From a plasmid, in the sequence record NZ_CP011600.1: a DNA stretch of 64,000 nucleotides; one strand, given 5' to 3'. Shown here piece by piece: positions 1 to 64,000 of the stretch. The notes beneath the pieces are model-generated. The model worked only from the letters and a program-made list of their open reading frames with translations, searched no databases and was not told the DNA's origin. Every line of letters begins with the position of its first letter. Position 1 is the stretch's first letter. A program made the translations under genes and the position numbers.

Positions 1-885
1 GACATGCTGAAAAGTGTGGCTCACCTCGCCCCTCCAATACCCGATAGTAACCTGTCGCGATTATCACGTATTGATTAACCTGAAAGTTACAGCTGATAAT
101 TTTCCATATATAAATCATTTCCATGGTGATAATACGCAGGCATATAACCACACCATTAAATTACGGGATGGCCGTTTCCGCCTGATCCGACTTTTACGCT
201 GTCTGAGACTTTCCGGAAGTGTACCACGGCCAGGAAATAACCACATCGCTGTTTTCGGCACCTGCGCGCCGGATCACGGGGCAGGGGAGAAACACAACAT
301 CTAGCGGTATCAGCAGATGTCGACAACGCTACATCTTGTGTGGCTGGAAAGCAACGCGCTGGCCAGTGCGGAAAGATCCGGGTCTGGCTTTTTTCGGATC
401 CCGGATGACAAAACGCATGATATTTCCTGTAAATGCAATTATTCATAACATTTATATTCATATATGTTAAAAGTGCGAAATTAGCATCAGTTGTTGGTTA
501 TTATTAAGATTTCAGCAACAAACCGTATCCCACCCGCTTCGTTAAAAAAACCGAAGGTCATCAGAAGCGCTCACTGATCGTTCCGGGCTGAGACGGTGGC
601 AGCGTCACGGGTAATGTCTCTATTTTATTGGTCGTGAGGAAGGCCGGATAATGGCCAAACTAAGAAGCCATAGCATTGGGGGCAGCCTGCTGATCTGGTA
701 TGATCGAGCAGAGGCTCATCTCAATGAGCAATCCCCGCAACAAATTTTTTCGGGGTGCAACAGACCCTTTAGTGTCCAGGCCTGAAAAAAAAGAAAGCAC
801 GGTCTCTGAGAGACTACGGTCCTTACGCAACCATACCGGTTAGCAAGCTTTATATTTTCATTATGACTATCTGTATAACAGGGGA

Positions 886-1800
886 ATGAATGTGATTAAA
901 AAAATATGCGAAGTGATTGATGGAGAGTATGTCTGTGACATTGATATCAGTGTGGAAGAATGGAAAACTTTATTAACAAATGATAAAGTTTTTGACACAA
1001 AAAGTATTGCAGCGTTAAAAAAATGGTTTATTGAGCCAAATCATTCCTGCACATGCTTCGATATTGGTAAGAAGTACGACCTGCACAGCATGAGTGCTAA
1101 TGGAGTCATAAACGGACTGGGTGGCAGAGTTCAAAAAGAACTTGGTAGATTCGAGGTTAAAGGTGTCGGAAATATCGCATCCGGTACAAAATTCATTACC
1201 GTAATGAAGAGTAAAGAAATCGGCGGAAAACCCAAAAGAAACTTATGGACAATTCGTGAGGAACTTGTTCAGGCAATTAACGAACTGGATTTTTTTGGTA
1301 CAACAGAAATGGCCAGCAGTGAGTATTACTCTGACGATGAGTTGATCAATGCCATAGAGAAAAGTAATATCTTTGACAACGTTCAGACGTTTGAATATAC
1401 AGGGGAAGCCAAACCAAAGAAAAATGCAATAGAAGTAAAAAATGGCCTCTCGTATCCCAGGAGTAAAGGCGTATCCCAAAATGCGCTGAATAAAGCAGGT
1501 TACAGATGTGAAGTCGATAGTGACCACCCAACATTCAGAAGGCGAAATTCATCCTTAAATTACACAGAACCTCATCACATTGTACCTATGTCCAGGCAAG
1601 ATGCTTTTGACACATCTCTTGATGTTGAAGAAAATATCATATCTCTGTGTTGCAATTGCCATAAACAAATTCACCTTGGTCAGGGTTATGAAGATATGCT
1701 GAAAGAAATATACACTGCGCGAAAAAGGTTATTAAAAAAAGTTGGTATTGATATATCACTGGAAAACTTGATTCTTTATTACAAAATGGAAAGTAAGTGA
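886..1800 (+). CDS. HNH endonuclease-domain protein; the first ~220 aa have no recognisable domain
   Basis: The 304-aa ORF ends in an HNH motif (TEPHHIVPMS...NIISLCCNCHKQIH). It sits in AT-rich DNA with a long ORF-free leader (1-885) and is not in an operon. Confidence 0.6.
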   Translation: MNVIKKICEVIDGEYVCDIDISVEEWKTLLTNDKVFDTKSIAALKKWFIEPNHSCTCFDIGKKYDLHSMSANGVINGLGGRVQKELGRFEVKGVGNIASGTKFITVMKSKEIGGKPKRNLWTIREELVQAINELDFFGTTEMASSEYYSDDELINAIEKSNIFDNVQTFEYTGEAKPKKNAIEVKNGLSYPRSKGVSQNALNKAGYRCEVDSDHPTFRRRNSSLNYTEPHHIVPMSRQDAFDTSLDVEENIISLCCNCHKQIHLGQGYEDMLKEIYTARKRLLKKVGIDISLENLILYYKMESK

Positions 1801-2110
1801 GATTCAAACGAGAGTGATACCTTCGTTTTATTGGTCGGGATGAACAGCAGATGATGTTTCCGGCAAGTATCGGGGCCAGAAACTTTCTGTTAAAAAAGAG
1901 GTAAAAGTAGTCTTGAGCCCTGACTGCGAATTGCCATTGCGCATGACCAGAGAACAGGACGAACCCCTGCCAAACCCAGGCATGAGAAACGCTTTTAAAA
2001 CATAGACTTAATTAAAATCAGCAATTCCCATCGAAATAATAAGCAAGCAGAATTGGCTCAGGTGAATTTCACTCGGTGCAGTGCATGCGTTGGGGGTTTT
2101 AAAAGGAAAA

Positions 2111-2128
2111 ACCCGAAATGAATCGGGT
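2111..2128. terminator. Bidirectional stem-loop (acccgaaatgaatcgggt) flanked by A and T runs
   Basis: Perfect hairpin followed by TTTTGATT on the + strand and a T-run on the - strand. It lies downstream of the minus-strand DUF305 gene. Confidence 0.4.
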
Positions 2129-2207
2129 TTTGATTAATTAACGATTAACAGGTTCCCGTGCCCGGGAACACTCTGACTGTACGCGCAATATATTATTTCC
2201 GCAATCA

Positions 2208-2558
2208 TTATTTTTGATTACCAAGCCATTTATTCATCTGCTCAATTTCACCTTTTTGAGCTTTAATGATGTCCTGCGCGAGCTTTCTCATTTCCGGATC
2301 TTTTCCGTATTTTAGCTCGGTCTCAGCCATTGCTATTGCCCCTTCATGGTGTGCTACCATGCCTTTCGCAAAAGCCTTGTCGGGATCGGAATCTTTTACA
2401 GCGGCCATCATTTTGTCATGCATACCTTTCATGCCGGACATATATTCCTGTGACGATGCCGATGAGGATATATCTGACATTTTCATTTCTGAATGTTCTG
2501 CGGAAATCGCTGGCAGGGATAACATCAGTATAACAAAAAGCGAATTTGTGATTTTCAT
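2208..2558 (-). CDS. Periplasmic DUF305-family protein (metal-resistance associated, pcoF-like)
   Basis: 116 aa with a signal peptide and a histidine/methionine-rich helical domain typical of DUF305. It lies directly beside silE. Confidence 0.6.
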   Translation of the reverse strand: MKITNSLFVILMLSLPAISAEHSEMKMSDISSSASSQEYMSGMKGMHDKMMAAVKDSDPDKAFAKGMVAHHEGAIAMAETELKYGKDPEMRKLAQDIIKAQKGEIEQMNKWLGNQK

Positions 2559-2604
2559 ATAATAAACCCTTTCAGATGGTTACCGGATAAGTTTAGCTGA
2601 GTCA

Positions 2605-2629
2605 GACAAAAAAGCCCCCTGAAGGGGGC
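2605..2629 (-). terminator. Intrinsic terminator of silE
   Basis: The minus strand reads GCCCCCTTCAGGGGGC followed by TTTTTTGT, immediately 3' of silE. Confidence 0.5.
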
Positions 2630-2703
2630 AAAAAATAACAACATATCCGTATAAGGGACAATCTACCAAGGAAAGGGTAACCGCACGGAAACTTCAGTTG
2701 TCA

Positions 2704-3135
2704 TCAGCCCGCATTGATCATGCGGCGGTGTGCATCAGCCATAGCCTGATGGGGGCCGGACTGACCGTTATTCGTAAATTCATGGGCAACAGCTGCTCTT
2801 TCATGTTCATTCATCGCCGCAAACGAAGTCGCCGGACGGGAAGCGTTAACGGTACCAGTTCCCATCATCTTCTGATGACTTTCCACCATTTTCTGATGCG
2901 CATCTGCCGATCCGTTCGTCATGGTTTCATGGGCAATAATGGCCTGTTCATGTTGATTCATACCGGTCATACTGGGGGCGGCCCCCTGAATTCCTACAGG
3001 AGCAGCAGCAGACTGCATCTGGTGAGCAGGAGCCTGTGCATTGTTGACGCGCTCATGGATATTCACGGTTTCCGTGGCCCACACTGACGAAATTAAGCCA
3101 AGACCTAACACAGATGCTAAGACGATATTTTTCAT
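2704..3135 (-). CDS. silE: Periplasmic silver-binding protein SilE
   Basis: Signal peptide MKNIVLASVLGLGL followed by repeated HExxxAHxxM metal-binding motifs. The ORF-track start is a 5'-extended artefact; the true start is the MKN codon at 3135. Confidence 0.9.
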   Translation of the reverse strand: MKNIVLASVLGLGLISSVWATETVNIHERVNNAQAPAHQMQSAAAPVGIQGAAPSMTGMNQHEQAIIAHETMTNGSADAHQKMVESHQKMMGTGTVNASRPATSFAAMNEHERAAVAHEFTNNGQSGPHQAMADAHRRMINAG

Positions 3136-3355
3136 GGTGACTCTCCAATAATTAATTAGTGATGTCCGGGAAATCATTATCTGAGTCTTCAGTTCCATAA
3201 TTGAAACATCTACTGCAGTGATTATTTCTCCGGGAGATGGCTCTCTGTTCATTACATGGCATAGTGCTACACCATGTAATGATTCTGTAGTCCATCCTTC
3301 CTGATAAGTTGCACTAATTATATCGAATGGCTTCTGTTTGCTGCATGACAGGCTA

Positions 3356-3371
3356 ATGACATCTTTGTCAT
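3356..3371. promoter_or_regulatory. Copper-box palindrome ATGACATCTTTGTCAT upstream of silE (CusR/SilR-type response-regulator site)
   Basis: Inverted repeat ATGACA-N4-TGTCAT, the same architecture as the boxes at 5605 and 25827. Confidence 0.5.
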
Positions 3372-3385
3372 TTAAATCTTTATTC

Positions 3386-4861
3386 TCAGTACTGGGTTTC
3401 CGGAATCATTTTCTCCAGTCTGGGCACGGATAGGATAAAACGAGTTGAACGTACGTCCGATTCCACCTGCACTCTTCCGTGATGTGCTTCCACGATGGAC
3501 TTCACAATCGCAAGGCCGATGCCGCTGCCTTCTCCTTTTCGTTGTCTGGACGGATCTACCCGATAAAAACGGTCAAACAGCCTTGATAAATGCTCTTCAG
3601 GGATTGGTTTCCCCGGATTTTCAATCACAAGGTCAAAAAAGCTCTCCTGCTCTCTTATTGAGACGGTGATTGCCTGTCCCTCCGGGGTATAACGCAGGGC
3701 ATTGGATAACAGATTATTGATCGCCCTTCTGAACATTTGTGGATCTCCCTCAACCAGGCAGGGCATCCCGTTAAATTTGAGCGTGATATTGCGTTCTTCG
3801 GCCCAGGCTTCGAAAAACTCGAAGACTTTCATGACTTCCGCTCTGAGGTCAAACATGACCCTGTCAGGTATCAGCTGATTATTATCTGCCTGTGCCAGGA
3901 ACAGCATATCGCTGACCATTTTGGTCATCCGGTTATACTCTTCAAGACTGGAATAGAGGACATCCTCAAGTTCCCTCTGTGTTCGATCCTGACTCAGTGC
4001 GATTTCAGTCTGCGTCACCAGATTGGTGATGGGCGTTCTGATCTCATGCGCGATATCGGCAGAGAAATTGGCCTGGCGGGTAAAGACATCCTCAATCTTT
4101 CCAATCATATGATTGAACGAGATAACCAGTTGCTCCAGCTCAATGGGAACGCGTGTCGGTTCCAGTCGCGCATCAAGATTCTCGGAGGTGATGTTTTTAA
4201 TGGCATTGCTGACATTACGAAGGGGCAGGTGCCCCTGACGGACAGCGATTCGAATGATCAGAACAATCAACAGGCTTATCACGACGGCAATCGCAATCAG
4301 GTTCTTTTTCAGCGCATCGAGGTAATGGAGATGGAAATTAATGGATAGGCCAGTCAGCATGACATAGTTCTGCTGTTTGCCCTGAAATATCGCCTGACCA
4401 GAGGAGGCGATAATCCTGTATGTTTCCATCTTCATTTCGGACCCGGTATCCATCGGTCCCGCAGGATCCTCCACCGTCCAGAGAAAGACATCCCGTGCGC
4501 GGCTGTGCTCGCTAAAATCTGCTGAATTCACTGCCGGGCGTAGTGCCGCCCCCTGAGCTGAGCTAAAGAGCACTTCCCCCCTGGGATTGAGGAGCAAAAG
4601 GGCAACGTTGCGGTAGCTGGCAATTGATTCCTTTATTTTGCTTATTTTTTTATCATCCGGATCCACCGGGGACTGCAGTATACGGTTCAGTGTGGTGCTG
4701 ATTTGTTGAAGATCGCTGACGTCCTGCTCGGCAAAATGATTTTCAACAGAATGCAGCATAAACCAGGTGAAGGCGATAAAAGCCAGTATCGTGGACAGGC
4801 TGATAAAAAAGGTCAGCCGCAGAGCGAGTGAGAAAGGGCGTCTGGAAGGTTTGCTATGCAT
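3386..4861 (-). CDS. silS: Sensor histidine kinase SilS (CusS-like)
   Basis: 491 aa with two transmembrane segments, a HAMP region, an H-box (AHEIRTP) and an ATPase domain. Its start overlaps the stop of silR. Confidence 0.9.
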
Positions 4862-5534
4862 CCGGGACCTCCAGCATGTAGCCCACGCCCCGGACTGTCT
4901 GGATCAGCTTTGTCCCGTAATCGTTGTCTATTTTAGCGCGGAGTCGCTTTACTGCGACATCGATCGCATTAGTGTCGCTGTCAAAATTCATGTCCCAGAC
5001 CTGAGAGGCAATCAGGGAGCGGGGAAGAACCTCTCCCTGATGGCGAATGAAGAATTCCAGCAGGCTGAACTCTTTACTGGTGAGCACAATGCGGTTTCCG
5101 GCGCGACTGACTTTTCTGGATACGAGATCAATCGAGAGGTCAGCCACCCTAAACTGGCTTTCCGTGATCATCGTGTTTCCCCGCCTCAGAAGGGTTCTCA
5201 CCCGGGCGAGCAGTTCGGCAAACGCAAAGGGTTTAACCAGATAATCGTCCGCACCCAGTTCCAGTCCTTTGACCCTATGTTCGATCGTGCCGAGGGCTGT
5301 CAGCAGTAAGACCGGCATACCCTTTCCGGCAGTGCGCAGCATGCGGATGATATCCCAGCCGTTCACATCAGGTAGCATGATATCCAGAATGACTAAATCA
5401 TACTCGGCTGTCATGGCGAGATGATATCCGGTAAGACCATTATCAGCGTGATCCACTACGAACCCTGCCTCTGTAAGCCCTTTGCTGAGATATTCACCTG
5501 TTTTAATTTCGTCTTCGACGATCAATATTTTCAT
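4854..5534 (-). CDS. silR: OmpR-family response regulator SilR
   Basis: 226 aa with a receiver domain (MKILIVEDE...DVNGWD) and a winged-helix DNA-binding domain. Confidence 0.9.
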
Positions 5535-5604
5535 CTTGCTCCCCGGCTGGCTGCTAATGTCATTCTATTGCGCCCACGATCGTTATCAACGGATTACAGC
5601 AAAA

Positions 5605-5620
5605 ATGACAACATTGTCAT
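5605..5620. promoter_or_regulatory. Copper box ATGACAACATTGTCAT in the divergent silRS / silCFBA promoter region
   Basis: Perfect inverted repeat in the 190-bp intergenic region between the divergently transcribed operons. Confidence 0.6.
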
Positions 5621-5723
5621 TATCCTGTCACTCGGCAAACAGAGAGCGTTAGGTAAAGTACCCCTATCAATACTCTGGACTTCATTTGAACCATTTACCA
5701 GGTCTGCCTGGACGAGAAGCGTT

Positions 5724-7109
5724 ATGTTCAAATTAAAATTACTCAGCATTAGCACGATATTCATCCTGGCAGGCTGCGTGTCGCTTGCGCCTGAATATCA
5801 GCGGCCCGCAGCACCGGTACCCCAGCAGTTTTCACTGTCCCATAACAGCCTGACGCCAGCGGTAAATGGCTATCAGGATACGGGCTGGCGTAACTTTTTT
5901 GTCGATCCCCAGGTTACCCGGTTGATCGGTGAAGCTCTGACTAATAACCGTGATTTGAGAATGGCTGCCCTGAAGGTTGAAGAGGCCCGGGCCCAGTTCA
6001 ACGTCACGGATGCAGATCGTTATCCCCAACTGAATGCCTCATCCGGGATCACATACAGCGGTGGTCTGAAAGGTGACAAGCCGACCACACAGGAGTACGA
6101 CGCGGGTCTGGAGCTCAACTATGAGCTCGATTTTTTTGGCAAACTTAAGAACATGAGTGAGGCTGATCGCCAGAACTACTTTGCCAGCGAAGAAGCCCGT
6201 CGTGCCGTACACATCCTGCTGGTCTCCAACGTTTCACAGAGCTATTTCAGCCAGCAACTGGCGTACGAACAACTCCGTATTGCGCGGAAAACGCTGAAAA
6301 ATTATGAACAGTCTTATGCATTCGTTGAGCAACAACTGGTGACCGGGAGTACGAACGTTCTGGCGCTTGAACAGGCCAGGGGGCAAATCGAAAGTACCCG
6401 CGCCGAAATAGCCAAACGAGAAGGCGATCTGGCTCAGGCAAACAATGCCCTGCAACTGGTGCTGGGAACGTACCGCGCAGTTCCGTCAGAAAAAGGGATG
6501 AAAGGTGGTGAAATCGCGCCAGTAAAACTGCCCCCAAACCTGTCGTCACAAATTTTGCTGCAGCGCCCGGATATCATGGAAGCGGAATATCAGCTTAAAG
6601 CGGCTGATGCCAGTATTGGCGCAGCGCGAGCGGCCTTTTTCCCGTCCATTACCCTGACCAGTGGCCTTTCCGCAAGCAGTACGGAGTTGTCCAGCCTCTT
6701 TACGTCAGGAAGCGGAATGTGGAATTTTATCCCTAAAATTGAAATTCCTATTTTTAATGCCGGCCGGAACAAAGCCAATCTGAAACTGGCTGAAATTCGC
6801 CAGCAACAGTCGGTGGTTAATTACGAACAAAAAATTCAGTCGGCCTTTAAGGATGTTTCCAACACGCTTGCGCTGCGCGATAGTCTTAGCCAGCAACTCG
6901 AGGCACAGCAGCGTTATCTTGATTCACTCCAGATAACCCTCCAGCGAGCCCGGGGATTATATTCAAGTGGTGCAGTCAGCTACATAGAAGTGCTGGATGC
7001 AGAACGCTCCCTGTTCACTACGCAGCAAGCCATTCTCGACCTTACCTATTCCCGACAGGTTAACGAAATTAATCTGTTCACCGCACTGGGTGGCGGTTGG
7101 GTAGAGTAA
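5724..7109 (+). CDS. silC: Outer-membrane efflux lipoprotein SilC (CusC-like, TolC family)
   Basis: The lipobox (MFKLKLLSISTIFILAGC) start at 5724 lies inside a longer ORF-track ORF. OEP-family repeats follow. Confidence 0.9.
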   Translation: MFKLKLLSISTIFILAGCVSLAPEYQRPAAPVPQQFSLSHNSLTPAVNGYQDTGWRNFFVDPQVTRLIGEALTNNRDLRMAALKVEEARAQFNVTDADRYPQLNASSGITYSGGLKGDKPTTQEYDAGLELNYELDFFGKLKNMSEADRQNYFASEEARRAVHILLVSNVSQSYFSQQLAYEQLRIARKTLKNYEQSYAFVEQQLVTGSTNVLALEQARGQIESTRAEIAKREGDLAQANNALQLVLGTYRAVPSEKGMKGGEIAPVKLPPNLSSQILLQRPDIMEAEYQLKAADASIGAARAAFFPSITLTSGLSASSTELSSLFTSGSGMWNFIPKIEIPIFNAGRNKANLKLAEIRQQQSVVNYEQKIQSAFKDVSNTLALRDSLSQQLEAQQRYLDSLQITLQRARGLYSSGAVSYIEVLDAERSLFTTQQAILDLTYSRQVNEINLFTALGGGWVE

Positions 7110-7138
7110 ATTATATTCAACATATCAGGAAATTAAAA

Positions 7139-7492
7139 ATGCGTAACTCACTTAAAGCCGTTTTATTTGGTGCTATCTCTGTCATGTTTTCTGCCGGTCT
7201 GCATGCTGAAGTACATCAGCATGGTGATATGAACGCTGCCAGTGATGCTTCGGCACAGCAGGTTATCAAGGGCACCGGTGTCGTTAAAGACATTGATATG
7301 AATAGTAAAAAGATCACCATTTCGCACGAAGCAATCCCTGCTGTGGGCTGGCCTGCAATGACCATGCGCTTCACTTTTGTTAATGCAGACGACGCTATCA
7401 ATGCCCTGAAAACCGGCAACCATGTCGATTTCTCGTTTATTCAGCAGGGCAATATCTCCTTACTCAAAAGCATTAACGTTACGCAATCCTGA
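7139..7492 (+). CDS. silF: Periplasmic metallochaperone SilF (CusF-like)
   Basis: Signal peptide, then the CusF-type small beta-barrel signature (HEAIPAVGWPAMTMRF). Confidence 0.85.
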   Translation: MRNSLKAVLFGAISVMFSAGLHAEVHQHGDMNAASDASAQQVIKGTGVVKDIDMNSKKITISHEAIPAVGWPAMTMRFTFVNADDAINALKTGNHVDFSFIQQGNISLLKSINVTQS

Positions 7493-7605
7493 TTATCAGT
7501 CCGGAGCGAATACATCCAGTGCGCCTGAACATTCATTAAGGGATTACTGTGAATGAATGATCGGGCGCATATGCCAGGTGTTTTGATTTTTCAGCGAGAA
7601 ATTGT

Positions 7606-8898
7606 ATGGCTTCTTTAAAGATAAAATATGCTGCAATAATTATCAGCAGCCTCATAGCAGGAGGCCTGATATCGGTTACTGCCTGGCAGTATATCAACTC
7701 ATCACAAAAAACAGTACAAACAGAACAAAAGGCACCGGAGCGAAAGGTTCTTTTCTGGTATGACCCGATGAAACCGGATACCAAATTTGATAAACCCGGA
7801 AAATCGCCTTTTATGGATATGGACCTGTTGCCAAAATATGCTGATGAAAGCGCCGAGAAAAGCAGTGGCGGGATCCGTATTGATCCAACGCAGGTTCAGA
7901 ACCTGGGATTAAAAACACAAAAAGTCACGCGCGGGATGCTGAATTATACTCAGACCATTCCGGCTAATGTCAGTTACAACGAGTATCAGTTTGTCATTGT
8001 ACAGGCGCGCTCTGACGGATTCGTCGAAAAAGTGTATCCCCTGACGATTGGCGATCATGTGAAGAAAGGCACTCCGCTTATCGATATCACCATTCCTGAA
8101 TGGGTTGAGGCACAAAGTGAGTTCCTGCTGCTATCCGGTACAGGCGGTACGCCAACCCAGATAAAAGGGGTGCTGGAGCGACTTCGTCTGGCTGGCATGC
8201 CGGAAGAGGATGTTCAGAGGCTGCGTGCAACCCGCACAATCCAGACCCGTTTTTCCATTAAAGCACCTATTGATGGTGTCATTACTGCGTTTGACCTGCG
8301 CACCGGAATGAATATTTCGAAAGATAAAGTAGTGGCTCAGATTCAGGGGATGGATCCGGTCTGGATCAGCGCTGCAGTGCCAGAATCTATCGCCTATCTG
8401 CTTAAAGATACGTCGCAGTTTGAAATTTCGGTACCGGCTTATCCGGATAAAACATTCCATGTCGAAAAATGGAACATTCTTCCCAGCGTGGACCAGACAA
8501 CCCGTACGCTTCAGGTCCGTCTCCAGGTTTCCAATAAGGATGAGTTTCTTAAACCGGGCATGAATGCCTACCTGAAACTGAATACCCGGAGCCAGGATAT
8601 GCTGCTGATACCAAGCCAGGCCGTTATCGATACCGGTAAAGAACAGCGCGTGATTACTGTCGATAATGAAGGCAAGTTTGTGCCGAAACAGATCCAGGTG
8701 CTGCATGAATCACAGCAACAGTCCGGCATTGGCTCCGGCCTGAATGAAGGCGATACCGTGGTGGTCAGTGGCCTGTTCCTCATTGACTCCGAAGCCAATA
8801 TTACGGGCGCGCTGGAACGTATGCGCCACCCTGAAAAAACAGAAAACAGTATGCCAGCAATGTCTGACCAGCCTGTAAATATGCATTCAGGGCACTGA
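7606..8898 (+). CDS. silB: Membrane fusion protein SilB (CusB-like)
   Basis: 430-aa RND adaptor with an N-terminal transmembrane segment and a methionine-rich C-terminal tail. Confidence 0.9.
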
Positions 8899-8908
8899 GG
8901 AGACGACG

Positions 8909-11900
8909 ATGATTGAATGGATTATCCGGCGCTCTGTCGCCAACCGTTTCCTGGTCATGATGGGTGCCCTGTTTCTCAGCATCTGGGGCACATGGACGAT
9001 TATTAACACGCCGGTCGATGCCCTGCCTGACCTGTCAGATGTGCAGGTCATTATTAAAACCAGCTATCCCGGACAGGCCCCACAGATTGTAGAAAACCAG
9101 GTCACCTATCCGCTTACCACTACCATGTTGTCCGTACCTGGCGCAAAAACCGTGCGTGGTTTTTCACAGTTCGGTGATTCGTATGTGTATGTCATTTTTG
9201 AAGACGGCACCGATCTGTACTGGGCCCGTTCACGCGTGCTGGAATACCTGAATCAGGTTCAGGGCAAACTGCCTGCGGGTGTGAGCTCTGAAATCGGCCC
9301 GGACGCCACGGGGGTGGGCTGGATATTTGAATATGCCCTGGTCGATCGCAGCGGAAAACACGACCTTTCAGAACTGCGTTCTTTGCAGGACTGGTTCCTG
9401 AAATTTGAGCTGAAGACCATCCCGAACGTGGCTGAGGTAGCCTCGGTTGGGGGCGTGGTGAAACAGTACCAGATTCAGGTCAATCCGGTAAAACTGTCCC
9501 AGTATGGGATCAGCCTGCCCGAAGTGAAACAGGCCCTTGAATCGTCTAACCAGGAGGCCGGTGGTTCATCCGTTGAAATAGCCGAAGCGGAGTATATGGT
9601 CCGCGCCAGCGGTTATCTTCAGAGCATTGATGATTTTAATAACATCGTCCTGAAAACGGGCGAGAACGGCGTGCCGGTTTATTTGCGGGATGTTGCCCGC
9701 GTGCAGACCGGGCCTGAAATGCGGCGTGGTCTTGCCGAACTAAACGGCCAGGGGGAAGTCGCTGGTGGCGTGGTGATCCTGCGGTCGGGTAAAAACGCGC
9801 GCGACGTAATCACGGCAGTGAGGGATAAACTGGAGACACTGAAGGCTAGCCTGCCGGAAGGCGTTGAAATCGTGACCACCTACGATCGCAGCCAGTTAAT
9901 CGACCGGGCGATTGATAACCTCAGCCATAAACTTCTGGAAGAGTTTATCGTTGTGGCCATCGTCTGTGCCCTGTTCCTGTGGCACGTACGTTCTGCCCTG
10001 GTGGCGATTATCTCTCTCCCGCTTGGCCTGTGTATCGCCTTTATCGTCATGCACTTCCAGGGACTGAACGCCAATATTATGTCGCTGGGAGGGATAGCGA
10101 TTGCCGTCGGCGCGATGGTGGATGCCGCCATTGTGATGATTGAAAATGCGCACAAACGGCTTGAGGAATGGGATCATCAGCATCCGGGTGAGCAGATTGA
10201 CAACGCCACCCGCTGGAAGGTGATTACCGACGCCTCCGTGGAAGTGGGACCCGCACTGTTTATCAGCCTGCTGATCATCACCCTGTCCTTTATACCTATC
10301 TTTACCCTGGAAGGTCAGGAAGGACGTCTGTTTGGCCCGCTGGCATTCACGAAAACGTACTCCATGGCGGGGGCGGCCGTGCTGGCCATCATTGTCATTC
10401 CGATCCTGATGGGATTCTGGATACGGGGGAAAATTCCTGCCGAGACCAGTAACCCCCTGAACCGGGTGCTGATCAAAGCGTATCATCCATTGCTGCTGCG
10501 GGTTCTCCACTGGCCAAAAACAACCCTGCTGGTTGCGGCCTTGTCTATTTTCACCGTTATCTGGCCACTGAGTCAGGTGGGTGGCGAGTTTCTGCCGAAG
10601 ATTAACGAGGGCGACCTGTTGTATATGCCGTCGACCCTGCCGGGCGTCTCTCCGGCAGAAGCTGCAGCACTCTTGCAGACGACGGACAAGTTAATCAAAA
10701 GCGTTCCTGAAGTGGCCTCTGTATTTGGCAAGACCGGTAAAGCAGCGACCGCAACGGATTCCGCACCGCTTGAAATGGTGGAAACCACGATCCAGCTCAA
10801 ACCAGAGGATCAGTGGCGTCCCGGCATGACAATTGACAAGATTATTGATGAACTCGACAGGACAGTCCGTTTACCGGGTCTGGCAAACCTCTGGGTGCCG
10901 CCTATCCGTAACCGTATTGATATGCTCTCAACCGGGATCAAAAGCCCGATAGGTATCAAAGTGTCCGGGACTGTTCTGTCCGATATCGACGCGACGGCGC
11001 AGAGTATCGAGGCGGTAGCCAAAGCCGTGCCTGGCGTGGTGTCTGTCCTGGCTGAGCGACTTGAGGGCGGGCGCTACATCGATATCGATATCAACCGGGA
11101 GAAAGCCTCCCGCTACGGGATGACGGTAGGTGATGTCCAGCTGTTCGTCTCTTCAGCAATCGGAGGTGCTATGGTGGGTGAGACGGTTGAAGGGGTGGCC
11201 CGGTACCCTATTAACATTCGCTACCCGCAGGATTACCGGAACAGTCCGCAGGCGCTGAAACAGATGCCGATCCTGACCCCGATGAAGCAACAGATCACGC
11301 TGGGCGATGTCGCGGATATTAACGTCGTTTCTGGACCAACCATGCTGAAAACCGAAAATGCCCGGCCAGCCAGCTGGATTTATGTTGATGCCCGCGGCAG
11401 GGACATGGTGTCGGTGGTTAACGACATTAAGACGGCCATCAGCGAGAAAGTGAAACTGAGACCGGGAACCAGTGTGGCATTCTCCGGACAGTTTGAACTG
11501 CTTGAGCATGCCAACAAGAAACTGAAGCTGATGGTGCCGATGACGGTGATGATCATTTTCATCCTGTTGTATCTGGCATTCCGCCGGGTTGACGAAGCCC
11601 TGCTGATCCTGATGAGCCTGCCGTTCGCCCTGGTTGGCGGAATATGGTTCCTGTACTGGCAGGGCTTCCATATGTCAGTGGCGACCGGAACCGGGTTTAT
11701 CGCCCTGGCCGGGGTGGCAGCAGAGTTTGGCGTGGTCATGCTGATGTATCTGCGTCATGCCATTGAAGCGCACCCGGAATTGTCCCGTAAAGAGACGTTC
11801 ACACCGGAAGGTCTTGATGAAGCCCTCTATCATGGTGCCGTACTGCGTGTCCGGCCGAAAGCCATGACCGTGGCGGTGATCATTGCGGGTCTGCTGCCAA

Positions 11901-12055
11901 TACTCTGGGGAACCGGCGCAGGTTCAGAAGTCATGAGCCGTATTGCTGCGCCAATGATTGGTGGGATGATCACGGCTCCGCTGCTGTCCCTGTTCATTAT
12001 TCCTGCCGCCTACAAATTAATCTGGCTGCGCAGACATAAAAAAAGCGTGTCATAA
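8909..12055 (+). CDS. silA: RND heavy-metal efflux pump SilA (CusA-like)
   Basis: 1048-aa, 12-transmembrane RND transporter that immediately follows silB. Confidence 0.95.
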
Positions 12056-12141
12056 CCCTGAAAGGGCGCCCCCAGTGGGCGTCCTTCTGCACTGATTCAC
12101 CCTGGCGTCAGGGTTTATATCGATAATATACAGAGGTGAGT

Positions 12142-12582
12142 ATGAAAAAAGTGGTTCTAATGGCCCTGGCTCTCGGCCTGTCACTGCCTGCAATGGCGAG
12201 TGAAAAAGTCATTGATATGTACAAATCTGAAAACTGTGGCTGTTGTTCCCTGTGGGGCAAGGCGATGGAAAAAGACGGGTTCGAAGTGCGAACTCACGTC
12301 ATGAATGATCAGGCGCTGTCAGCCCTGAAAGAAAAGCATGCTGTTCCTGCTGGACTACGAAGTTGTCATACCGCGGTTGTAGGTAATTTGATCATTGAAG
12401 GCCATGTGCCTGCGGCAACGATACATAAGGCCATGCAGTCTGGTTCGGGTATATACGGTCTCGCCACCCCCGGTATGCCAGCAGGAAGTCCGGGAATGGA
12501 GATGGGGGCCCGAAAAGAGGCTTACGATGTTATCGCATTCTCACCGGAGGGCAGTAAAAAAGTCTTCCAGCGAATCGAATAG
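12142..12582 (+). CDS. silG: DUF411/CopG-like periplasmic protein (ORF105 / silG)
   Basis: Signal peptide and a CxCC motif, located between silA and silP as in described sil operons. Confidence 0.7.
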   Translation: MKKVVLMALALGLSLPAMASEKVIDMYKSENCGCCSLWGKAMEKDGFEVRTHVMNDQALSALKEKHAVPAGLRSCHTAVVGNLIIEGHVPAATIHKAMQSGSGIYGLATPGMPAGSPGMEMGARKEAYDVIAFSPEGSKKVFQRIE

Positions 12583-12709
12583 TCAGCGGAACGGCTGATA
12601 ACGGGACGCCGGCAGCAGGCACTCTTATGCCGGCGGCATTCGTGGTAATCGCATCCATGACATATCCTGAAGACAGAAAATGCTTCAGATATGCATAAGG
12701 AGAGTTACT

Positions 12710-15151
12710 GTGAAAAATGACAATGCAGTGGAACATAACAACCAGACTGCTTCTGAGCAGACATCATCCCCGGACGAGAGTCACGCATTGCATAAGGTGA
12801 GAGATCCCGTGTGCGGGATGGTCATCCTGCCTGACAAGGCGCACAGCAGCATTCGATACCAGGACCATCAGCTTTATTTCTGCTCCGCCAGCTGTGAGAG
12901 CAAATTTAAAGCCCATCCCGATCATTATTTTACCGAAGATGCCAGTGAACATCACCATCACCACGACCACCATGAAGTCAGCCCTGATAAGATAAAACAG
13001 TCTCACCGCCAGGCGGAGAAAGAGATTTCTGAAGGTGTGTGGACATGTCCGATGCATCCGGAGATACGCCGTAGTGGTCCCGGAAGCTGTCCTGTCTGTG
13101 GAATGGCACTGGAGCCGCTCGTAGCTACGGCATCCACGGGGACGAGTGATGAACTTCGCGACATGACAAGACGCTTCTGGCTGGGGTTGTTGCTGGCGTT
13201 TCCGGTTCTGATACTCGAAATGGGTTCTCATCTGTTTCCCGCTTTGAGGAATACAGTACCGCCACAGTACAACACATGGCTGCAGTTACTTCTGGCCTCT
13301 CCTGTCGTTTTGTGGTGTGGCTGGCCATTCTTCGCCCGGGCCGGAATGTCGTTACGTAACCGCTCCCTGAATATGTTTACCCTTGTTGCAATGGGGACCG
13401 GCGTAGCCTGGGTTTACAGCGTCATTGCAACCGTCTTCCCCTCCTGGTTTCCTGCATCGTTCAGAAACATGGATGGCCTGGTGGCCATTTATTTTGAAGC
13501 CGCAGCTGTTATTACGGTGCTTGTTCTGCTGGGACAGGTCCTTGAATTGCGGGCAAGGGAACAAACCTCAGGTGCCATTACTGCGCTTCTTAACCTTGCC
13601 CCCAAAACCGCCAGGCGGCTGGATCAAGACGGTCATGAAACGGATATTAATGCGGAAGATGTCCTGCCTGGCGATAAGCTCCGCATCAGACCTGGAGAGA
13701 GTATTCCGGTCGACGGTATCGTGGTCGAAGGCAAAACAACCGTTGATGAATCGATGGTGACCGGGGAATCTATGCCTGTTACCAAAACGGAGGGTGACCC
13801 TGTCATCGGGGGGACCATTAATCAGACAGGTAGTCTTATCATCCGTGCAGAGAAAGTCGGTGATGAAACGATGCTCTCACGAATTGTTCAGATGGTCGCT
13901 GATGCACAGCGTTCGCGGGCCCCCATCCAGAGAATGGCTGACAGCGTTTCAGGCTGGTTTGTTCCTCTGGTGATACTTATCGCGGTTGTTGCTTTCATGA
14001 TCTGGTCTGTCTGGGGGCCCGAGCCCAGGATGGCGCACGGTCTCATTGCGGCTGTGTCGGTCCTGATTATTGCCTGTCCCTGCGCGCTGGGGCTGGCCAC
14101 GCCGATGTCGATAATGGTGGGGGTGGGCAAAGGAGCCCAGGCCGGGGTGTTAATCAGGAATGCCGAAGCCCTTGAGCGTCTTGAAAAAGTGGACACGCTG
14201 GTTGTCGACAAAACAGGCACGCTCACGGAAGGTTCGCCGACGGTGACAGGGATTATCAGTCTCAATCCGGGTGGGGAAGCATCTCTTTTACGTGTAGCGG
14301 CCGCAGTGGAAAAAGGCTCGCAGCATCCGCTGGGTATGGCTGTAGTCCGGGCAGCCCAGCACAGGGGGATCATGATACCCGCAGTCAGTGATTTCAATGC
14401 TCCGTCGGGGAAAGGTGTTTCAGGCGATGTTGAAGGTCAACGGGTTGTTATTGGTAATGAACTGGCTATGCAGGAAAACAGTATCGTTATTGATAATCAA
14501 AAGGCCGTTGCGGATACGTTGCGGATGGAAGGCGCTACCGTTATCTATGTGGCCACAGATGGGTACCTTGCAGGCCTGATAGCTATCTCGGATCCCGTGA
14601 AAGCAACCACGCCGGATGCGCTTAAAGCTTTGCGTCAGGCGGGGATCCGCATTGTTATGCTCACCGGGGATAACCAGCTTACTGCTGAAGCAGTCGCACG
14701 GAAACTGGGAATAGATGAGGTTGAAGCCGGGGTTCTGCCTGACGGCAAAAAAGCAGTGATAACCCGACTGAAAGCGTCTGGTCATGTGGTTGCGATGGCG
14801 GGGGACGGTGTAAATGATGCCCCGGCGCTGGCAGCGGCTGACGTGGGCATAGCCATGGGAACGGGTACAGATGTGGCAATTGAAAGTGCCGGAGTCACCC
14901 TTCTCAAAGGCGACCTGATGATACTGAACAGGGCCCGTCATCTGTCAGAGATCACCATGAAAAATATCCGACAGAATCTGTTTTTTGCATTTATCTACAA
15001 CGCACTTGGCGTGCCTGTGGCTGCAGGTCTGCTTTATCCTGTGTATGGAATACTGCTGTCGCCAGTTATTGCGGCGGCGGCCATGGCTCTTTCCTCCGTC
15101 AGCGTCATTGTGAATGCGTTGCGTCTGAAAAGTGTCAGGCTCGGGAAATAA
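12710..15151 (+). CDS. silP: Ag(I)/Cu(I) P1B-type ATPase SilP
   Basis: Probable GTG start at 12710. His-rich N-terminus ([10 protein letters not shown]), CPC transmembrane motif, DKTGT phosphorylation site and GDGVNDAP hinge. Confidence 0.9.
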
Positions 15152-15191
15152 CACTGAGTGAAGGGTCAGTTACGAACAGAAGGAGTCCAGT

Positions 15192-15449
15192 ATGAAAAGT
15201 ACCACCTATGCGCTTATTGCTGTCGCCGCGATCGCGGCATTTGCCCTCCTGCGCGAACACTGGTCACATGTGGCAGGTTACTGGCCATATCTGTTATTGC
15301 TGGTCTGCCCGCTAATGCATCTTTTCCACGGCCACGGAGGGCATGGAGATCAGATCATCAACATCACGGAAGTGAAAACGATAAAAAAAATTAATCCGGC
15401 AGACGGGGCCGCGTCGCGGTCCCGTTATCAGTCCAGGTATCGTTCGTAG
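15192..15449 (+). CDS. Small hydrophobic His-rich membrane protein (DUF2933-like)
   Basis: One or two transmembrane helices followed by HLFHGHGGHGD. It lies downstream of silP, and its 3' end overlaps the convergent pcoG. Confidence 0.4.
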   Translation: MKSTTYALIAVAAIAAFALLREHWSHVAGYWPYLLLLVCPLMHLFHGHGGHGDQIINITEVKTIKKINPADGAASRSRYQSRYRS

Positions 15450-16165
15450 TCTCTGACATGCGCAAAGGCATGCTGTTCGAGTTTGTTATCAGCGGGTGCC
15501 GCTGCCCGGAACGCCAGAGAGTTAACAGGGTTGTTATTGATGACCAGCTCGTAATGCAGATGAGGACCGGATGAACGTCCGCTGTTACCGGATAACGCAA
15601 TAGCACCTCCCCGTGTAACCCTGGCCCCTTTAGTAACGAGTATTTTATTGAGGTGGAGATAGCGAGTTTTAACACCGGCTTTTCCCGTTACTTCAACAAA
15701 ATATCCCATGGTACTGTTGTATTCGGCCCGGGTGATTTTTCCGTCGATGACGCTGACTATTTTCGTGTTCATGGGCATGGAATAATCAATGCCATTATGG
15801 GGACTCACTTTTCCCGATACCGGGTTAAGTCTTGCAGGATTGAAAGGCGAACTGAGTCTTGCTGTGGCCGGTAACGGATAATCGAGACTGCCTTTCCCGG
15901 AAGTATCGGAAAGGTTATAGAACTTTTTATCTGATATACGATACGCCGTGTAATTAAATGAACCGGACGTAAATTTATAGGCCACGACACGTGATTTTCC
16001 CGCTTTCTTTTGCAGTACGAGTTTTAATGATTCATTTTTTTTCAAATGCCGCAGATTAAACCGGGAAGGCAAGGAGCGCTGAAGAGTAGCGATCTCGTTC
16101 GATTCCAGCCCCGAGCGGGTGGCTGAAAGGTAGGCATTTTCTTTTACGACATCGGTAGAATACAT
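15428..16165 (-). CDS. pcoG: M23 family metallopeptidase (pcoG-like)
   Basis: M23 catalytic motifs (HNGIDY ... GNSGRSSGPHLHYE). It occupies the position between silP and pcoA seen in sil-pco islands. Confidence 0.75.
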   Translation of the reverse strand: MYSTDVVKENAYLSATRSGLESNEIATLQRSLPSRFNLRHLKKNESLKLVLQKKAGKSRVVAYKFTSGSFNYTAYRISDKKFYNLSDTSGKGSLDYPLPATARLSSPFNPARLNPVSGKVSPHNGIDYSMPMNTKIVSVIDGKITRAEYNSTMGYFVEVTGKAGVKTRYLHLNKILVTKGARVTRGGAIALSGNSGRSSGPHLHYELVINNNPVNSLAFRAAAPADNKLEQHAFAHVRDYERYLD

Positions 16166-16453
16166 TTACTGGAATTCGCCGTTAGCATGAACACTGCGGC
16201 GTATGCTAGGGGTTTTCAGGAGGCGTGTCATCTGTCAGTTAATCGGGAGCACCGTTGATGGTCGTCATTTTTGTAACATATCTTGTTTCCCGTTTGCTCC
16301 TGAAGCTCTGGGAACTGTATGACCAGCCCGACGGTGATGATTAACGGGACTGAAACAGGTTACGGCAGAGCAATATGGGGCTCATGTCCTGCTACGTAAC
16401 CCGTCAGTAAAGCCCTGCTGCGCACCTGACGCTAAGCACTAACCCGCCTGCAG

Positions 16454-16741
16454 TTACCTGGTCGAATACAGCCCGCGAAGCTTTCTTGCCTGCGTCTGAT
16501 GTGCTTCCGCACCGGCATTATTGACCTGCTCATGCACGAGAGCGGCTTTTTCTCCGGCATTCAGTTCGTTAAAAGAAGAAGACGAGGTCTTTGAATTTGC
16601 ATCACTGCCGGACAGCATTTTTTTATGTTCCTCAATCATTTTCTGATGCGCATAGGACGCGCTGTTGTTCATAAATGAATGAGCAACAATGGCCCTTTCA
16701 TGTTCATTCATTTCAGAGAATGAGGGCGTGTTGTTTTTATT
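16454..16741 (-). pseudogene. pcoE-like gene (pcoE1), C-terminal part, separated from its 5' part by IS66-family insertion
   Basis: Encodes NEHERAIVAH...HQKM repeats of the SilE/PcoE family but lacks an N-terminus. It abuts the IS left end at 16742. Confidence 0.7.
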
Positions 16742-16822
16742 GTAAGCGTCGTCTCAGCACCGTCTGGCAGATCCTGATATTCCTGAGAGGATAGTGGACA
16801 CCAAATATGGTGGACGCTATCC

Positions 16823-17227
16823 ATGAAATCATTAACCGCAGTGCGTAAAAAAAGCCCTAATTATCCCGTTGAGTTCAAAATCAAAATGGTTGAACTCTCG
16901 CATCGACCAGAGATCTCCGTAGCGCAACTCGCTCGTGAGCATGGGATCAACGATAATTTGCTGTTCAAGTGGCGCCAGTACTGGCGCGAAGGAAAACTAC
17001 GTCCTCCTTCAACAACAGAAAACAACGTGCCTGAGCTGCTCCCGATAACACTTGATACCGAAGATGTTGTCCCTGCAACCTCCCCCCGGTCACAACCTGT
17101 AGCTGCTGCGGCACCTGAATCACTCAATATCAGCTGTGAAGTGACGTTCCGGCACGGATCACTCCGTCTGAATGGTGCCATCAGCGAAAATATCCTGAAC
17201 CTGCTGATACGGGAGCTCAAACGTTGA
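16823..17227 (+). CDS. tnpA: IS66-family accessory protein TnpA (orf1)
   Basis: 134 aa with a helix-turn-helix N-terminus. First gene of the IS66 triplet. Confidence 0.8.
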   Translation: MKSLTAVRKKSPNYPVEFKIKMVELSHRPEISVAQLAREHGINDNLLFKWRQYWREGKLRPPSTTENNVPELLPITLDTEDVVPATSPRSQPVAAAAPESLNISCEVTFRHGSLRLNGAISENILNLLIRELKR

Positions 17228-17571
17228 TCCCATTACCATCAGGGACAAAGATCTGGCTGGTCGCTGGCATCACCGATATGAGAAACGGCTTCAACGGCCT
17301 GGCGGCAAAGGTGCAGACGACGCTGAAAGACGATCCGATGTCAGGTCACGTTTTTATCTTCCGTGGGCGTAATGGCAGTCAGGTAAAGCTCCTCTGGTCT
17401 ACCGGCGATGGACTGTGTCTGCTGACCAAACGGCTGGAGCGCGGCCGCTTCGCCTGGCCGTCAGCCCGGGATGGCAAAGTGTTCCTCACACCGGCACAGC
17501 TGGCGATGCTCCTTGAAGGTATCGACTGGCGGCAGCCTAAAAGACTGCTTACGTCACTGACTATGTTGTAG
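17224..17571 (+). CDS. tnpB: IS66-family Orf2/TnpB
   Basis: 115 aa with the conserved IS66 Orf2 signature (LLWSTGDGLCLLTKRLERGRFAWP). Overlaps tnpA by 4 bp. Confidence 0.85.
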   Translation: MIPLPSGTKIWLVAGITDMRNGFNGLAAKVQTTLKDDPMSGHVFIFRGRNGSQVKLLWSTGDGLCLLTKRLERGRFAWPSARDGKVFLTPAQLAMLLEGIDWRQPKRLLTSLTML

Positions 17572-17619
17572 GCCTCTTTATCCTGGTCGACGCTGAATGA
17601 GCCTGGTAATATACCCGGT

Positions 17620-19158
17620 ATGAACAGCTTACTTCCTGACGATATCGATGAACTGAAACGTCTCCTTGCCGAACAGGAGGCGCTGAACCGTGCCCTTCTG
17701 GAAAAGCTGAACGAGCGTGAACGCGAAATAGATCACCTGCAGGCGCAACTGGATAAGCTGCGCCGGATGAACTTCGGCAGCCGCTCCGAAAAAGTCTCCC
17801 GCCGTATCGCGCAGATGGAAGCCGACCTTAAGCAGTTGCAGAAAGAAAGCGATACCCTTACCGGCCGGGTGGATGACCCGGCCGTGCAGCGCCCGCTGCG
17901 GCAGACCCGTACCCGCAAACCGTTCCCTGAATCACTTCCCCGTGACGAAAAACGGCTGCTGCCGGCAGCGTCATGCTGCCCGGAATGTGGTGGCGCGCTG
18001 AGTTACCTGGGTGAAGATGCCGCCGAACAGCTGGAGCTGATGCGCAGCGCCTTCCGGGTTATCCGGACAGTACGTGAAAAGCATGCCTGTACTCAGTGCG
18101 ATGCCATCGTGCAGGCCCCCGCGCCTTCACGTCCCATCGAGCGGGGTATCGCCGGACCGGGGCTGCTGGCCCGCGTGCTGAGTTCAAAGTATGCAGAACA
18201 TACCCCGCTGTACCGGCAGTCAGAAATATACAGCCGCCAGGGTGTGGAGCTGAGCCGCTCACTGCTGTCGGGCTGGGTGGATGCATGCTGCCGGCTGCTG
18301 TCACCGCTGGAAGAGGCGCTTCAGGGCTATGTCCTGACCGACGGTAAACTCCATGCCGATGACACCCCGGTCCAGGTGCTGCTGCCGGGCAATAAGAAGA
18401 CGAAGACCGGGCGGTTGTGGACGTATGTTCGTGATGACCGCAACGCTGGATCAGCAGTCGCGCCGGCGGTGTGGTTCGCTTACAGCCCGGACAGAAAAGG
18501 CATCCACCCTCAGACCCATCTTGCAGGGTTCAGTGGTGTGCTGCAGGCCGATGCGTACGCCGGGTTCAACGAGCTGTACCGCGATGGCCAGATAACGGAA
18601 GCCGCCTGCTGGGCTCACGCCCGCCGTAAAATCCACGATGTGCACGTCCGCACACCGTCGGCGCTGACGGATGAAGCCCTGAAGCGTATCGGCGAGCTGT
18701 ATGCCGTTGAAGCGGAGATAAGGGGAATGCCGGCGAAGCGACGCCTTGCAGAACGTCAGCAAAAAGCTAAACCGCGGCTGAAATCCCTGGAAAGCTGGCT
18801 GCGTGAAAAGGTGAAAACGCTGTCGCGACACTCAGAACTGGCGAAAGCGTTCACGTACGTACTGAACCAGTGGCCGGCGCTGGCTTACTATACTGACGAC
18901 GGCTGGGCCGAGGCAGATAACAACATAGCTGAGAATGCGCTACGGATGGTCAGCCTGGGCCGCAAAAACTACCTGTTCTTCGGTTCGGATCATGGAGGAG
19001 AGCGGGGAGCGCTGCTGTACAGCCTGATCGGGACATGCAAACTGAACGGAGTGGAGCCAGAAAGCTACCTCCGTCACGTCCTTAACGTCATAGCGGACTG
19101 GCCGATAAACCGGGTCAGCGAACTACTCCCCTGGCGCGTAGCACTGCCAACTGAATAA
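17620..19158 (+). CDS. tnpC: IS66-family transposase TnpC
   Basis: 512 aa with a leucine-zipper N-terminus, a CxxC zinc-finger (CCPECGG...CTQC) and a DDE core. Confidence 0.9.
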   Translation: MNSLLPDDIDELKRLLAEQEALNRALLEKLNEREREIDHLQAQLDKLRRMNFGSRSEKVSRRIAQMEADLKQLQKESDTLTGRVDDPAVQRPLRQTRTRKPFPESLPRDEKRLLPAASCCPECGGALSYLGEDAAEQLELMRSAFRVIRTVREKHACTQCDAIVQAPAPSRPIERGIAGPGLLARVLSSKYAEHTPLYRQSEIYSRQGVELSRSLLSGWVDACCRLLSPLEEALQGYVLTDGKLHADDTPVQVLLPGNKKTKTGRLWTYVRDDRNAGSAVAPAVWFAYSPDRKGIHPQTHLAGFSGVLQADAYAGFNELYRDGQITEAACWAHARRKIHDVHVRTPSALTDEALKRIGELYAVEAEIRGMPAKRRLAERQQKAKPRLKSLESWLREKVKTLSRHSELAKAFTYVLNQWPALAYYTDDGWAEADNNIAENALRMVSLGRKNYLFFGSDHGGERGALLYSLIGTCKLNGVEPESYLRHVLNVIADWPINRVSELLPWRVALPTE

Positions 19159-19195
19159 CACATCCCCGTCAATACGGTTCTCGCTGCACGCTTAC

Positions 19196-19365
19196 TTTTT
19201 ATTAACCCTGTCCGGTAAGTTTTCATGCGTCGAGGAATTCACATGACTGACGGCTGAGGCATTATTAACAAATCGATGTGCTTCATGGGCAATATCACTG
19301 GACTGAGCAAAAGCTGCCCCACAAAATAAAGCTGTAAACGCAGTGGTCGTGATTAATATATTCAT
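19196..19365 (-). pseudogene. pcoE1, N-terminal fragment
   Basis: Minus-strand ATG at 19365 encodes a signal peptide plus SSDIAHEAHRFVNNA. It continues directly into the fragment at 16454-16741 once the IS and one copy of the target duplication are removed. Confidence 0.6.
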
Positions 19366-19466
19366 GTGTAATTACCTTCTGAGGTACATAAAAGATGTCC
19401 TTATGATCATATATAAAAATAATCAACCTGTGGGGAAGATGACGTAAATGTAATACAGCTATGTAC

Positions 19467-19482
19467 ATTACACGATTGTAAT
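19467..19482. promoter_or_regulatory. Copper-box-like palindrome ATTACACGATTGTAAT in the divergent pcoE1/pcoA promoter region
   Basis: 16-bp inverted repeat with copper-box geometry, about 110 bp upstream of pcoA. Confidence 0.45.
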
Positions 19483-19593
19483 GAATTTGTTTCTTAAGGT
19501 GTGCTAGATTCATTTCATTGTAAGTGGATGAACCAGTAATTTAATTTAAATCGGTTCTCGAATTCTGTCAGTAACCATACTTTAAATAAGGGA

Positions 19594-21417
19594 ATGCGCA
19601 TGCTGTTGAAAACGTCTCGACGAACTTTCCTGAAGGGGTTAACCCTCTCTGGCGTAGCCGGAAGTCTTGGCGTATGGAGTTTCAATGCGCGTTCCAGTCT
19701 GAGCCTGCCAGTTGCCGCATCCCTGCAGGGTACTCAGTTTGACCTGACCATTGGTGAAACGGCCGTCAATATCACGGGCAGTGAGCGTCAGGCCAAAACA
19801 ATCAATGGAGGCCTGCCGGGGCCCGTTCTTCGCTGGAAAGAAGGTGACACCATTACCCTGAAGGTCAAAAACCGTCTTAATGAACAGACGTCCATTCACT
19901 GGCACGGCATTATTCTTCCGGCCAATATGGATGGTGTTCCGGGGCTGAGTTTTATGGGCATAGAGCCTGATGATACCTACGTTTACACCTTTAAGGTTAA
20001 GCAGAACGGGACTTACTGGTACCACAGCCATTCCGGTCTGCAGGAACAGGAGGGGGTATACGGTGCCATTATCATCGATGCCAGGGAGCCAGAACCGTTT
20101 GCTTACGATCGTGAGCATGTGGTCATGTTGTCTGACTGGACCGATGAAAATCCTCACAGCCTGCTGAAAAAATTAAAAAAACAGTCGGATTACTACAATT
20201 TCAATAAACCAACCGTTGGCTCTTTTTTCCGCGACGTGAATACCAGGGGGCTGTCAGCCACCATTGCCGATCGGAAAATGTGGGCTGAAATGAAAATGAA
20301 TCCGACTGACCTCGCGGATGTCAGTGGCTACACCTACACCTATCTCATGAACGGGCAGGCCCCGCTGAAAAACTGGACCGGACTGTTCCGTCCCGGTGAA
20401 AAGATACGCTTACGGTTTATCAACGGCTCGGCAATGACCTATTTCGATATCCGTATCCCCGGGCTGAAAATGACGGTCGTGGCTGCAGATGGCCAGTATG
20501 TAAACCCGGTTACCGTTGACGAATTCAGGATTGCCGTTGCCGAAACCTATGATGTCATTGTGGAGCCTCAGGGTGAGGCCTATACCATCTTCGCACAATC
20601 CATGGACAGGACCGGTTACGCTCGAGGGACACTGGCCACGAGAGAGGGGTTAAGTGCTGCCGTTCCCCCCCTCGATCCCCGTCCTCTGTTGACCATGGAA
20701 GATATGGGTATGGGGGGAATGGGACATGATATGGCAGGAATGGACCACAGCCAGATGGGAGGCATGGATAACAGCGGAGAGATGATGTCTATGGACGGTG
20801 CTGACCTTCCGGATAGCGGGACATCCTCCGCGCCCATGGATCACAGCAGCATGGCCGGTATGGATCATTCCCGGATGGCCGGAATGCCGGGTATGCAAAG
20901 TCATCCTGCGTCAGAAACGGATAACCCACTGGTTGATATGCAGGCGATGAGCGTCTCTCCGAAATTAAATGATCCGGGTATTGGTCTTCGAAATAACGGA
21001 AGAAAGGTTCTCACGTACGCGGATTTGAAAAGCCGCTTTGAGGATCCTGACGGACGTGAACCTGGCCGTACCATAGAACTGCATTTAACCGGCCACATGG
21101 AAAAGTTTGCCTGGTCATTTAACGGAATCAAGTTTTCAGATGCCGCACCGGTGCTGCTGAAATACGGTGAGCGGCTCAGGATCACGCTGATCAACGATAC
21201 CATGATGACTCACCCCATTCACCTGCATGGTATGTGGAGCGATCTGGAAGATGAAAACGGTAATTTCATGGTTCGTAAACACACAATAGATGTTCCCCCT
21301 GGTACAAAACGCAGTTACAGAGTGACAGCAGATGCGCTTGGCCGCTGGGCGTATCACTGCCATTTGCTCTATCACATGGAAATGGGAATGTTTCGTGAAG
21401 TCCGGGTGGAGGAATGA
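19594..21417 (+). CDS. pcoA: Multicopper oxidase PcoA (Tat-secreted)
   Basis: Twin-arginine signal (SRRTFLKG), copper-ligand motifs HWHG / HSH / HCHLLYH and a methionine-rich insert. Confidence 0.95.
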
Positions 21418-22313
21418 TGCGAATGAAGAGAAATTTGAAGGCCATACCTGTTCTGGTCGCCGGTTTCTTTACCTCACAGCTTTCTATTGCGGCGGGCTCC
21501 GTCTCTGCAGATCCCCACGCCGGGCACGACATGTCTGCCATGCAGATGCCAGCAGATGAGAATTTCACTGAGATGACGTCAATGGAGCCCATTGTAACTG
21601 AGAGCAGAACGCCAATTCCGCCTGTTACCGATGCCGACCGGAAGGCTGCATTCGGCAATTTACAGGGGCATGCGATTCACGACAGTGCGATTAATTATCT
21701 GGTTCTGCTGGATCAACTGGAATGGCAACGGTCGGATAACACCAACAATTTCAGCTGGAGTGTTAACAGCTGGATTGGAGGCGACACAGATCGGATTTGG
21801 CTAAAGAGTGAAGGTGAACGAAGCAATGGGGAAACGGAGGCGGCTGAAGCGCAGTTACTCTGGGGACATGCGGTTGGCCCATGGTGGGATTTGGTTGCGG
21901 GTGTCAGGCAGGATTTCAGACCTGCTTCTGCCCGGACCTGGGCTGCTGTCGGTTTTCAGGGGCTGGCACTCTATAATTTTGAGTCTGAAATTACGGGTTT
22001 TGTCAGTAATGGCGGAAAAGCAGCCCTTCGTCTGGGAGGAGAATACGACGTTTTACTGACTAACCGGCTCATACTCCAGCCATCCTATGAGGTGAATTTC
22101 TACAGTCAGGATGATGAATCGCGGGGTCGCGGCAGGGGACTGACTGACACAGAGCTGGGGCTCCGGCTGCGCTATGAAATACGCCGTGAGTTTGCACCCT
22201 ATATAGGCGTTTCCTGGAATCAACTTTACGGGAAAACATCCGATATGGCGAAAAGAGAAGGTGAGAAAGACCATCAGGTAGTATTCCTGGCGGGAGCCAG
22301 AATCTGGTTTTAA
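21414..22313 (+). CDS. pcoB: Outer-membrane copper resistance protein PcoB
   Basis: 299 aa with a signal peptide and beta-barrel character. Start overlaps the pcoA stop. Confidence 0.9.
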
Positions 22314-22352
22314 CGCACTGATATAAAACACTCAACTAAACAGGTAAATAAA

Positions 22353-22733
22353 ATGTCGATTTTAAATAAAGCCATTCTTACAGGTGGCCTCGTTATGGGC
22401 GTTGCTTTCTCTGCTATGGCCCATCCGGAATTAAAAAGCTCTGTGCCACAGGCTGATTCAGCCGTAGCGGCCCCGGAAAAGATTCAGCTTAATTTCTCGG
22501 AAAATCTGACCGTGAAATTCTCAGGTGCAAAATTAACGATGACGGGTATGAAAGGCATGTCATCACATTCTCCGATGCCGGTCGCGGCAAAAGTGGCGCC
22601 AGGCGCTGACCCTAAATCGATGGTCATTATTCCGCGAGAGCCTTTACCCGCTGGCACTTATCGTGTTGACTGGCGCGCGGTTTCTTCAGATACGCACCCT
22701 ATTACCGGTAATTACACCTTTACAGTGAAGTAA
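22353..22733 (+). CDS. pcoC: Periplasmic copper chaperone PcoC (CopC family)
   Basis: 126 aa with a signal peptide and a Met-rich loop ([13 protein letters not shown]). Confidence 0.9.
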
Positions 22734-22737
22734 TATT

Positions 22738-23667
22738 ATGAACGACCTGATTATGATTGTTATTCGTTTTCTTCTTTATCTGGATTTGATGGTAATATTT
22801 GGATTGCCATTTTTTCAGATATATGGAATAAGCGGTGTCAGACATGAAACCTATAACCTGACTAATTTCAGGTCGTTTATAACCTTTGCTGTTGTTACAG
22901 GCATCATTCTTACTGGCATTAATATGCTCCTGGTATCTAATGCCATGAGTGGAGTAACTGACCTCAGAGAATTATCCATCCATGTTATCGAGATGGTGAT
23001 AGAAGAAACTGATGTGGGTATTAGCTGGATTGTCAGGCTCTGTGCCCTGTTTACCACACTCGGTGCTTTGTTCCTTTACACTAATAAGAGAGTATTGTCC
23101 TGCCTGCTGATGACGATGAGTGGGGGCGTGGCGCTGGCTACACTTGCCTGGGGAGGACACGCCGTTATGCATGACGGTCTGCATTACTATCTCCATTTAC
23201 TGAGCGATCTGACCCATCTCGGCGCTGCAGGTGCCTGGACAGGTGCTCTGGTTGCATTTGCTATCCTGCTGATGCGCAGAAACGAGCATAATGCACAGAG
23301 CGTCATTGTGATATCTGACTCCCTGGCAAAATTTGCCACGGCAGGAACGGTGATTGTTGTAGCCCTGATCCTGAGTGCGCTGGTCAACTATCTGTATATT
23401 GCTGAGGGTAACTTAACTCCCTTATTCAACAGTTCCTGGGGGAGGATATTGCTTGCCAAGACGGCTCTGTTTGTTCTGATGCTTCTTCTGGCTGCAGCAA
23501 ACCGGTTTCACCTGGGTCCCCGGCTTGAAGTTATGGTCAGGGAAGGGAATTATGATCGCAGCGTTGCCCTGATGCGAAACAGCATCCTGACAGAATTCGT
23601 TGTTGCGATTATCATTTTGGGCGCCGTAGCGTGGCTCGGAATGCTTGCTCCGTCTCAGGTCAGCTAG
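22738..23667 (+). CDS. pcoD: Inner-membrane copper transport protein PcoD (CopD family)
   Basis: 309 aa with eight predicted transmembrane helices. Confidence 0.9.
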
Positions 23668-23715
23668 GGGACAGCCAAAGCTCATGCGTGAGATTTTTAC
23701 TTTCATATCAGCGAG

Positions 23716-24402
23716 TTGACCATGCAGCGTATTTTAATCGTTGAAGACGAACAAAAAACAGGTCGTTACCTGCAGCAGGGACTGGTTGAGGAAGGCTATC
23801 AGGCCGATCTCTTTAATAATGGCCGCGATGGTCTCGGGGCCGCGTCGAAGGGACAGTATGATTTGATAATACTGGACGTGATGCTTCCTTTCCTCGACGG
23901 GTGGCAAATCATCAGCGCACTGAGGGAGTCCGGGCACGAAGAACCGGTCCTGTTTTTAACCGCAAAGGACAACGTGCGGGACAAAGTGAAAGGACTGGAG
24001 CTTGGCGCAGATGACTACCTGATTAAGCCCTTTGATTTTACGGAGCTGGTTGCACGTGTAAGAACCCTACTGCGCCGGGCACGCTCGCAGGCCGCAACAG
24101 TCTGCACCATCGCCGATATGACCGTTGATATGGTGCGCCGGACCGTGATCCGTTCGGGGAAGAAGATCCATCTCACCGGTAAAGAATACGTTCTGCTTGA
24201 GTTGCTGCTGCAACGCACCGGAGAAGTGTTACCCAGGAGTCTTATCTCGTCCCTGGTCTGGAACATGAATTTTGACAGTGATACGAATGTGATTGATGTC
24301 GCCGTGAGACGTCTGAGAAGTAAAATTGATGATGACTTTGAGCCAAAACTGATCCATACCGTTCGCGGTGCCGGATATGTCCTGGAGATCAGAGAAGAGT
24401 GA
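23716..24402 (+). CDS. pcoR: Response regulator PcoR
   Basis: OmpR-family protein, paralogous to the SilR ORF in this window. Confidence 0.9.
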
Positions 24403-25799
24403 GGTTCAAAATTTCCCTGACCACACGCCTGAGCCTGATTTTTTCTGCGGTGATGCTTACGGTATGGTGGTTATCAAGTTTTATCCTGATTAGCACCCTG
24501 AATGGCTATTTCGATAATCAGGACCGCGATTTTCTGACAGGTAAACTTCAGCTCACCGAAGAGTTTCTTAAAACAGAGACGTTCAGGAACAAAACGGATA
24601 TTAAGTCATTATCAGAAAAAATAAACGATGCGATGGTGGGGCACAATGGCTTATTCATTTCTATAAAAAACATGGAAAATGAAAAAATTGTTGAACTCTA
24701 TGCCAACAATTCTGTTGTTCCAGCGGTCCTGCTTAACAAGTCGGGTGATATTCTCGACTATATGATCCAGACGGAAGAAAATAACACCGTGTACCGCAGT
24801 ATCTCGCGGCGGGTTGCCGTGACGCCGGAACAGGGTAAAAGCAAACATTTCATCATTACGGTTGCCACGGATACTGGGTATCACACCCTGTTTATGGACA
24901 AACTCAGTACCTGGCTGTTCTGGTTCAATATCGGTCTGGTCTTTATTTCTGTTTTTCTGGGCTGGCTGACCACACGTATTGGTCTGAAACCGTTACGGGA
25001 AATGACCAGTCTGGCTTCCTCCATGACCGTACACAGCCTGGATCAGCGTCTTAATCCCGATCTGGCTCCGCCGGAAATCTCTGAGACCATGCAGGAGTTC
25101 AATAATATGTTCGATCGCCTGGAGGGGTCATTCCGGAAACTGTCAGATTTCTCGTCTGACATCGCGCATGAGCTGCGCACGCCAGTCAGTAATCTGATGA
25201 TGCAGACGCAGTTTGCACTGGCTAAGGAAAGGGATGTTTCGCATTACCGCGAAATTTTATTCGCTAACCTGGAAGAACTGAAAAGGTTGTCACGAATGAC
25301 CAGTGACATGCTTTTTCTGGCACGTTCAGAGCATGGTCTGCTGCAGCTGGATAAACATGATGTGGATCTGGCAGCCGAACTGAATGAATTACGTGAGTTA
25401 TTCGAGCCCCTGGCAGACGAAACAGGAAAGACAATCACGGTTGAAGGAGAGGGCGTTGTTGCCGGAGACAGCGATATGCTGCGACGTGCTTTCAGTAACC
25501 TGCTTTCCAATGCAATCAAGTATTCTCCCGATAACACCTGTACAGCGATACACCTTGAGCGTGACAGTGACTGTGTGAACGTGATGATTACGAATACGAT
25601 GTCCGGCCAGGTTCCCGCTAATCTGGAACGTTTGTTTGACCGGTTCTATCGCGCAGACTCATCAAGGTTCTACAACACGGAAGGCGCGGGGCTGGGATTA
25701 TCAATTACAAGGTCGATCATTCATGCTCACGGCGGCGAGCTGTCAGCAGAACAGCAGGGGCGGGAAATTGTGTTCAAAGTGCGCCTGTTAATGGATTAA
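24399..25799 (+). CDS. pcoS: Sensor kinase PcoS
   Basis: 466-aa histidine kinase (HELRTP H-box) overlapping pcoR by 4 bp. Confidence 0.9.
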
Positions 25800-25826
25800 T
25801 CCCGTTGTTCAGGAGAAACCCGGAAG

Positions 25827-25842
25827 GTGACAAAATTGTCAT
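25827..25842. promoter_or_regulatory. Copper box GTGACAAAATTGTCAT upstream of pcoE
   Basis: ATGACA-N4-TGTCAT-type palindrome about 175 bp upstream of the pcoE start. Confidence 0.6.
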
Positions 25843-26016
25843 CATTCAGTCACGCGATAAACAGAGGCGGTTTTTTATAATTATTCATAAATCAGGAGCA
25901 GCGTGATAACACAATCACCTGGTTCCTGGAGTGATGATTAACCCGCCCTGAGATCAACTGCTTTCTCTGTTATAAGCCATTGATTGTTTGGGTATGTAAA
26001 CACCGGAGACCCAACC

Positions 26017-26451
26017 ATGAAAAAGATTCTCGTATCATTTGTTGCCATTATGGCTGTCGCTTCATCCGCCATGGCTGCAGAGACAATGAACATGCATGAC
26101 CAGGTAAATAATGCCCAGGCACCTGCCCATCAGATGCAGTCATCCGCTGAAAAAAGTGCAGTTCAGGGGGAGAGCATGAAAATGATGGATATGAGCGGTC
26201 ACGATCAGGCCGCTATGTCCCATGAAATGATGCAAAACGGCAATTCTGCCGCCCATCAGGACATGGCTGAAATGCATAAAAAAATGATGAAAGCCAAACC
26301 TGAGAACACCCAAGAAACTGCTAAGCCATTTTCCGAAATGAGCGAGCATGAGAAAGCCGCTGTTGTGCATGAGAAGGCGAATAATGGCCAGTCTTCCGTT
26401 ATTCATCAGCAAGAGGCGGAAAAGCATCGCAGCCAGATCACCCAGAATTAA
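26017..26451 (+). CDS. pcoE: Periplasmic copper-binding protein PcoE
   Basis: Signal peptide (MKKILVSFVAIMAVASSAMA) followed by SilE/PcoE His/Met repeats. Confidence 0.9.
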   Translation: MKKILVSFVAIMAVASSAMAAETMNMHDQVNNAQAPAHQMQSSAEKSAVQGESMKMMDMSGHDQAAMSHEMMQNGNSAAHQDMAEMHKKMMKAKPENTQETAKPFSEMSEHEKAAVVHEKANNGQSSVIHQQEAEKHRSQITQN

Positions 26452-26680
26452 CCCGCAGCTCCACTTGTCAGACCCTCATTTGACGCCGAAGTCACTGGCT
26501 TACGCTCCCGTCCGGGAGCGTTTTTTTAAACCAAATGAAAGATTATGTCTGTGTATGATTAATCGTAGTCTGCGGCCTGTTATGAACTAAATGAACGACG
26601 GACTAAATTTAACATAAGATAGATTGTACGAACTAAGTATTTGATATTAAAGAATTAATAACAATCTCTCTTAGCTTTCG

Positions 26681-26977
26681 TTATCTCCAGGGCTCGTGTC
26701 GTGATGTATCCTGAGACTGGCTGAGAATACGGATGATTGTGACCACTGCATACGATGACACGAAGTAGATCATGTGCTTCTCCACTGGCTGCGAGTAGAT
26801 ATCCTCTCCCAGTTCCGGGCGCTGAGTTCCAATGTTATGCGTGGCCAGCACGTCAAACACCGCCGCTATCCTACCAATATATTCATCCGCCTGAGTCCCC
26901 CCGAACTGTCTGAAGCTGTAGTCCCAGATAGAATCCAGATCTTCTTCTGCTTTTGGTGTCAGCTCAATCCCTTTCAT
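26681..26977 (-). CDS. parE: ParE/RelE-family toxin
   Basis: 98 aa overlapping the upstream antitoxin gene. ParE-like fold signature. Confidence 0.75.
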   Translation of the reverse strand: MKGIELTPKAEEDLDSIWDYSFRQFGGTQADEYIGRIAAVFDVLATHNIGTQRPELGEDIYSQPVEKHMIYFVSSYAVVTIIRILSQSQDTSRHEPWR

Positions 26978-27224
26978 TTGCCGCCCTGGCTTTAACCTTC
27001 ATCAGGAAAGCATCCTTGTTCCATGGCTTCGCGTCGCCGCTGCTGATCCCCTCAGCCAGCAGATCACGCAACGCCTGCAGACGGGATTCAGCCTGTTTCT
27101 CACGCAGTAGTCGCAGTGCGTCACGCATTACCTCGCTCTGGGTGCGATAATCACCGGCTTTGACCAGTGAATCGATAAATTCACGCAGTTCATCGCCAAC
27201 ATCAACTGTCATCGTCCGGGCCAT
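26964..27224 (-). CDS. parD: ParD-type (ribbon-helix-helix) antitoxin
   Basis: 86 aa. Lies upstream of parE and overlaps it by 14 bp. Confidence 0.75.
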   Translation of the reverse strand: MARTMTVDVGDELREFIDSLVKAGDYRTQSEVMRDALRLLREKQAESRLQALRDLLAEGISSGDAKPWNKDAFLMKVKARAANERD

Positions 27225-27379
27225 TAGACCTCCTGTAATTGATGTAAGATTTTTTCTTACATGCAGTATATCAGTTTAGCTCCCTTCTTTCATTCCTTGT
27301 TCTGGCATCAGCCCATAATGATTGACACAGGATCCGACTTTGCCTTTTTTCGGATCTGGTGTGAAAAAGTGAGAAGTAA

Positions 27380-27500
27380 AGATATGTTAAGCATATCCAT
27401 ATGCCCTGCATCTGCATAGGTAAGGCATACGCACATACCTGCCATCTGCATATGTTAACCATATACATATGTACAGCATCTGCCTATACTGAACATATGC
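27380..27500. repeat. Iteron-like repeat cluster: three ~15-bp direct repeats (CTGCATCTGCATAGG / CTGCCATCTGCATATG / CAGCATCTGCCTATAC) plus repeated ATATGTTAA(G/C)CATAT motifs
   Basis: Repeats start at 27406, 27439 and 27474 (spacing 33 and 35 bp). Located immediately upstream of vapB. Confidence 0.45.
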
Positions 27501-27568
27501 ACACACCCGGTGCAATGAACACCATTCCGGATATGCGCCACATATCCACACTTACCCGGGAGAGAATC

Positions 27569-27799
27569 ATGAGAACCGTATCTATTTTCAAAAACGGCAA
27601 CAACCGCGCCATCCGTCTGCCCCGTGACATGGATTTTGAGGGGGTGAGCGAGCTGGAGATCGTCCGGGAAGGAGACCGCATCATTCTGCGTCCCGTCCGG
27701 CCGACCTGGGGCTCGTTCGCGAAGATGGAAAAAGCAGACCCGGACTTTATGGCGGAGCGTGAGGACGTTGTCAGTGACGAAGGACGGGTTGACCTGTGA
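27569..27799 (+). CDS. vapB: VapB/VagC antitoxin (AbrB/SpoVT fold)
   Basis: 76 aa (MRTVSIFKNGNNRAIRLPRDM...). Its stop overlaps the vapC start. Confidence 0.85.
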   Translation: MRTVSIFKNGNNRAIRLPRDMDFEGVSELEIVREGDRIILRPVRPTWGSFAKMEKADPDFMAEREDVVSDEGRVDL

Positions 27800-28212
27800 A
27801 CAAAACGTATATGCTGGACACTAACATCTGCTCATTAATCATGCGCGAGCAACCGGAAGCGGTCCTGAAGCGCCTGGAGCAGGCGGTGCTGCGCAACCAC
27901 CGCACTGTGATCTCGGCCATCACCTACCAGGAGATGCGCTCCGGCGCCACGGGCCCGAAGGCTTCGCCGCGCCATATTGCGCTGGTTGATGCGTTCTGCG
28001 CCCGCCTCGATGCCATCCTGCCCTGGGATCGCGCGGCGGTCGACGCTACCACGGACATCCGGGTGGCGCTGCGCCTCGCAGGCACGCCGATCGGCCCGAA
28101 TGACACGGCCATTGCCGGGCATGCGGTTGCCGCCGGCGCCATCCTGGTGACCAACAATACAAGAGAGTTTGAACGGGTTCCGGGTCTGGTGCTGGAAGAC
28201 TGGGTAAATTAA
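27796..28212 (+). CDS. vapC: VapC/VagD PIN-domain toxin
   Basis: 138 aa with PIN acidic residues (MLDTNICS ... VTNNTREFERVPGL). Confidence 0.9.
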   Translation: MNKTYMLDTNICSLIMREQPEAVLKRLEQAVLRNHRTVISAITYQEMRSGATGPKASPRHIALVDAFCARLDAILPWDRAAVDATTDIRVALRLAGTPIGPNDTAIAGHAVAAGAILVTNNTREFERVPGLVLEDWVN

Positions 28213-28398
28213 AAAAGCATTTTCTGAGGTTGCGAAAGTCCGCTTCGTGCCCGGGGAGGGCATTATGCATACCAGGGAAGCAAAACCGGAATGCTTCCCC
28301 GTGTGGTGCGCTGCATCATGAAAACCTCCTGCCTTTTAACCGGAATGGCTGGTTAAGTGCTTAAGTGGGAACAACCTCTGCCTTCGCAAAGAGGGGCC

Positions 28399-29628
28399 TT
28401 AACCGAAAGAAATCTCGTCCGCCCATTTTGTCGCTGCCTGCATGGCCTCGATGACGGAGAACTCACTGATATTCAGCGTATGGCAGATTTCTGAAGCGCC
28501 TTCCCAGTTATACTGTTCATAACACAGAGAAAGAGCCAGTATGTTATAAAGATCTCCTTGATGTTCACAAAGCGCAGCTGAGACAGCATGCGGAACTGAT
28601 ATCTGTTTAATTAAATCTTCCATCGGTACTTCAAGAATAATATCTAACAAGGAGAACAGGCCACACACAAATGCATTACAGGGTAATAAAGCGCGTTCTG
28701 TCTGGCGGGCAATCAGTTCACAAAATTTCCCGCGGACCATACTTAAATGATAGCACTCAGAAACGCCAGCCACGCCCATATTTGCCAGTGCAGCTACCGT
28801 AACAAAACGCCTTATCGCATCACACCCCAGATATATCAGCATTTCTTTCAGGGTAAAATTATCTGTTTTCATAATGCCATGCGATTTAAACAGTAAGTTT
28901 CTTACATAACGCATTATTTTATAAGACAACGTCAGATCCGTTTTTAGCAGGCTTTCAATAGCTGAAAAATCAGGGGCCTCCCTGTTTACCTCCATCATCA
29001 GCCTGCACAAAGAGAGCGTATTCTGAGGAAGACATTTATTCTTCATAATCTCGGGCCGGCTAAAGAAATACCCCTGAAAAAAAGAGAAACCCGCGCTCCT
29101 GTACAGATCAAATTCTTCCTTCGTCTCCACTTTTTCTGCGAGAAATTCTGTGGCTTTTAACCAATCTTGTTTTACGTTTATATAATGAAGGATATCCTGA
29201 TAGCTATTTCCTCTTATATCAAATTTAATGACACTGATATACCTGAGGAAGCGATCCCACGAGTCTTTCATCGTGAAATCATCGAGGGCAAGCTGATAGC
29301 CTTTGTTATGCAGGTCCTTCACCGCATCGAAGAGCCTTTCATCAGGTATGGCGTTTTCAAGAATTTCGATAACCACATTCTCGTGCGGCAAAGCGTCTCC
29401 CAGGCCACTGATGAGCATCTGGTGCGGAACATTGATATAAGCACTATGACTGCAGGCAATGCGGGGAACAGGAATGCAAAGAAACTGATCTGATATCACC
29501 CGTGAAGTGGCATATTCTGGCGAAACATCAGGAAAAGCATTATTCATACCATCCCTGAAAAGAAGCTCATAAGCGATAGTGCGCATTTCCCGGTCAAAAA
29601 TGGGCTGGCGTGCAATGTAGGAATACAT
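28399..29628 (-). CDS. EAL-domain protein with C-terminal HDOD domain (c-di-GMP phosphodiesterase-like)
   Basis: 409 aa. N-terminal EAL signature (YQPIFD ... ELLFR, EILE) and a C-terminal HDOD-like region. Confidence 0.8.
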   Translation of the reverse strand: MYSYIARQPIFDREMRTIAYELLFRDGMNNAFPDVSPEYATSRVISDQFLCIPVPRIACSHSAYINVPHQMLISGLGDALPHENVVIEILENAIPDERLFDAVKDLHNKGYQLALDDFTMKDSWDRFLRYISVIKFDIRGNSYQDILHYINVKQDWLKATEFLAEKVETKEEFDLYRSAGFSFFQGYFFSRPEIMKNKCLPQNTLSLCRLMMEVNREAPDFSAIESLLKTDLTLSYKIMRYVRNLLFKSHGIMKTDNFTLKEMLIYLGCDAIRRFVTVAALANMGVAGVSECYHLSMVRGKFCELIARQTERALLPCNAFVCGLFSLLDIILEVPMEDLIKQISVPHAVSAALCEHQGDLYNILALSLCYEQYNWEGASEICHTLNISEFSVIEAMQAATKWADEISFG

Positions 29629-30483
29629 GTTTATTGTCCACAGATCAGAATTAAGGTTTTAATCAGTTCAAGCTTAACACAGACTATTTCAGCAATAAAT
29701 GTGATCCGGTGCAAAAATCATGCATAAAAGAACCGGGAATATACGACATCCATATTCCCGGAAAAAAGAATTGATCACTGAGTTGTTACATAACTACATC
29801 ATGATTGTGTTCGCAAGGATGGCTGCTGTCCAGAGGGAGTAAATCTTTATCCTAAATATTTGACACATTTCAAAGAACCAGAAGTAATGAATACACCTTC
29901 ACCCTCCGCTATCAGTTGACGCAACTGATTCGAATTATCGTAAATATATTTTAATAAGCTAACAAACCATGATCGGGCTACGTATTAATTATTCCCGATA
30001 CATCATGAATAAGAATGCAACATTTTTCTGTGAATATTCACGCGTAAAGAGTACTCGTAAACTGCGAAAGTTCTGTATAGTGTGAATACACCTGTCTATT
30101 AATGAAATTTATTCGTGCTGTGACCGGAATCATTCAGATCCCGGAGAGGTAAAAACCTGTCCATCCCCGCCATGCTTCCGGCGATCGGATGGCCTGGCTG
30201 AACCCGGCCCTGCTGAACGGTTCAGGTTTAAGGTTCCTTTGCGTACTGCAGTGATAACGCCCAGGGCAATACCTGTGAAAGCCTGCCGACATAACAGCAA
30301 AAACAGAATTTCAGATGGCAGTTACAGAGTTTCACTGTCGTGTAATCAGGGCCTTTCCCTCCATCCGGAATGGCGTACGGCAGCAGGCACAGTGCATCCT
30401 CTGACCGCCTGTTGCATAACAGATATTTCACCCCTTTTTCTGACGTGGCCGGATGAATACCTTCCCATTATGTCAGAATACCC

Positions 30484-30789
30484 ATGGTAATGCGTCTGAT
30501 GAACAGCAAAGAAAGGCCATATAATCTTAATGAACTTGTCGGGGAAGCTGCCTTCGATGTTCTTTTAACGGCTCAGCCTGTCACGACCGCCTCGATAATT
30601 CTTGCATTGCGGGCGCGCATGCTTACAGAACAGAACAGTGAAAGATGTCTCGCCTATCAGGGTGCAATTGACACTCTTACTTCTTACGCAGAAGCAGCCA
30701 GTGTTCAGCGATCGCCGAGGAAGAAGGGCATTACCCGTTCACCTGCGGAACAGTTTCCCCCTGTACGGCCAGGTAAATACCGGCACTGA
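30484..30789 (+). CDS. Small helical protein, paralogue A (unknown family; possibly YmgB/AriR-like regulator)
   Basis: Its core LNELVGEAAFDVLLTAQPVTTASIILALRARMLTEQNSERCLAYQGAIDTL aligns with ORF 31973-32176 on L-EL...V..AS.L..L..RML.E...RC.AY..AI..L. Confidence 0.4.
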   Translation: MVMRLMNSKERPYNLNELVGEAAFDVLLTAQPVTTASIILALRARMLTEQNSERCLAYQGAIDTLTSYAEAASVQRSPRKKGITRSPAEQFPPVRPGKYRH

Positions 30790-31194
30790 CTTCGCTGATC
30801 CAGCGGGACAGACGTGAAAGCCCGCCCCCCAATCCTGATGGCATACTCCAGGGAGATATAAACACGTAACGGACAAATCTGAAGAAGACCACAGTGCAGG
30901 GCAGTAATGGCGGAAGAACACGCCAGCACTGATGGTTCATTGTGATGTGTCTGCCGGGCCGGCGTTACCGACGAAGATGTCATCAATCTGGCTTCAGACT
31001 GACTGTCGTGCCCGGCCATCCTTTTTCAGTTTTTCCGGTAAGGATGTCAGCGGCAGCAACAGGTCATCCCTTCCGTTACTGTTTCTGATCCTCGTACTGG
31101 TAATCATCAGACGCGGGTTAATATGTAAAACTGCCGGGATGCAACTCAGGACCGGAAGACACAGAGAGTTACGGTTCGTGTTAAAAAATTTAAT

Positions 31195-31437
31195 TCACAG
31201 GCGCGATGCATCAAGACCGGCCGCTTTTAGTCTTTCCGCGATTTTCATTATTCTTAGAACTTCACTTCTGAATGATTTATTAATGCCAATGCCTTCACAG
31301 ATCACTTCACAGTTAAGATGTTTTAATGTGTCGGCATATTTTATTAATTGCAAATTCATTTCTGCCGTTTTAGCGCCGGGAGCAGCGTCGGCAATGGCTT
31401 TCTGTATTGCAGAATAGACCGGCAAGAGGGTATCCAT
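31195..31437 (-). CDS. Hypothetical 80-aa helical protein
   Basis: Clean minus-strand ORF in AT-rich DNA. The overlapping 161-aa + strand ORF looks like low-complexity noise. Confidence 0.3.
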   Translation of the reverse strand: MDTLLPVYSAIQKAIADAAPGAKTAEMNLQLIKYADTLKHLNCEVICEGIGINKSFRSEVLRIMKIAERLKAAGLDASRL

Positions 31438-31972
31438 TATGTCATCCGTCAGTTAAAGGGCTCAACAAAATCACATTGCTGAGCCGAAAAGTATAACAGT
31501 GTAATTACTGCTGCCGGCCAGGTTCATAGCGCTGCCGGGACATGACCGCAATGCAGAAGGAAGGCCTTCCTGAGGTCAACAGACCGGAAAAAAAAGCAAC
31601 CATCCTGACTCCTACCAGTGGTTAAACAGCAGATGTACACCTTTTGTTGCACGTATAACCGGGGCAGACTGACGGACTGAGGATAGCAGAAAGGGTAAAG
31701 ATAACAACACAAAGCCCGACTTCCGGCAGGATGGCAGGAGACGTGGGTCTCGTCGTGTAAGGGTTACAATAGTATGATGCTTTTCACCCGCTCAATAGCA
31801 GGACGGATACAATTGCGCCGGAGCCACTGTTGCCCTGACGGGTCATAACATAATTCAAACCGTATGCTAAACTCTGTCACCTTATCCTCAGCCAGGCAAG
31901 TTCATGTCTATTACGCGCAGCGGGATTGCTGGTATTTCCTGAACTGCAGAATTAAATACCGGAGCGTTAATT

Positions 31973-32176
31973 TTGTCAGCCCTTTCTGAACTGTTAATAA
32001 GTGAAGTGATCTGGGAAATGCTATCCGCTAATGAAGAAGTCTCACAAGCGTCTGTCCTCTCCCGCCTCTGTATCCGTATGCTTGCAGAATGGGATGAGAA
32101 AAGATGTTATGCCTATGTAACGGCGATACGTAAATTAAAATACGACCTCAATGTGAAACGGGTAAACCTTAATTAA
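31973..32176 (+). CDS. Small helical protein, paralogue B of 30484-30789
   Basis: 67 aa. Shares the motif noted under paralogue A. Confidence 0.4.
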   Translation: MSALSELLISEVIWEMLSANEEVSQASVLSRLCIRMLAEWDEKRCYAYVTAIRKLKYDLNVKRVNLN

Positions 32177-32487
32177 ATATATGCGCAACTGTTTACACTT
32201 TGTGTAAAAAATGAAGCATGACAGCTTGTCGGGAAGGTGCCGGACAGGAATATCATATATTAAGGATAACCTCTGTTCCGACAGCGCAGGTTCGGCATAC
32301 TCTGTACCAGCATGATGTCATTCATAAGCTGGCGTAATTCTGAAAATACCTGGTTTCACGAAAATTTCAGAATATCAGTCTGTCTGGCATGCAGCCCTGG
32401 ATCATGACACATATTACAGGCACATTCCTATAGATAACATACAGGCTTCGTTTATTTTGTATTATGTAACGAAGATGCATTTGCATG

Positions 32488-32530
32488 CCCTCCTGCACAG
32501 CCCGGATTTCTGTGCAGGAGGGTTCATTTT
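32488..32530 (+). terminator. Strong intrinsic terminator (13-bp stem CCCTCCTGCACAG / CTGTGCAGGAGGG followed by TTCATTTT)
   Basis: Perfect hairpin about 310 bp downstream of paralogue B. It could instead end a small RNA. Confidence 0.5.
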
Positions 32531-32749
32531 ATGGCTTCCCGTTTCCGTATGTTCAGTACTCCCCATGGTCATAAAAAAAATTAAGGACAACCCTTATCAG
32601 GATTACTTAAGCGTAACTGAACAAACTCCCTGAAAATTATAAGATGAGCAGATGAATCCGATGATGATCATGGACAAAGCCGTTTCTTCGGTATTGTTTA
32701 TATTCGGGTCTGGACTGACAATACTGCAATAAACTCCGAGATAATAAAA

Positions 32750-33718
32750 ATGTTACCCGTAAATGATGCAAAACGTCTTCATTCACTTTATATGCTGGAT
32801 CTGCCTGATAACCGGGAAGAGAAACGGTTTGATCGTCTGACCCGTGTTGCAAGGCGTTGCTTATCTGCACCTGTCGGGCTTATAAGCCTGATTGAAAAAG
32901 ACAGGCCGGCGCTGATGTTCTGTTCTGGCCTCAACGAAAAAGATGCATCACAAGTCGTTTCTTTCTGCGACTGTGTCGTTCATTCGGAGGAAATGCTCGT
33001 TGTTGAAGATGCCAGTGCCGATGAACGCTTTAATGCTAACCTACTGGTGACAGGTGTTCCTTTTATTCGCTTTTACGCGGGATGCCCGCTGCGCCTCCCA
33101 GGTGGCGACATCGCCGGAACGTTGTGTGTGGTTGACACCAGACCCCGGATACCTGACGGGGAAGAATTAACCCTGCTTAAGGATATTGCTGCTCTGGTTG
33201 AGGAGGAGTTTTATATTATCAGTCTTGCCCTGACGGATGCGCTGACCGGCGTTCTTAACCGACGGGGTTTTTATAAAAAATGTGAACCCTGGATAACCCT
33301 CAAAAAAAAGCGTAAACAGGCTTTCTGCATAATTCTTTTTGACCTGGATAACCTTAAACCGGTTAATGACAAATACGGACACGTGGCAGGCGACCAGTTA
33401 CTGCAACAGTTTGCCGGGATACTCAGGCGGAGTACCGGACAGGGGGATATCCTTGCCCGTCTGGGCGGTGATGAATTTGTGGTACTCACCGACTGTTCAG
33501 ATATGCGGGAAATCATCCTGTTTACAGAAAAAATGAGTAATTTAACGAGTTTATATAACCAGAATAACGGAAGCAGTTTACCGTTAAGTTATTCATGGGG
33601 TGTCAGCATAAATACACCCGGTGATACAGTTCCGTTATCAGATATGCTGATTCAGAGCGATCGCAATATGTACGATAATAAAAGAGCAAAAAAATCAGTG
33701 AGCTTACCGGAAACTTAA
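32750..33718 (+). CDS. GAF-GGDEF diguanylate cyclase
   Basis: 322 aa with an N-terminal GAF-like domain and a C-terminal GGDEF domain with an intact GGDEF active-site motif (RLGGDEF). Confidence 0.85.
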   Translation: MLPVNDAKRLHSLYMLDLPDNREEKRFDRLTRVARRCLSAPVGLISLIEKDRPALMFCSGLNEKDASQVVSFCDCVVHSEEMLVVEDASADERFNANLLVTGVPFIRFYAGCPLRLPGGDIAGTLCVVDTRPRIPDGEELTLLKDIAALVEEEFYIISLALTDALTGVLNRRGFYKKCEPWITLKKKRKQAFCIILFDLDNLKPVNDKYGHVAGDQLLQQFAGILRRSTGQGDILARLGGDEFVVLTDCSDMREIILFTEKMSNLTSLYNQNNGSSLPLSYSWGVSINTPGDTVPLSDMLIQSDRNMYDNKRAKKSVSLPET

Positions 33719-33899
33719 CGAATACTCCGGCATGACCCGGCCCGGTGATATTCTCTTAATACTTTTCACCGTATCCGTAAAAAAAAGAATGTTTTACCGG
33801 ATACCTTTCTGCCCCTGCTTACCGTGCTGATTACAGCTGCTGTACAGGGGCAGCCATGAGCAGGTACTGTTAACATTGGGGTCCGCTTGGAAAACGGAA

Positions 33900-35226
33900 T
33901 CTATGGTCACTCCCGTTTTTGCAACACCGATTTTGACGACAAGTTGGCTTGCTTGAATCTATCCGGCGTCTGAATGGGATTTTATTCCCGCGCCTCGATG
34001 AGTTCCGCGCCTGATGAACCTCCAGAAAATATACGGCTTCAATGAGCCTTTCCGTTTTACAGGTTCCTCAACAGGCCGGTGGGCCGTTAGTATCATCAAT
34101 ATCAGTATTCGCAAAACCAGATGAATGATTGTTTAAACTGGTGTATTTCTGCCTTTATGCTTCGTAAGTTTGCTGTCGCGCCGTCAGTGCCCAGGCTATT
34201 CTGGCCAGCTTGTTTGCCAGAGCACAGGTGACGACAAAGTTGCTTTTCCGACACAACAACTCCCTGACCCAGTCGGCCAACTTGCCAGACTGGTGTTCCA
34301 GTTTTTGTATGAATACCCTGGCACACTGAACCAACAAAGTTCGGATCTTTTTGTTGCCCCGCTTGCTAATCCCTAACAATGTCGTCCGACCTCCCGTGCT
34401 GTACTGTCGGGGTACCAGCCCTGTTGCCGCCGCAAAGTCACGGCTGCTGGCGTACTGCTTCCCGTCGCCAATCTCAGTTGAAATAGTACTGGCAGTCAGC
34501 GTTCCAACGCAGGGAATACTCAGCAAGCGCTGTCCAACCTCATCTTCGTCCAACTTTCGTTTCAACTGAGATTCCAGATCTTTAATCTGCTCAACAAGAT
34601 AGTGATAATGCTGTTGTAATTTCAGCAGTAACTGGCTGAGATAAAGAGGCAAACTACTGTCCTCAAGAAGGGTACTCAGTCGACTAATAACGGCAGCACC
34701 TCGCGGAACGCTGATACCAAATTCCAGCAGAAAAGCATGCATCTGATTAGTTGTTTTCACCTTATCCTGAACCAGGGATTCACGGACACGATGCAGAGCT
34801 CGCATTGCCTGCTGAGATTCGGTTCTGGGCTGCACGAAACGCATAGATGGACGTGATGCTGCTTCACAGATAGCTTCAGCATCAACGAAGTCATTTTTGT
34901 TGCTTTTAACGAATGGGCGGACAAATTGCGGTGATATCAGCTTTGGAAAATGCCCTAACTCTGCCAGCTTGCGTGCCATAAAGTGAGAACCGCCACAGGC
35001 TTCCATCGCGATGGTTGTTGCCGGGCATGTCGCCAGAAATTCGATTAGCTTTGGTCGGGTGAATTTTTTACGGTAAACGGCCTTCCCACGATGATCCTGA
35101 CAATGAATATGGAAAGAGTTCTTACCCAGATCGATACCAATAAGCGCAATGTTTTCCATGATGGTTCTCCGAATGAAAGCCTGTCCTCAGCATAGTACTG
35201 GGAAGGAGGGAGTGACCATCTCATTA
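33900..35226 (-). mobile_element. IS1111-group IS (IS5075/IS4321-like, 1327 bp), copy 1, inserted in a divergent Tn21-family-like 38-bp IR
   Basis: Flanked by the IR halves GGGGTCCGCTTGGAAAACGGAA (33878-33899) and AATATCCTACGTTAAG (35227-35242). Same IS sequence as the other three copies. Confidence 0.85.
34155..35159 (-). CDS. IS110-family (IS1111 subgroup) transposase
   Basis: 334-aa ORF identical to those in copies 2-4 (MENIALIGIDLGKNSFHIHCQD...), with DEDD N-terminal and C-terminal IS110 domains. Confidence 0.9.
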   Translation of the reverse strand: MENIALIGIDLGKNSFHIHCQDHRGKAVYRKKFTRPKLIEFLATCPATTIAMEACGGSHFMARKLAELGHFPKLISPQFVRPFVKSNKNDFVDAEAICEAASRPSMRFVQPRTESQQAMRALHRVRESLVQDKVKTTNQMHAFLLEFGISVPRGAAVISRLSTLLEDSSLPLYLSQLLLKLQQHYHYLVEQIKDLESQLKRKLDEDEVGQRLLSIPCVGTLTASTISTEIGDGKQYASSRDFAAATGLVPRQYSTGGRTTLLGISKRGNKKIRTLLVQCARVFIQKLEHQSGKLADWVRELLCRKSNFVVTCALANKLARIAWALTARQQTYEA

Positions 35227-35333
35227 AATATCCTACGTTAAGCCTGTTTCTTTAGCTGGCATTACAAAAAGCGAGCGTCTGCATGGTATAGACAGACACC
35301 CGAATACGATAAAAATGAGACGAAAAAAACAGG

Positions 35334-35759
35334 TTACTTAACCCGCTTCCCCGTTTCGTCAATGACCTTTTCGCCGTCCTCTTTGGTAAACGCTCCTTTC
35401 TGACCTTCAGGTAGAATATCCAGCACTATTTCTGAAGGGCGGCAAAGACGAGTGCCAAGCGGCGTAACGACTACCGGCCGATTAATCAGGATCGGATGTT
35501 GAAGCATAAAATCAATCAACTGCTCATCACTGAATTTCTCTTCATCAAGGCCCAGGCGTTCATAAGGCTCAACATTCTTACGCAGTAATGCACGCACCGT
35601 AATTCCCATATCTGAAATAAGTTTAATCAGCTCATCACGTGTCGGTGGCGTATCGAGGTAATAAATTATCGTCGGTTCGTTGCCGCTGTTACGTATCATC
35701 TCCAGCGTGTTGCGTGAAGTGCCGCAGGCAGGGTTGTGATAGATGGTAATGTTGCTCAT
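35334..35759 (-). CDS. arsC: Arsenate reductase ArsC (glutaredoxin-coupled)
   Basis: 141 aa (MSNITIYHNPACGTSRNTL). Confidence 0.9.
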   Translation of the reverse strand: MSNITIYHNPACGTSRNTLEMIRNSGNEPTIIYYLDTPPTRDELIKLISDMGITVRALLRKNVEPYERLGLDEEKFSDEQLIDFMLQHPILINRPVVVTPLGTRLCRPSEIVLDILPEGQKGAFTKEDGEKVIDETGKRVK

Positions 35760-35771
35760 ATCTGTATCTCA

Positions 35772-37061
35772 TTACAAAGTGATGGAGAGCCGCAACGCCA
35801 GCGCGGCCAGAGTGACAAACAGCACGGGCAGAGTCATGATAATGCCGGTGCGGAAGTAATAACCCCAGGTAATCGTTATATTTTTCCGGGCAAGAACATG
35901 CAGCCAAAGCAGGGTTGCCAGACTGCCAATCGGGGTGATTTTCGGGCCTAAATCGCAGCCAATCACGTTGGCATAAATCATTGCCTCTTTGACGACGCCA
36001 GTCGCCGTACTCCCGTCAATCGACAGCGCGCCAATCAGCACCGTCGGCATATTATTCATTACCGACGACAGGAACGCGGTCAGGAAGCCGGTGCCGAACG
36101 TTGCTGCCCATAACCCCTTTTCTGCCAGCAGGTTCAGTACACCAGACAGATACTCCGTGAGCCCGGCATTGCGCAGGCCATAGACCACCAGGTACATGCC
36201 CAGCGAAAAAATCACGATCTGCCATGGCGCACTGCGCAGGACTTTCCCTGTGTTGATGCCATGACCTCTTTTCGCCACGATAAACAGTACTGCTGCGCCA
36301 GCAGCTGCTATCGCGCTGACAGGGATCCCCAGCGGCTCCAGAACGAAGAAACCGACAAGCAGCAATAACAGGACAATCCAGCCCGCCCTGAACGTTGCCG
36401 CATCCTTTATCACACTGGCAGGCGTCTTCAGCAGCGAAACGTCATACGTTGCCGGAATATCCCTGCGGAAGAAGAGATGCAGCATGATCAGCGTGGCCGC
36501 AATCGCTGCCGCATCCACGGGGATCATAACGGAGGCGTACTGCGTAAAGCCCAGATCGAAGAAGTCCGCCGAGACGATATTCACCAGGTTAGAAACAATG
36601 AGTGGCAGGCTGGCCGTATCTGCAATAAATCCTGCAGCCATGACAAAGGCCAGTGTCGTGCCCTGGCTGAACCCCAGTGCGAGCAGCATCGCAATCACAA
36701 TCGGCGTCAGGATCAGCGCGGCGCCATCATTGGCGAACAAAGCAGCAACAGCGGCACCGAGCAAGACTATCCAGGTGAACAGCAGGCGGCCACGTCCGTT
36801 ACCCCAGCGGGAGACGTGCAGTGCGGCCCATTCAAAGAAGCCGGACTCATCGAGCAGCAGGCTGATGATGATGACCGCAATAAATGCCGCTGTCGCGTTC
36901 CAGACGATATTCCAGACAACGGGAATATCAGCGATATGAATGACACCGGTTCCCAGCGCCAGCACAGCCCCGATACTCGCGCTCCAGCCAATACTCAGGC
37001 CTCTGGGTTGCCAGATCACCAGTACCAGCGTCAGTAAAAATATACTCCCTGCCAAAAGCAT
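35772..37061 (-). CDS. arsB: Arsenite efflux pump ArsB
   Basis: About 429 aa from [19 protein letters not shown]. The ORF-track 5' extension overlapping arsR was discarded. Confidence 0.9.
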
Positions 37062-37105
37062 CTCAGACCCCATCATATATGATTTTGTAAATATGTTTTC
37101 CTGCC

Positions 37106-37426
37106 TCAGCAGGAGGTGCAGGCTGATTTGTCCAGCCATCCACGTACATCCTCGCGCAGACACTGCCAGGTCGTCGTGATTGTCTCTGCTGCCCACGCCG
37201 GAATATGGGGTGACAGACGATAGTGGATCCATTTGCCTTCCCGACGGTCAAGAACCAGATCAGCCTCGCGAAGGATAGCCATATGTCGCGAAATTTTGGG
37301 CTGCGATTCGGAGGTGGCAACGCAGATATCGCAGACGCACAATTCTCCGGACTCCCGGAGAAGCATGACGATGGCTAGCCGTGTTTCATCCGACAGGATT
37401 TTGAAAAGCTGAACAGGTTGTAGCAT
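37106..37426 (-). CDS. arsR: ArsR/SmtB-family repressor ArsR
   Basis: 106 aa with the ELCVCDL metal-binding motif inside a helix-turn-helix. Confidence 0.9.
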
Positions 37427-37511
37427 TTTTCACTCCGTTCCCTTTAGAATACACATATGTTAGATCATATGTATTAACTTTAAAATCACCTGTTCTCTCC
37501 GGAGGAGAAAA

Positions 37512-38210
37512 ATGGAACAATTTCCAGCCCTGAATACTGACTGTTTTGATCAACATATTGCCGAACGTCTGCACCTGCAGGAGCCCCCACGGATTCTGAT
37601 CCTGTATGGCTCAGTAAGGGAGCGCTCCTACAGTCGCTTTGCCGCGGAGGAAGCAGGTCGCCTGCTGACGGCGATGGGCGCGGAGGTGAAATTCTTTAAC
37701 CCCTCCGGTTTACCCCTGCCGGATGATGCCCCGGATACGCACCCTAAAGTCTCCGAGCTACGCGGGCTGGTCAGATGGTGTGACGGGATGGTGTGGAGCT
37801 CGCCGGAACGGCACGGGGCTATGAGCGCGGTGATGAAGGCGCAGATCGACTGGATACCGTTGAGTGAAGGCGCGGTTCGTCCTTCGCAGGGCAAGACACT
37901 TGCAGTGATGCAGGTTTGCGGCGGTTCGCAGTCCTTCAATGCCGTGAACCAGATGCGCATTCTGGGCCGCTGGATGCGGATGTTCACAATTCCCAACCAG
38001 TCCTCGGTGGCGAAAGCCTGGCAGGAATTTGATGAGAACGGAAGGATGAAGCCGTCCTCATGGTACGACCGTATCGTAGATGTCGCAGAGGAGTTGTTTA
38101 AAATTACGTTGCTGCTCAGGGGACAAACCAGCTACCTTGCAGATCGCTACAGCGAACGAAAAGAGAGTCATCAGGAACTTTCGTACCGCGTCAATCAGGA
38201 AAAAATATAA
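37512..38210 (+). CDS. arsH: NADPH-dependent FMN reductase ArsH
   Basis: 232 aa, divergent from arsRBC. Flavodoxin-like fold signature. Confidence 0.9.
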
Positions 38211-38349
38211 CGCCTTCTGATCGTATAAATACACACCATGAGCGTTTTCACAAAGTCTCCTTCTGCCAGGCAGCGGATAATCTTACATGTGTCTGTCGTT
38301 TTCAGAAGACGGCAGACCGGACTAAAAGGGGTCGCCTCAGAAAACGGAA

Positions 38350-39676
38350 TCTATGGTCACTCCCGTTTTTGCAACACCGATTTTGACGACAAGTTGGCTT
38401 GCTTGAATCTATCCGGCGTCTGAATGGGATTTTATTCCCGCGCCTCGATGAGTTCCGCGCCTGATGAACCTCCAGAAAATATACGGCTTCAATGAGCCTT
38501 TCCGTTTTACAGGTTCCTCAACAGGCCGGTGGGCCGTTAGTATCATCAATATCAGTATTCGCAAAACCAGATGAATGATTGTTTAAACTGGTGTATTTCT
38601 GCCTTTATGCTTCGTAAGTTTGCTGTCGCGCCGTCAGTGCCCAGGCTATTCTGGCCAGCTTGTTTGCCAGAGCACAGGTGACGACAAAGTTGCTTTTCCG
38701 ACACAACAACTCCCTGACCCAGTCGGCCAACTTGCCAGACTGGTGTTCCAGTTTTTGTATGAATACCCTGGCACACTGAACCAACAAAGTTCGGATCTTT
38801 TTGTTGCCCCGCTTGCTAATCCCTAACAATGTCGTCCGACCTCCCGTGCTGTACTGTCGGGGTACCAGCCCTGTTGCCGCCGCAAAGTCACGGCTGCTGG
38901 CGTACTGCTTCCCGTCGCCAATCTCAGTTGAAATAGTACTGGCAGTCAGCGTTCCAACGCAGGGAATACTCAGCAAGCGCTGTCCAACCTCATCTTCGTC
39001 CAACTTTCGTTTCAACTGAGATTCCAGATCTTTAATCTGCTCAACAAGATAGTGATAATGCTGTTGTAATTTCAGCAGTAACTGGCTGAGATAAAGAGGC
39101 AAACTACTGTCCTCAAGAAGGGTACTCAGTCGACTAATAACGGCAGCACCTCGCGGAACGCTGATACCAAATTCCAGCAGAAAAGCATGCATCTGATTAG
39201 TTGTTTTCACCTTATCCTGAACCAGGGATTCACGGACACGATGCAGAGCTCGCATTGCCTGCTGAGATTCGGTTCTGGGCTGCACGAAACGCATAGATGG
39301 ACGTGATGCTGCTTCACAGATAGCTTCAGCATCAACGAAGTCATTTTTGTTGCTTTTAACGAATGGGCGGACAAATTGCGGTGATATCAGCTTTGGAAAA
39401 TGCCCTAACTCTGCCAGCTTGCGTGCCATAAAGTGAGAACCGCCACAGGCTTCCATCGCGATGGTTGTTGCCGGGCATGTCGCCAGAAATTCGATTAGCT
39501 TTGGTCGGGTGAATTTTTTACGGTAAACGGCCTTCCCACGATGATCCTGACAATGAATATGGAAAGAGTTCTTACCCAGATCGATACCAATAAGCGCAAT
39601 GTTTTCCATGATGGTTCTCCGAATGAAAGCCTGTCCTCAGCATAGTACTGGGAAGGAGGGAGTGACCATCTCATTA
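38350..39676 (-). mobile_element. IS5075/IS4321-like IS, copy 2, inside the outer IR of the pbr transposon
   Basis: IR halves GGGGTCGCCTCAGAAAACGGAA (38328-38349) and AATAAAGCACGCTAAG (39677-39692). Exactly 1327 bp. Confidence 0.9.
38605..39609 (-). CDS. IS110-family transposase (copy 2)
   Basis: Identical 334-aa ORF. Confidence 0.9.
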   Translation of the reverse strand: MENIALIGIDLGKNSFHIHCQDHRGKAVYRKKFTRPKLIEFLATCPATTIAMEACGGSHFMARKLAELGHFPKLISPQFVRPFVKSNKNDFVDAEAICEAASRPSMRFVQPRTESQQAMRALHRVRESLVQDKVKTTNQMHAFLLEFGISVPRGAAVISRLSTLLEDSSLPLYLSQLLLKLQQHYHYLVEQIKDLESQLKRKLDEDEVGQRLLSIPCVGTLTASTISTEIGDGKQYASSRDFAAATGLVPRQYSTGGRTTLLGISKRGNKKIRTLLVQCARVFIQKLEHQSGKLADWVRELLCRKSNFVVTCALANKLARIAWALTARQQTYEA

Positions 39677-39699
39677 AATAAAGCACGCTAAGCCCTTAC

Positions 39700-40140
39700 T
39701 TACCCAGATGTTTGACTGTTCGTGGCACTTTCACCATGGCAATTGCAATTGCCCAACCCTTGCAAAATGCCGCACGCCTCTACAGATCGAGAGCCAGAAC
39801 ACTTCTCGCGCAAATCAACCAAGTGCCGTTTTAACTGCAACAGCGCGGACACACGCATTTCCACCTGTTGAATATGGGCCTCCAGCAGCGTGATGACCTC
39901 CCCACAGTCCTGCATCGGGTTGTCTCGCAGACCCAGCAATGCGCGAATCTCGCTCAACGTCATGTCGAGCGAACGGCAATGACGGATGAATTGCAAGCGC
40001 TCAATGTGCGCCTCACCGTACAACCGAAAGTTGCCACCGCTTCGCGCTGGCTTTGGCAGTAGCCCTTCCTTCTCGTAGTAGCGGATGGTCACGACCTCGC
40101 ACCCAGAGCGCTTGGCGAGGTCGCCAATTCTGATTTCCAT
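39700..40140 (-). CDS. pbrR: MerR-family Pb(II)/Cd(II)-responsive regulator PbrR/CadR-like
   Basis: 146 aa with a MerR helix-turn-helix and a C-terminal Cys cluster (CGILQGLGNCNCH). Transcribed toward the IR. Confidence 0.85.
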   Translation of the reverse strand: MEIRIGDLAKRSGCEVVTIRYYEKEGLLPKPARSGGNFRLYGEAHIERLQFIRHCRSLDMTLSEIRALLGLRDNPMQDCGEVITLLEAHIQQVEMRVSALLQLKRHLVDLREKCSGSRSVEACGILQGLGNCNCHGESATNSQTSG

Positions 40141-40161
40141 GCATCAATCTCCAATTATCAC

Positions 40162-40192
40162 TTGACTCTATAGTGACTATAGAGATTTTAAT
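40162..40192. promoter_or_regulatory. MerR-type promoter/operator: TTGACT, then the dyad CTCTATAGTGACTATAGAG, then a -10 element with long spacer
   Basis: Perfect 8-bp inverted repeat between the -35 and -10 elements in the pbrR/pbrA divergent region. Confidence 0.65.
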
Positions 40193-40225
40193 GGAGGCTG
40201 AATAGAAGATTTTCAGGAGTTACTC

Positions 40226-42631
40226 ATGAGCGAATGCGCTTCAAAGGGGTGTGGCTGCACGACTGAGCCGATCATCCAACCCACGGCACCGGCCCCGCTG
40301 GCAACCGGATCGGCTCAAGCGGTGTACCGCATCGAGAACATGGATTGCCCGACCGAAGAGGCGCTGATCCGAAGCAAACTGGCCGGTCTGGCGGGGGTGG
40401 CGGGTCTTGAATTCAACCTGATGCAACGTACCTTGGCCGTGCGACACGAATTGCCTTCGTTGTCTCCCGTCGAGCAGGCGCTGAAGGCCATCGGCATGCA
40501 AGCTGTGCGCATGGATCAGGCGTCGGCCGAGCAGACGACCAAGCTGTCCATTGCCAAGATGGATTGCCCGACCGAAGAGACGTTGATCCGCAACAAGCTC
40601 GGCACCGTGGCCGGTGTTGCTGATCTCGATTTCAACCTGATGCAGCGCACGCTGTCGGTACGCCATGCGAACCAGGTTCTGCCAGACGTGCTCGTGGCAC
40701 TGCAAGCGCTTGGATTCGAGGCGCAGGTCGTGGACACGGCAGAGGTCGCATCTCCATCCGCCGCCCCTGTGACCACGCCGACCAACTGGTGGCCGCTGGG
40801 CATCTCCTTGGTCACTGCATCGGCGGCCGAGGCGGTCTACTGGCTCCACAACGGCAATCACTGGTCGGTTGTCGTTCTGGCGCTTGTCGCGGTCTTCACG
40901 GGTGGCCTCTCCACCTACAAGAAGGGGTGGATCGCGCTCAAGAACCGTAATCTCAACATGAACGCCCTCATGTCGATTGCGGTCACGGGTGCCATGTTGA
41001 TCGGCCACTGGCCCGAAGCGGCAATGGTGATGGTACTGTTCGCGCTGGCCGAGGTAATCGAAGCCAAATCGCTGGATCGCGCTCGTAACGCTATCCGTGG
41101 CCTGCTCGACCTGACCCCGGAACAGGCCACGGTACAGCAGGCTGACGGCACATGGCGCGAGGTGGGCGCCAAGCAAATCACCATCGGCGCCCGCGTCCGG
41201 GTCAAACCAGGTGAGCGCATCGCCCTTGATGGTGAGGTGCTGGAAGGCCGCTCTGCCGTCAACCAAGCCCCGATCACGGGTGAAAGCCTCCCGGTCGAAA
41301 AATCCCCCGGTGATTCGGTGTTCGCTGGCACGATCAACGAATCCGGCTCGTTCGAGTACCGCGTCACCGCCTTGGCCAACAACTCCACTTTGGCCCGGAT
41401 CATTCACGCGGTAGAGGCTGCGCAAGGTAGTCGTGCGCCGACTCAGCGTTTTGTCGATCAGTTCGCCCGCTGGTACACCCCCGTTGTATTCGGCGTTGCC
41501 ATCGCCGTCGCGTTGTTGCCGCCGCTGTTCATGGGTGCGGCATGGCTCGACTGGATCTACCGTGCATTGGTTCTGCTGGTGGTCGCCTGCCCGTGCGCAC
41601 TGGTGATCTCTACACCGGTCAGCATCGTCAGCGGCCTGGCCGCCGCCGCCCGCCACGGCATTCTCATCAAAGGTGGCGTCTATCTGGAAGAAGGCCGCAA
41701 GCTGCGCTGGCTGGCTCTGGACAAGACCGGCACGATCACGCACGGCAAGCCCGCACAGACCGACTTTGTCACATGGGGCAATGCACTCGCCTCGGACAGC
41801 CGCAGCATCGCTGCCAGTCTGGCGGCCCGCTCGGACCATCCTGTATCCAAGGCGGTGGCACAGGCCGCGCAGACGGACGGGGTTGCCTTGCTCGACGTGG
41901 CCGAATTCAACGCGCTGCCCGGTCGGGGTGTGCAAGGCCAAATCAACGGTGCGACCTACCATCTGGGCAACCACCGGATGCTCGAAGAGCTGGGGCAGTG
42001 CACACCAGAGCTGGAGCAGCGCATCGCTGCGCTGGAAACCGCTGGCAAGACCGTCGTGATGCTGGTGGGCGCAAAAGGGGTACATGGCTTATTCGCCGTT
42101 GCGGACACCATCAAGGACAGCAGCAAGAGAGCCATCGCCGAGCTGCATGCTCTGGGCATCAACACCGTGATGTTGACCGGCGATAACCCCCACACGGCAC
42201 AGGCCATCGCCGCACAAGCCGGCATTGACCGCGCGCAAGGCAACCAACTGCCCGACGACAAACTGCGCGAAGTGGAGCAATTGTCCAGAAACGGCAAGGT
42301 TGGCATGGTCGGTGATGGCATCAACGACGCACCGGCCTTGGCGCGTGCGGACATTGGCTTTGCAATGGGAGCGGCGGGCACAGATACCGCTATTGAAACC
42401 GCCGACGTGGCCCTGATGGACGATGACCTGCGCAAGATTCCGACCTTCGTGCGCCTGTCGCGTGCGACAGCACAGGTGCTGATGCAAAACATTGTGCTGG
42501 CCCTTGGCATCAAGGCGGTATTTTTGGTGCTCACCTTCACGGGTCACGCGACCATGTGGATGGCTGTGTTCGCCGATATGGGTGCCAGCTTGCTTGTTGT
42601 CGGCAACGGCTTGAGGTTGTTGCGCCGATGA
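40226..42631 (+). CDS. pbrA: Pb/Cd/Zn-translocating P1B-type ATPase PbrA (ZntA/CadA-like)
   Basis: 801 aa with two N-terminal HMA domains (MDCPTEE x2), a CPC motif, DKTGT and GDGINDAP. Confidence 0.9.
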   Translation: MSECASKGCGCTTEPIIQPTAPAPLATGSAQAVYRIENMDCPTEEALIRSKLAGLAGVAGLEFNLMQRTLAVRHELPSLSPVEQALKAIGMQAVRMDQASAEQTTKLSIAKMDCPTEETLIRNKLGTVAGVADLDFNLMQRTLSVRHANQVLPDVLVALQALGFEAQVVDTAEVASPSAAPVTTPTNWWPLGISLVTASAAEAVYWLHNGNHWSVVVLALVAVFTGGLSTYKKGWIALKNRNLNMNALMSIAVTGAMLIGHWPEAAMVMVLFALAEVIEAKSLDRARNAIRGLLDLTPEQATVQQADGTWREVGAKQITIGARVRVKPGERIALDGEVLEGRSAVNQAPITGESLPVEKSPGDSVFAGTINESGSFEYRVTALANNSTLARIIHAVEAAQGSRAPTQRFVDQFARWYTPVVFGVAIAVALLPPLFMGAAWLDWIYRALVLLVVACPCALVISTPVSIVSGLAAAARHGILIKGGVYLEEGRKLRWLALDKTGTITHGKPAQTDFVTWGNALASDSRSIAASLAARSDHPVSKAVAQAAQTDGVALLDVAEFNALPGRGVQGQINGATYHLGNHRMLEELGQCTPELEQRIAALETAGKTVVMLVGAKGVHGLFAVADTIKDSSKRAIAELHALGINTVMLTGDNPHTAQAIAAQAGIDRAQGNQLPDDKLREVEQLSRNGKVGMVGDGINDAPALARADIGFAMGAAGTDTAIETADVALMDDDLRKIPTFVRLSRATAQVLMQNIVLALGIKAVFLVLTFTGHATMWMAVFADMGASLLVVGNGLRLLRR

Positions 42632-43704
42632 GCTGGAAACTCTTTCTCTATGACTGGGGTGGCCTGAACATCGCGTTGTTTCAAGCCATCAACACAGGCA
42701 CGCCCGCCACGCTGAAACCACTGGCATGGTTCTTTGGCCTCGTGGGAAGTTACTGGACAGCGCCGCTGATGCTGTTGGGTCTGTGGTGGTGGTCGAAATC
42801 GGCTACAAACCCGGCGCGTGGTACGGCCGTTCGGCATCGCCTTATTGGTTTTAGCGCGGCCTTCTTGCTGGCGTTATTGGTCGCCACCGCCTTGAAGCTA
42901 TGGTTCGACTTTCCACGCCCGCCTGCCGTCCTTGGCGACCTGGCGCGCGTCATCGGGGACAAAGAGCTTCACTACAGCCTGCCCAGCGGGCATGCCACCT
43001 ATGCCGCGATGGTGGTCGGCGCGCTCTGGCCTTTGATGGGCCGCCGTGGTCGTCTCAGTTTAATGCTGTACGCCACATTGGTCGGCTGGTCGCGCATCGC
43101 GGCCGGAATGCACTTTCCGGCCGATGTGTTGGCGGGGTGGACGCTGGGATGGAGCTGCACGGCACTCGCCGGGTGGTTGCTGCCGTTGGCCGCCCCTGTG
43201 TGGCAATCGGCCCGCCGCACATCGGCTTGGGTCTGGTTCACCGTGGCCGCCAGTGCTGTCATGACCGATCAGCTCACGAAGTTCGCCATCATCCGCACGT
43301 TTGCCTACGGTGAGCAAGTCGAAATCACCCCGTTTTTCAACCTCGTTCATGTCCTGAATCCGGGTGCGGCATTCAGCTTTTTGGCGAACGCTGGTGGCTG
43401 GCAACGTTACTTTTTCATCACGCTGGGTCTGGCTGTTTCTGCTTGGCTGGGGCGCATGCTGTGCCAGCAACGGCCACGTCTCGAAGCGATGGGCTACAGC
43501 CTGATCCTCGGCGGTGCGCTGGGCAATGTCGCGGATCGTGTGCTGCGTGGACAGGTTGTTGATTTCCTTGACTTCCATTGGCGACTTGCGCACTGGCCCG
43601 CCTTCAACCTCGCTGATGTGGCGATAACTATCGGAGCGCTCTGCCTGTTCTTGACGGTTGTACCGAAAAGCAGTAAAGGCACAGAGGCCGAGGTGTCCGG
43701 TTAA
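42628..43704 (+). CDS. pbrBC: PbrBC fusion: PAP2 undecaprenyl-pyrophosphate phosphatase domain + signal peptidase II domain
   Basis: ATGA overlap with pbrA. N-terminal PAP2 motifs (PSGHAT ... SRIAAGMHFPAD) and a C-terminal LspA-like region (FNLADVAI). Confidence 0.85.
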   Translation: MSWKLFLYDWGGLNIALFQAINTGTPATLKPLAWFFGLVGSYWTAPLMLLGLWWWSKSATNPARGTAVRHRLIGFSAAFLLALLVATALKLWFDFPRPPAVLGDLARVIGDKELHYSLPSGHATYAAMVVGALWPLMGRRGRLSLMLYATLVGWSRIAAGMHFPADVLAGWTLGWSCTALAGWLLPLAAPVWQSARRTSAWVWFTVAASAVMTDQLTKFAIIRTFAYGEQVEITPFFNLVHVLNPGAAFSFLANAGGWQRYFFITLGLAVSAWLGRMLCQQRPRLEAMGYSLILGGALGNVADRVLRGQVVDFLDFHWRLAHWPAFNLADVAITIGALCLFLTVVPKSSKGTEAEVSG

Positions 43705-43833
43705 GCTATACCCTAACCTGATGTCAGATGTTGAGCACAAACAACGTCAGAGTAGGGTATTAATTTATATTTATTGACACATTCAGCCAAGGGTAATAGA
43801 TTTCATCCTGACATTTTTACCTTTGGAGGCATC
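43705..43833. promoter_or_regulatory. Probable res (resolution) site upstream of tnpR
   Basis: AT-rich intergenic stretch containing TGTCAGATGTTGAGCACA... between the cargo and the resolvase, as expected in Tn21-family transposons. Confidence 0.4.
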
Positions 43834-44391
43834 TTGCAAGGTCAACGTATCGGCTACGTTCGCGTCAGCAGCTTCGACCAGAATCCTGATCGACAACTGG
43901 AACAAATAGAAGTCGGCAAGGTATTCACCGATAAGGCTTCAGGCAAGGACACACAACGTCCCGAACTTGAAAGGCTGCTGGCCTTCGTCCGCGAGGGCGA
44001 CACCGTGGTGGTGCATAGCATGGACAGGTTGGCACGCAACCTTGATGACCTGCGCCGCATCGTCCAAGGGCTGACACAACGGGGCGTGCGCATGGAGTTC
44101 GTCAAAGAAGGGCTAACGTTCACCGGCGAGGACTCACCGATGGCCAATCTGATGCTGTCGGTCATGGGAGCCTTTGCTGAGTTCGAGCGCGCTCTGATCC
44201 GCGAACGTCAGCGCGAGGGAATCGTGCTGGCTAAGCAGCGCGGGGCCTACCGGGGACGAAAGAAATCGCTGAACAGCGAACAAATTGCCGAGTTGAAACG
44301 GCGAGTTGCGGCAGGCGACCAGAAAACCTTGGTGGCCCGTGACTTCGGCATCAGCCGCGAAACCTTGTACCAGTACCTGCGGGAAGACTGA
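43834..44391 (+). CDS. tnpR: Tn21-family serine resolvase TnpR
   Basis: Probable TTG start. 186 aa with the resolvase signature (GYVRVSSFDQN...). Confidence 0.85.
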   Translation: MQGQRIGYVRVSSFDQNPDRQLEQIEVGKVFTDKASGKDTQRPELERLLAFVREGDTVVVHSMDRLARNLDDLRRIVQGLTQRGVRMEFVKEGLTFTGEDSPMANLMLSVMGAFAEFERALIRERQREGIVLAKQRGAYRGRKKSLNSEQIAELKRRVAAGDQKTLVARDFGISRETLYQYLRED

Positions 44392-44394
44392 CCA

Positions 44395-44412
44395 TGCCAC
44401 GCCGCTCAATCC
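44395..44412 (+). pseudogene. tnpA: tnpA 5' stub (MPRRSI...) truncated by IS26
   Basis: ATGCCACGCCGCTCAATCC is a Tn21-type TnpA start. The IS26 IR begins at 44413. Confidence 0.6.
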
Positions 44413-45232
44413 GGCACTGTTGCAAATAGTCGGTGGTGATAAACTTATCATCCCCTTTTGCTGATGGAGCTGCACATGAACCCATTCAAAGGCCGGCATT
44501 TTCAGCGTGACATCATTCTGTGGGCCGTACGCTGGTACTGCAAATACGGCATCAGTTACCGTGAGCTGCAGGAGATGCTGGCTGAACGCGGAGTGAATGT
44601 CGATCACTCCACGATTTACCGCTGGGTTCAGCGTTATGCGCCTGAAATGGAAAAACGGCTGCGCTGGTACTGGCGTAACCCTTCCGATCTTTGCCCGTGG
44701 CACATGGATGAAACCTACGTGAAGGTCAATGGCCGCTGGGCGTATCTGTACCGGGCCGTCGACAGCCGGGGCCGCACTGTCGATTTTTATCTCTCCTCCC
44801 GTCGTAACAGCAAAGCTGCATACCGGTTTCTGGGTAAAATCCTCAACAACGTGAAGAAGTGGCAGATCCCGCGATTCATCAACACGGATAAAGCGCCCGC
44901 CTATGGTCGCGCGCTTGCTCTGCTCAAACGCGAAGGCCGGTGCCCGTCTGACGTTGAACACCGACAGATTAAGTACCGGAACAACGTGATTGAATGCGAT
45001 CATGGCAAACTGAAACGGATAATCGGCGCCACGCTGGGATTTAAATCCATGAAGACGGCTTACGCCACCATCAAAGGTATTGAGGTGATGCGTGCACTAC
45101 GCAAAGGCCAGGCCTCAGCATTTTATTATGGTGATCCCCTGGGCGAAATGCGCCTGGTAAGCAGAGTTTTTGAAATGTAAGGCCTTTGAATAAGACAAAA
45201 GGCTGCCTCATCGCTCACTTTGCAACAGTGCC
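44413..45232 (+). mobile_element. IS26 (820 bp) with no target duplication
   Basis: Terminal 14-bp IRs GGCACTGTTGCAAA / TTTGCAACAGTGCC. The flanking 8-mers differ (CTCAATCC vs TCTAAATT), and the two flanks carry unrelated truncated genes. Confidence 0.95.
44476..45180 (+). CDS. tnp26: IS26 transposase Tnp26
   Basis: 234 aa, MNPFKGRHFQRDIILWAVRWYCKYGISYREL... Confidence 0.95.
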   Translation: MNPFKGRHFQRDIILWAVRWYCKYGISYRELQEMLAERGVNVDHSTIYRWVQRYAPEMEKRLRWYWRNPSDLCPWHMDETYVKVNGRWAYLYRAVDSRGRTVDFYLSSRRNSKAAYRFLGKILNNVKKWQIPRFINTDKAPAYGRALALLKREGRCPSDVEHRQIKYRNNVIECDHGKLKRIIGATLGFKSMKTAYATIKGIEVMRALRKGQASAFYYGDPLGEMRLVSRVFEM

Positions 45233-45960
45233 TCTAAATTTAACGCATCAAGCGCGACAGGCTTCCCGATGAAATACCCTTGCGCCTCGTCACAGTGATA
45301 ATGTTTAAGCCTTTTCAACTGCTCCGCCGTTTCCACGCCTTCAGCGGTGACAGCCAGCGAATAGGCTTTGCCAAGGCCGATAATATTCTCAACGATGATT
45401 TTGGCGTTTTCCGATTCCTCCATGGCGAACACAAAAGATTTATCCAGCTTTATTCCGTCGAACGGGAAGCGTTTCAGATAGCTTAATGCCGAGTAGCCGG
45501 TTCCAAAGTCATCAATCAAAAAGCGTACGCCGATATCCTTCAGCTGCTTCATGGTTTCCAGCGTGATATCCGGATTGGAAATCGTCACGTTTTCGGTAAT
45601 TTCTAACTCCAGCCGGGACGGTTTAAGCCCCGATTTTTGCAGCGCAGCCTTTACCCGTTTCGCCAGGCCACGGGTATTAAACTCCACCGCCGAAATATTG
45701 ACCGAAATAACCAAATCGGGCGAGAGATGCACCATATCTTTACAGGCTTTCTCCAGCACCACATCACTCATGGCAACGATCAGGCCCGTCTCTTCCGCAA
45801 GCGGGATGAACTGATCCGGCATCAGTAAACCGAGACGCGGATGCTGCCAGCGAACCAGTGCTTCGACAGCAGCGATACGCGAGGTTTTAATGTCGTAACG
45901 GGGCTGATAAACCAGCTGAAACTGGTCTGTGCATAACGCTTCACGAAACTCTTTTTCCAT
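45208..45960 (-). CDS. Stand-alone EAL-domain protein, 3' end truncated and fused into the IS26 IR
   Basis: 250 aa with EAL motifs (ELEITE, DDFGTGYS). Its last ~8 codons are IS26 sequence. Possibly the urf2-type gene of a Tn21-family transposon (inference). Confidence 0.75.
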   Translation of the reverse strand: MEKEFREALCTDQFQLVYQPRYDIKTSRIAAVEALVRWQHPRLGLLMPDQFIPLAEETGLIVAMSDVVLEKACKDMVHLSPDLVISVNISAVEFNTRGLAKRVKAALQKSGLKPSRLELEITENVTISNPDITLETMKQLKDIGVRFLIDDFGTGYSALSYLKRFPFDGIKLDKSFVFAMEESENAKIIVENIIGLGKAYSLAVTAEGVETAEQLKRLKHYHCDEAQGYFIGKPVALDALNLEALLQSER

Positions 45961-45977
45961 TTCCCGGCGCTGAATTA

Positions 45978-46374
45978 GGTAATGACTCTAACTTACTGAT
46001 AGTGTTTTATGTTCAGATAATGCCCGATGACTTTGTCATGCAGCTCCACCGATTTTGAGAACGACAGTGACTTCCTGCCCAGCCTTGCCAGATGCTGCCT
46101 CAGATTCAGGTTATGCCGCTCAATGCGCTGCGTATATCGCTTGCTGATAACGTGCAGTTCTCCCTTCAGGCGTGATTCATAAAGCGGCCAGCCATCCGTC
46201 ATCCATACCACGACCTCAAAGGCCGACAGCAGGCCCAGAAGACGCTCCAGCGTGGCCAACGTGCGTTCCACGCCTTCAGTAGCTGAGCAGGAGGGACAAC
46301 TGATGGAGATGGAAGCCACGGGAGCACCTCAAAAACACCATCGTACACTAAATCAGTAAGTTGGCACCATTACC
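45978..46374 (-). mobile_element. Internally deleted IS1 (397 bp) retaining both ends
   Basis: Starts GGTAATGACTC and ends ...CATTACC. The internal deletion fuses InsA codon ~17 to the C-terminal half of InsB. Confidence 0.85.
45993..46319 (-). pseudogene. insA'-'insB fusion remnant
   Basis: 108-aa ORF: [17 protein letters not shown] + InsB C-terminus. Confidence 0.8.
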
Positions 46375-46946
46375 GGTTTCCCGAAGCTTTTCTTTATATA
46401 TAATATCATTGAAGTTATTTCTATTTCCCAGAAAATTTCTCAGGCTGTGACTGCAATGGCCGCAATACATTGCACATATCGCCGCTGTGCAGTGGGGGCT
46501 GATTTTTCTGATTTATGTCAAAATTTGGTTCGCCAAATGCCTTTTATGTTAAATCCACGATTTCTATATAACAAATAGCGATTAGCGCTGTTTTCTCGCT
46601 TCAAGGCGTCATTTGTATACGTGATATCAGGTCAAACTGGCCGATACCGCATGGTTAATTTTTTGTTAAGAACCTCGGAGGTTTTAACAAATTTAACATC
46701 TTTCCATTTCCCCCGCCTTTCCCTACGAACCGTCGATAATATCACCTTCTATTTTTATATAATTATATAATAATATGACTTCGGTCACGGTGTGGATTGC
46801 CGCCAAACCCTACAATTGTATTGTGCAATACAATTCTTATGGAAATAGTGTTATGTCCGATATCAAACCCGCAATTAGGGGTAATGGGAGCGAAGCTACA
46901 ATATGACGACATTTGTCTCGGATGGCGCACCGACAGCAAACCATGC

Positions 46947-47381
46947 TCAGCTTAACGCCTCAAATATCATGTCCATCGAAAACCCCTTGTACTGGAGGTA
47001 GCGGATCTGTTTGTTTTTTTCTTTGGCTTCTGATGCCACCGCATCACCAAATTTACTGACTTTCAGTTCCCTTGCCATGGCATACCAGTCCACATCCACT
47101 TTCTCCAGCATCTGCTCGACCAACTCCGGAGAAAAACCTTTTTGCCTGATCTCCTGTTTGATTCTGGCCGGGCCATGTTTTTTTCGAACATGTTTATCAA
47201 TCATGTGCGTTATCAGTCGGTTATCATCCAGATAACCACACTCAACCAGCCTCGACAACGCCTTGTCGATCTTTTCTCTGTTTTCCGTCATCTTACTCAG
47301 TGTCCGGGCCAACTCACCGGATGCGTAATCCCGCCTTGCCAGTAGTGACACCGCGTGGTCATACAGTTCCTGTGATGTCAT
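46947..47381 (-). CDS. RecX-family protein (RecA regulator homologue)
   Basis: 144 aa aligning with E. coli RecX over GYLDD.R ... GPARI.QE..QKG ... D.DW...AR ... QR.L.Y.G. Shares a 4-bp ATGA overlap with the upstream 475-aa gene. Confidence 0.7.
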   Translation of the reverse strand: MTSQELYDHAVSLLARRDYASGELARTLSKMTENREKIDKALSRLVECGYLDDNRLITHMIDKHVRKKHGPARIKQEIRQKGFSPELVEQMLEKVDVDWYAMARELKVSKFGDAVASEAKEKNKQIRYLQYKGFSMDMIFEALS

Positions 47382-48805
47382 GAGGCATCTCCGTTATAAC
47401 GGATACCGTCCTTTCCTACTGATAATCCTTTGATTTTATTTGCCATCAACGGCCAGAGTGCGGTTTTACGTTTATGTTGTTCGTAGAGCGTTCTGAGGTA
47501 GTCCTCTGTTTCCGGAAGCTGAGGGCAATCTTCCAGACCTTCGCCGTAATCGATGGCTTTTTTCATGTCTGAGGCGGCATGGCTGTAATACTTGCTTTTT
47601 GATTGCTGAATGTTGTCCTCCACCAAAAAGCGACGCAACAGGGTCGCCGTATGCGCATAGCCGTGTTTATACAGGGTGCTGGATAATGTCCGTAAAAATG
47701 AATGGGTGATATAAGCCAGCGAGTCGGTGAGGTTGTTTTTTGGCATGGCCATAATACAGGCGTCGATTAAATCATACCGTTCGATGTCTGACGCAAAGCA
47801 GACATACGGCGCTAACCCTGTATCTTTTGCTATTTTCAGGAATGCAGGGCTGTGATCGACATCTTTTTCAGCGGCTTTTGTGTACAGATGATAAAAACGT
47901 GTATCGCATTGAAAAGTGAATGCTGTAATACAGTGGGCTTTCGCTTCCTCTTTTCTCCCTTCTTCAATCAGGGCCTGAATGAAGAGTTCATTCCATATTA
48001 TGTTATCTGTGATCTCCTCATCGTCAATCCGCTGGCTGTTTAATACAGCGAGTGCATCGTCGGACCGCAGGTCTTCCATAAGTAATCTGACATAATCAAA
48101 ATAATGGGTGGAATGGCAAAATTCATCGTTTTTAAACGCCATCGTCAGAAAATCAAGGTCTTTTATTATCATGCTGAGACCAAGAGCTTCCCGGAGGGAT
48201 TGTTTTTGATAATACATATCACGGATTACACGTAAAATATCCGTGCCGAGTAATGTCCGGTATTTTTTAAATATCTCAATTCCAAAATAGAATTCTCTTT
48301 CAACAACGGTGAATATTTTTTTAGCAATGGATACTGGATCGTTGTTTTTTTGTGCTTCCAGTGATTTCATCCACGCATCCAACAGAATGGTATAGTAGCT
48401 CATCCAGCTTCCGCTGGAAGTGTCCACGTTCCCGGTGAATTTTTCGAACTCAAGCATCATTTTTACGCTCAGACTTTCCGCTTGCTCGGGGAGCTCGTGG
48501 GCGATACCCACAAGGGGGTTCGCTATACTGCGTGTCAGCTCGTCAAAAAAGGCATCGGCATCATAGTAATCATAAAAACGTTTGCTTTTGGCTCGTCTGG
48601 CATACTCCTTCTCGACGGCTTTAAGTACCTCTGCTGCCGATAGCAGATACCCATTCACCAGTGTGGTCCTGGCCTGCTTATTATCCTGTATCAGGTCATA
48701 AATAATATTGACCAGCACGTCATGACTCATCTCTGAAAGCTGTGCGGTTTGTTTTTTTGTTAACGGTGCCATGAAGCTCCTCCTGAGACTGGCTGTATGA
48801 AACAT
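47378..48805 (-). CDS. Hypothetical 475-aa all-helical protein of unknown function (alternative start MAPLTKK at 48772)
   Basis: Long clean ORF with no recognisable motifs, positioned between the resolvase and the recX-like gene. Confidence 0.55.
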   Translation of the reverse strand: MFHTASLRRSFMAPLTKKQTAQLSEMSHDVLVNIIYDLIQDNKQARTTLVNGYLLSAAEVLKAVEKEYARRAKSKRFYDYYDADAFFDELTRSIANPLVGIAHELPEQAESLSVKMMLEFEKFTGNVDTSSGSWMSYYTILLDAWMKSLEAQKNNDPVSIAKKIFTVVEREFYFGIEIFKKYRTLLGTDILRVIRDMYYQKQSLREALGLSMIIKDLDFLTMAFKNDEFCHSTHYFDYVRLLMEDLRSDDALAVLNSQRIDDEEITDNIIWNELFIQALIEEGRKEEAKAHCITAFTFQCDTRFYHLYTKAAEKDVDHSPAFLKIAKDTGLAPYVCFASDIERYDLIDACIMAMPKNNLTDSLAYITHSFLRTLSSTLYKHGYAHTATLLRRFLVEDNIQQSKSKYYSHAASDMKKAIDYGEGLEDCPQLPETEDYLRTLYEQHKRKTALWPLMANKIKGLSVGKDGIRYNGDAS

Positions 48806-48848
48806 CTGGGCCTGTTATTTGCCCCTTCAGGCTATAAAATCATCCGGA

Positions 48849-49433
48849 TTAACAGGATGAACTTGCCGCCTTTATTCTGTGAATAGTTTGCCGCGTCGTA
48901 CTGAACTGACGGGCAATAGCACTGATGCTGTCTCCGGCTTTCAGACGGATGATCACCGCCTGCCGTTGTTCTTCATTCAATGCAGGTGGACGCCCGAAGC
49001 GTTTTCCTGCTGCCTTTGCCCTGGCAATACCAGAATGAGTACGTTCAAGAAGCAAGTCACGTTCGAATTCGGCCACCGCCGAAATCACCTGCATGGTCAT
49101 TTTCCCCGCCGGGCTGGTAAGATCAACACCGCCCAGCGCCAGGCAGTGAACCCGAATGTCTGACTTTGCCAGCTGTTCCACGGTCTTTCGTACGTCCATC
49201 GCATTGCGTCCCAGACGGTCAAGTTTGGTGACAATCAGTACGTCGCCATTTTCCATACGGTCAAGTAGTCTGGCGAAACCGGGGCGTTCGCTGGCGGCCA
49301 CTGAACCGCTGATATGTTCTTCGACCAGTCGCTGAGGTCTGACGGCAAAACCGGCGGCTTCAATTTCCCGGCGCTGGTTTTCAGTGGTCTGTTCCAGGGT
49401 GGATACACGGCAGTAAGCAAAAACTCGTGACAT
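48849..49433 (-). CDS. Serine recombinase (resolvase/invertase family)
   Basis: 194 aa ([10 protein letters not shown]...) with a C-terminal helix-turn-helix. Confidence 0.85.
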
Positions 49434-49445
49434 GGCATAATTTTA

Positions 49446-49530
49446 TGTACGAAATGGATGTACGAATTATAACGCATGTACGAAACTAATTTCACTAAGT
49501 TTTGGACAGGTACTGTAAGCAGTGTACGAA
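49446..49530. repeat. Four direct repeats of ATGTACGAA immediately upstream of the recombinase gene (candidate res/crossover site)
   Basis: TGTACGAA occurs at 49446, 49459, 49477 and 49523. Confidence 0.5.
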
Positions 49531-49564
49531 AACGCTCGCTTTCGGATATCAGCAAATGTCGTGA

Positions 49565-50199
49565 AATTGCGCGTTCGCTCCCGTTGGGCCAATTAAGGCA
49601 TACAGTGAGCTTCAACAGGCTTATGACTGGTTCAATCTTTCCCTCTTTGATAAGGCTCTGCCGGATCTGCTGATTACGTTACAGCGCGGTCGTAACACCT
49701 TTGGTTATTTCGCGCCTGAACGCTTCACAGGGGAATCCAGCGTATCGGAGCTGGCGATGAATCCCGATTACTTCGGTGGCCGATACTCTGTCAACACTGG
49801 TGCATGAAATGGTGCACGTGTGGCAGCATTACGCCCCGTTAAAAAATGCCGGGGCGGCTATCATGATCGTGTATGGGGCGCGAAGATGGAGGAAGTCGGG
49901 CTTATGCCATCAAATACCGGCTTACCTGGCGGGAAAAAGAACGGGCAGCAGATGACGCACTACATTATCAGTCCATCATGGCGAGCCACCTGCTGGCTAT
50001 CAGCGATAAAAAATGGCGGTACGCGTTTTACGTCGCCCCGGACGAGGCGAAAAAGCGCGCCCTGAAGATTATTTTCGACAGCATCGCCAGCGTGATCGTG
50101 AAAAACCAGCATGTGCAACTGGAGGCAAAACACCGCGACGTTTTCCGCTTTTACACCCTCGATGAACTGAAAAGCCTGGAGCTGGACAACTATGCGTAA
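49565..50199 (+). pseudogene. SprT-like zinc metalloprotease gene, frameshifted, no start codon
   Basis: HEMVHVWQH (HExxH) and GGYHDRVWGAKMEEVGLMPSNTGLPGGK lie in different frames. A stop codon sits upstream and there is no in-frame ATG. Confidence 0.6.
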
Positions 50200-50536
50200 A
50201 ACCACCCTTCTGGTGCTGGCCGCCGCCCTCTGCGTGCCCGTGTTCGCCACCGCCGCGCCCGTCCTGACGGCGGGTTTTTCGCCGTCTGACGGGCGCCCTG
50301 CTCTTGAAATTGTGCTCGGCGCCATAAACAACGCCAGGCAGAGCATTGACGTCGCGGCCTACAGCTTCACCAGTAAGCCGGTCGCGACGGCGCTCGCCGG
50401 TGCTAACCGGCGCGGCGTGGCCGTGCGCGTGGTGGCCGACGAAAAGGCGAACAGCGACCGCTACACCGCCGTGACGTATCTGATAAACCAGGGCGTGCCG
50501 GTGCACCTTAACGGCCGTTGCCCTCGATGTCGCTGA
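50192..50536 (+). pseudogene. nuc: Plasmid endonuclease Nuc (phospholipase D family), truncated after ~114 codons
   Basis: Signal peptide and the first half of the PLD domain are present. The second half of the PLD domain, including the conserved HKD motif, is missing. Confidence 0.55.
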
Positions 50537-51122
50537 TCAGTTTAACCACCGCCGTTTTGACGGTTTTGATTTCAGGAAATTTCGTTTTTGGGGAGCCTGA
50601 CTGCTCCAGCGGGGATACGCTGGTCGCCGGTGCAGCTTTAGGGGCGGTTGTCGGGGTGTGCAGTTTCATCGTCATGGTCGTTTCTCCGTCAGTGTGAATT
50701 TCGTCTTCGTATCACCTGACGGTTCGGCCTGCCCGGAGTCGTTCTGGTCAGCAAGGGCGCGCAGCGTGCCATTTACCCTTGCTGACCAGGTTGTGACGGG
50801 GGACGATTACCGGAAGCTGATACGCAGGAGAAAGGCATCACAGGAGAAAATGACGATGTGCACACCCGGACTTACCGCCCCTTTAGCTGCACGGGTGAAA
50901 CCGCCTTTCAGCGTCCGGAGGACAGGTAAAAAAAAGCACTGACGACGTCAGTGCTGCCTTTGTGGCGTGCGGTGTTACACTGCCACAGCCGGTCAGTTCG
51001 CCCTTCCTGAATCCGGGGGCGGTTTGTTTTCGGGGATGTTCTGACCGGCACTTCCCCATCACTTGCAGAAATTCCACCGCCCTTTATACTGTATGTATAT
51101 ACAGTATAAAGAGGTTAATCTG

Positions 51123-51362
51123 ATGCCACGACGCTATGAAATTGACGCTGCCTGGCGTGCGGCCATCACCCGCGAACAGGATGGCCGTCAGACCGTAACG
51201 ACCGCAGCCTTTGTCCGGGAGCTGCACAAGTTCAACTGGCACTGGACGCCCCGCCAGGCTAACCAGTGGATAGAAACGTATGTAACGGTGTTCCGGGACG
51301 TCTCCCCTAATGAGGGAGAAAACCGGACGTTCCAGCTGTTTAATCCGAACGGAGGGCGCTGA
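51123..51362 (+). CDS. impC: ImpC-like small protein
   Basis: 80-aa ORF immediately upstream of, and coupled to, the umuD homologue, matching the impCAB layout. Confidence 0.55.
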   Translation: MPRRYEIDAAWRAAITREQDGRQTVTTAAFVRELHKFNWHWTPRQANQWIETYVTVFRDVSPNEGENRTFQLFNPNGGR

Positions 51363-51363
51363 T

Positions 51364-51744
51364 ATGGGGTTTCCATCACCGGCAATGGATTACCAGGAAA
51401 GTCGCCTCTCGCTGGACAGCTACTGTAAAACCGGGCGTCCGGGCGTGTTCCTGTTCCGCAGCGACTGCATCTCATTCCGGGAGGGCATCAGGCAGGATTC
51501 GCTGCTGATCGTGGATTTCGGCGCGCGGCCGGTTGACGGCTCCCTGGTGCTCTGTGTGCTGGAAGATGAATTCCGGATCATGCGACTGCGTCTCCATCCG
51601 ACCAGATATCTACAGGAGCTGGACAGGCCGGAGAACGTCCGCGCCCTGCCGGATAATGAGGATGAAGGTATCGAGATCTGGGGCGTGGTGACGCACATTG
51701 TCACCGATGCCAGAACAGGCGAGTTCGACGATAGACCAGTTTAG
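51364..51744 (+). CDS. impA: UmuD/MucA/ImpA-like S24 peptidase (translesion-synthesis polymerase accessory subunit)
   Basis: 127-aa LexA-like self-cleaving domain. No umuC/impB partner follows. Confidence 0.8.
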   Translation: MGFPSPAMDYQESRLSLDSYCKTGRPGVFLFRSDCISFREGIRQDSLLIVDFGARPVDGSLVLCVLEDEFRIMRLRLHPTRYLQELDRPENVRALPDNEDEGIEIWGVVTHIVTDARTGEFDDRPV

Positions 51745-52006
51745 ACTTTAGGTTCTATCAGCTTAGTACCCGCAACAACCCGCAACTGGTAAGGGCTGCA
51801 AGAGACCGATAAGAAGTTAGCCTGTAACCGCTAAAAGTAACCTTAAGTTGATCAACCAGTATTAGGGTAGTATTATTACTTCACGGAAGAGTGAAGTCTT
51901 CCGTAAGGATGCAGCAGACTGAAGCAATTCAGACATCCCGCAACCAGCGTTAGTAAGCAGTTCCTATCACTGGTCCAGGCCAAGTCCGGTAATGGCGCTC
52001 TGAATA

Positions 52007-52058
52007 CCAGGTTTAACTACCTGGCGAAACCCACCCTAGAGGTGGGTTTTGTTATTTT
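52007..52058 (+). terminator. Tandem hairpins (CCAGGTTTAACTACCTGG, then AAACCCACCCTAGAGGTGGGTTT) followed by TTTTGTTATTTT
   Basis: Canonical rho-independent terminator at the end of the ORF-free region 51745-52052. Confidence 0.6.
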
Positions 52059-52594
52059 GGGGGTTGAGGAAGTGGCTTTCCTGTAAGCAGGTTGTGCGCA
52101 ATGACGAAGAAACTAACCGATTTTCCGCGTGAAGTTATTTCCACCGGGTAAGCGCTACTGATGTGAAGGCGCAGTTTTTTCTTCTCCCGGAACGCTTTAA
52201 AAGCCACAAAATAATGTTCCGTCTCGCCGTTCGCGAGTTGAACCTCAACCGTGGCATAACTCCCGTAACCCGCGTGGATCACTTTTCTTTGCCCCAGCGT
52301 TTCTATAATACCCCGCAGATGTTGCCTGGCGAGCTGGTAGCGACGTTCGCAGAATGGACGGCTCTCCTTCACGGCATGATACATCAACGCCGCTTTATCC
52401 TCATCTGACTGGTACTCGTAATCCTTACAGAAACAATGACATGAATATGTGACGAGAAAACGATAAACCTTGTCCGGCTTGCCGGGTGCGGTATGCGTAT
52501 ACGTCACCTCATGAGCATCGAGGAAGGATAGATCACGCGTTTCACCGTCCGGGTGCGCAAAATCTTTCCATTTAGTTACTTCGCTGATGTTCAC
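52052..52594 (-). CDS. Hypothetical 180-aa protein
   Basis: Clean minus-strand ORF convergent with impCA. No recognisable motif. Confidence 0.45.
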   Translation of the reverse strand: MNISEVTKWKDFAHPDGETRDLSFLDAHEVTYTHTAPGKPDKVYRFLVTYSCHCFCKDYEYQSDEDKAALMYHAVKESRPFCERRYQLARQHLRGIIETLGQRKVIHAGYGSYATVEVQLANGETEHYFVAFKAFREKKKLRLHISSAYPVEITSRGKSVSFFVIAHNLLTGKPLPQPPK

Positions 52595-53077
52595 TACCGG
52601 CTTCCGTGGGAGTTATCGGGGAAAAACATTATATAGGAATCGTCATTGTACTGACGTTATTCTCACTAACACAAAGATAAAGCATCGGGAAACCTAGACA
52701 TACAGGTGGGTGGTCCAGTTATCCCGTACTTATCCCCTGATTCTGTGGATAATCAATATATGGTATCCAAACCAGCTGCGACTGCTACCGTATATAGTGT
52801 CTCCTGCTGCCGTTCGAACCGTCCCCGCCCCATCATGGACAAAATGTGCTTTCGAAGTGAAAAATTCCTCAAAAACGCCTCGATTTAACATAATGGACGT
52901 TATCGGCACCACGCGATCAGGGTTCGTCCTGAAATGCCCTTCAATCTCCTAAAAGATCATCTTTTTAGAGTCATTTACGGCTATTTTTTTGTTGCTAATT
53001 TGTTAACAAAATCAAGTTTCCGGTTTCGCTTCGATTTTGCGTCAAAAGCCCCCCTTTTTAGTGATTATGGTGTGTTA

Positions 53078-53115
53078 GGGGTCTGACGCTCAGTGAAACG
53101 AAAACTCACGTTAAG
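53078..53115 (+). repeat. Solo Tn3/Tn2-type 38-bp terminal inverted repeat
   Basis: GGGGTCTGACGCTCAGTGAAACGAAAACTCACGTTAAG (one mismatch to the Tn3 IR). No partner IR in the window. Confidence 0.7.
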
Positions 53116-53145
53116 CAATGTTTTCTTGTTACGGTGTCACGTCAT

Positions 53146-53652
53146 TTATAACAAAGGTCTTCTGATCAAAACCTGAGTTCCTGATGGCAATACAGCATCG
53201 AGTGTAAATCCTCGCCTCTTGAGCATCTCGGCCATTTGTGACGAAGATGAGAAGCATCTGGCTTCAAGTGGATGTTTGGCAAAAAGGTGGAGAAAGTCAG
53301 ACAGGAATTGTGAAGCGATACCATCCCCTCGAAACTTTTCTCCTACGCCAAAAGCCTTTATCTCAAGAAATAAAAATCCATTCGGGGCGGCCTGTGTCTG
53401 GAACCAGATATAACCAACAGGCTTATCTGTATGAAGCTCGGCTAGAATGTAAATATAGTCGGCCATTTCCGTACCTGACTCAATCATCGAAATAGTTTTT
53501 CTAAGGCTCTCTACAAGCCCGTTAAATGATACCGGGTCTAGTAATTCCTTCGCATAATGCCCTGCTCGCGCTCCTTCCTTAAGTTCATCTGTTATAAATT
53601 GAAGGTCATCCAGTTTTATACCTCTTGAATACAATTCAATCATTGGTAACAA
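53146..53652 (-). CDS. GNAT-family N-acetyltransferase
   Basis: 168 aa with an acetyl-CoA binding motif (GVGEKFRGDGIASQF). Confidence 0.75.
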   Translation of the reverse strand: MLPMIELYSRGIKLDDLQFITDELKEGARAGHYAKELLDPVSFNGLVESLRKTISMIESGTEMADYIYILAELHTDKPVGYIWFQTQAAPNGFLFLEIKAFGVGEKFRGDGIASQFLSDFLHLFAKHPLEARCFSSSSQMAEMLKRRGFTLDAVLPSGTQVLIRRPLL

Positions 53653-53698
53653 CTCCTAGTAATCTTAAAATGACGTAATCCTATACCTAACATAACAC

Positions 53699-53849
53699 GG
53701 TAATGACTCCAACTTACTGATAGTGTTTTATGTTCAGATAATGCCCGATGACTTTGTCATGCAGCTCCACCGATTTTGAGAACGACAGTGACTTCCTGCC
53801 CAGCCTTGCCAGATGCTGCCTCAGATTCAGGTTATGCCGCTCAATGCGC
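53699..53849 (-). mobile_element. 151-bp IS1 end fragment directly abutting a complete IS1
   Basis: GGTAATGACTCCAACTTACTG...CTCAATGCGC, then GGTAATGACTCC starts again at 53850. Confidence 0.8.
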
Positions 53850-53864
53850 GGTAATGACTCCAAC

Positions 53865-54368
53865 TTACTGATAGTGTTTTATGTTCAGATAATGCCCGAT
53901 GACTTTGTCATGCAGCTCCACCGATTTTGAGAACGACAGTGACTTCCTGCCCAGCCTTGCCAGATGCTGCCTCAGATTCAGGTTATGCCGCTCAATGCGC
54001 TGCGTATATCGCTTGCTGATAACGTGCAGTTCTCCCTTCAGGCGTGATTCATAAAGCGGCCAGCCATCCGTCATCCATACCACGACCTCAAAGGCCGACA
54101 GCAGGCCCAGAAGACGCTCCAGCGTGGCCAACGTGCGTTCACCGAATACGTGCGCCACAACCGTCCTCCGTATCCTGTCATACGCGTAAAACAACCAGCG
54201 CTGGCGTGATTTAGCGCCGACGTAACCCCACTGTTCGTCCATTTCCGCGCAAATAATGACGTCACTGCCCGGTTGTATGCGTGAGTTTACCGACTGCGGC
54301 CTGAGTTTTTTAAGTGTCGTAAAATCGTGTTGAGGCCAACGCCCATAATGCGTGCACTGGCGCGACAT
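53865..54368 (-). CDS. insB: IS1 InsB (made as an InsAB' fusion by frameshift)
   Basis: 167-aa ORF in the -1 frame overlapping insA. Confidence 0.9.
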
Positions 54369-54562
54369 CCGACGCCATTCATGGCCATATCAATAATTTT
54401 CTGGTGTGTACCGGGCTGAGAGGCGGTGTAAGTGAACTGTAGCTGCCATGTTTTACGGCAGTGAGAGCAGAGATAGCGCTGATGTCCGGCAGTACTTTTA
54501 CCGTTACGCACCACGCCTTCAGTAGCTGAGCAGGAGGGACAACTGATGGAGATGGAAGCCAC
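54287..54562 (-). CDS. insA: IS1 InsA
   Basis: 91 aa, [40 protein letters not shown]... Confidence 0.95.
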
Positions 54563-54617
54563 GGGAGCACCTCAAAAACACCATCGTACACTAAATCAGT
54601 AAGTTGGCACCATTACC

Positions 54618-55265
54618 GGTTTGTTTACCTTCACATTTTCCATTCCGCCACCGTGCTGCAAACTCTGATGGCGTCTGATAATTCAGTGCTGAATGTGGAC
54701 GACACTCGTTATAATCCTGCCGCCAGTTATTAATGATTTTCCTTGCATGAACGATATCGCTGAACCAGTGCTCATTCAGACATTCATCGCGAAATCGTCC
54801 GTTAAAGCTCTCAATAAATCCGTTCTGCGTTGGCTTGCCCGGCTGGATTAAGCGCAACTCAACACCATGCTCAAAAGCCCATTGATCCAGTGCGCGGCAA
54901 GTGAACTCCGGCCCCTGGTCAGTTCTTATTGTCGCCGGATAGCCTCGAAACAGTGCAATGCTGTCCAGAATACGCGTGACCTGAACGCCTGAAATCCCGA
55001 ATGCGATGGTCATTGTCAGACACTCCTTCGTGAAGTCGTCCACACAGGTCAGGCACTTGATCCTGCGACCGGTGGCCAGTGCGTCCATGACAAAATCCAT
55101 CGACCAGGTCAGGTTGGGCGCCGCCGGACGGAGCAGCGGCAGACGTTCTGTTGCCAGCCCTTTACGACGTCGCCTGCGTTTTACGCCCAGCCCGCTCAGA
55201 TGATAAAGGCGGTATTCAGACCGACTGATAGCTGATTTTGAGTTGCCAAAAAGAGCGCTCCTATT
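54618..55265 (-). pseudogene. IS3-family transposase OrfB fragment (DDE integrase core), cut by IS1 at the 3' end and with no start at the 5' end
   Basis: rve-domain motifs (TDQGPEF ... [14 protein letters not shown]). The reading frame continues upstream to ~55265 without an ATG, and the C-terminus runs into IS1. Confidence 0.6.
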
Positions 55266-55327
55266 CAGTACAAAAAAGATGGTAATGTTTCATAAAATCT
55301 CTTAGGCCTTGCAGGAATGGTTTTGAA

Positions 55328-55756
55328 ATGAATGGATCTTGTTTGTGTGGAACAATTGAATTTGAACTTACTCATAAACCAGCAGTGTTTTATCGTTGTC
55401 ATTGCTCGCTATGCAGAAAGCAGAGCGGCGTAGGTTACAATCTCGCCACACTAGTCAAAGACAGCGAGTTTCGCTGGATTAAAGGGGAAAATTGCATTGC
55501 TTCATGGTCTAAGCCAACGGGGTACCGTACAGATTTTTGCAATGTATGTGGCTCAACTGTGCCTAACAGTCTGCGAGACGTACCTTATGTCTGGGTTCCT
55601 GTCGGTTTAATTGACGAACGTCTTGAAATGGAATGTGCAGGAGACTTCTGCACTGATGATGCAATGCCCTGGGATGAAACCCGCTCACCTAGTTGTCACG
55701 CTGGACCTGTCAAGTCGCTAGCCTCGCTTTTAAAGTACCTGAAACTCAATTCCTGA
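55328..55756 (+). CDS. GFA-family (glutathione-dependent formaldehyde-activating/CENP-V-like) zinc protein
   Basis: 142 aa with two Cys clusters (CLCGTIEF ... CHCSLC ... CNVCGS). Confidence 0.7.
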   Translation: MNGSCLCGTIEFELTHKPAVFYRCHCSLCRKQSGVGYNLATLVKDSEFRWIKGENCIASWSKPTGYRTDFCNVCGSTVPNSLRDVPYVWVPVGLIDERLEMECAGDFCTDDAMPWDETRSPSCHAGPVKSLASLLKYLKLNS

Positions 55757-56173
55757 GCGTCAGCATTTGGCACAAAGCAGACATTAAAGACTACAGCATC
55801 GGATGCCGCGTTAGCGGCATGGAGGCGCCAGATGAAGCTGCATGTATCAGTGGAGTCAAATGGCGCCGAAAGCCCGGCGTAGCCGGTTACCTGGCTATAA
55901 ATTCTGCCACCCTTCCCCCTGCCCTGATTAGCCTTAACCCGCTTACAGCAATGAAGAAGTTAAAGTAATCCCTTTTAACCCCGGTGAGCGGGCTTTACGG
56001 CGTTTACGACGTAAAGGGCGTGATTTCCGGGGCCTTAGCGGCGGCAGCTTGCTGCTGACGCTTAGGGGGATGTTCTTCAGTTATTTCAGCAACACCAGGG
56101 AACTTAACACGGTAGCTGCTAAGCCATACCCGCTATAAACGCGCTGCGTAACAAAGGGCATTCGACAGATAAA

Positions 56174-56298
56174 ATGGCGGTGGTGTTTGCGGGGGTAAGT
56201 GAAAGTGAGAGTGAATATCGCGCGGCGCTGGAATACCTGCAACCCTGCGGCGTTCCCGTCATTCCGGGCGCTATTCCTTTTCTGACATCGTTCAGCCA
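56174..56298 (+). pseudogene. 5' fragment of an unknown gene interrupted by the Tn21-family IR at 56299
   Basis: The ORF MAVVFAGVSESESEYRAALEYLQPCGVPVIPGAIPFLTSFSQ runs straight into the IR. Confidence 0.3.
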
Positions 56299-56320
56299 GG
56301 GGTCGTCTCAGAAAACGGAA

Positions 56321-57647
56321 TCTATGGTCACTCCCGTTTTTGCAACACCGATTTTGACGACAAGTTGGCTTGCTTGAATCTATCCGGCGTCTGAATGGGA
56401 TTTTATTCCCGCGCCTCGATGAGTTCCGCGCCTGATGAACCTCCAGAAAATATACGGCTTCAATGAGCCTTTCCGTTTTACAGGTTCCTCAACAGGCCGG
56501 TGGGCCGTTAGTATCATCAATATCAGTATTCGCAAAACCAGATGAATGATTGTTTAAACTGGTGTATTTCTGCCTTTATGCTTCGTAAGTTTGCTGTCGC
56601 GCCGTCAGTGCCCAGGCTATTCTGGCCAGCTTGTTTGCCAGAGCACAGGTGACGACAAAGTTGCTTTTCCGACACAACAACTCCCTGACCCAGTCGGCCA
56701 ACTTGCCAGACTGGTGTTCCAGTTTTTGTATGAATACCCTGGCACACTGAACCAACAAAGTTCGGATCTTTTTGTTGCCCCGCTTGCTAATCCCTAACAA
56801 TGTCGTCCGACCTCCCGTGCTGTACTGTCGGGGTACCAGCCCTGTTGCCGCCGCAAAGTCACGGCTGCTGGCGTACTGCTTCCCGTCGCCAATCTCAGTT
56901 GAAATAGTACTGGCAGTCAGCGTTCCAACGCAGGGAATACTCAGCAAGCGCTGTCCAACCTCATCTTCGTCCAACTTTCGTTTCAACTGAGATTCCAGAT
57001 CTTTAATCTGCTCAACAAGATAGTGATAATGCTGTTGTAATTTCAGCAGTAACTGGCTGAGATAAAGAGGCAAACTACTGTCCTCAAGAAGGGTACTCAG
57101 TCGACTAATAACGGCAGCACCTCGCGGAACGCTGATACCAAATTCCAGCAGAAAAGCATGCATCTGATTAGTTGTTTTCACCTTATCCTGAACCAGGGAT
57201 TCACGGACACGATGCAGAGCTCGCATTGCCTGCTGAGATTCGGTTCTGGGCTGCACGAAACGCATAGATGGACGTGATGCTGCTTCACAGATAGCTTCAG
57301 CATCAACGAAGTCATTTTTGTTGCTTTTAACGAATGGGCGGACAAATTGCGGTGATATCAGCTTTGGAAAATGCCCTAACTCTGCCAGCTTGCGTGCCAT
57401 AAAGTGAGAACCGCCACAGGCTTCCATCGCGATGGTTGTTGCCGGGCATGTCGCCAGAAATTCGATTAGCTTTGGTCGGGTGAATTTTTTACGGTAAACG
57501 GCCTTCCCACGATGATCCTGACAATGAATATGGAAAGAGTTCTTACCCAGATCGATACCAATAAGCGCAATGTTTTCCATGATGGTTCTCCGAATGAAAG
57601 CCTGTCCTCAGCATAGTACTGGGAAGGAGGGAGTGACCATCTCATTA
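56321..57647 (-). mobile_element. IS5075/IS4321-like IS, copy 3, inside a Tn21-type IR
   Basis: IR halves GGGGTCGTCTCAGAAAACGGAA (56299-56320) and AATAAAGCACGCTAAG (57648-57663). 1327 bp. Confidence 0.9.
56576..57580 (-). CDS. IS110-family transposase (copy 3)
   Basis: Identical 334-aa ORF. Confidence 0.9.
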   Translation of the reverse strand: MENIALIGIDLGKNSFHIHCQDHRGKAVYRKKFTRPKLIEFLATCPATTIAMEACGGSHFMARKLAELGHFPKLISPQFVRPFVKSNKNDFVDAEAICEAASRPSMRFVQPRTESQQAMRALHRVRESLVQDKVKTTNQMHAFLLEFGISVPRGAAVISRLSTLLEDSSLPLYLSQLLLKLQQHYHYLVEQIKDLESQLKRKLDEDEVGQRLLSIPCVGTLTASTISTEIGDGKQYASSRDFAAATGLVPRQYSTGGRTTLLGISKRGNKKIRTLLVQCARVFIQKLEHQSGKLADWVRELLCRKSNFVVTCALANKLARIAWALTARQQTYEA

Positions 57648-57658
57648 AATAAAGCACG

Positions 57659-58216
57659 CTAAGCGTGCGTGGAGGCTGGCACCCAGCGGTACAGCGTCGG
57701 AATGGACACGCCGAGGTTCTTGGCCACGTCCTTGGGCGGCACCCCGCTGGCCAGCAGCTTCTTGGCCGACTCGATCTTGCTGTCGGTCATCTTCGGCTTG
57801 CGGCCGCCTTTGCGGCCGAGCTGCTTGGCGACTTCCAGCCCGGCGCGGGTGCGCTCGACGGTCAGCTCGCGCTCCATTTCGGCAAGGCTCGCCATGACGT
57901 GGAAGAAGAACCGCCCGGATGGTGTGCCGGTGTCGATGGAGTCGGTGAGGCTCCTGAACTGGACACCGTGCTTGTGCAGATCGCCGACCAGATCGACCAG
58001 TTGCTTGACCGACCGGCCCAGCCGGTCGAGCTTCCAGACGACCAAAGTATCGCCTTCGCGCAGCATTTCGAGCGTCTTGGCCAAGCCAGGCCGGTCTGCC
58101 CGCGTGCCACTCACCTTGTCCTCGAAGACCTTTTTACATCCGGCCTTGCTCAAGGCTTCGCGTTGCAGCTCCAGGTTCTGATCCTGCGTCGAGACGCGCG
58201 CATAGCCAATCAACAT
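57659..58216 (-). CDS. tnpR: Serine resolvase (Tn3-family / TniR-like)
   Basis: 185 aa (MLIGYARVSTQDQNLELQ...). Its stop lies 4 bp from the IR, and no tnpA is present. Confidence 0.85.
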   Translation of the reverse strand: MLIGYARVSTQDQNLELQREALSKAGCKKVFEDKVSGTRADRPGLAKTLEMLREGDTLVVWKLDRLGRSVKQLVDLVGDLHKHGVQFRSLTDSIDTGTPSGRFFFHVMASLAEMERELTVERTRAGLEVAKQLGRKGGRKPKMTDSKIESAKKLLASGVPPKDVAKNLGVSIPTLYRWVPASTHA

Positions 58217-58581
58217 GGCTTGTCTCGCGCCCGGTCGATGCGTTCCTGCATCGCCTGCATCACTTCTTCGTGGGTGTACGATCTGGCGTTGGCGTCGGTG
58301 GCTTGCCGCAGGGCTTCCTCAACCTCGCGCGTCATCCGCTCGTAATCCTCCGGCCACAGCGCTTGCTCCATGCGCAGCGACGCCTGACCCAGCAGGTGCA
58401 GCAGGCTGAACAGCCGCATGTCGTTGGTGGCGACGATGCGCTCCCGAATCTGCTCCTGAATAGCTTCGCTAGCCCGATGCGCTTGTGGTGTGGCAGTCCC
58501 CTCGTAGTCAGCGGGGAATTCCGCTTCCTCGGCAATCCTTGCCCAGGCGCTGGCCAGCGCCTCGATGGTTGACGTGCTCAT
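58210..58581 (-). CDS. Hypothetical ~124-aa protein (start MSTSTIEALASAW)
   Basis: Translationally coupled (ATGA) to the upstream membrane-protein gene. The longer ORF-track version is a 5' extension. Confidence 0.4.
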   Translation of the reverse strand: MSTSTIEALASAWARIAEEAEFPADYEGTATPQAHRASEAIQEQIRERIVATNDMRLFSLLHLLGQASLRMEQALWPEDYERMTREVEEALRQATDANARSYTHEEVMQAMQERIDRARDKPC

Positions 58582-59090
58582 TTCCGCCGCTCCTGTGCTC
58601 TTTGGCGAATCAACCGGCCAAGGGGCCTCGACGCGAAAACCAGCAGCATCACGCCTATCGGATACCAGGTCGAGAAGACCACCAAGGCATCGAAGGCTGG
58701 CCGTCCGGTGTTGGTAGGCAGTACGGCGGTCACAGCCATCAACCCGCCGACCGTCCAGATGATGCGCCACACGTAGGGCATCACGCGGGGCACGTAGCCG
58801 TCATCGAAAGCGGTCTGGTAGTAGCGGCGCAGGCCGCGCTCGGCAAGCGCCTGGCGCTGCCGCTCCGACAGCGCATCCGTCCGGCCATACCAGCGCCGGA
58901 ATGGTGGACAGCGCAGCAGCAAAGGGGTGAAGAGGATCATCACCGCCACGATCGCGACACCCCACGCCATGACGGCGCCGGCATCGGGCCGCTTGGCGTT
59001 CTCGATCACGGGCGCGAAGACGCCCGGAGCACCGATCATCCAGAACAGCGCAATGTGCTGATGGAAGGAGAGCTTCATTTGCTCATCCAC
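58578..59090 (-). CDS. Hypothetical inner-membrane protein (~170 aa, four predicted transmembrane segments)
   Basis: Hydrophobic segments. In an operon with the neighbouring ORFs. Confidence 0.4.
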   Translation of the reverse strand: MDEQMKLSFHQHIALFWMIGAPGVFAPVIENAKRPDAGAVMAWGVAIVAVMILFTPLLLRCPPFRRWYGRTDALSERQRQALAERGLRRYYQTAFDDGYVPRVMPYVWRIIWTVGGLMAVTAVLPTNTGRPAFDALVVFSTWYPIGVMLLVFASRPLGRLIRQRAQERRK

Positions 59091-59401
59091 TTGCGCAGCA
59101 GGCGCTTTTTCAGGGAGGCGCGTTCTTGCGGGTTGCGTCCCTTGTGATTGGCGATGCGATCCGCCGTGGCGGCCTGGCGCTTGACGGGCCAGTAGGAGCG
59201 GCCATCCTTGCCCATCGACCAGACGCTGCTGGCCTGGTTTTCCAGCAGGGGCAGATGGGCGCTCAGGGCTTCGGGCGACGCGCTGGTCAGCGCCGTGCGC
59301 TCACGGGTGCGCCAGCGCTGATGCCAGAGCTTCTTGTCCTCGCGCTCGCTGCCGCAGGTCGTGTGCCCGACGATGGGTGTTTTGCGGCGGCTGCGGCTCA
59401 T
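59075..59401 (-). CDS. Hypothetical basic 108-aa protein
   Basis: Arg/Lys-rich. It overlaps the downstream gene start by 16 bp. Confidence 0.3.
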   Translation of the reverse strand: MSRSRRKTPIVGHTTCGSEREDKKLWHQRWRTRERTALTSASPEALSAHLPLLENQASSVWSMGKDGRSYWPVKRQAATADRIANHKGRNPQERASLKKRLLRKWMSK

Positions 59402-59655
59402 AACGTAGTGGTCTCCAAGAACATTCAGGACTGATCCCAGGCGTCGATGGTCAAGACCTGATCGGCAGGACAGGCGGCTACGCGGTCGGGAACTGGATGG
59501 TGTTCAGTCTCATGCCGACCCCATTCGATTGATCGCGTCGCTTGCGGCACGCTGCGACGCAAGGAGGTTTGCGACCTGGTTTAGCAGCCGTGTCCGCTGC
59601 ATGTCTGTTACCTATCTCCCCGACCGCTCATTGGACCAACTCCAGAGATTGGGCT

Positions 59656-60051
59656 CTATCGCTCAGCCAATACGAAACCGGCATTGGCTGATGCCACAAC
59701 CGAGACTAACACAAATGGCTCGGTACCTGTATTTCGCGCCCCGTGCACTTGGCCCGGTCTTGCCACGGCTATCTCACCTTCCCTGAGGGCACGAACAATC
59801 CCATTGCCCTGAAAGTAATCAGCCATTCCCGACAAAACAGTCCACGTGTCTTGGCCGTGAGGATGAATGTGAGCCGCAATTTCCTGCCCGGGATGGACAT
59901 GCCAAACCACGATAATTGAGTCTCGGGTTTCAAGCACAACGGAACGAATAGGCTCGCCTTCGGACGGCTGAACATACTCGGCTACAGAAAATATTCTCGA
60001 TTCAACAGTCATCGGAGATCCCTCTTTCACAGTTGTCGTTACGGTCTTCAT
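59656..60051 (-). CDS. Cupin-domain protein (~131 aa)
   Basis: Cupin motifs (HVHPGQEIAAHIHPHGQD ... PGQVHGARN). The ORF-track 5' extension was discarded. Confidence 0.55.
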   Translation of the reverse strand: MKTVTTTVKEGSPMTVESRIFSVAEYVQPSEGEPIRSVVLETRDSIIVVWHVHPGQEIAAHIHPHGQDTWTVLSGMADYFQGNGIVRALREGEIAVARPGQVHGARNTGTEPFVLVSVVASANAGFVLAER

Positions 60052-60403
60052 CGTCGGCATCCTGACGCACGGCGGGCAATTGCTGGAGCAACGCCGGCAG
60101 CCATTCCTGTACCGTCTCCCACACCACATCGAGGTTGATGTCGAAATAGCCGTGAGCCATGCGATTACGCATATTGCGCATGCTGCGCCACGGCACGTCG
60201 GCATGCGCCTGGGTGAACTCGACGTAGCCATCCATCACCTTTGTGGCCGCCTCGCCGATGACGATCAGGCTCATGATGACGGCCTGCTGGGTGCGCTTGT
60301 CGGCCAAGAAGTCGTCCTTGGCCATCCCTTCCACGAAGCTGCGCGCATCGGTTGCGGCCTGCTGAATGTGGTCGAGGTAATCGGGCAGGCGGTTCTCGCT
60401 CAT
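60002..60403 (-). CDS. hepT: HepT-type HEPN toxin
   Basis: R-x4-HxY motif (RNRMAHGY). ATGA-coupled to the upstream MNT gene. Confidence 0.7.
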   Translation of the reverse strand: MSENRLPDYLDHIQQAATDARSFVEGMAKDDFLADKRTQQAVIMSLIVIGEAATKVMDGYVEFTQAHADVPWRSMRNMRNRMAHGYFDINLDVVWETVQEWLPALLQQLPAVRQDADDEDRNDNCERGISDDC

Positions 60404-60696
60404 ATCGGTTGCGCCTCCGCGAGCACCTTGGCCCGGAACTTCGGCGGCAGGTCGCCGGGAGTCAGCAGATCGACGTCAACGCCGAGCAGCGATTTCAGTT
60501 CTTCTTCCAAATCGCCCAAGTCCAACAACGTGGCACCGGGCAGCGCATCGACCAACAGGTCGAGGTCGCTGCCATCCCGGTCGGTGCCATGCAGCACCGA
60601 GCCGAAGACGCGCGGGTTCGCGGCGCGAAAGCGGCCTACCGCTTCACGCACTGCGCTTCGCTTCATGTCAAGCACAACAGACGGTCGCATGCGCAT
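60400..60696 (-). CDS. mntA: MntA-type minimal nucleotidyltransferase antitoxin
   Basis: 98 aa with a GS...DxD nucleotidyltransferase motif (GSVLHGTDRDGSDLDLLVD). Confidence 0.75.
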   Translation of the reverse strand: MRMRPSVVLDMKRSAVREAVGRFRAANPRVFGSVLHGTDRDGSDLDLLVDALPGATLLDLGDLEEELKSLLGVDVDLLTPGDLPPKFRAKVLAEAQPI

Positions 60697-60883
60697 CCTT
60701 TCTTATCGAAACTCGTTGAGATGATATGCAATCAAGAATAGAATTTCAAGAACTATTTTCGAGAATCGCAATGCCTTGATTCCCGTGCCGCGCCGGTTGT
60801 CACTTTCAGAAGGCGACAGCACGAAATATCAAAAGTCGACCGCACGGTCTTTTCTGACGTTGGAGTCGCCTCAGAAAACGGAA

Positions 60884-62210
60884 TCTATGGTCACTCCCGT
60901 TTTTGCAACACCGATTTTGACGACAAGTTGGCTTGCTTGAATCTATCCGGCGTCTGAATGGGATTTTATTCCCGCGCCTCGATGAGTTCCGCGCCTGATG
61001 AACCTCCAGAAAATATACGGCTTCAATGAGCCTTTCCGTTTTACAGGTTCCTCAACAGGCCGGTGGGCCGTTAGTATCATCAATATCAGTATTCGCAAAA
61101 CCAGATGAATGATTGTTTAAACTGGTGTATTTCTGCCTTTATGCTTCGTAAGTTTGCTGTCGCGCCGTCAGTGCCCAGGCTATTCTGGCCAGCTTGTTTG
61201 CCAGAGCACAGGTGACGACAAAGTTGCTTTTCCGACACAACAACTCCCTGACCCAGTCGGCCAACTTGCCAGACTGGTGTTCCAGTTTTTGTATGAATAC
61301 CCTGGCACACTGAACCAACAAAGTTCGGATCTTTTTGTTGCCCCGCTTGCTAATCCCTAACAATGTCGTCCGACCTCCCGTGCTGTACTGTCGGGGTACC
61401 AGCCCTGTTGCCGCCGCAAAGTCACGGCTGCTGGCGTACTGCTTCCCGTCGCCAATCTCAGTTGAAATAGTACTGGCAGTCAGCGTTCCAACGCAGGGAA
61501 TACTCAGCAAGCGCTGTCCAACCTCATCTTCGTCCAACTTTCGTTTCAACTGAGATTCCAGATCTTTAATCTGCTCAACAAGATAGTGATAATGCTGTTG
61601 TAATTTCAGCAGTAACTGGCTGAGATAAAGAGGCAAACTACTGTCCTCAAGAAGGGTACTCAGTCGACTAATAACGGCAGCACCTCGCGGAACGCTGATA
61701 CCAAATTCCAGCAGAAAAGCATGCATCTGATTAGTTGTTTTCACCTTATCCTGAACCAGGGATTCACGGACACGATGCAGAGCTCGCATTGCCTGCTGAG
61801 ATTCGGTTCTGGGCTGCACGAAACGCATAGATGGACGTGATGCTGCTTCACAGATAGCTTCAGCATCAACGAAGTCATTTTTGTTGCTTTTAACGAATGG
61901 GCGGACAAATTGCGGTGATATCAGCTTTGGAAAATGCCCTAACTCTGCCAGCTTGCGTGCCATAAAGTGAGAACCGCCACAGGCTTCCATCGCGATGGTT
62001 GTTGCCGGGCATGTCGCCAGAAATTCGATTAGCTTTGGTCGGGTGAATTTTTTACGGTAAACGGCCTTCCCACGATGATCCTGACAATGAATATGGAAAG
62101 AGTTCTTACCCAGATCGATACCAATAAGCGCAATGTTTTCCATGATGGTTCTCCGAATGAAAGCCTGTCCTCAGCATAGTACTGGGAAGGAGGGAGTGAC
62201 CATCTCATTA
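60884..62210 (-). mobile_element. IS5075/IS4321-like IS, copy 4, inside the IR next to merR
   Basis: IR halves GGAGTCGCCTCAGAAAACGGAA (60862-60883; GGAG rather than GGGG) and AATAAAGCACGCTAAG (62211-62226). Confidence 0.9.
61139..62143 (-). CDS. IS110-family transposase (copy 4)
   Basis: Identical 334-aa ORF. Confidence 0.9.
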   Translation of the reverse strand: MENIALIGIDLGKNSFHIHCQDHRGKAVYRKKFTRPKLIEFLATCPATTIAMEACGGSHFMARKLAELGHFPKLISPQFVRPFVKSNKNDFVDAEAICEAASRPSMRFVQPRTESQQAMRALHRVRESLVQDKVKTTNQMHAFLLEFGISVPRGAAVISRLSTLLEDSSLPLYLSQLLLKLQQHYHYLVEQIKDLESQLKRKLDEDEVGQRLLSIPCVGTLTASTISTEIGDGKQYASSRDFAAATGLVPRQYSTGGRTTLLGISKRGNKKIRTLLVQCARVFIQKLEHQSGKLADWVRELLCRKSNFVVTCALANKLARIAWALTARQQTYEA

Positions 62211-62242
62211 AATAAAGCACGCTAAGGCGTAGTTCCCTCGGG

Positions 62243-62677
62243 CTACACCGCGTCCGCACTGCGCGGTTCTTTCTTCCCTTGCAGTGACGCAATCAGCGGG
62301 CAGGAAACGTTCCCCTTCCGCGCATGGCAGGCGCACACCAAATCAGACAGCACGGCCTCCATGCGCGCCAGGTCAGCCATCCTCTCGCGCACGTCCTTGA
62401 GCTTGTGCTCGGCCAGGCTGCTGGCTTCCTCGCAATGGGTGCCATCCTCCAGCCGCAGCAGCTCGGCGATCTCATCCAGGCTGAAGCCCAACCGCTGGGC
62501 TGATTTCACGAAGCGCACCCGCGTTACATCCGTCTCGCCATAGCGGCGAATGCTGCCGTAAGGCTTGTCCGGTTCCGGGAGCAAGCCCTTGCGCTGATAG
62601 AACCGGATGGTCTCCACATTGACCCCGGCCGTCCTGGCGAAAACGCCAATGGTCAGGTTCTCCAAATTGTTTTCCAT
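62243..62677 (-). CDS. merR: Mercury-responsive regulator MerR
   Basis: 144 aa with a MerR helix-turn-helix and the Cys79/Cys114/Cys123 pattern (CEEAS ... CAC). Confidence 0.95.
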
Positions 62678-62682
62678 ATCGC

Positions 62683-62714
62683 TTGACTCCGTACATAACT
62701 ACGGAAGTAAGCTT
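62683..62714. promoter_or_regulatory. mer operator/promoter: TTGACT, then the dyad TCCGTACATAACTACGGA, then TAAGCT with 19-bp spacing
   Basis: Matches the Tn21/Tn501 PmerT architecture. Confidence 0.75.
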
Positions 62715-62748
62715 AAGCTATCCAATTCAGATTCGAAAGGACAAACGT

Positions 62749-63099
62749 ATGTCTGAACCTCAAAACGGGCGCGGCGCGCTCTTCACTGGCGGGCTGGCCG
62801 CCATCCTCGCCTCGGCTTGCTGCCTCGGGCCGCTGGTTCTGATCGCCTTGGGGTTCAGCGGCGCTTGGATCGGCAACTTGACGGTGTTGGAACCCTATCG
62901 CCCCATCTTTATCGGCGTGGCGCTGGTGGCGTTGTTCTTCGCCTGGCGGCGCATCTACCGGCCGTCAGCCGCCTGCAAACCGGGTGAGGTTTGCGCGATT
63001 CCCCAAGTGCGAGCTACTTACAAGCTCATTTTCTGGGGCGTGGCCGTGCTGGTTTTGGTCGCGCTCGGATTTCCCTACGTCGTGCCATTTTTCTATTGA
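62749..63099 (+). CDS. merT: Mercuric transport protein MerT
   Basis: 116 aa from MSEPQNGRGALF, with the CC pair in the first transmembrane segment. Confidence 0.95.
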   Translation: MSEPQNGRGALFTGGLAAILASACCLGPLVLIALGFSGAWIGNLTVLEPYRPIFIGVALVALFFAWRRIYRPSAACKPGEVCAIPQVRATYKLIFWGVAVLVLVALGFPYVVPFFY

Positions 63100-63114
63100 T
63101 CACAGGAGTTCACC

Positions 63115-64000
<886 letters not shown>

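Follow-up and report, generated by a model that had tools for sequence, protein, structure and literature searches.

The reference for IS5075 and IS4321 is Partridge & Hall (2003, J Bacteriol 185:6371), as cited in PMC11187229, PMC5725488 and PMC8269217. Passages of PMC5725488, PMC8269217 and PMC5001619 that cite this work give both elements a length of 1327 bp and one insertion position in the inverted repeats (IRs) of Tn21-family transposons, which are split into 22 + 16 bp. Some K. pneumoniae lineages carry about five copies on average (PMC8269217). Circles of IS4321 and IS5075 form at high rates, with circle junctions detected without deletion junctions, and no further transposition was seen, which was explained by target sites being already filled (PMC5001619). 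In islands derived from Tn1696 (ARI-A of IncC plasmids, Tn6404), both outer IRs contain IS4321/IS5075, which “locks” the island, and its further evolution takes place in situ (PMC7652850, PMC5725488). Members of the Tn5053 family hunt for res sites and are nested in carriers of the Tn21/Tn501 family (PMC7765201).

The window analyzed here, a 64-kb stretch of plasmid NZ_CP011600.1, has in common with the Tn1696-derived islands the presence of an IS in the IRs of metal/drug-resistance transposons. However, in those islands a single transposon provides both occupied IRs as its inverted ends, whereas in the window the IRs of four elements (IR1 to IR4) face one direction. The reading that we favor, with a probability of about 0.85, sees the region as nested and truncated metal-resistance transposons that form a mosaic; their co-facing IRs existed beforehand, and all targets were then filled by IS5075.

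IS5075 copies and their targets

The four IS copies lie on the minus strand at positions 33900-35226 (copy 1, left IR half from 33878 and right half to 35242), 38350-39676 (copy 2, 38328 and 39692), 56321-57647 (copy 3, 56299 and 57663) and 60884-62210 (copy 4, 60862 and 62226). Comparison confirmed what the earlier note had noticed: the 1327-bp copies are byte-identical over their full length, co-oriented, and each splits a 38-bp Tn21-type IR after base 22. The zero differences suggest a recent burst of IS5075. The transposase (334 aa; 34155-35159, minus strand, in copy 1) has a DEDD (RuvC-like) IS110-type domain and a Transposase_20 domain (PF01548, E = 1.2e-20 and PF02371, E = 4.4e-20 in a profile search), with 330-350 aa being the size expected in the IS1111 group. 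The ends of the element read TAATGAG-ATGGTCACTCCC... and TCT-ATGGTCACTCCC..., which form a 12-bp subterminal inverted repeat; a 12-bp IRR is mentioned in PMC5725488.

Identity was judged against annotated public copies of IS5075 and IS4321. The window element matches both copies of NZ_CP028954.1 (annotated as IS5075 family, WP_000427614.1) at 1327 of 1327 positions, and a copy annotated as IS4321 at 1239 of 1327 (~93%). On this sequence comparison the element, previously called IS5075/IS4321-like, is IS5075, a member of the IS1111 group of the IS110 family. It is no different from the described elements, sharing with them the length, the DEDD transposase, the subterminal 12-bp ATGGTCACTCCC, insertion after base 22 in one orientation and the absence of duplication; what is particular here is the presence of four copies in four co-oriented IRs within 28 kb. 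Every other full-length copy with flanks that was compared in related plasmids showed the same 22/16 split and orientation. No bases were gained or lost between occupied and empty sites, so IS5075 generates no target duplication. In the closest backbone relatives, the IR1 site is occupied by a variant that differs from that of the window at five positions, which indicates that the insertion history is not one simple lineage.

On the plus strand, each of the IRs reads GGGG...TAAG, in agreement with the four direct IRs claimed earlier, and the transposon interior therefore lies to the right of each. IR1 is composed of the 22-bp half GGGGTCCGCTTGGAAAACGGAA and the 16-bp half AATATCCTACGTTAAG, while IR2, IR3 and IR4 join GGGGTCGCCTCAGAAAACGGAA, GGGGTCGTCTCAGAAAACGGAA and GGAGTCGCCTCAGAAAACGGAA, respectively, to AATAAAGCACGCTAAG. 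The right half quoted in the earlier note is thus correct for copies 2-4 but not for copy 1. The outer halves on the 22-bp side are not uniform (GGGGTCCGCTTGG, GGGGTCGCCTCAG, GGGGTCGTCTCAG, GGAGTCGCCTCAG). Chance is ruled out for the IR matches, since the 16-mer right half is expected only 0.06 times. Every copy of the core target GAAAACGGAAAATA in the window is occupied by IS5075. A solitary Tn3-type 38-bp IR (53078-53115, plus strand, one mismatch to the Tn3 IR), oriented like IR1-IR4, lacks this core and is empty, providing an internal negative control, in line with the target specificity proposed for the IS. Insertion of IS5075 would have deprived the IRs of their function. As the target fixes the orientation of IS5075 and the IRs are co-oriented, the IS copies are co-oriented too; they reflect how the IRs are arranged and not how the array was constructed.

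Transposons to which the four IRs belong

The cargo had been listed as ars, pbr-res-tnpR, tnpR with HEPN/MNT, and mer modules, and annotation of identical DNA agrees. Within the window, none of the four IRs delimits a full Tn3-family unit with an inverted 38-bp IR pair, tnpA, tnpR and res, and a search of these 64 kb allowing up to 13 mismatches found no inverted partner for any module, again as noticed before. Partner IRs are known in relatives for the elements of IR1 (NZ_CP051549.1, segment L006, 10131), IR2 (pKP1650-1) and IR3 (pOSUMEAT1, segment L008, 12970). Nothing unusual is needed to explain the missing partners: one element is split by nesting and another truncated by IS26, IR4 is a relic within a Tn5053-family element, and the partner of IR3 would lie past the window edge.

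IR1 is followed by the left arm of an ars-chr Tn21-family transposon (35243-38327), assigned from its gene content and its relative in NZ_CP051549.1. The arm carries arsC (35334-35759), arsB (35772-37061) and arsR (37106-37426) on the minus strand and arsH (37512-38210) on the plus strand, and terminates in a Tn402-like 25-bp IR relic (38294-38318). In P. diazotrophicus NZ_CP051549.1 (segment L006), it runs on to padR-chrA-tnpR and the inverted IR. The same segment contains the empty IR1 site (3344-3381), with both flanks identical to the window, and shows no target duplication of the ars-chr element. Judged from these sequences, IR1 bounds an ars-chr transposon that was invaded just past arsH by the cadR/pbr transposon of IR2, and this nesting accounts for the missing partner.

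The cadR/pbr transposon (39693-44412) is truncated and lacks tnpA and the distal IR. It encodes cadR/pbrR (39700-40140, minus strand) and, on the plus strand, a P-type ATPase (40226-42631), a PAP2-signal peptidase II fusion (42628-43704) and tnpR (about 43834-44391). IS26 (44413-45232, 820 bp, terminal repeats GGCACTGTTGCAAA) directly follows tnpR, at the point where tnpA starts in the complete relative, and this cut accounts for the missing distal partner of IR2. In pAF18_1 (segment L002, 23102-23139), IR2 is intact and its flanks agree with the window on either side; the IR1-ars-IR2-cad tandem occurs there without any IS. The cadR/pbr Tn3-family transposon of pLVPK-like K. pneumoniae plasmids has in common with the window the cadR-ATPase-PAP2/LspA-tnpR genes and IS5075 in the IR. 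Its representative in pKP1650-1 (segment L007) is complete: tnpA and an inverted IR are present, IS5075 occupies both IRs, and the flanks, read by eye, show no target duplication. In contrast, IS26 truncates the window version after tnpR, and the outer IR half there is GGGGTCGCCTCAG instead of GGGGTCCGCTTGG.

Downstream of IR3 lies the tnpR arm of an ISPa38-like Tn21-subgroup transposon (57664-60797, minus strand), recognized by its domain content and a complete relative. Its first gene is tnpR (57659-58216), followed by three orfs, a cupin gene, HEPN/DUF86 (60002-60403) and MNT (about 60400-60690). The complete IS-free element of pOSUMEAT1 (segment L008, 6748-12970; 6223 bp) has tnpA, both IRs and a 5-bp target duplication, TAAAA. 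An intact IR3 with the same interior is found at position 6748 of this segment and in pUO1 (segment L003, 11979). These matches place IR3 at the tnpR end of such a transposon, with its partner predicted beyond the window edge. The carrier shares the order tnpR ... HEPN-MNT, then tnpA, with TnSod9 (PMC7157771). The IS-free relatives match the window on the inner side of IR3 only. No IS-free record combining the left flank of the window, an intact IR3 and tnpR was found in the public-record search, the best matches to the left flank covering part of it at another insertion site. This left (GFA-side) flank is shared with pMRY16-398_1, where the opposite (tnpA) end of the transposon adjoins it. 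Given this arrangement in the closest relative, the IR3 junction probably results from an IS-IS inversion in one lineage and not from simple insertion.

The Tn5053-family mer transposon (60798-64000, plus strand) is cut off by the window edge. At its mer end is a 25-bp terminal IR (60798-60822) that we read as IRo. IR4 starts 64 bp inside the element and adjoins merR (62243-62677, minus strand), beyond which merT (62749-63099), merP (63115-63390), merF (63393-63635) and merA (from 63635 to the window edge) lie on the plus strand. The possibility that IR4 is a normal Tn21/Tn501-type mer transposon end was rejected because of the 25-bp IR 64 bp upstream and of tniRQBA downstream in relatives. 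In pAF18_1, pUO1 and pALIDE02, the mer element is 8.45 kb long, includes tniRQBA and the other terminal IR (IRt), and contains an intact IR4 with the same flanks (segment L002, 35583, minus strand; segment L003, 15444; segment L011, 15396, minus strand); none of these three relatives has an inverted 38-bp partner for IR4. The mer modules of pUO1, pQKH54 (Tn6607) and pALIDE02 are 100% identical to the window over the 1.8 kb visible. On this evidence IR4 is a relic 38-bp IR that needs no partner, and the tni genes and IRt are predicted beyond the window edge. The mer transposon lies between MNT and tnpA of the ISPa38-like element, in the intergenic stretch expected to hold the res site of that element. 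The nested elements of pUO1, pQKH54 and pALIDE02 likewise comprise a mer-tni element with 25-bp IRs, intergenic and beside the tnpA of the carrier, whereas the window differs by the internal relic IR hit by IS5075 and by its ISPa38-like carrier. The IR3-module 3-IR4-mer tandem is IS-free in pUO1 and, as judged by hit coordinates, in pUM505; in pALIDE02 the nested form retains the ISPa38-like tnpA and distal IR. K. pneumoniae plasmids already hold co-oriented IR3::IS5075 and IR4::IS5075.

Origin of the array and rearrangements in relatives

Uninterrupted versions of all four IRs are thus present in other plasmids, with the same sequence on both sides for IR1, IR2 and IR4. No PLSDB record covers 80% or more of positions 33000-57999, and the junction of IS copy 1, IR1 and ars had 0 hits in an exact scan of GTDB species genomes. 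In the favored reading, the host would be a Phytobacter-type IncF plasmid in which four Tn21-type 38-bp IRs happened to face one way, after insertion of the cadR/pbr transposon into the ars-chr transposon and of the mer transposon, with its fossil IR4, into the ISPa38-like transposon. IS5075 would have arrived after this layout was established and copied itself into all available targets, saturating every reachable Tn21-type IR, including the fossil one.

The earlier note had suggested that homologous recombination between IS5075 copies, or repeated IR capture, built or reshuffled the direct array and gave an IS-bracketed modular platform, which we consider unlikely. Relatives do contain IS-joined hybrids: IR1-left is joined to IR2-right in pMRY16-398_1, from which the 4450-bp ars segment is absent, and in pKP1650-1 with another flank, and IR1-left is joined to IR3-right in pTMTA97341. 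Beyond IR4, pKPC-c606 has another interior, and pMRY16-398_1, which shares the GFA-side flank with the window, carries the ISPa38-like interior next to it in the opposite orientation. The role of the IS copies as portable homology in this plasmid family is thereby supported in part, and the recombination component of the proposal would stand for these hybrids and probably for the IR3 junction. However, the events seen in relatives are deletion, inversion or exchange of modules, not assembly of an array, and both tandem pairs occur with identical junctions and no IS (pAF18_1, pUO1 and, by hit coordinates, pUM505). In addition, each of the eight IR halves corresponds to the natural IR of the interior beside it, so that no recombination breakpoint is visible in the window. 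For IR1, IR2 and IR4, the empty sites contradict assembly by recombination, which is largely refuted there, and construction of the array by IS5075 is not supported. The modules are not seen to move or assemble as IS-defined units either, since the same boundaries occur IS-free.

Two further explanations are barely credible. The recombinase could use the outer ends of two direct copies, excise an IS-module-IS circle and deliver it to another IR, the modules thereby acting as translocatable units, which the direct orientation of the window copies allows and which would fit with the high rates of circle formation (PMC5001619) and the ability of IS1111-family systems to move cargo between IS ends (PMC11187229). 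Yet no relative carries a module between two IS copies at a new IR, and the module edges are ordinary transposon ends that exist IS-free. Collapse, duplication or polishing of repeats during assembly could also produce four identical copies of a 1.3-kb sequence, but the eight junctions are all distinct and each is matched, occupied or empty, in independent public records, and related plasmids also hold several identical copies each. A related idea, which we rate as very unlikely, is that direct IS5075 copies in transposon IRs do more than provide passive homology, their own seekRNA-guided recombinase pairing the ends of different copies and excising or exchanging whole IR-to-IR modules. If true, it would constitute an IS26-like translocatable-unit system for metal-resistance modules aimed at Tn21-family IRs, with the IS-joined hybrid IRs of related plasmids as its footprints.

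Once present, the identical 1.3-kb copies offer homology through which metal-resistance modules were deleted, inverted or swapped in related plasmids of Phytobacter, Klebsiella and other Enterobacteriaceae; this makes hybrid IR halves useful markers of such rearrangements. The practical value lies in annotation and in the reconstruction of plasmid evolution; the behavior of the element is ordinary, its biology is already known, and the current understanding of IS5075 is unchanged.

A candidate seekRNA in the 3' non-coding region

According to the seekRNA model (PMC11187229), target choice by IS5075 would most likely be mediated by a candidate seekRNA (33975-34085, minus strand, in copy 1; identical in all copies) in its 255-nt 3' non-coding region. 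No bridge RNA or seekRNA family of Rfam matched the IS, and the predicted fold is no more stable than that of shuffled sequence (z = -0.81). Within this region, AAAACGGAAA (34049-34058) and TATTTTC (34025-34031) flank the hairpin GGCUCAUUGAAGCC and are positioned in an internal loop of the fold. Both motifs are unchanged between IS5075 and IS4321 copies and match opposite strands of the target IR at the insertion/crossover point, a joint match that was obtained in 44 of 20,000 shuffles.

Identity and target sites of the four IS5075 copies

A repeat search of the window returned four direct repeats, with starts near 33878, 38328, 56299 and 60862. Base-by-base comparison showed that their 1,327-bp core is byte-identical in all four copies (copy 1, 33900-35226; copy 2, 38350-39676; copy 3, 56321-57647; copy 4, 60884-62210). 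The 22 bp before and the 16 bp after each core make up one 38-bp GGGG...TAAG inverted repeat (IR1 to IR4), and all four IRs share one orientation. The earlier note had thus described correctly four identical copies, each placed after base 22 of an IR facing the same direction. The right half that it quoted, AATAAAGCACGCTAAG, occurs three times in the window and holds for three copies, but copy 1 carries AATATCCTACGTTAAG instead. The outer IR halves vary between copies. No inverted partner of the 38-bp IR was found in the window with up to 13 mismatches allowed, in agreement with the reported absence of a distal IR.

Each copy contains a single ORF on the minus strand (334 aa, with an IS110-type DEDD domain and a Transposase_20 domain), and the element ends carry 12-bp subterminal repeats, ATGGTCACTCCC. 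In comparison with annotated copies, the element is identical to two IS5075-annotated copies in the K. pneumoniae plasmid NZ_CP028954.1 and about 93% identical to copies annotated IS4321. By all features tested, it belongs to IS5075. Two reports describe IS5075 and IS4321 as 1,327-bp elements with a single target position in Tn21-family IRs, which they split into 22 and 16 bp (PMC5725488, PMC8269217). Both circularise at high rates, leaving no deletion junctions, and no longer transpose when their target sites are already filled (PMC5001619). Islands that receive such insertions are described as locked in place (PMC7652850), and some K. pneumoniae lineages carry a mean of about 5 copies (PMC8269217). 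The array shows a well-documented element with known behaviour in a mosaic of known transposons. Of minor note, every target is filled, a relic IR among them, and IS-mediated rearrangement has left clear comparative footprints.

The core GAAAACGGAAAATA is common to IR1 to IR4, and all its occurrences in the window hold IS5075. A solitary Tn3-type 38-bp IR at 53078-53115 lacks this core and contains no IS. It has one mismatch to the Tn3 IR, is oriented as IR1 to IR4, precedes a minus-strand GNAT gene and has no partner in the window. A near-target in the sil/pco part, GAAAACCGAAAATG (11347-11360), differs from the IS5075 core by two mismatches and is unoccupied.

In the IS1111 family, a seekRNA derives from the non-coding region 3' of tnp, and two of its short segments correspond to the two strands of the target (PMC11187229). 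Within the 255-nt 3' region of the window element lie AAAACGGAAA and, 17 nt further on, TATTTTC, which match opposite IR strands and overlap at the insertion point. In the predicted fold (candidate region 33975-34085, minus strand), both segments flank a small hairpin within a longer stem, and both are unchanged between IS5075 and IS4321 copies. Shuffling gave the 10-mer match in 206 of 20,000 trials and both matches jointly in 44 of 20,000. The candidate fold had no unusual stability, and no Rfam model matched it. Target choice probably proceeds through this putative seekRNA, encoded in the 3' non-coding region of the IS.

All four window copies carry the same five differences from every copy in the plasmids closest in backbone, at IS coordinates 41, 143, 144, 190 and 1123 (for example, window 33940, 34042-34043, 34089 and 35022), and within each plasmid the copies are identical among themselves. 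Of these positions, four fall within the 3' non-coding region, including two in the hairpin loop between the putative guide segments. The window variant and that of these relatives occupy the same IR1 site; independent site-specific insertions or gene conversion could explain the five differences.

Transposons to which the inverted repeats belong

IR1 is the left terminus of an ars-chr transposon of the Tn21 family. Phytobacter diazotrophicus NZ_CP051549.1 has the same backbone flank, an intact IR1, arsC-arsB-arsR-arsH, padR, chrA, tnpR and an inverted IR, and this locus is the exact empty site for copy 1. IR2 is the left terminus of a transposon that encodes cadR, a P-type ATPase, a PAP2-signal peptidase, tnpR and tnpA, which is complete in pKP1650-1, with IS5075 in both inverted IRs, and which IS26 cuts in the window at 44413, directly after tnpR. 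In pAF18_1, IR1-ars-IR2-cad is 100% identical and both IRs are uninterrupted, so that the tandem direct IR pair is older than the IS.

A 25-bp Tn402/Tn5053-like IR (TGTCGTTTTCAGAAGACGGCAGACC, three mismatches) lies at 38294-38318, at the arsH-distal end of ars and 9 bp before IR2. It is also found in the Phytobacter locus (L006, 6433) and in pAF18_1 (L002, 23068), and its presence in the IS-free ars-chr transposon points to an older relic inside that element. IS26 (44413-45232), a complete IS1 and IS1 fragments (45978-46379, 53849-54617) bound segments deleted or rearranged relative to pMRY16-398_1, and the EAL::IS1 region of that plasmid (L001, 3924-8000) is missing from the window.

IR3 belongs to an ISPa38-like transposon, as its tnpR end. 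Raoultella pOSUMEAT1 carries a complete IS-free copy of 6,223 bp, flanked by a 5-bp duplication (TAAAA), in the order IR, tnpR, three orfs, cupin, HEPN, MNT, tnpA, IR. The HEPN/MNT toxin-antitoxin pair adjoins the tnpA-proximal intergenic region in both the window (60002-60690) and pOSUMEAT1. TnSod9 (PMC7157771) has the same HEPN/MNT layout, but the ISPa38-like element has a cupin gene and three extra orfs between this pair and tnpR.

IR4 was ruled out as a transposon end, since it sits inside a Tn5053-family mer transposon. A 25-bp Tn402/Tn5053-type IR (60798-60822) bounds this transposon, and IR4 begins 64 bp inside it. Plasmids pUO1, pAF18_1 and pALIDE02 carry the identical mer element at 8.45 kb, comprising merRTPFADE, tniRQBA and another 25-bp IR. 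IR4 is thus a fossil 38-bp IR. Within the ISPa38-like element, the mer transposon occupies the MNT-tnpA intergenic region, which is expected to hold the carrier's res site; res-site hunters of the Tn5053 type target such regions (PMC7765201). IR4 is uninterrupted, with identical flanks, in the same three plasmids, and pUO1 carries IR3, module 3 (tnpR to MNT), IR4 and mer in one contiguous IS-free stretch. In K. pneumoniae plasmids, co-oriented IS5075 copies are already present in IR3 and IR4. Four bases, CGGT, just outside the Tn5053-family terminal IR are absent from pAF18_1 (L002, about 35648) and present at window 60794-60797 and in the uninterrupted pOSUMEAT1 target.

Origin of the array and rearrangement in relatives

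The IS-free tandem IR pairs of pAF18_1 and pUO1 speak against the proposal that the array was built by recombination between IS copies or by IR-targeted capture. Alignment of copies and flanks, suggested as a way to locate breakpoints, gave none to find, because each of the eight IR halves in the window fits the IR that naturally goes with the interior next to it. The IRs are direct because different transposons are nested or lie side by side, not because of the IS. The missing partners have ordinary explanations: downstream of the cad insertion and of the IS26/IS1 events, that of IR1 was lost, that of IR2 was removed by IS26, and for IR4 none is present or expected. The IR3 partner is expected about 13 kb to the right of IR4, beyond the window. 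There we predict merA-D-E, tniRQBA and IRt (GTGCAGTCGTCTTCTGAAAATGACA), then CCGGT and TGCCTTGGCGGG, followed by the ISPa38-like tnpA and an inverted IR, possibly with a fifth, inverted IS5075.

IS copies did not build the window array, but the note's recombination model is right in part: in the closest backbone relatives, IS copies join unrelated IR halves. Plasmid pMRY16-398_1 reads backbone flank, IR1-left, IS, IR2-right and cad, without exactly the 4,450 bp between copies 1 and 2; pTMTA97341 joins IR1-left to IR3-right across an IS, and pKPC-c606 has IR4 with an IS4321, then an unrelated interior. The left flank of IR3 in the window adjoins, in pMRY16-398_1, the tnpA end of this ISPa38-like transposon, with the tnpR end distal, behind an inverted IS5075. 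Opposite ends at a shared flank indicate that the interior is flipped between the two plasmids, as recombination between one transposon's two inverted IS copies would produce. IS5075 copies thus act as portable homology, deleting, inverting and exchanging modules in this plasmid family. An odd nested junction was also seen in pMRY16-398_1 (L005, 11735-12988), where an IR1-type left half contains an IS4321-like copy that breaks off about 95 bp short of its end, with IR3-left and a full IS5075 immediately after it.
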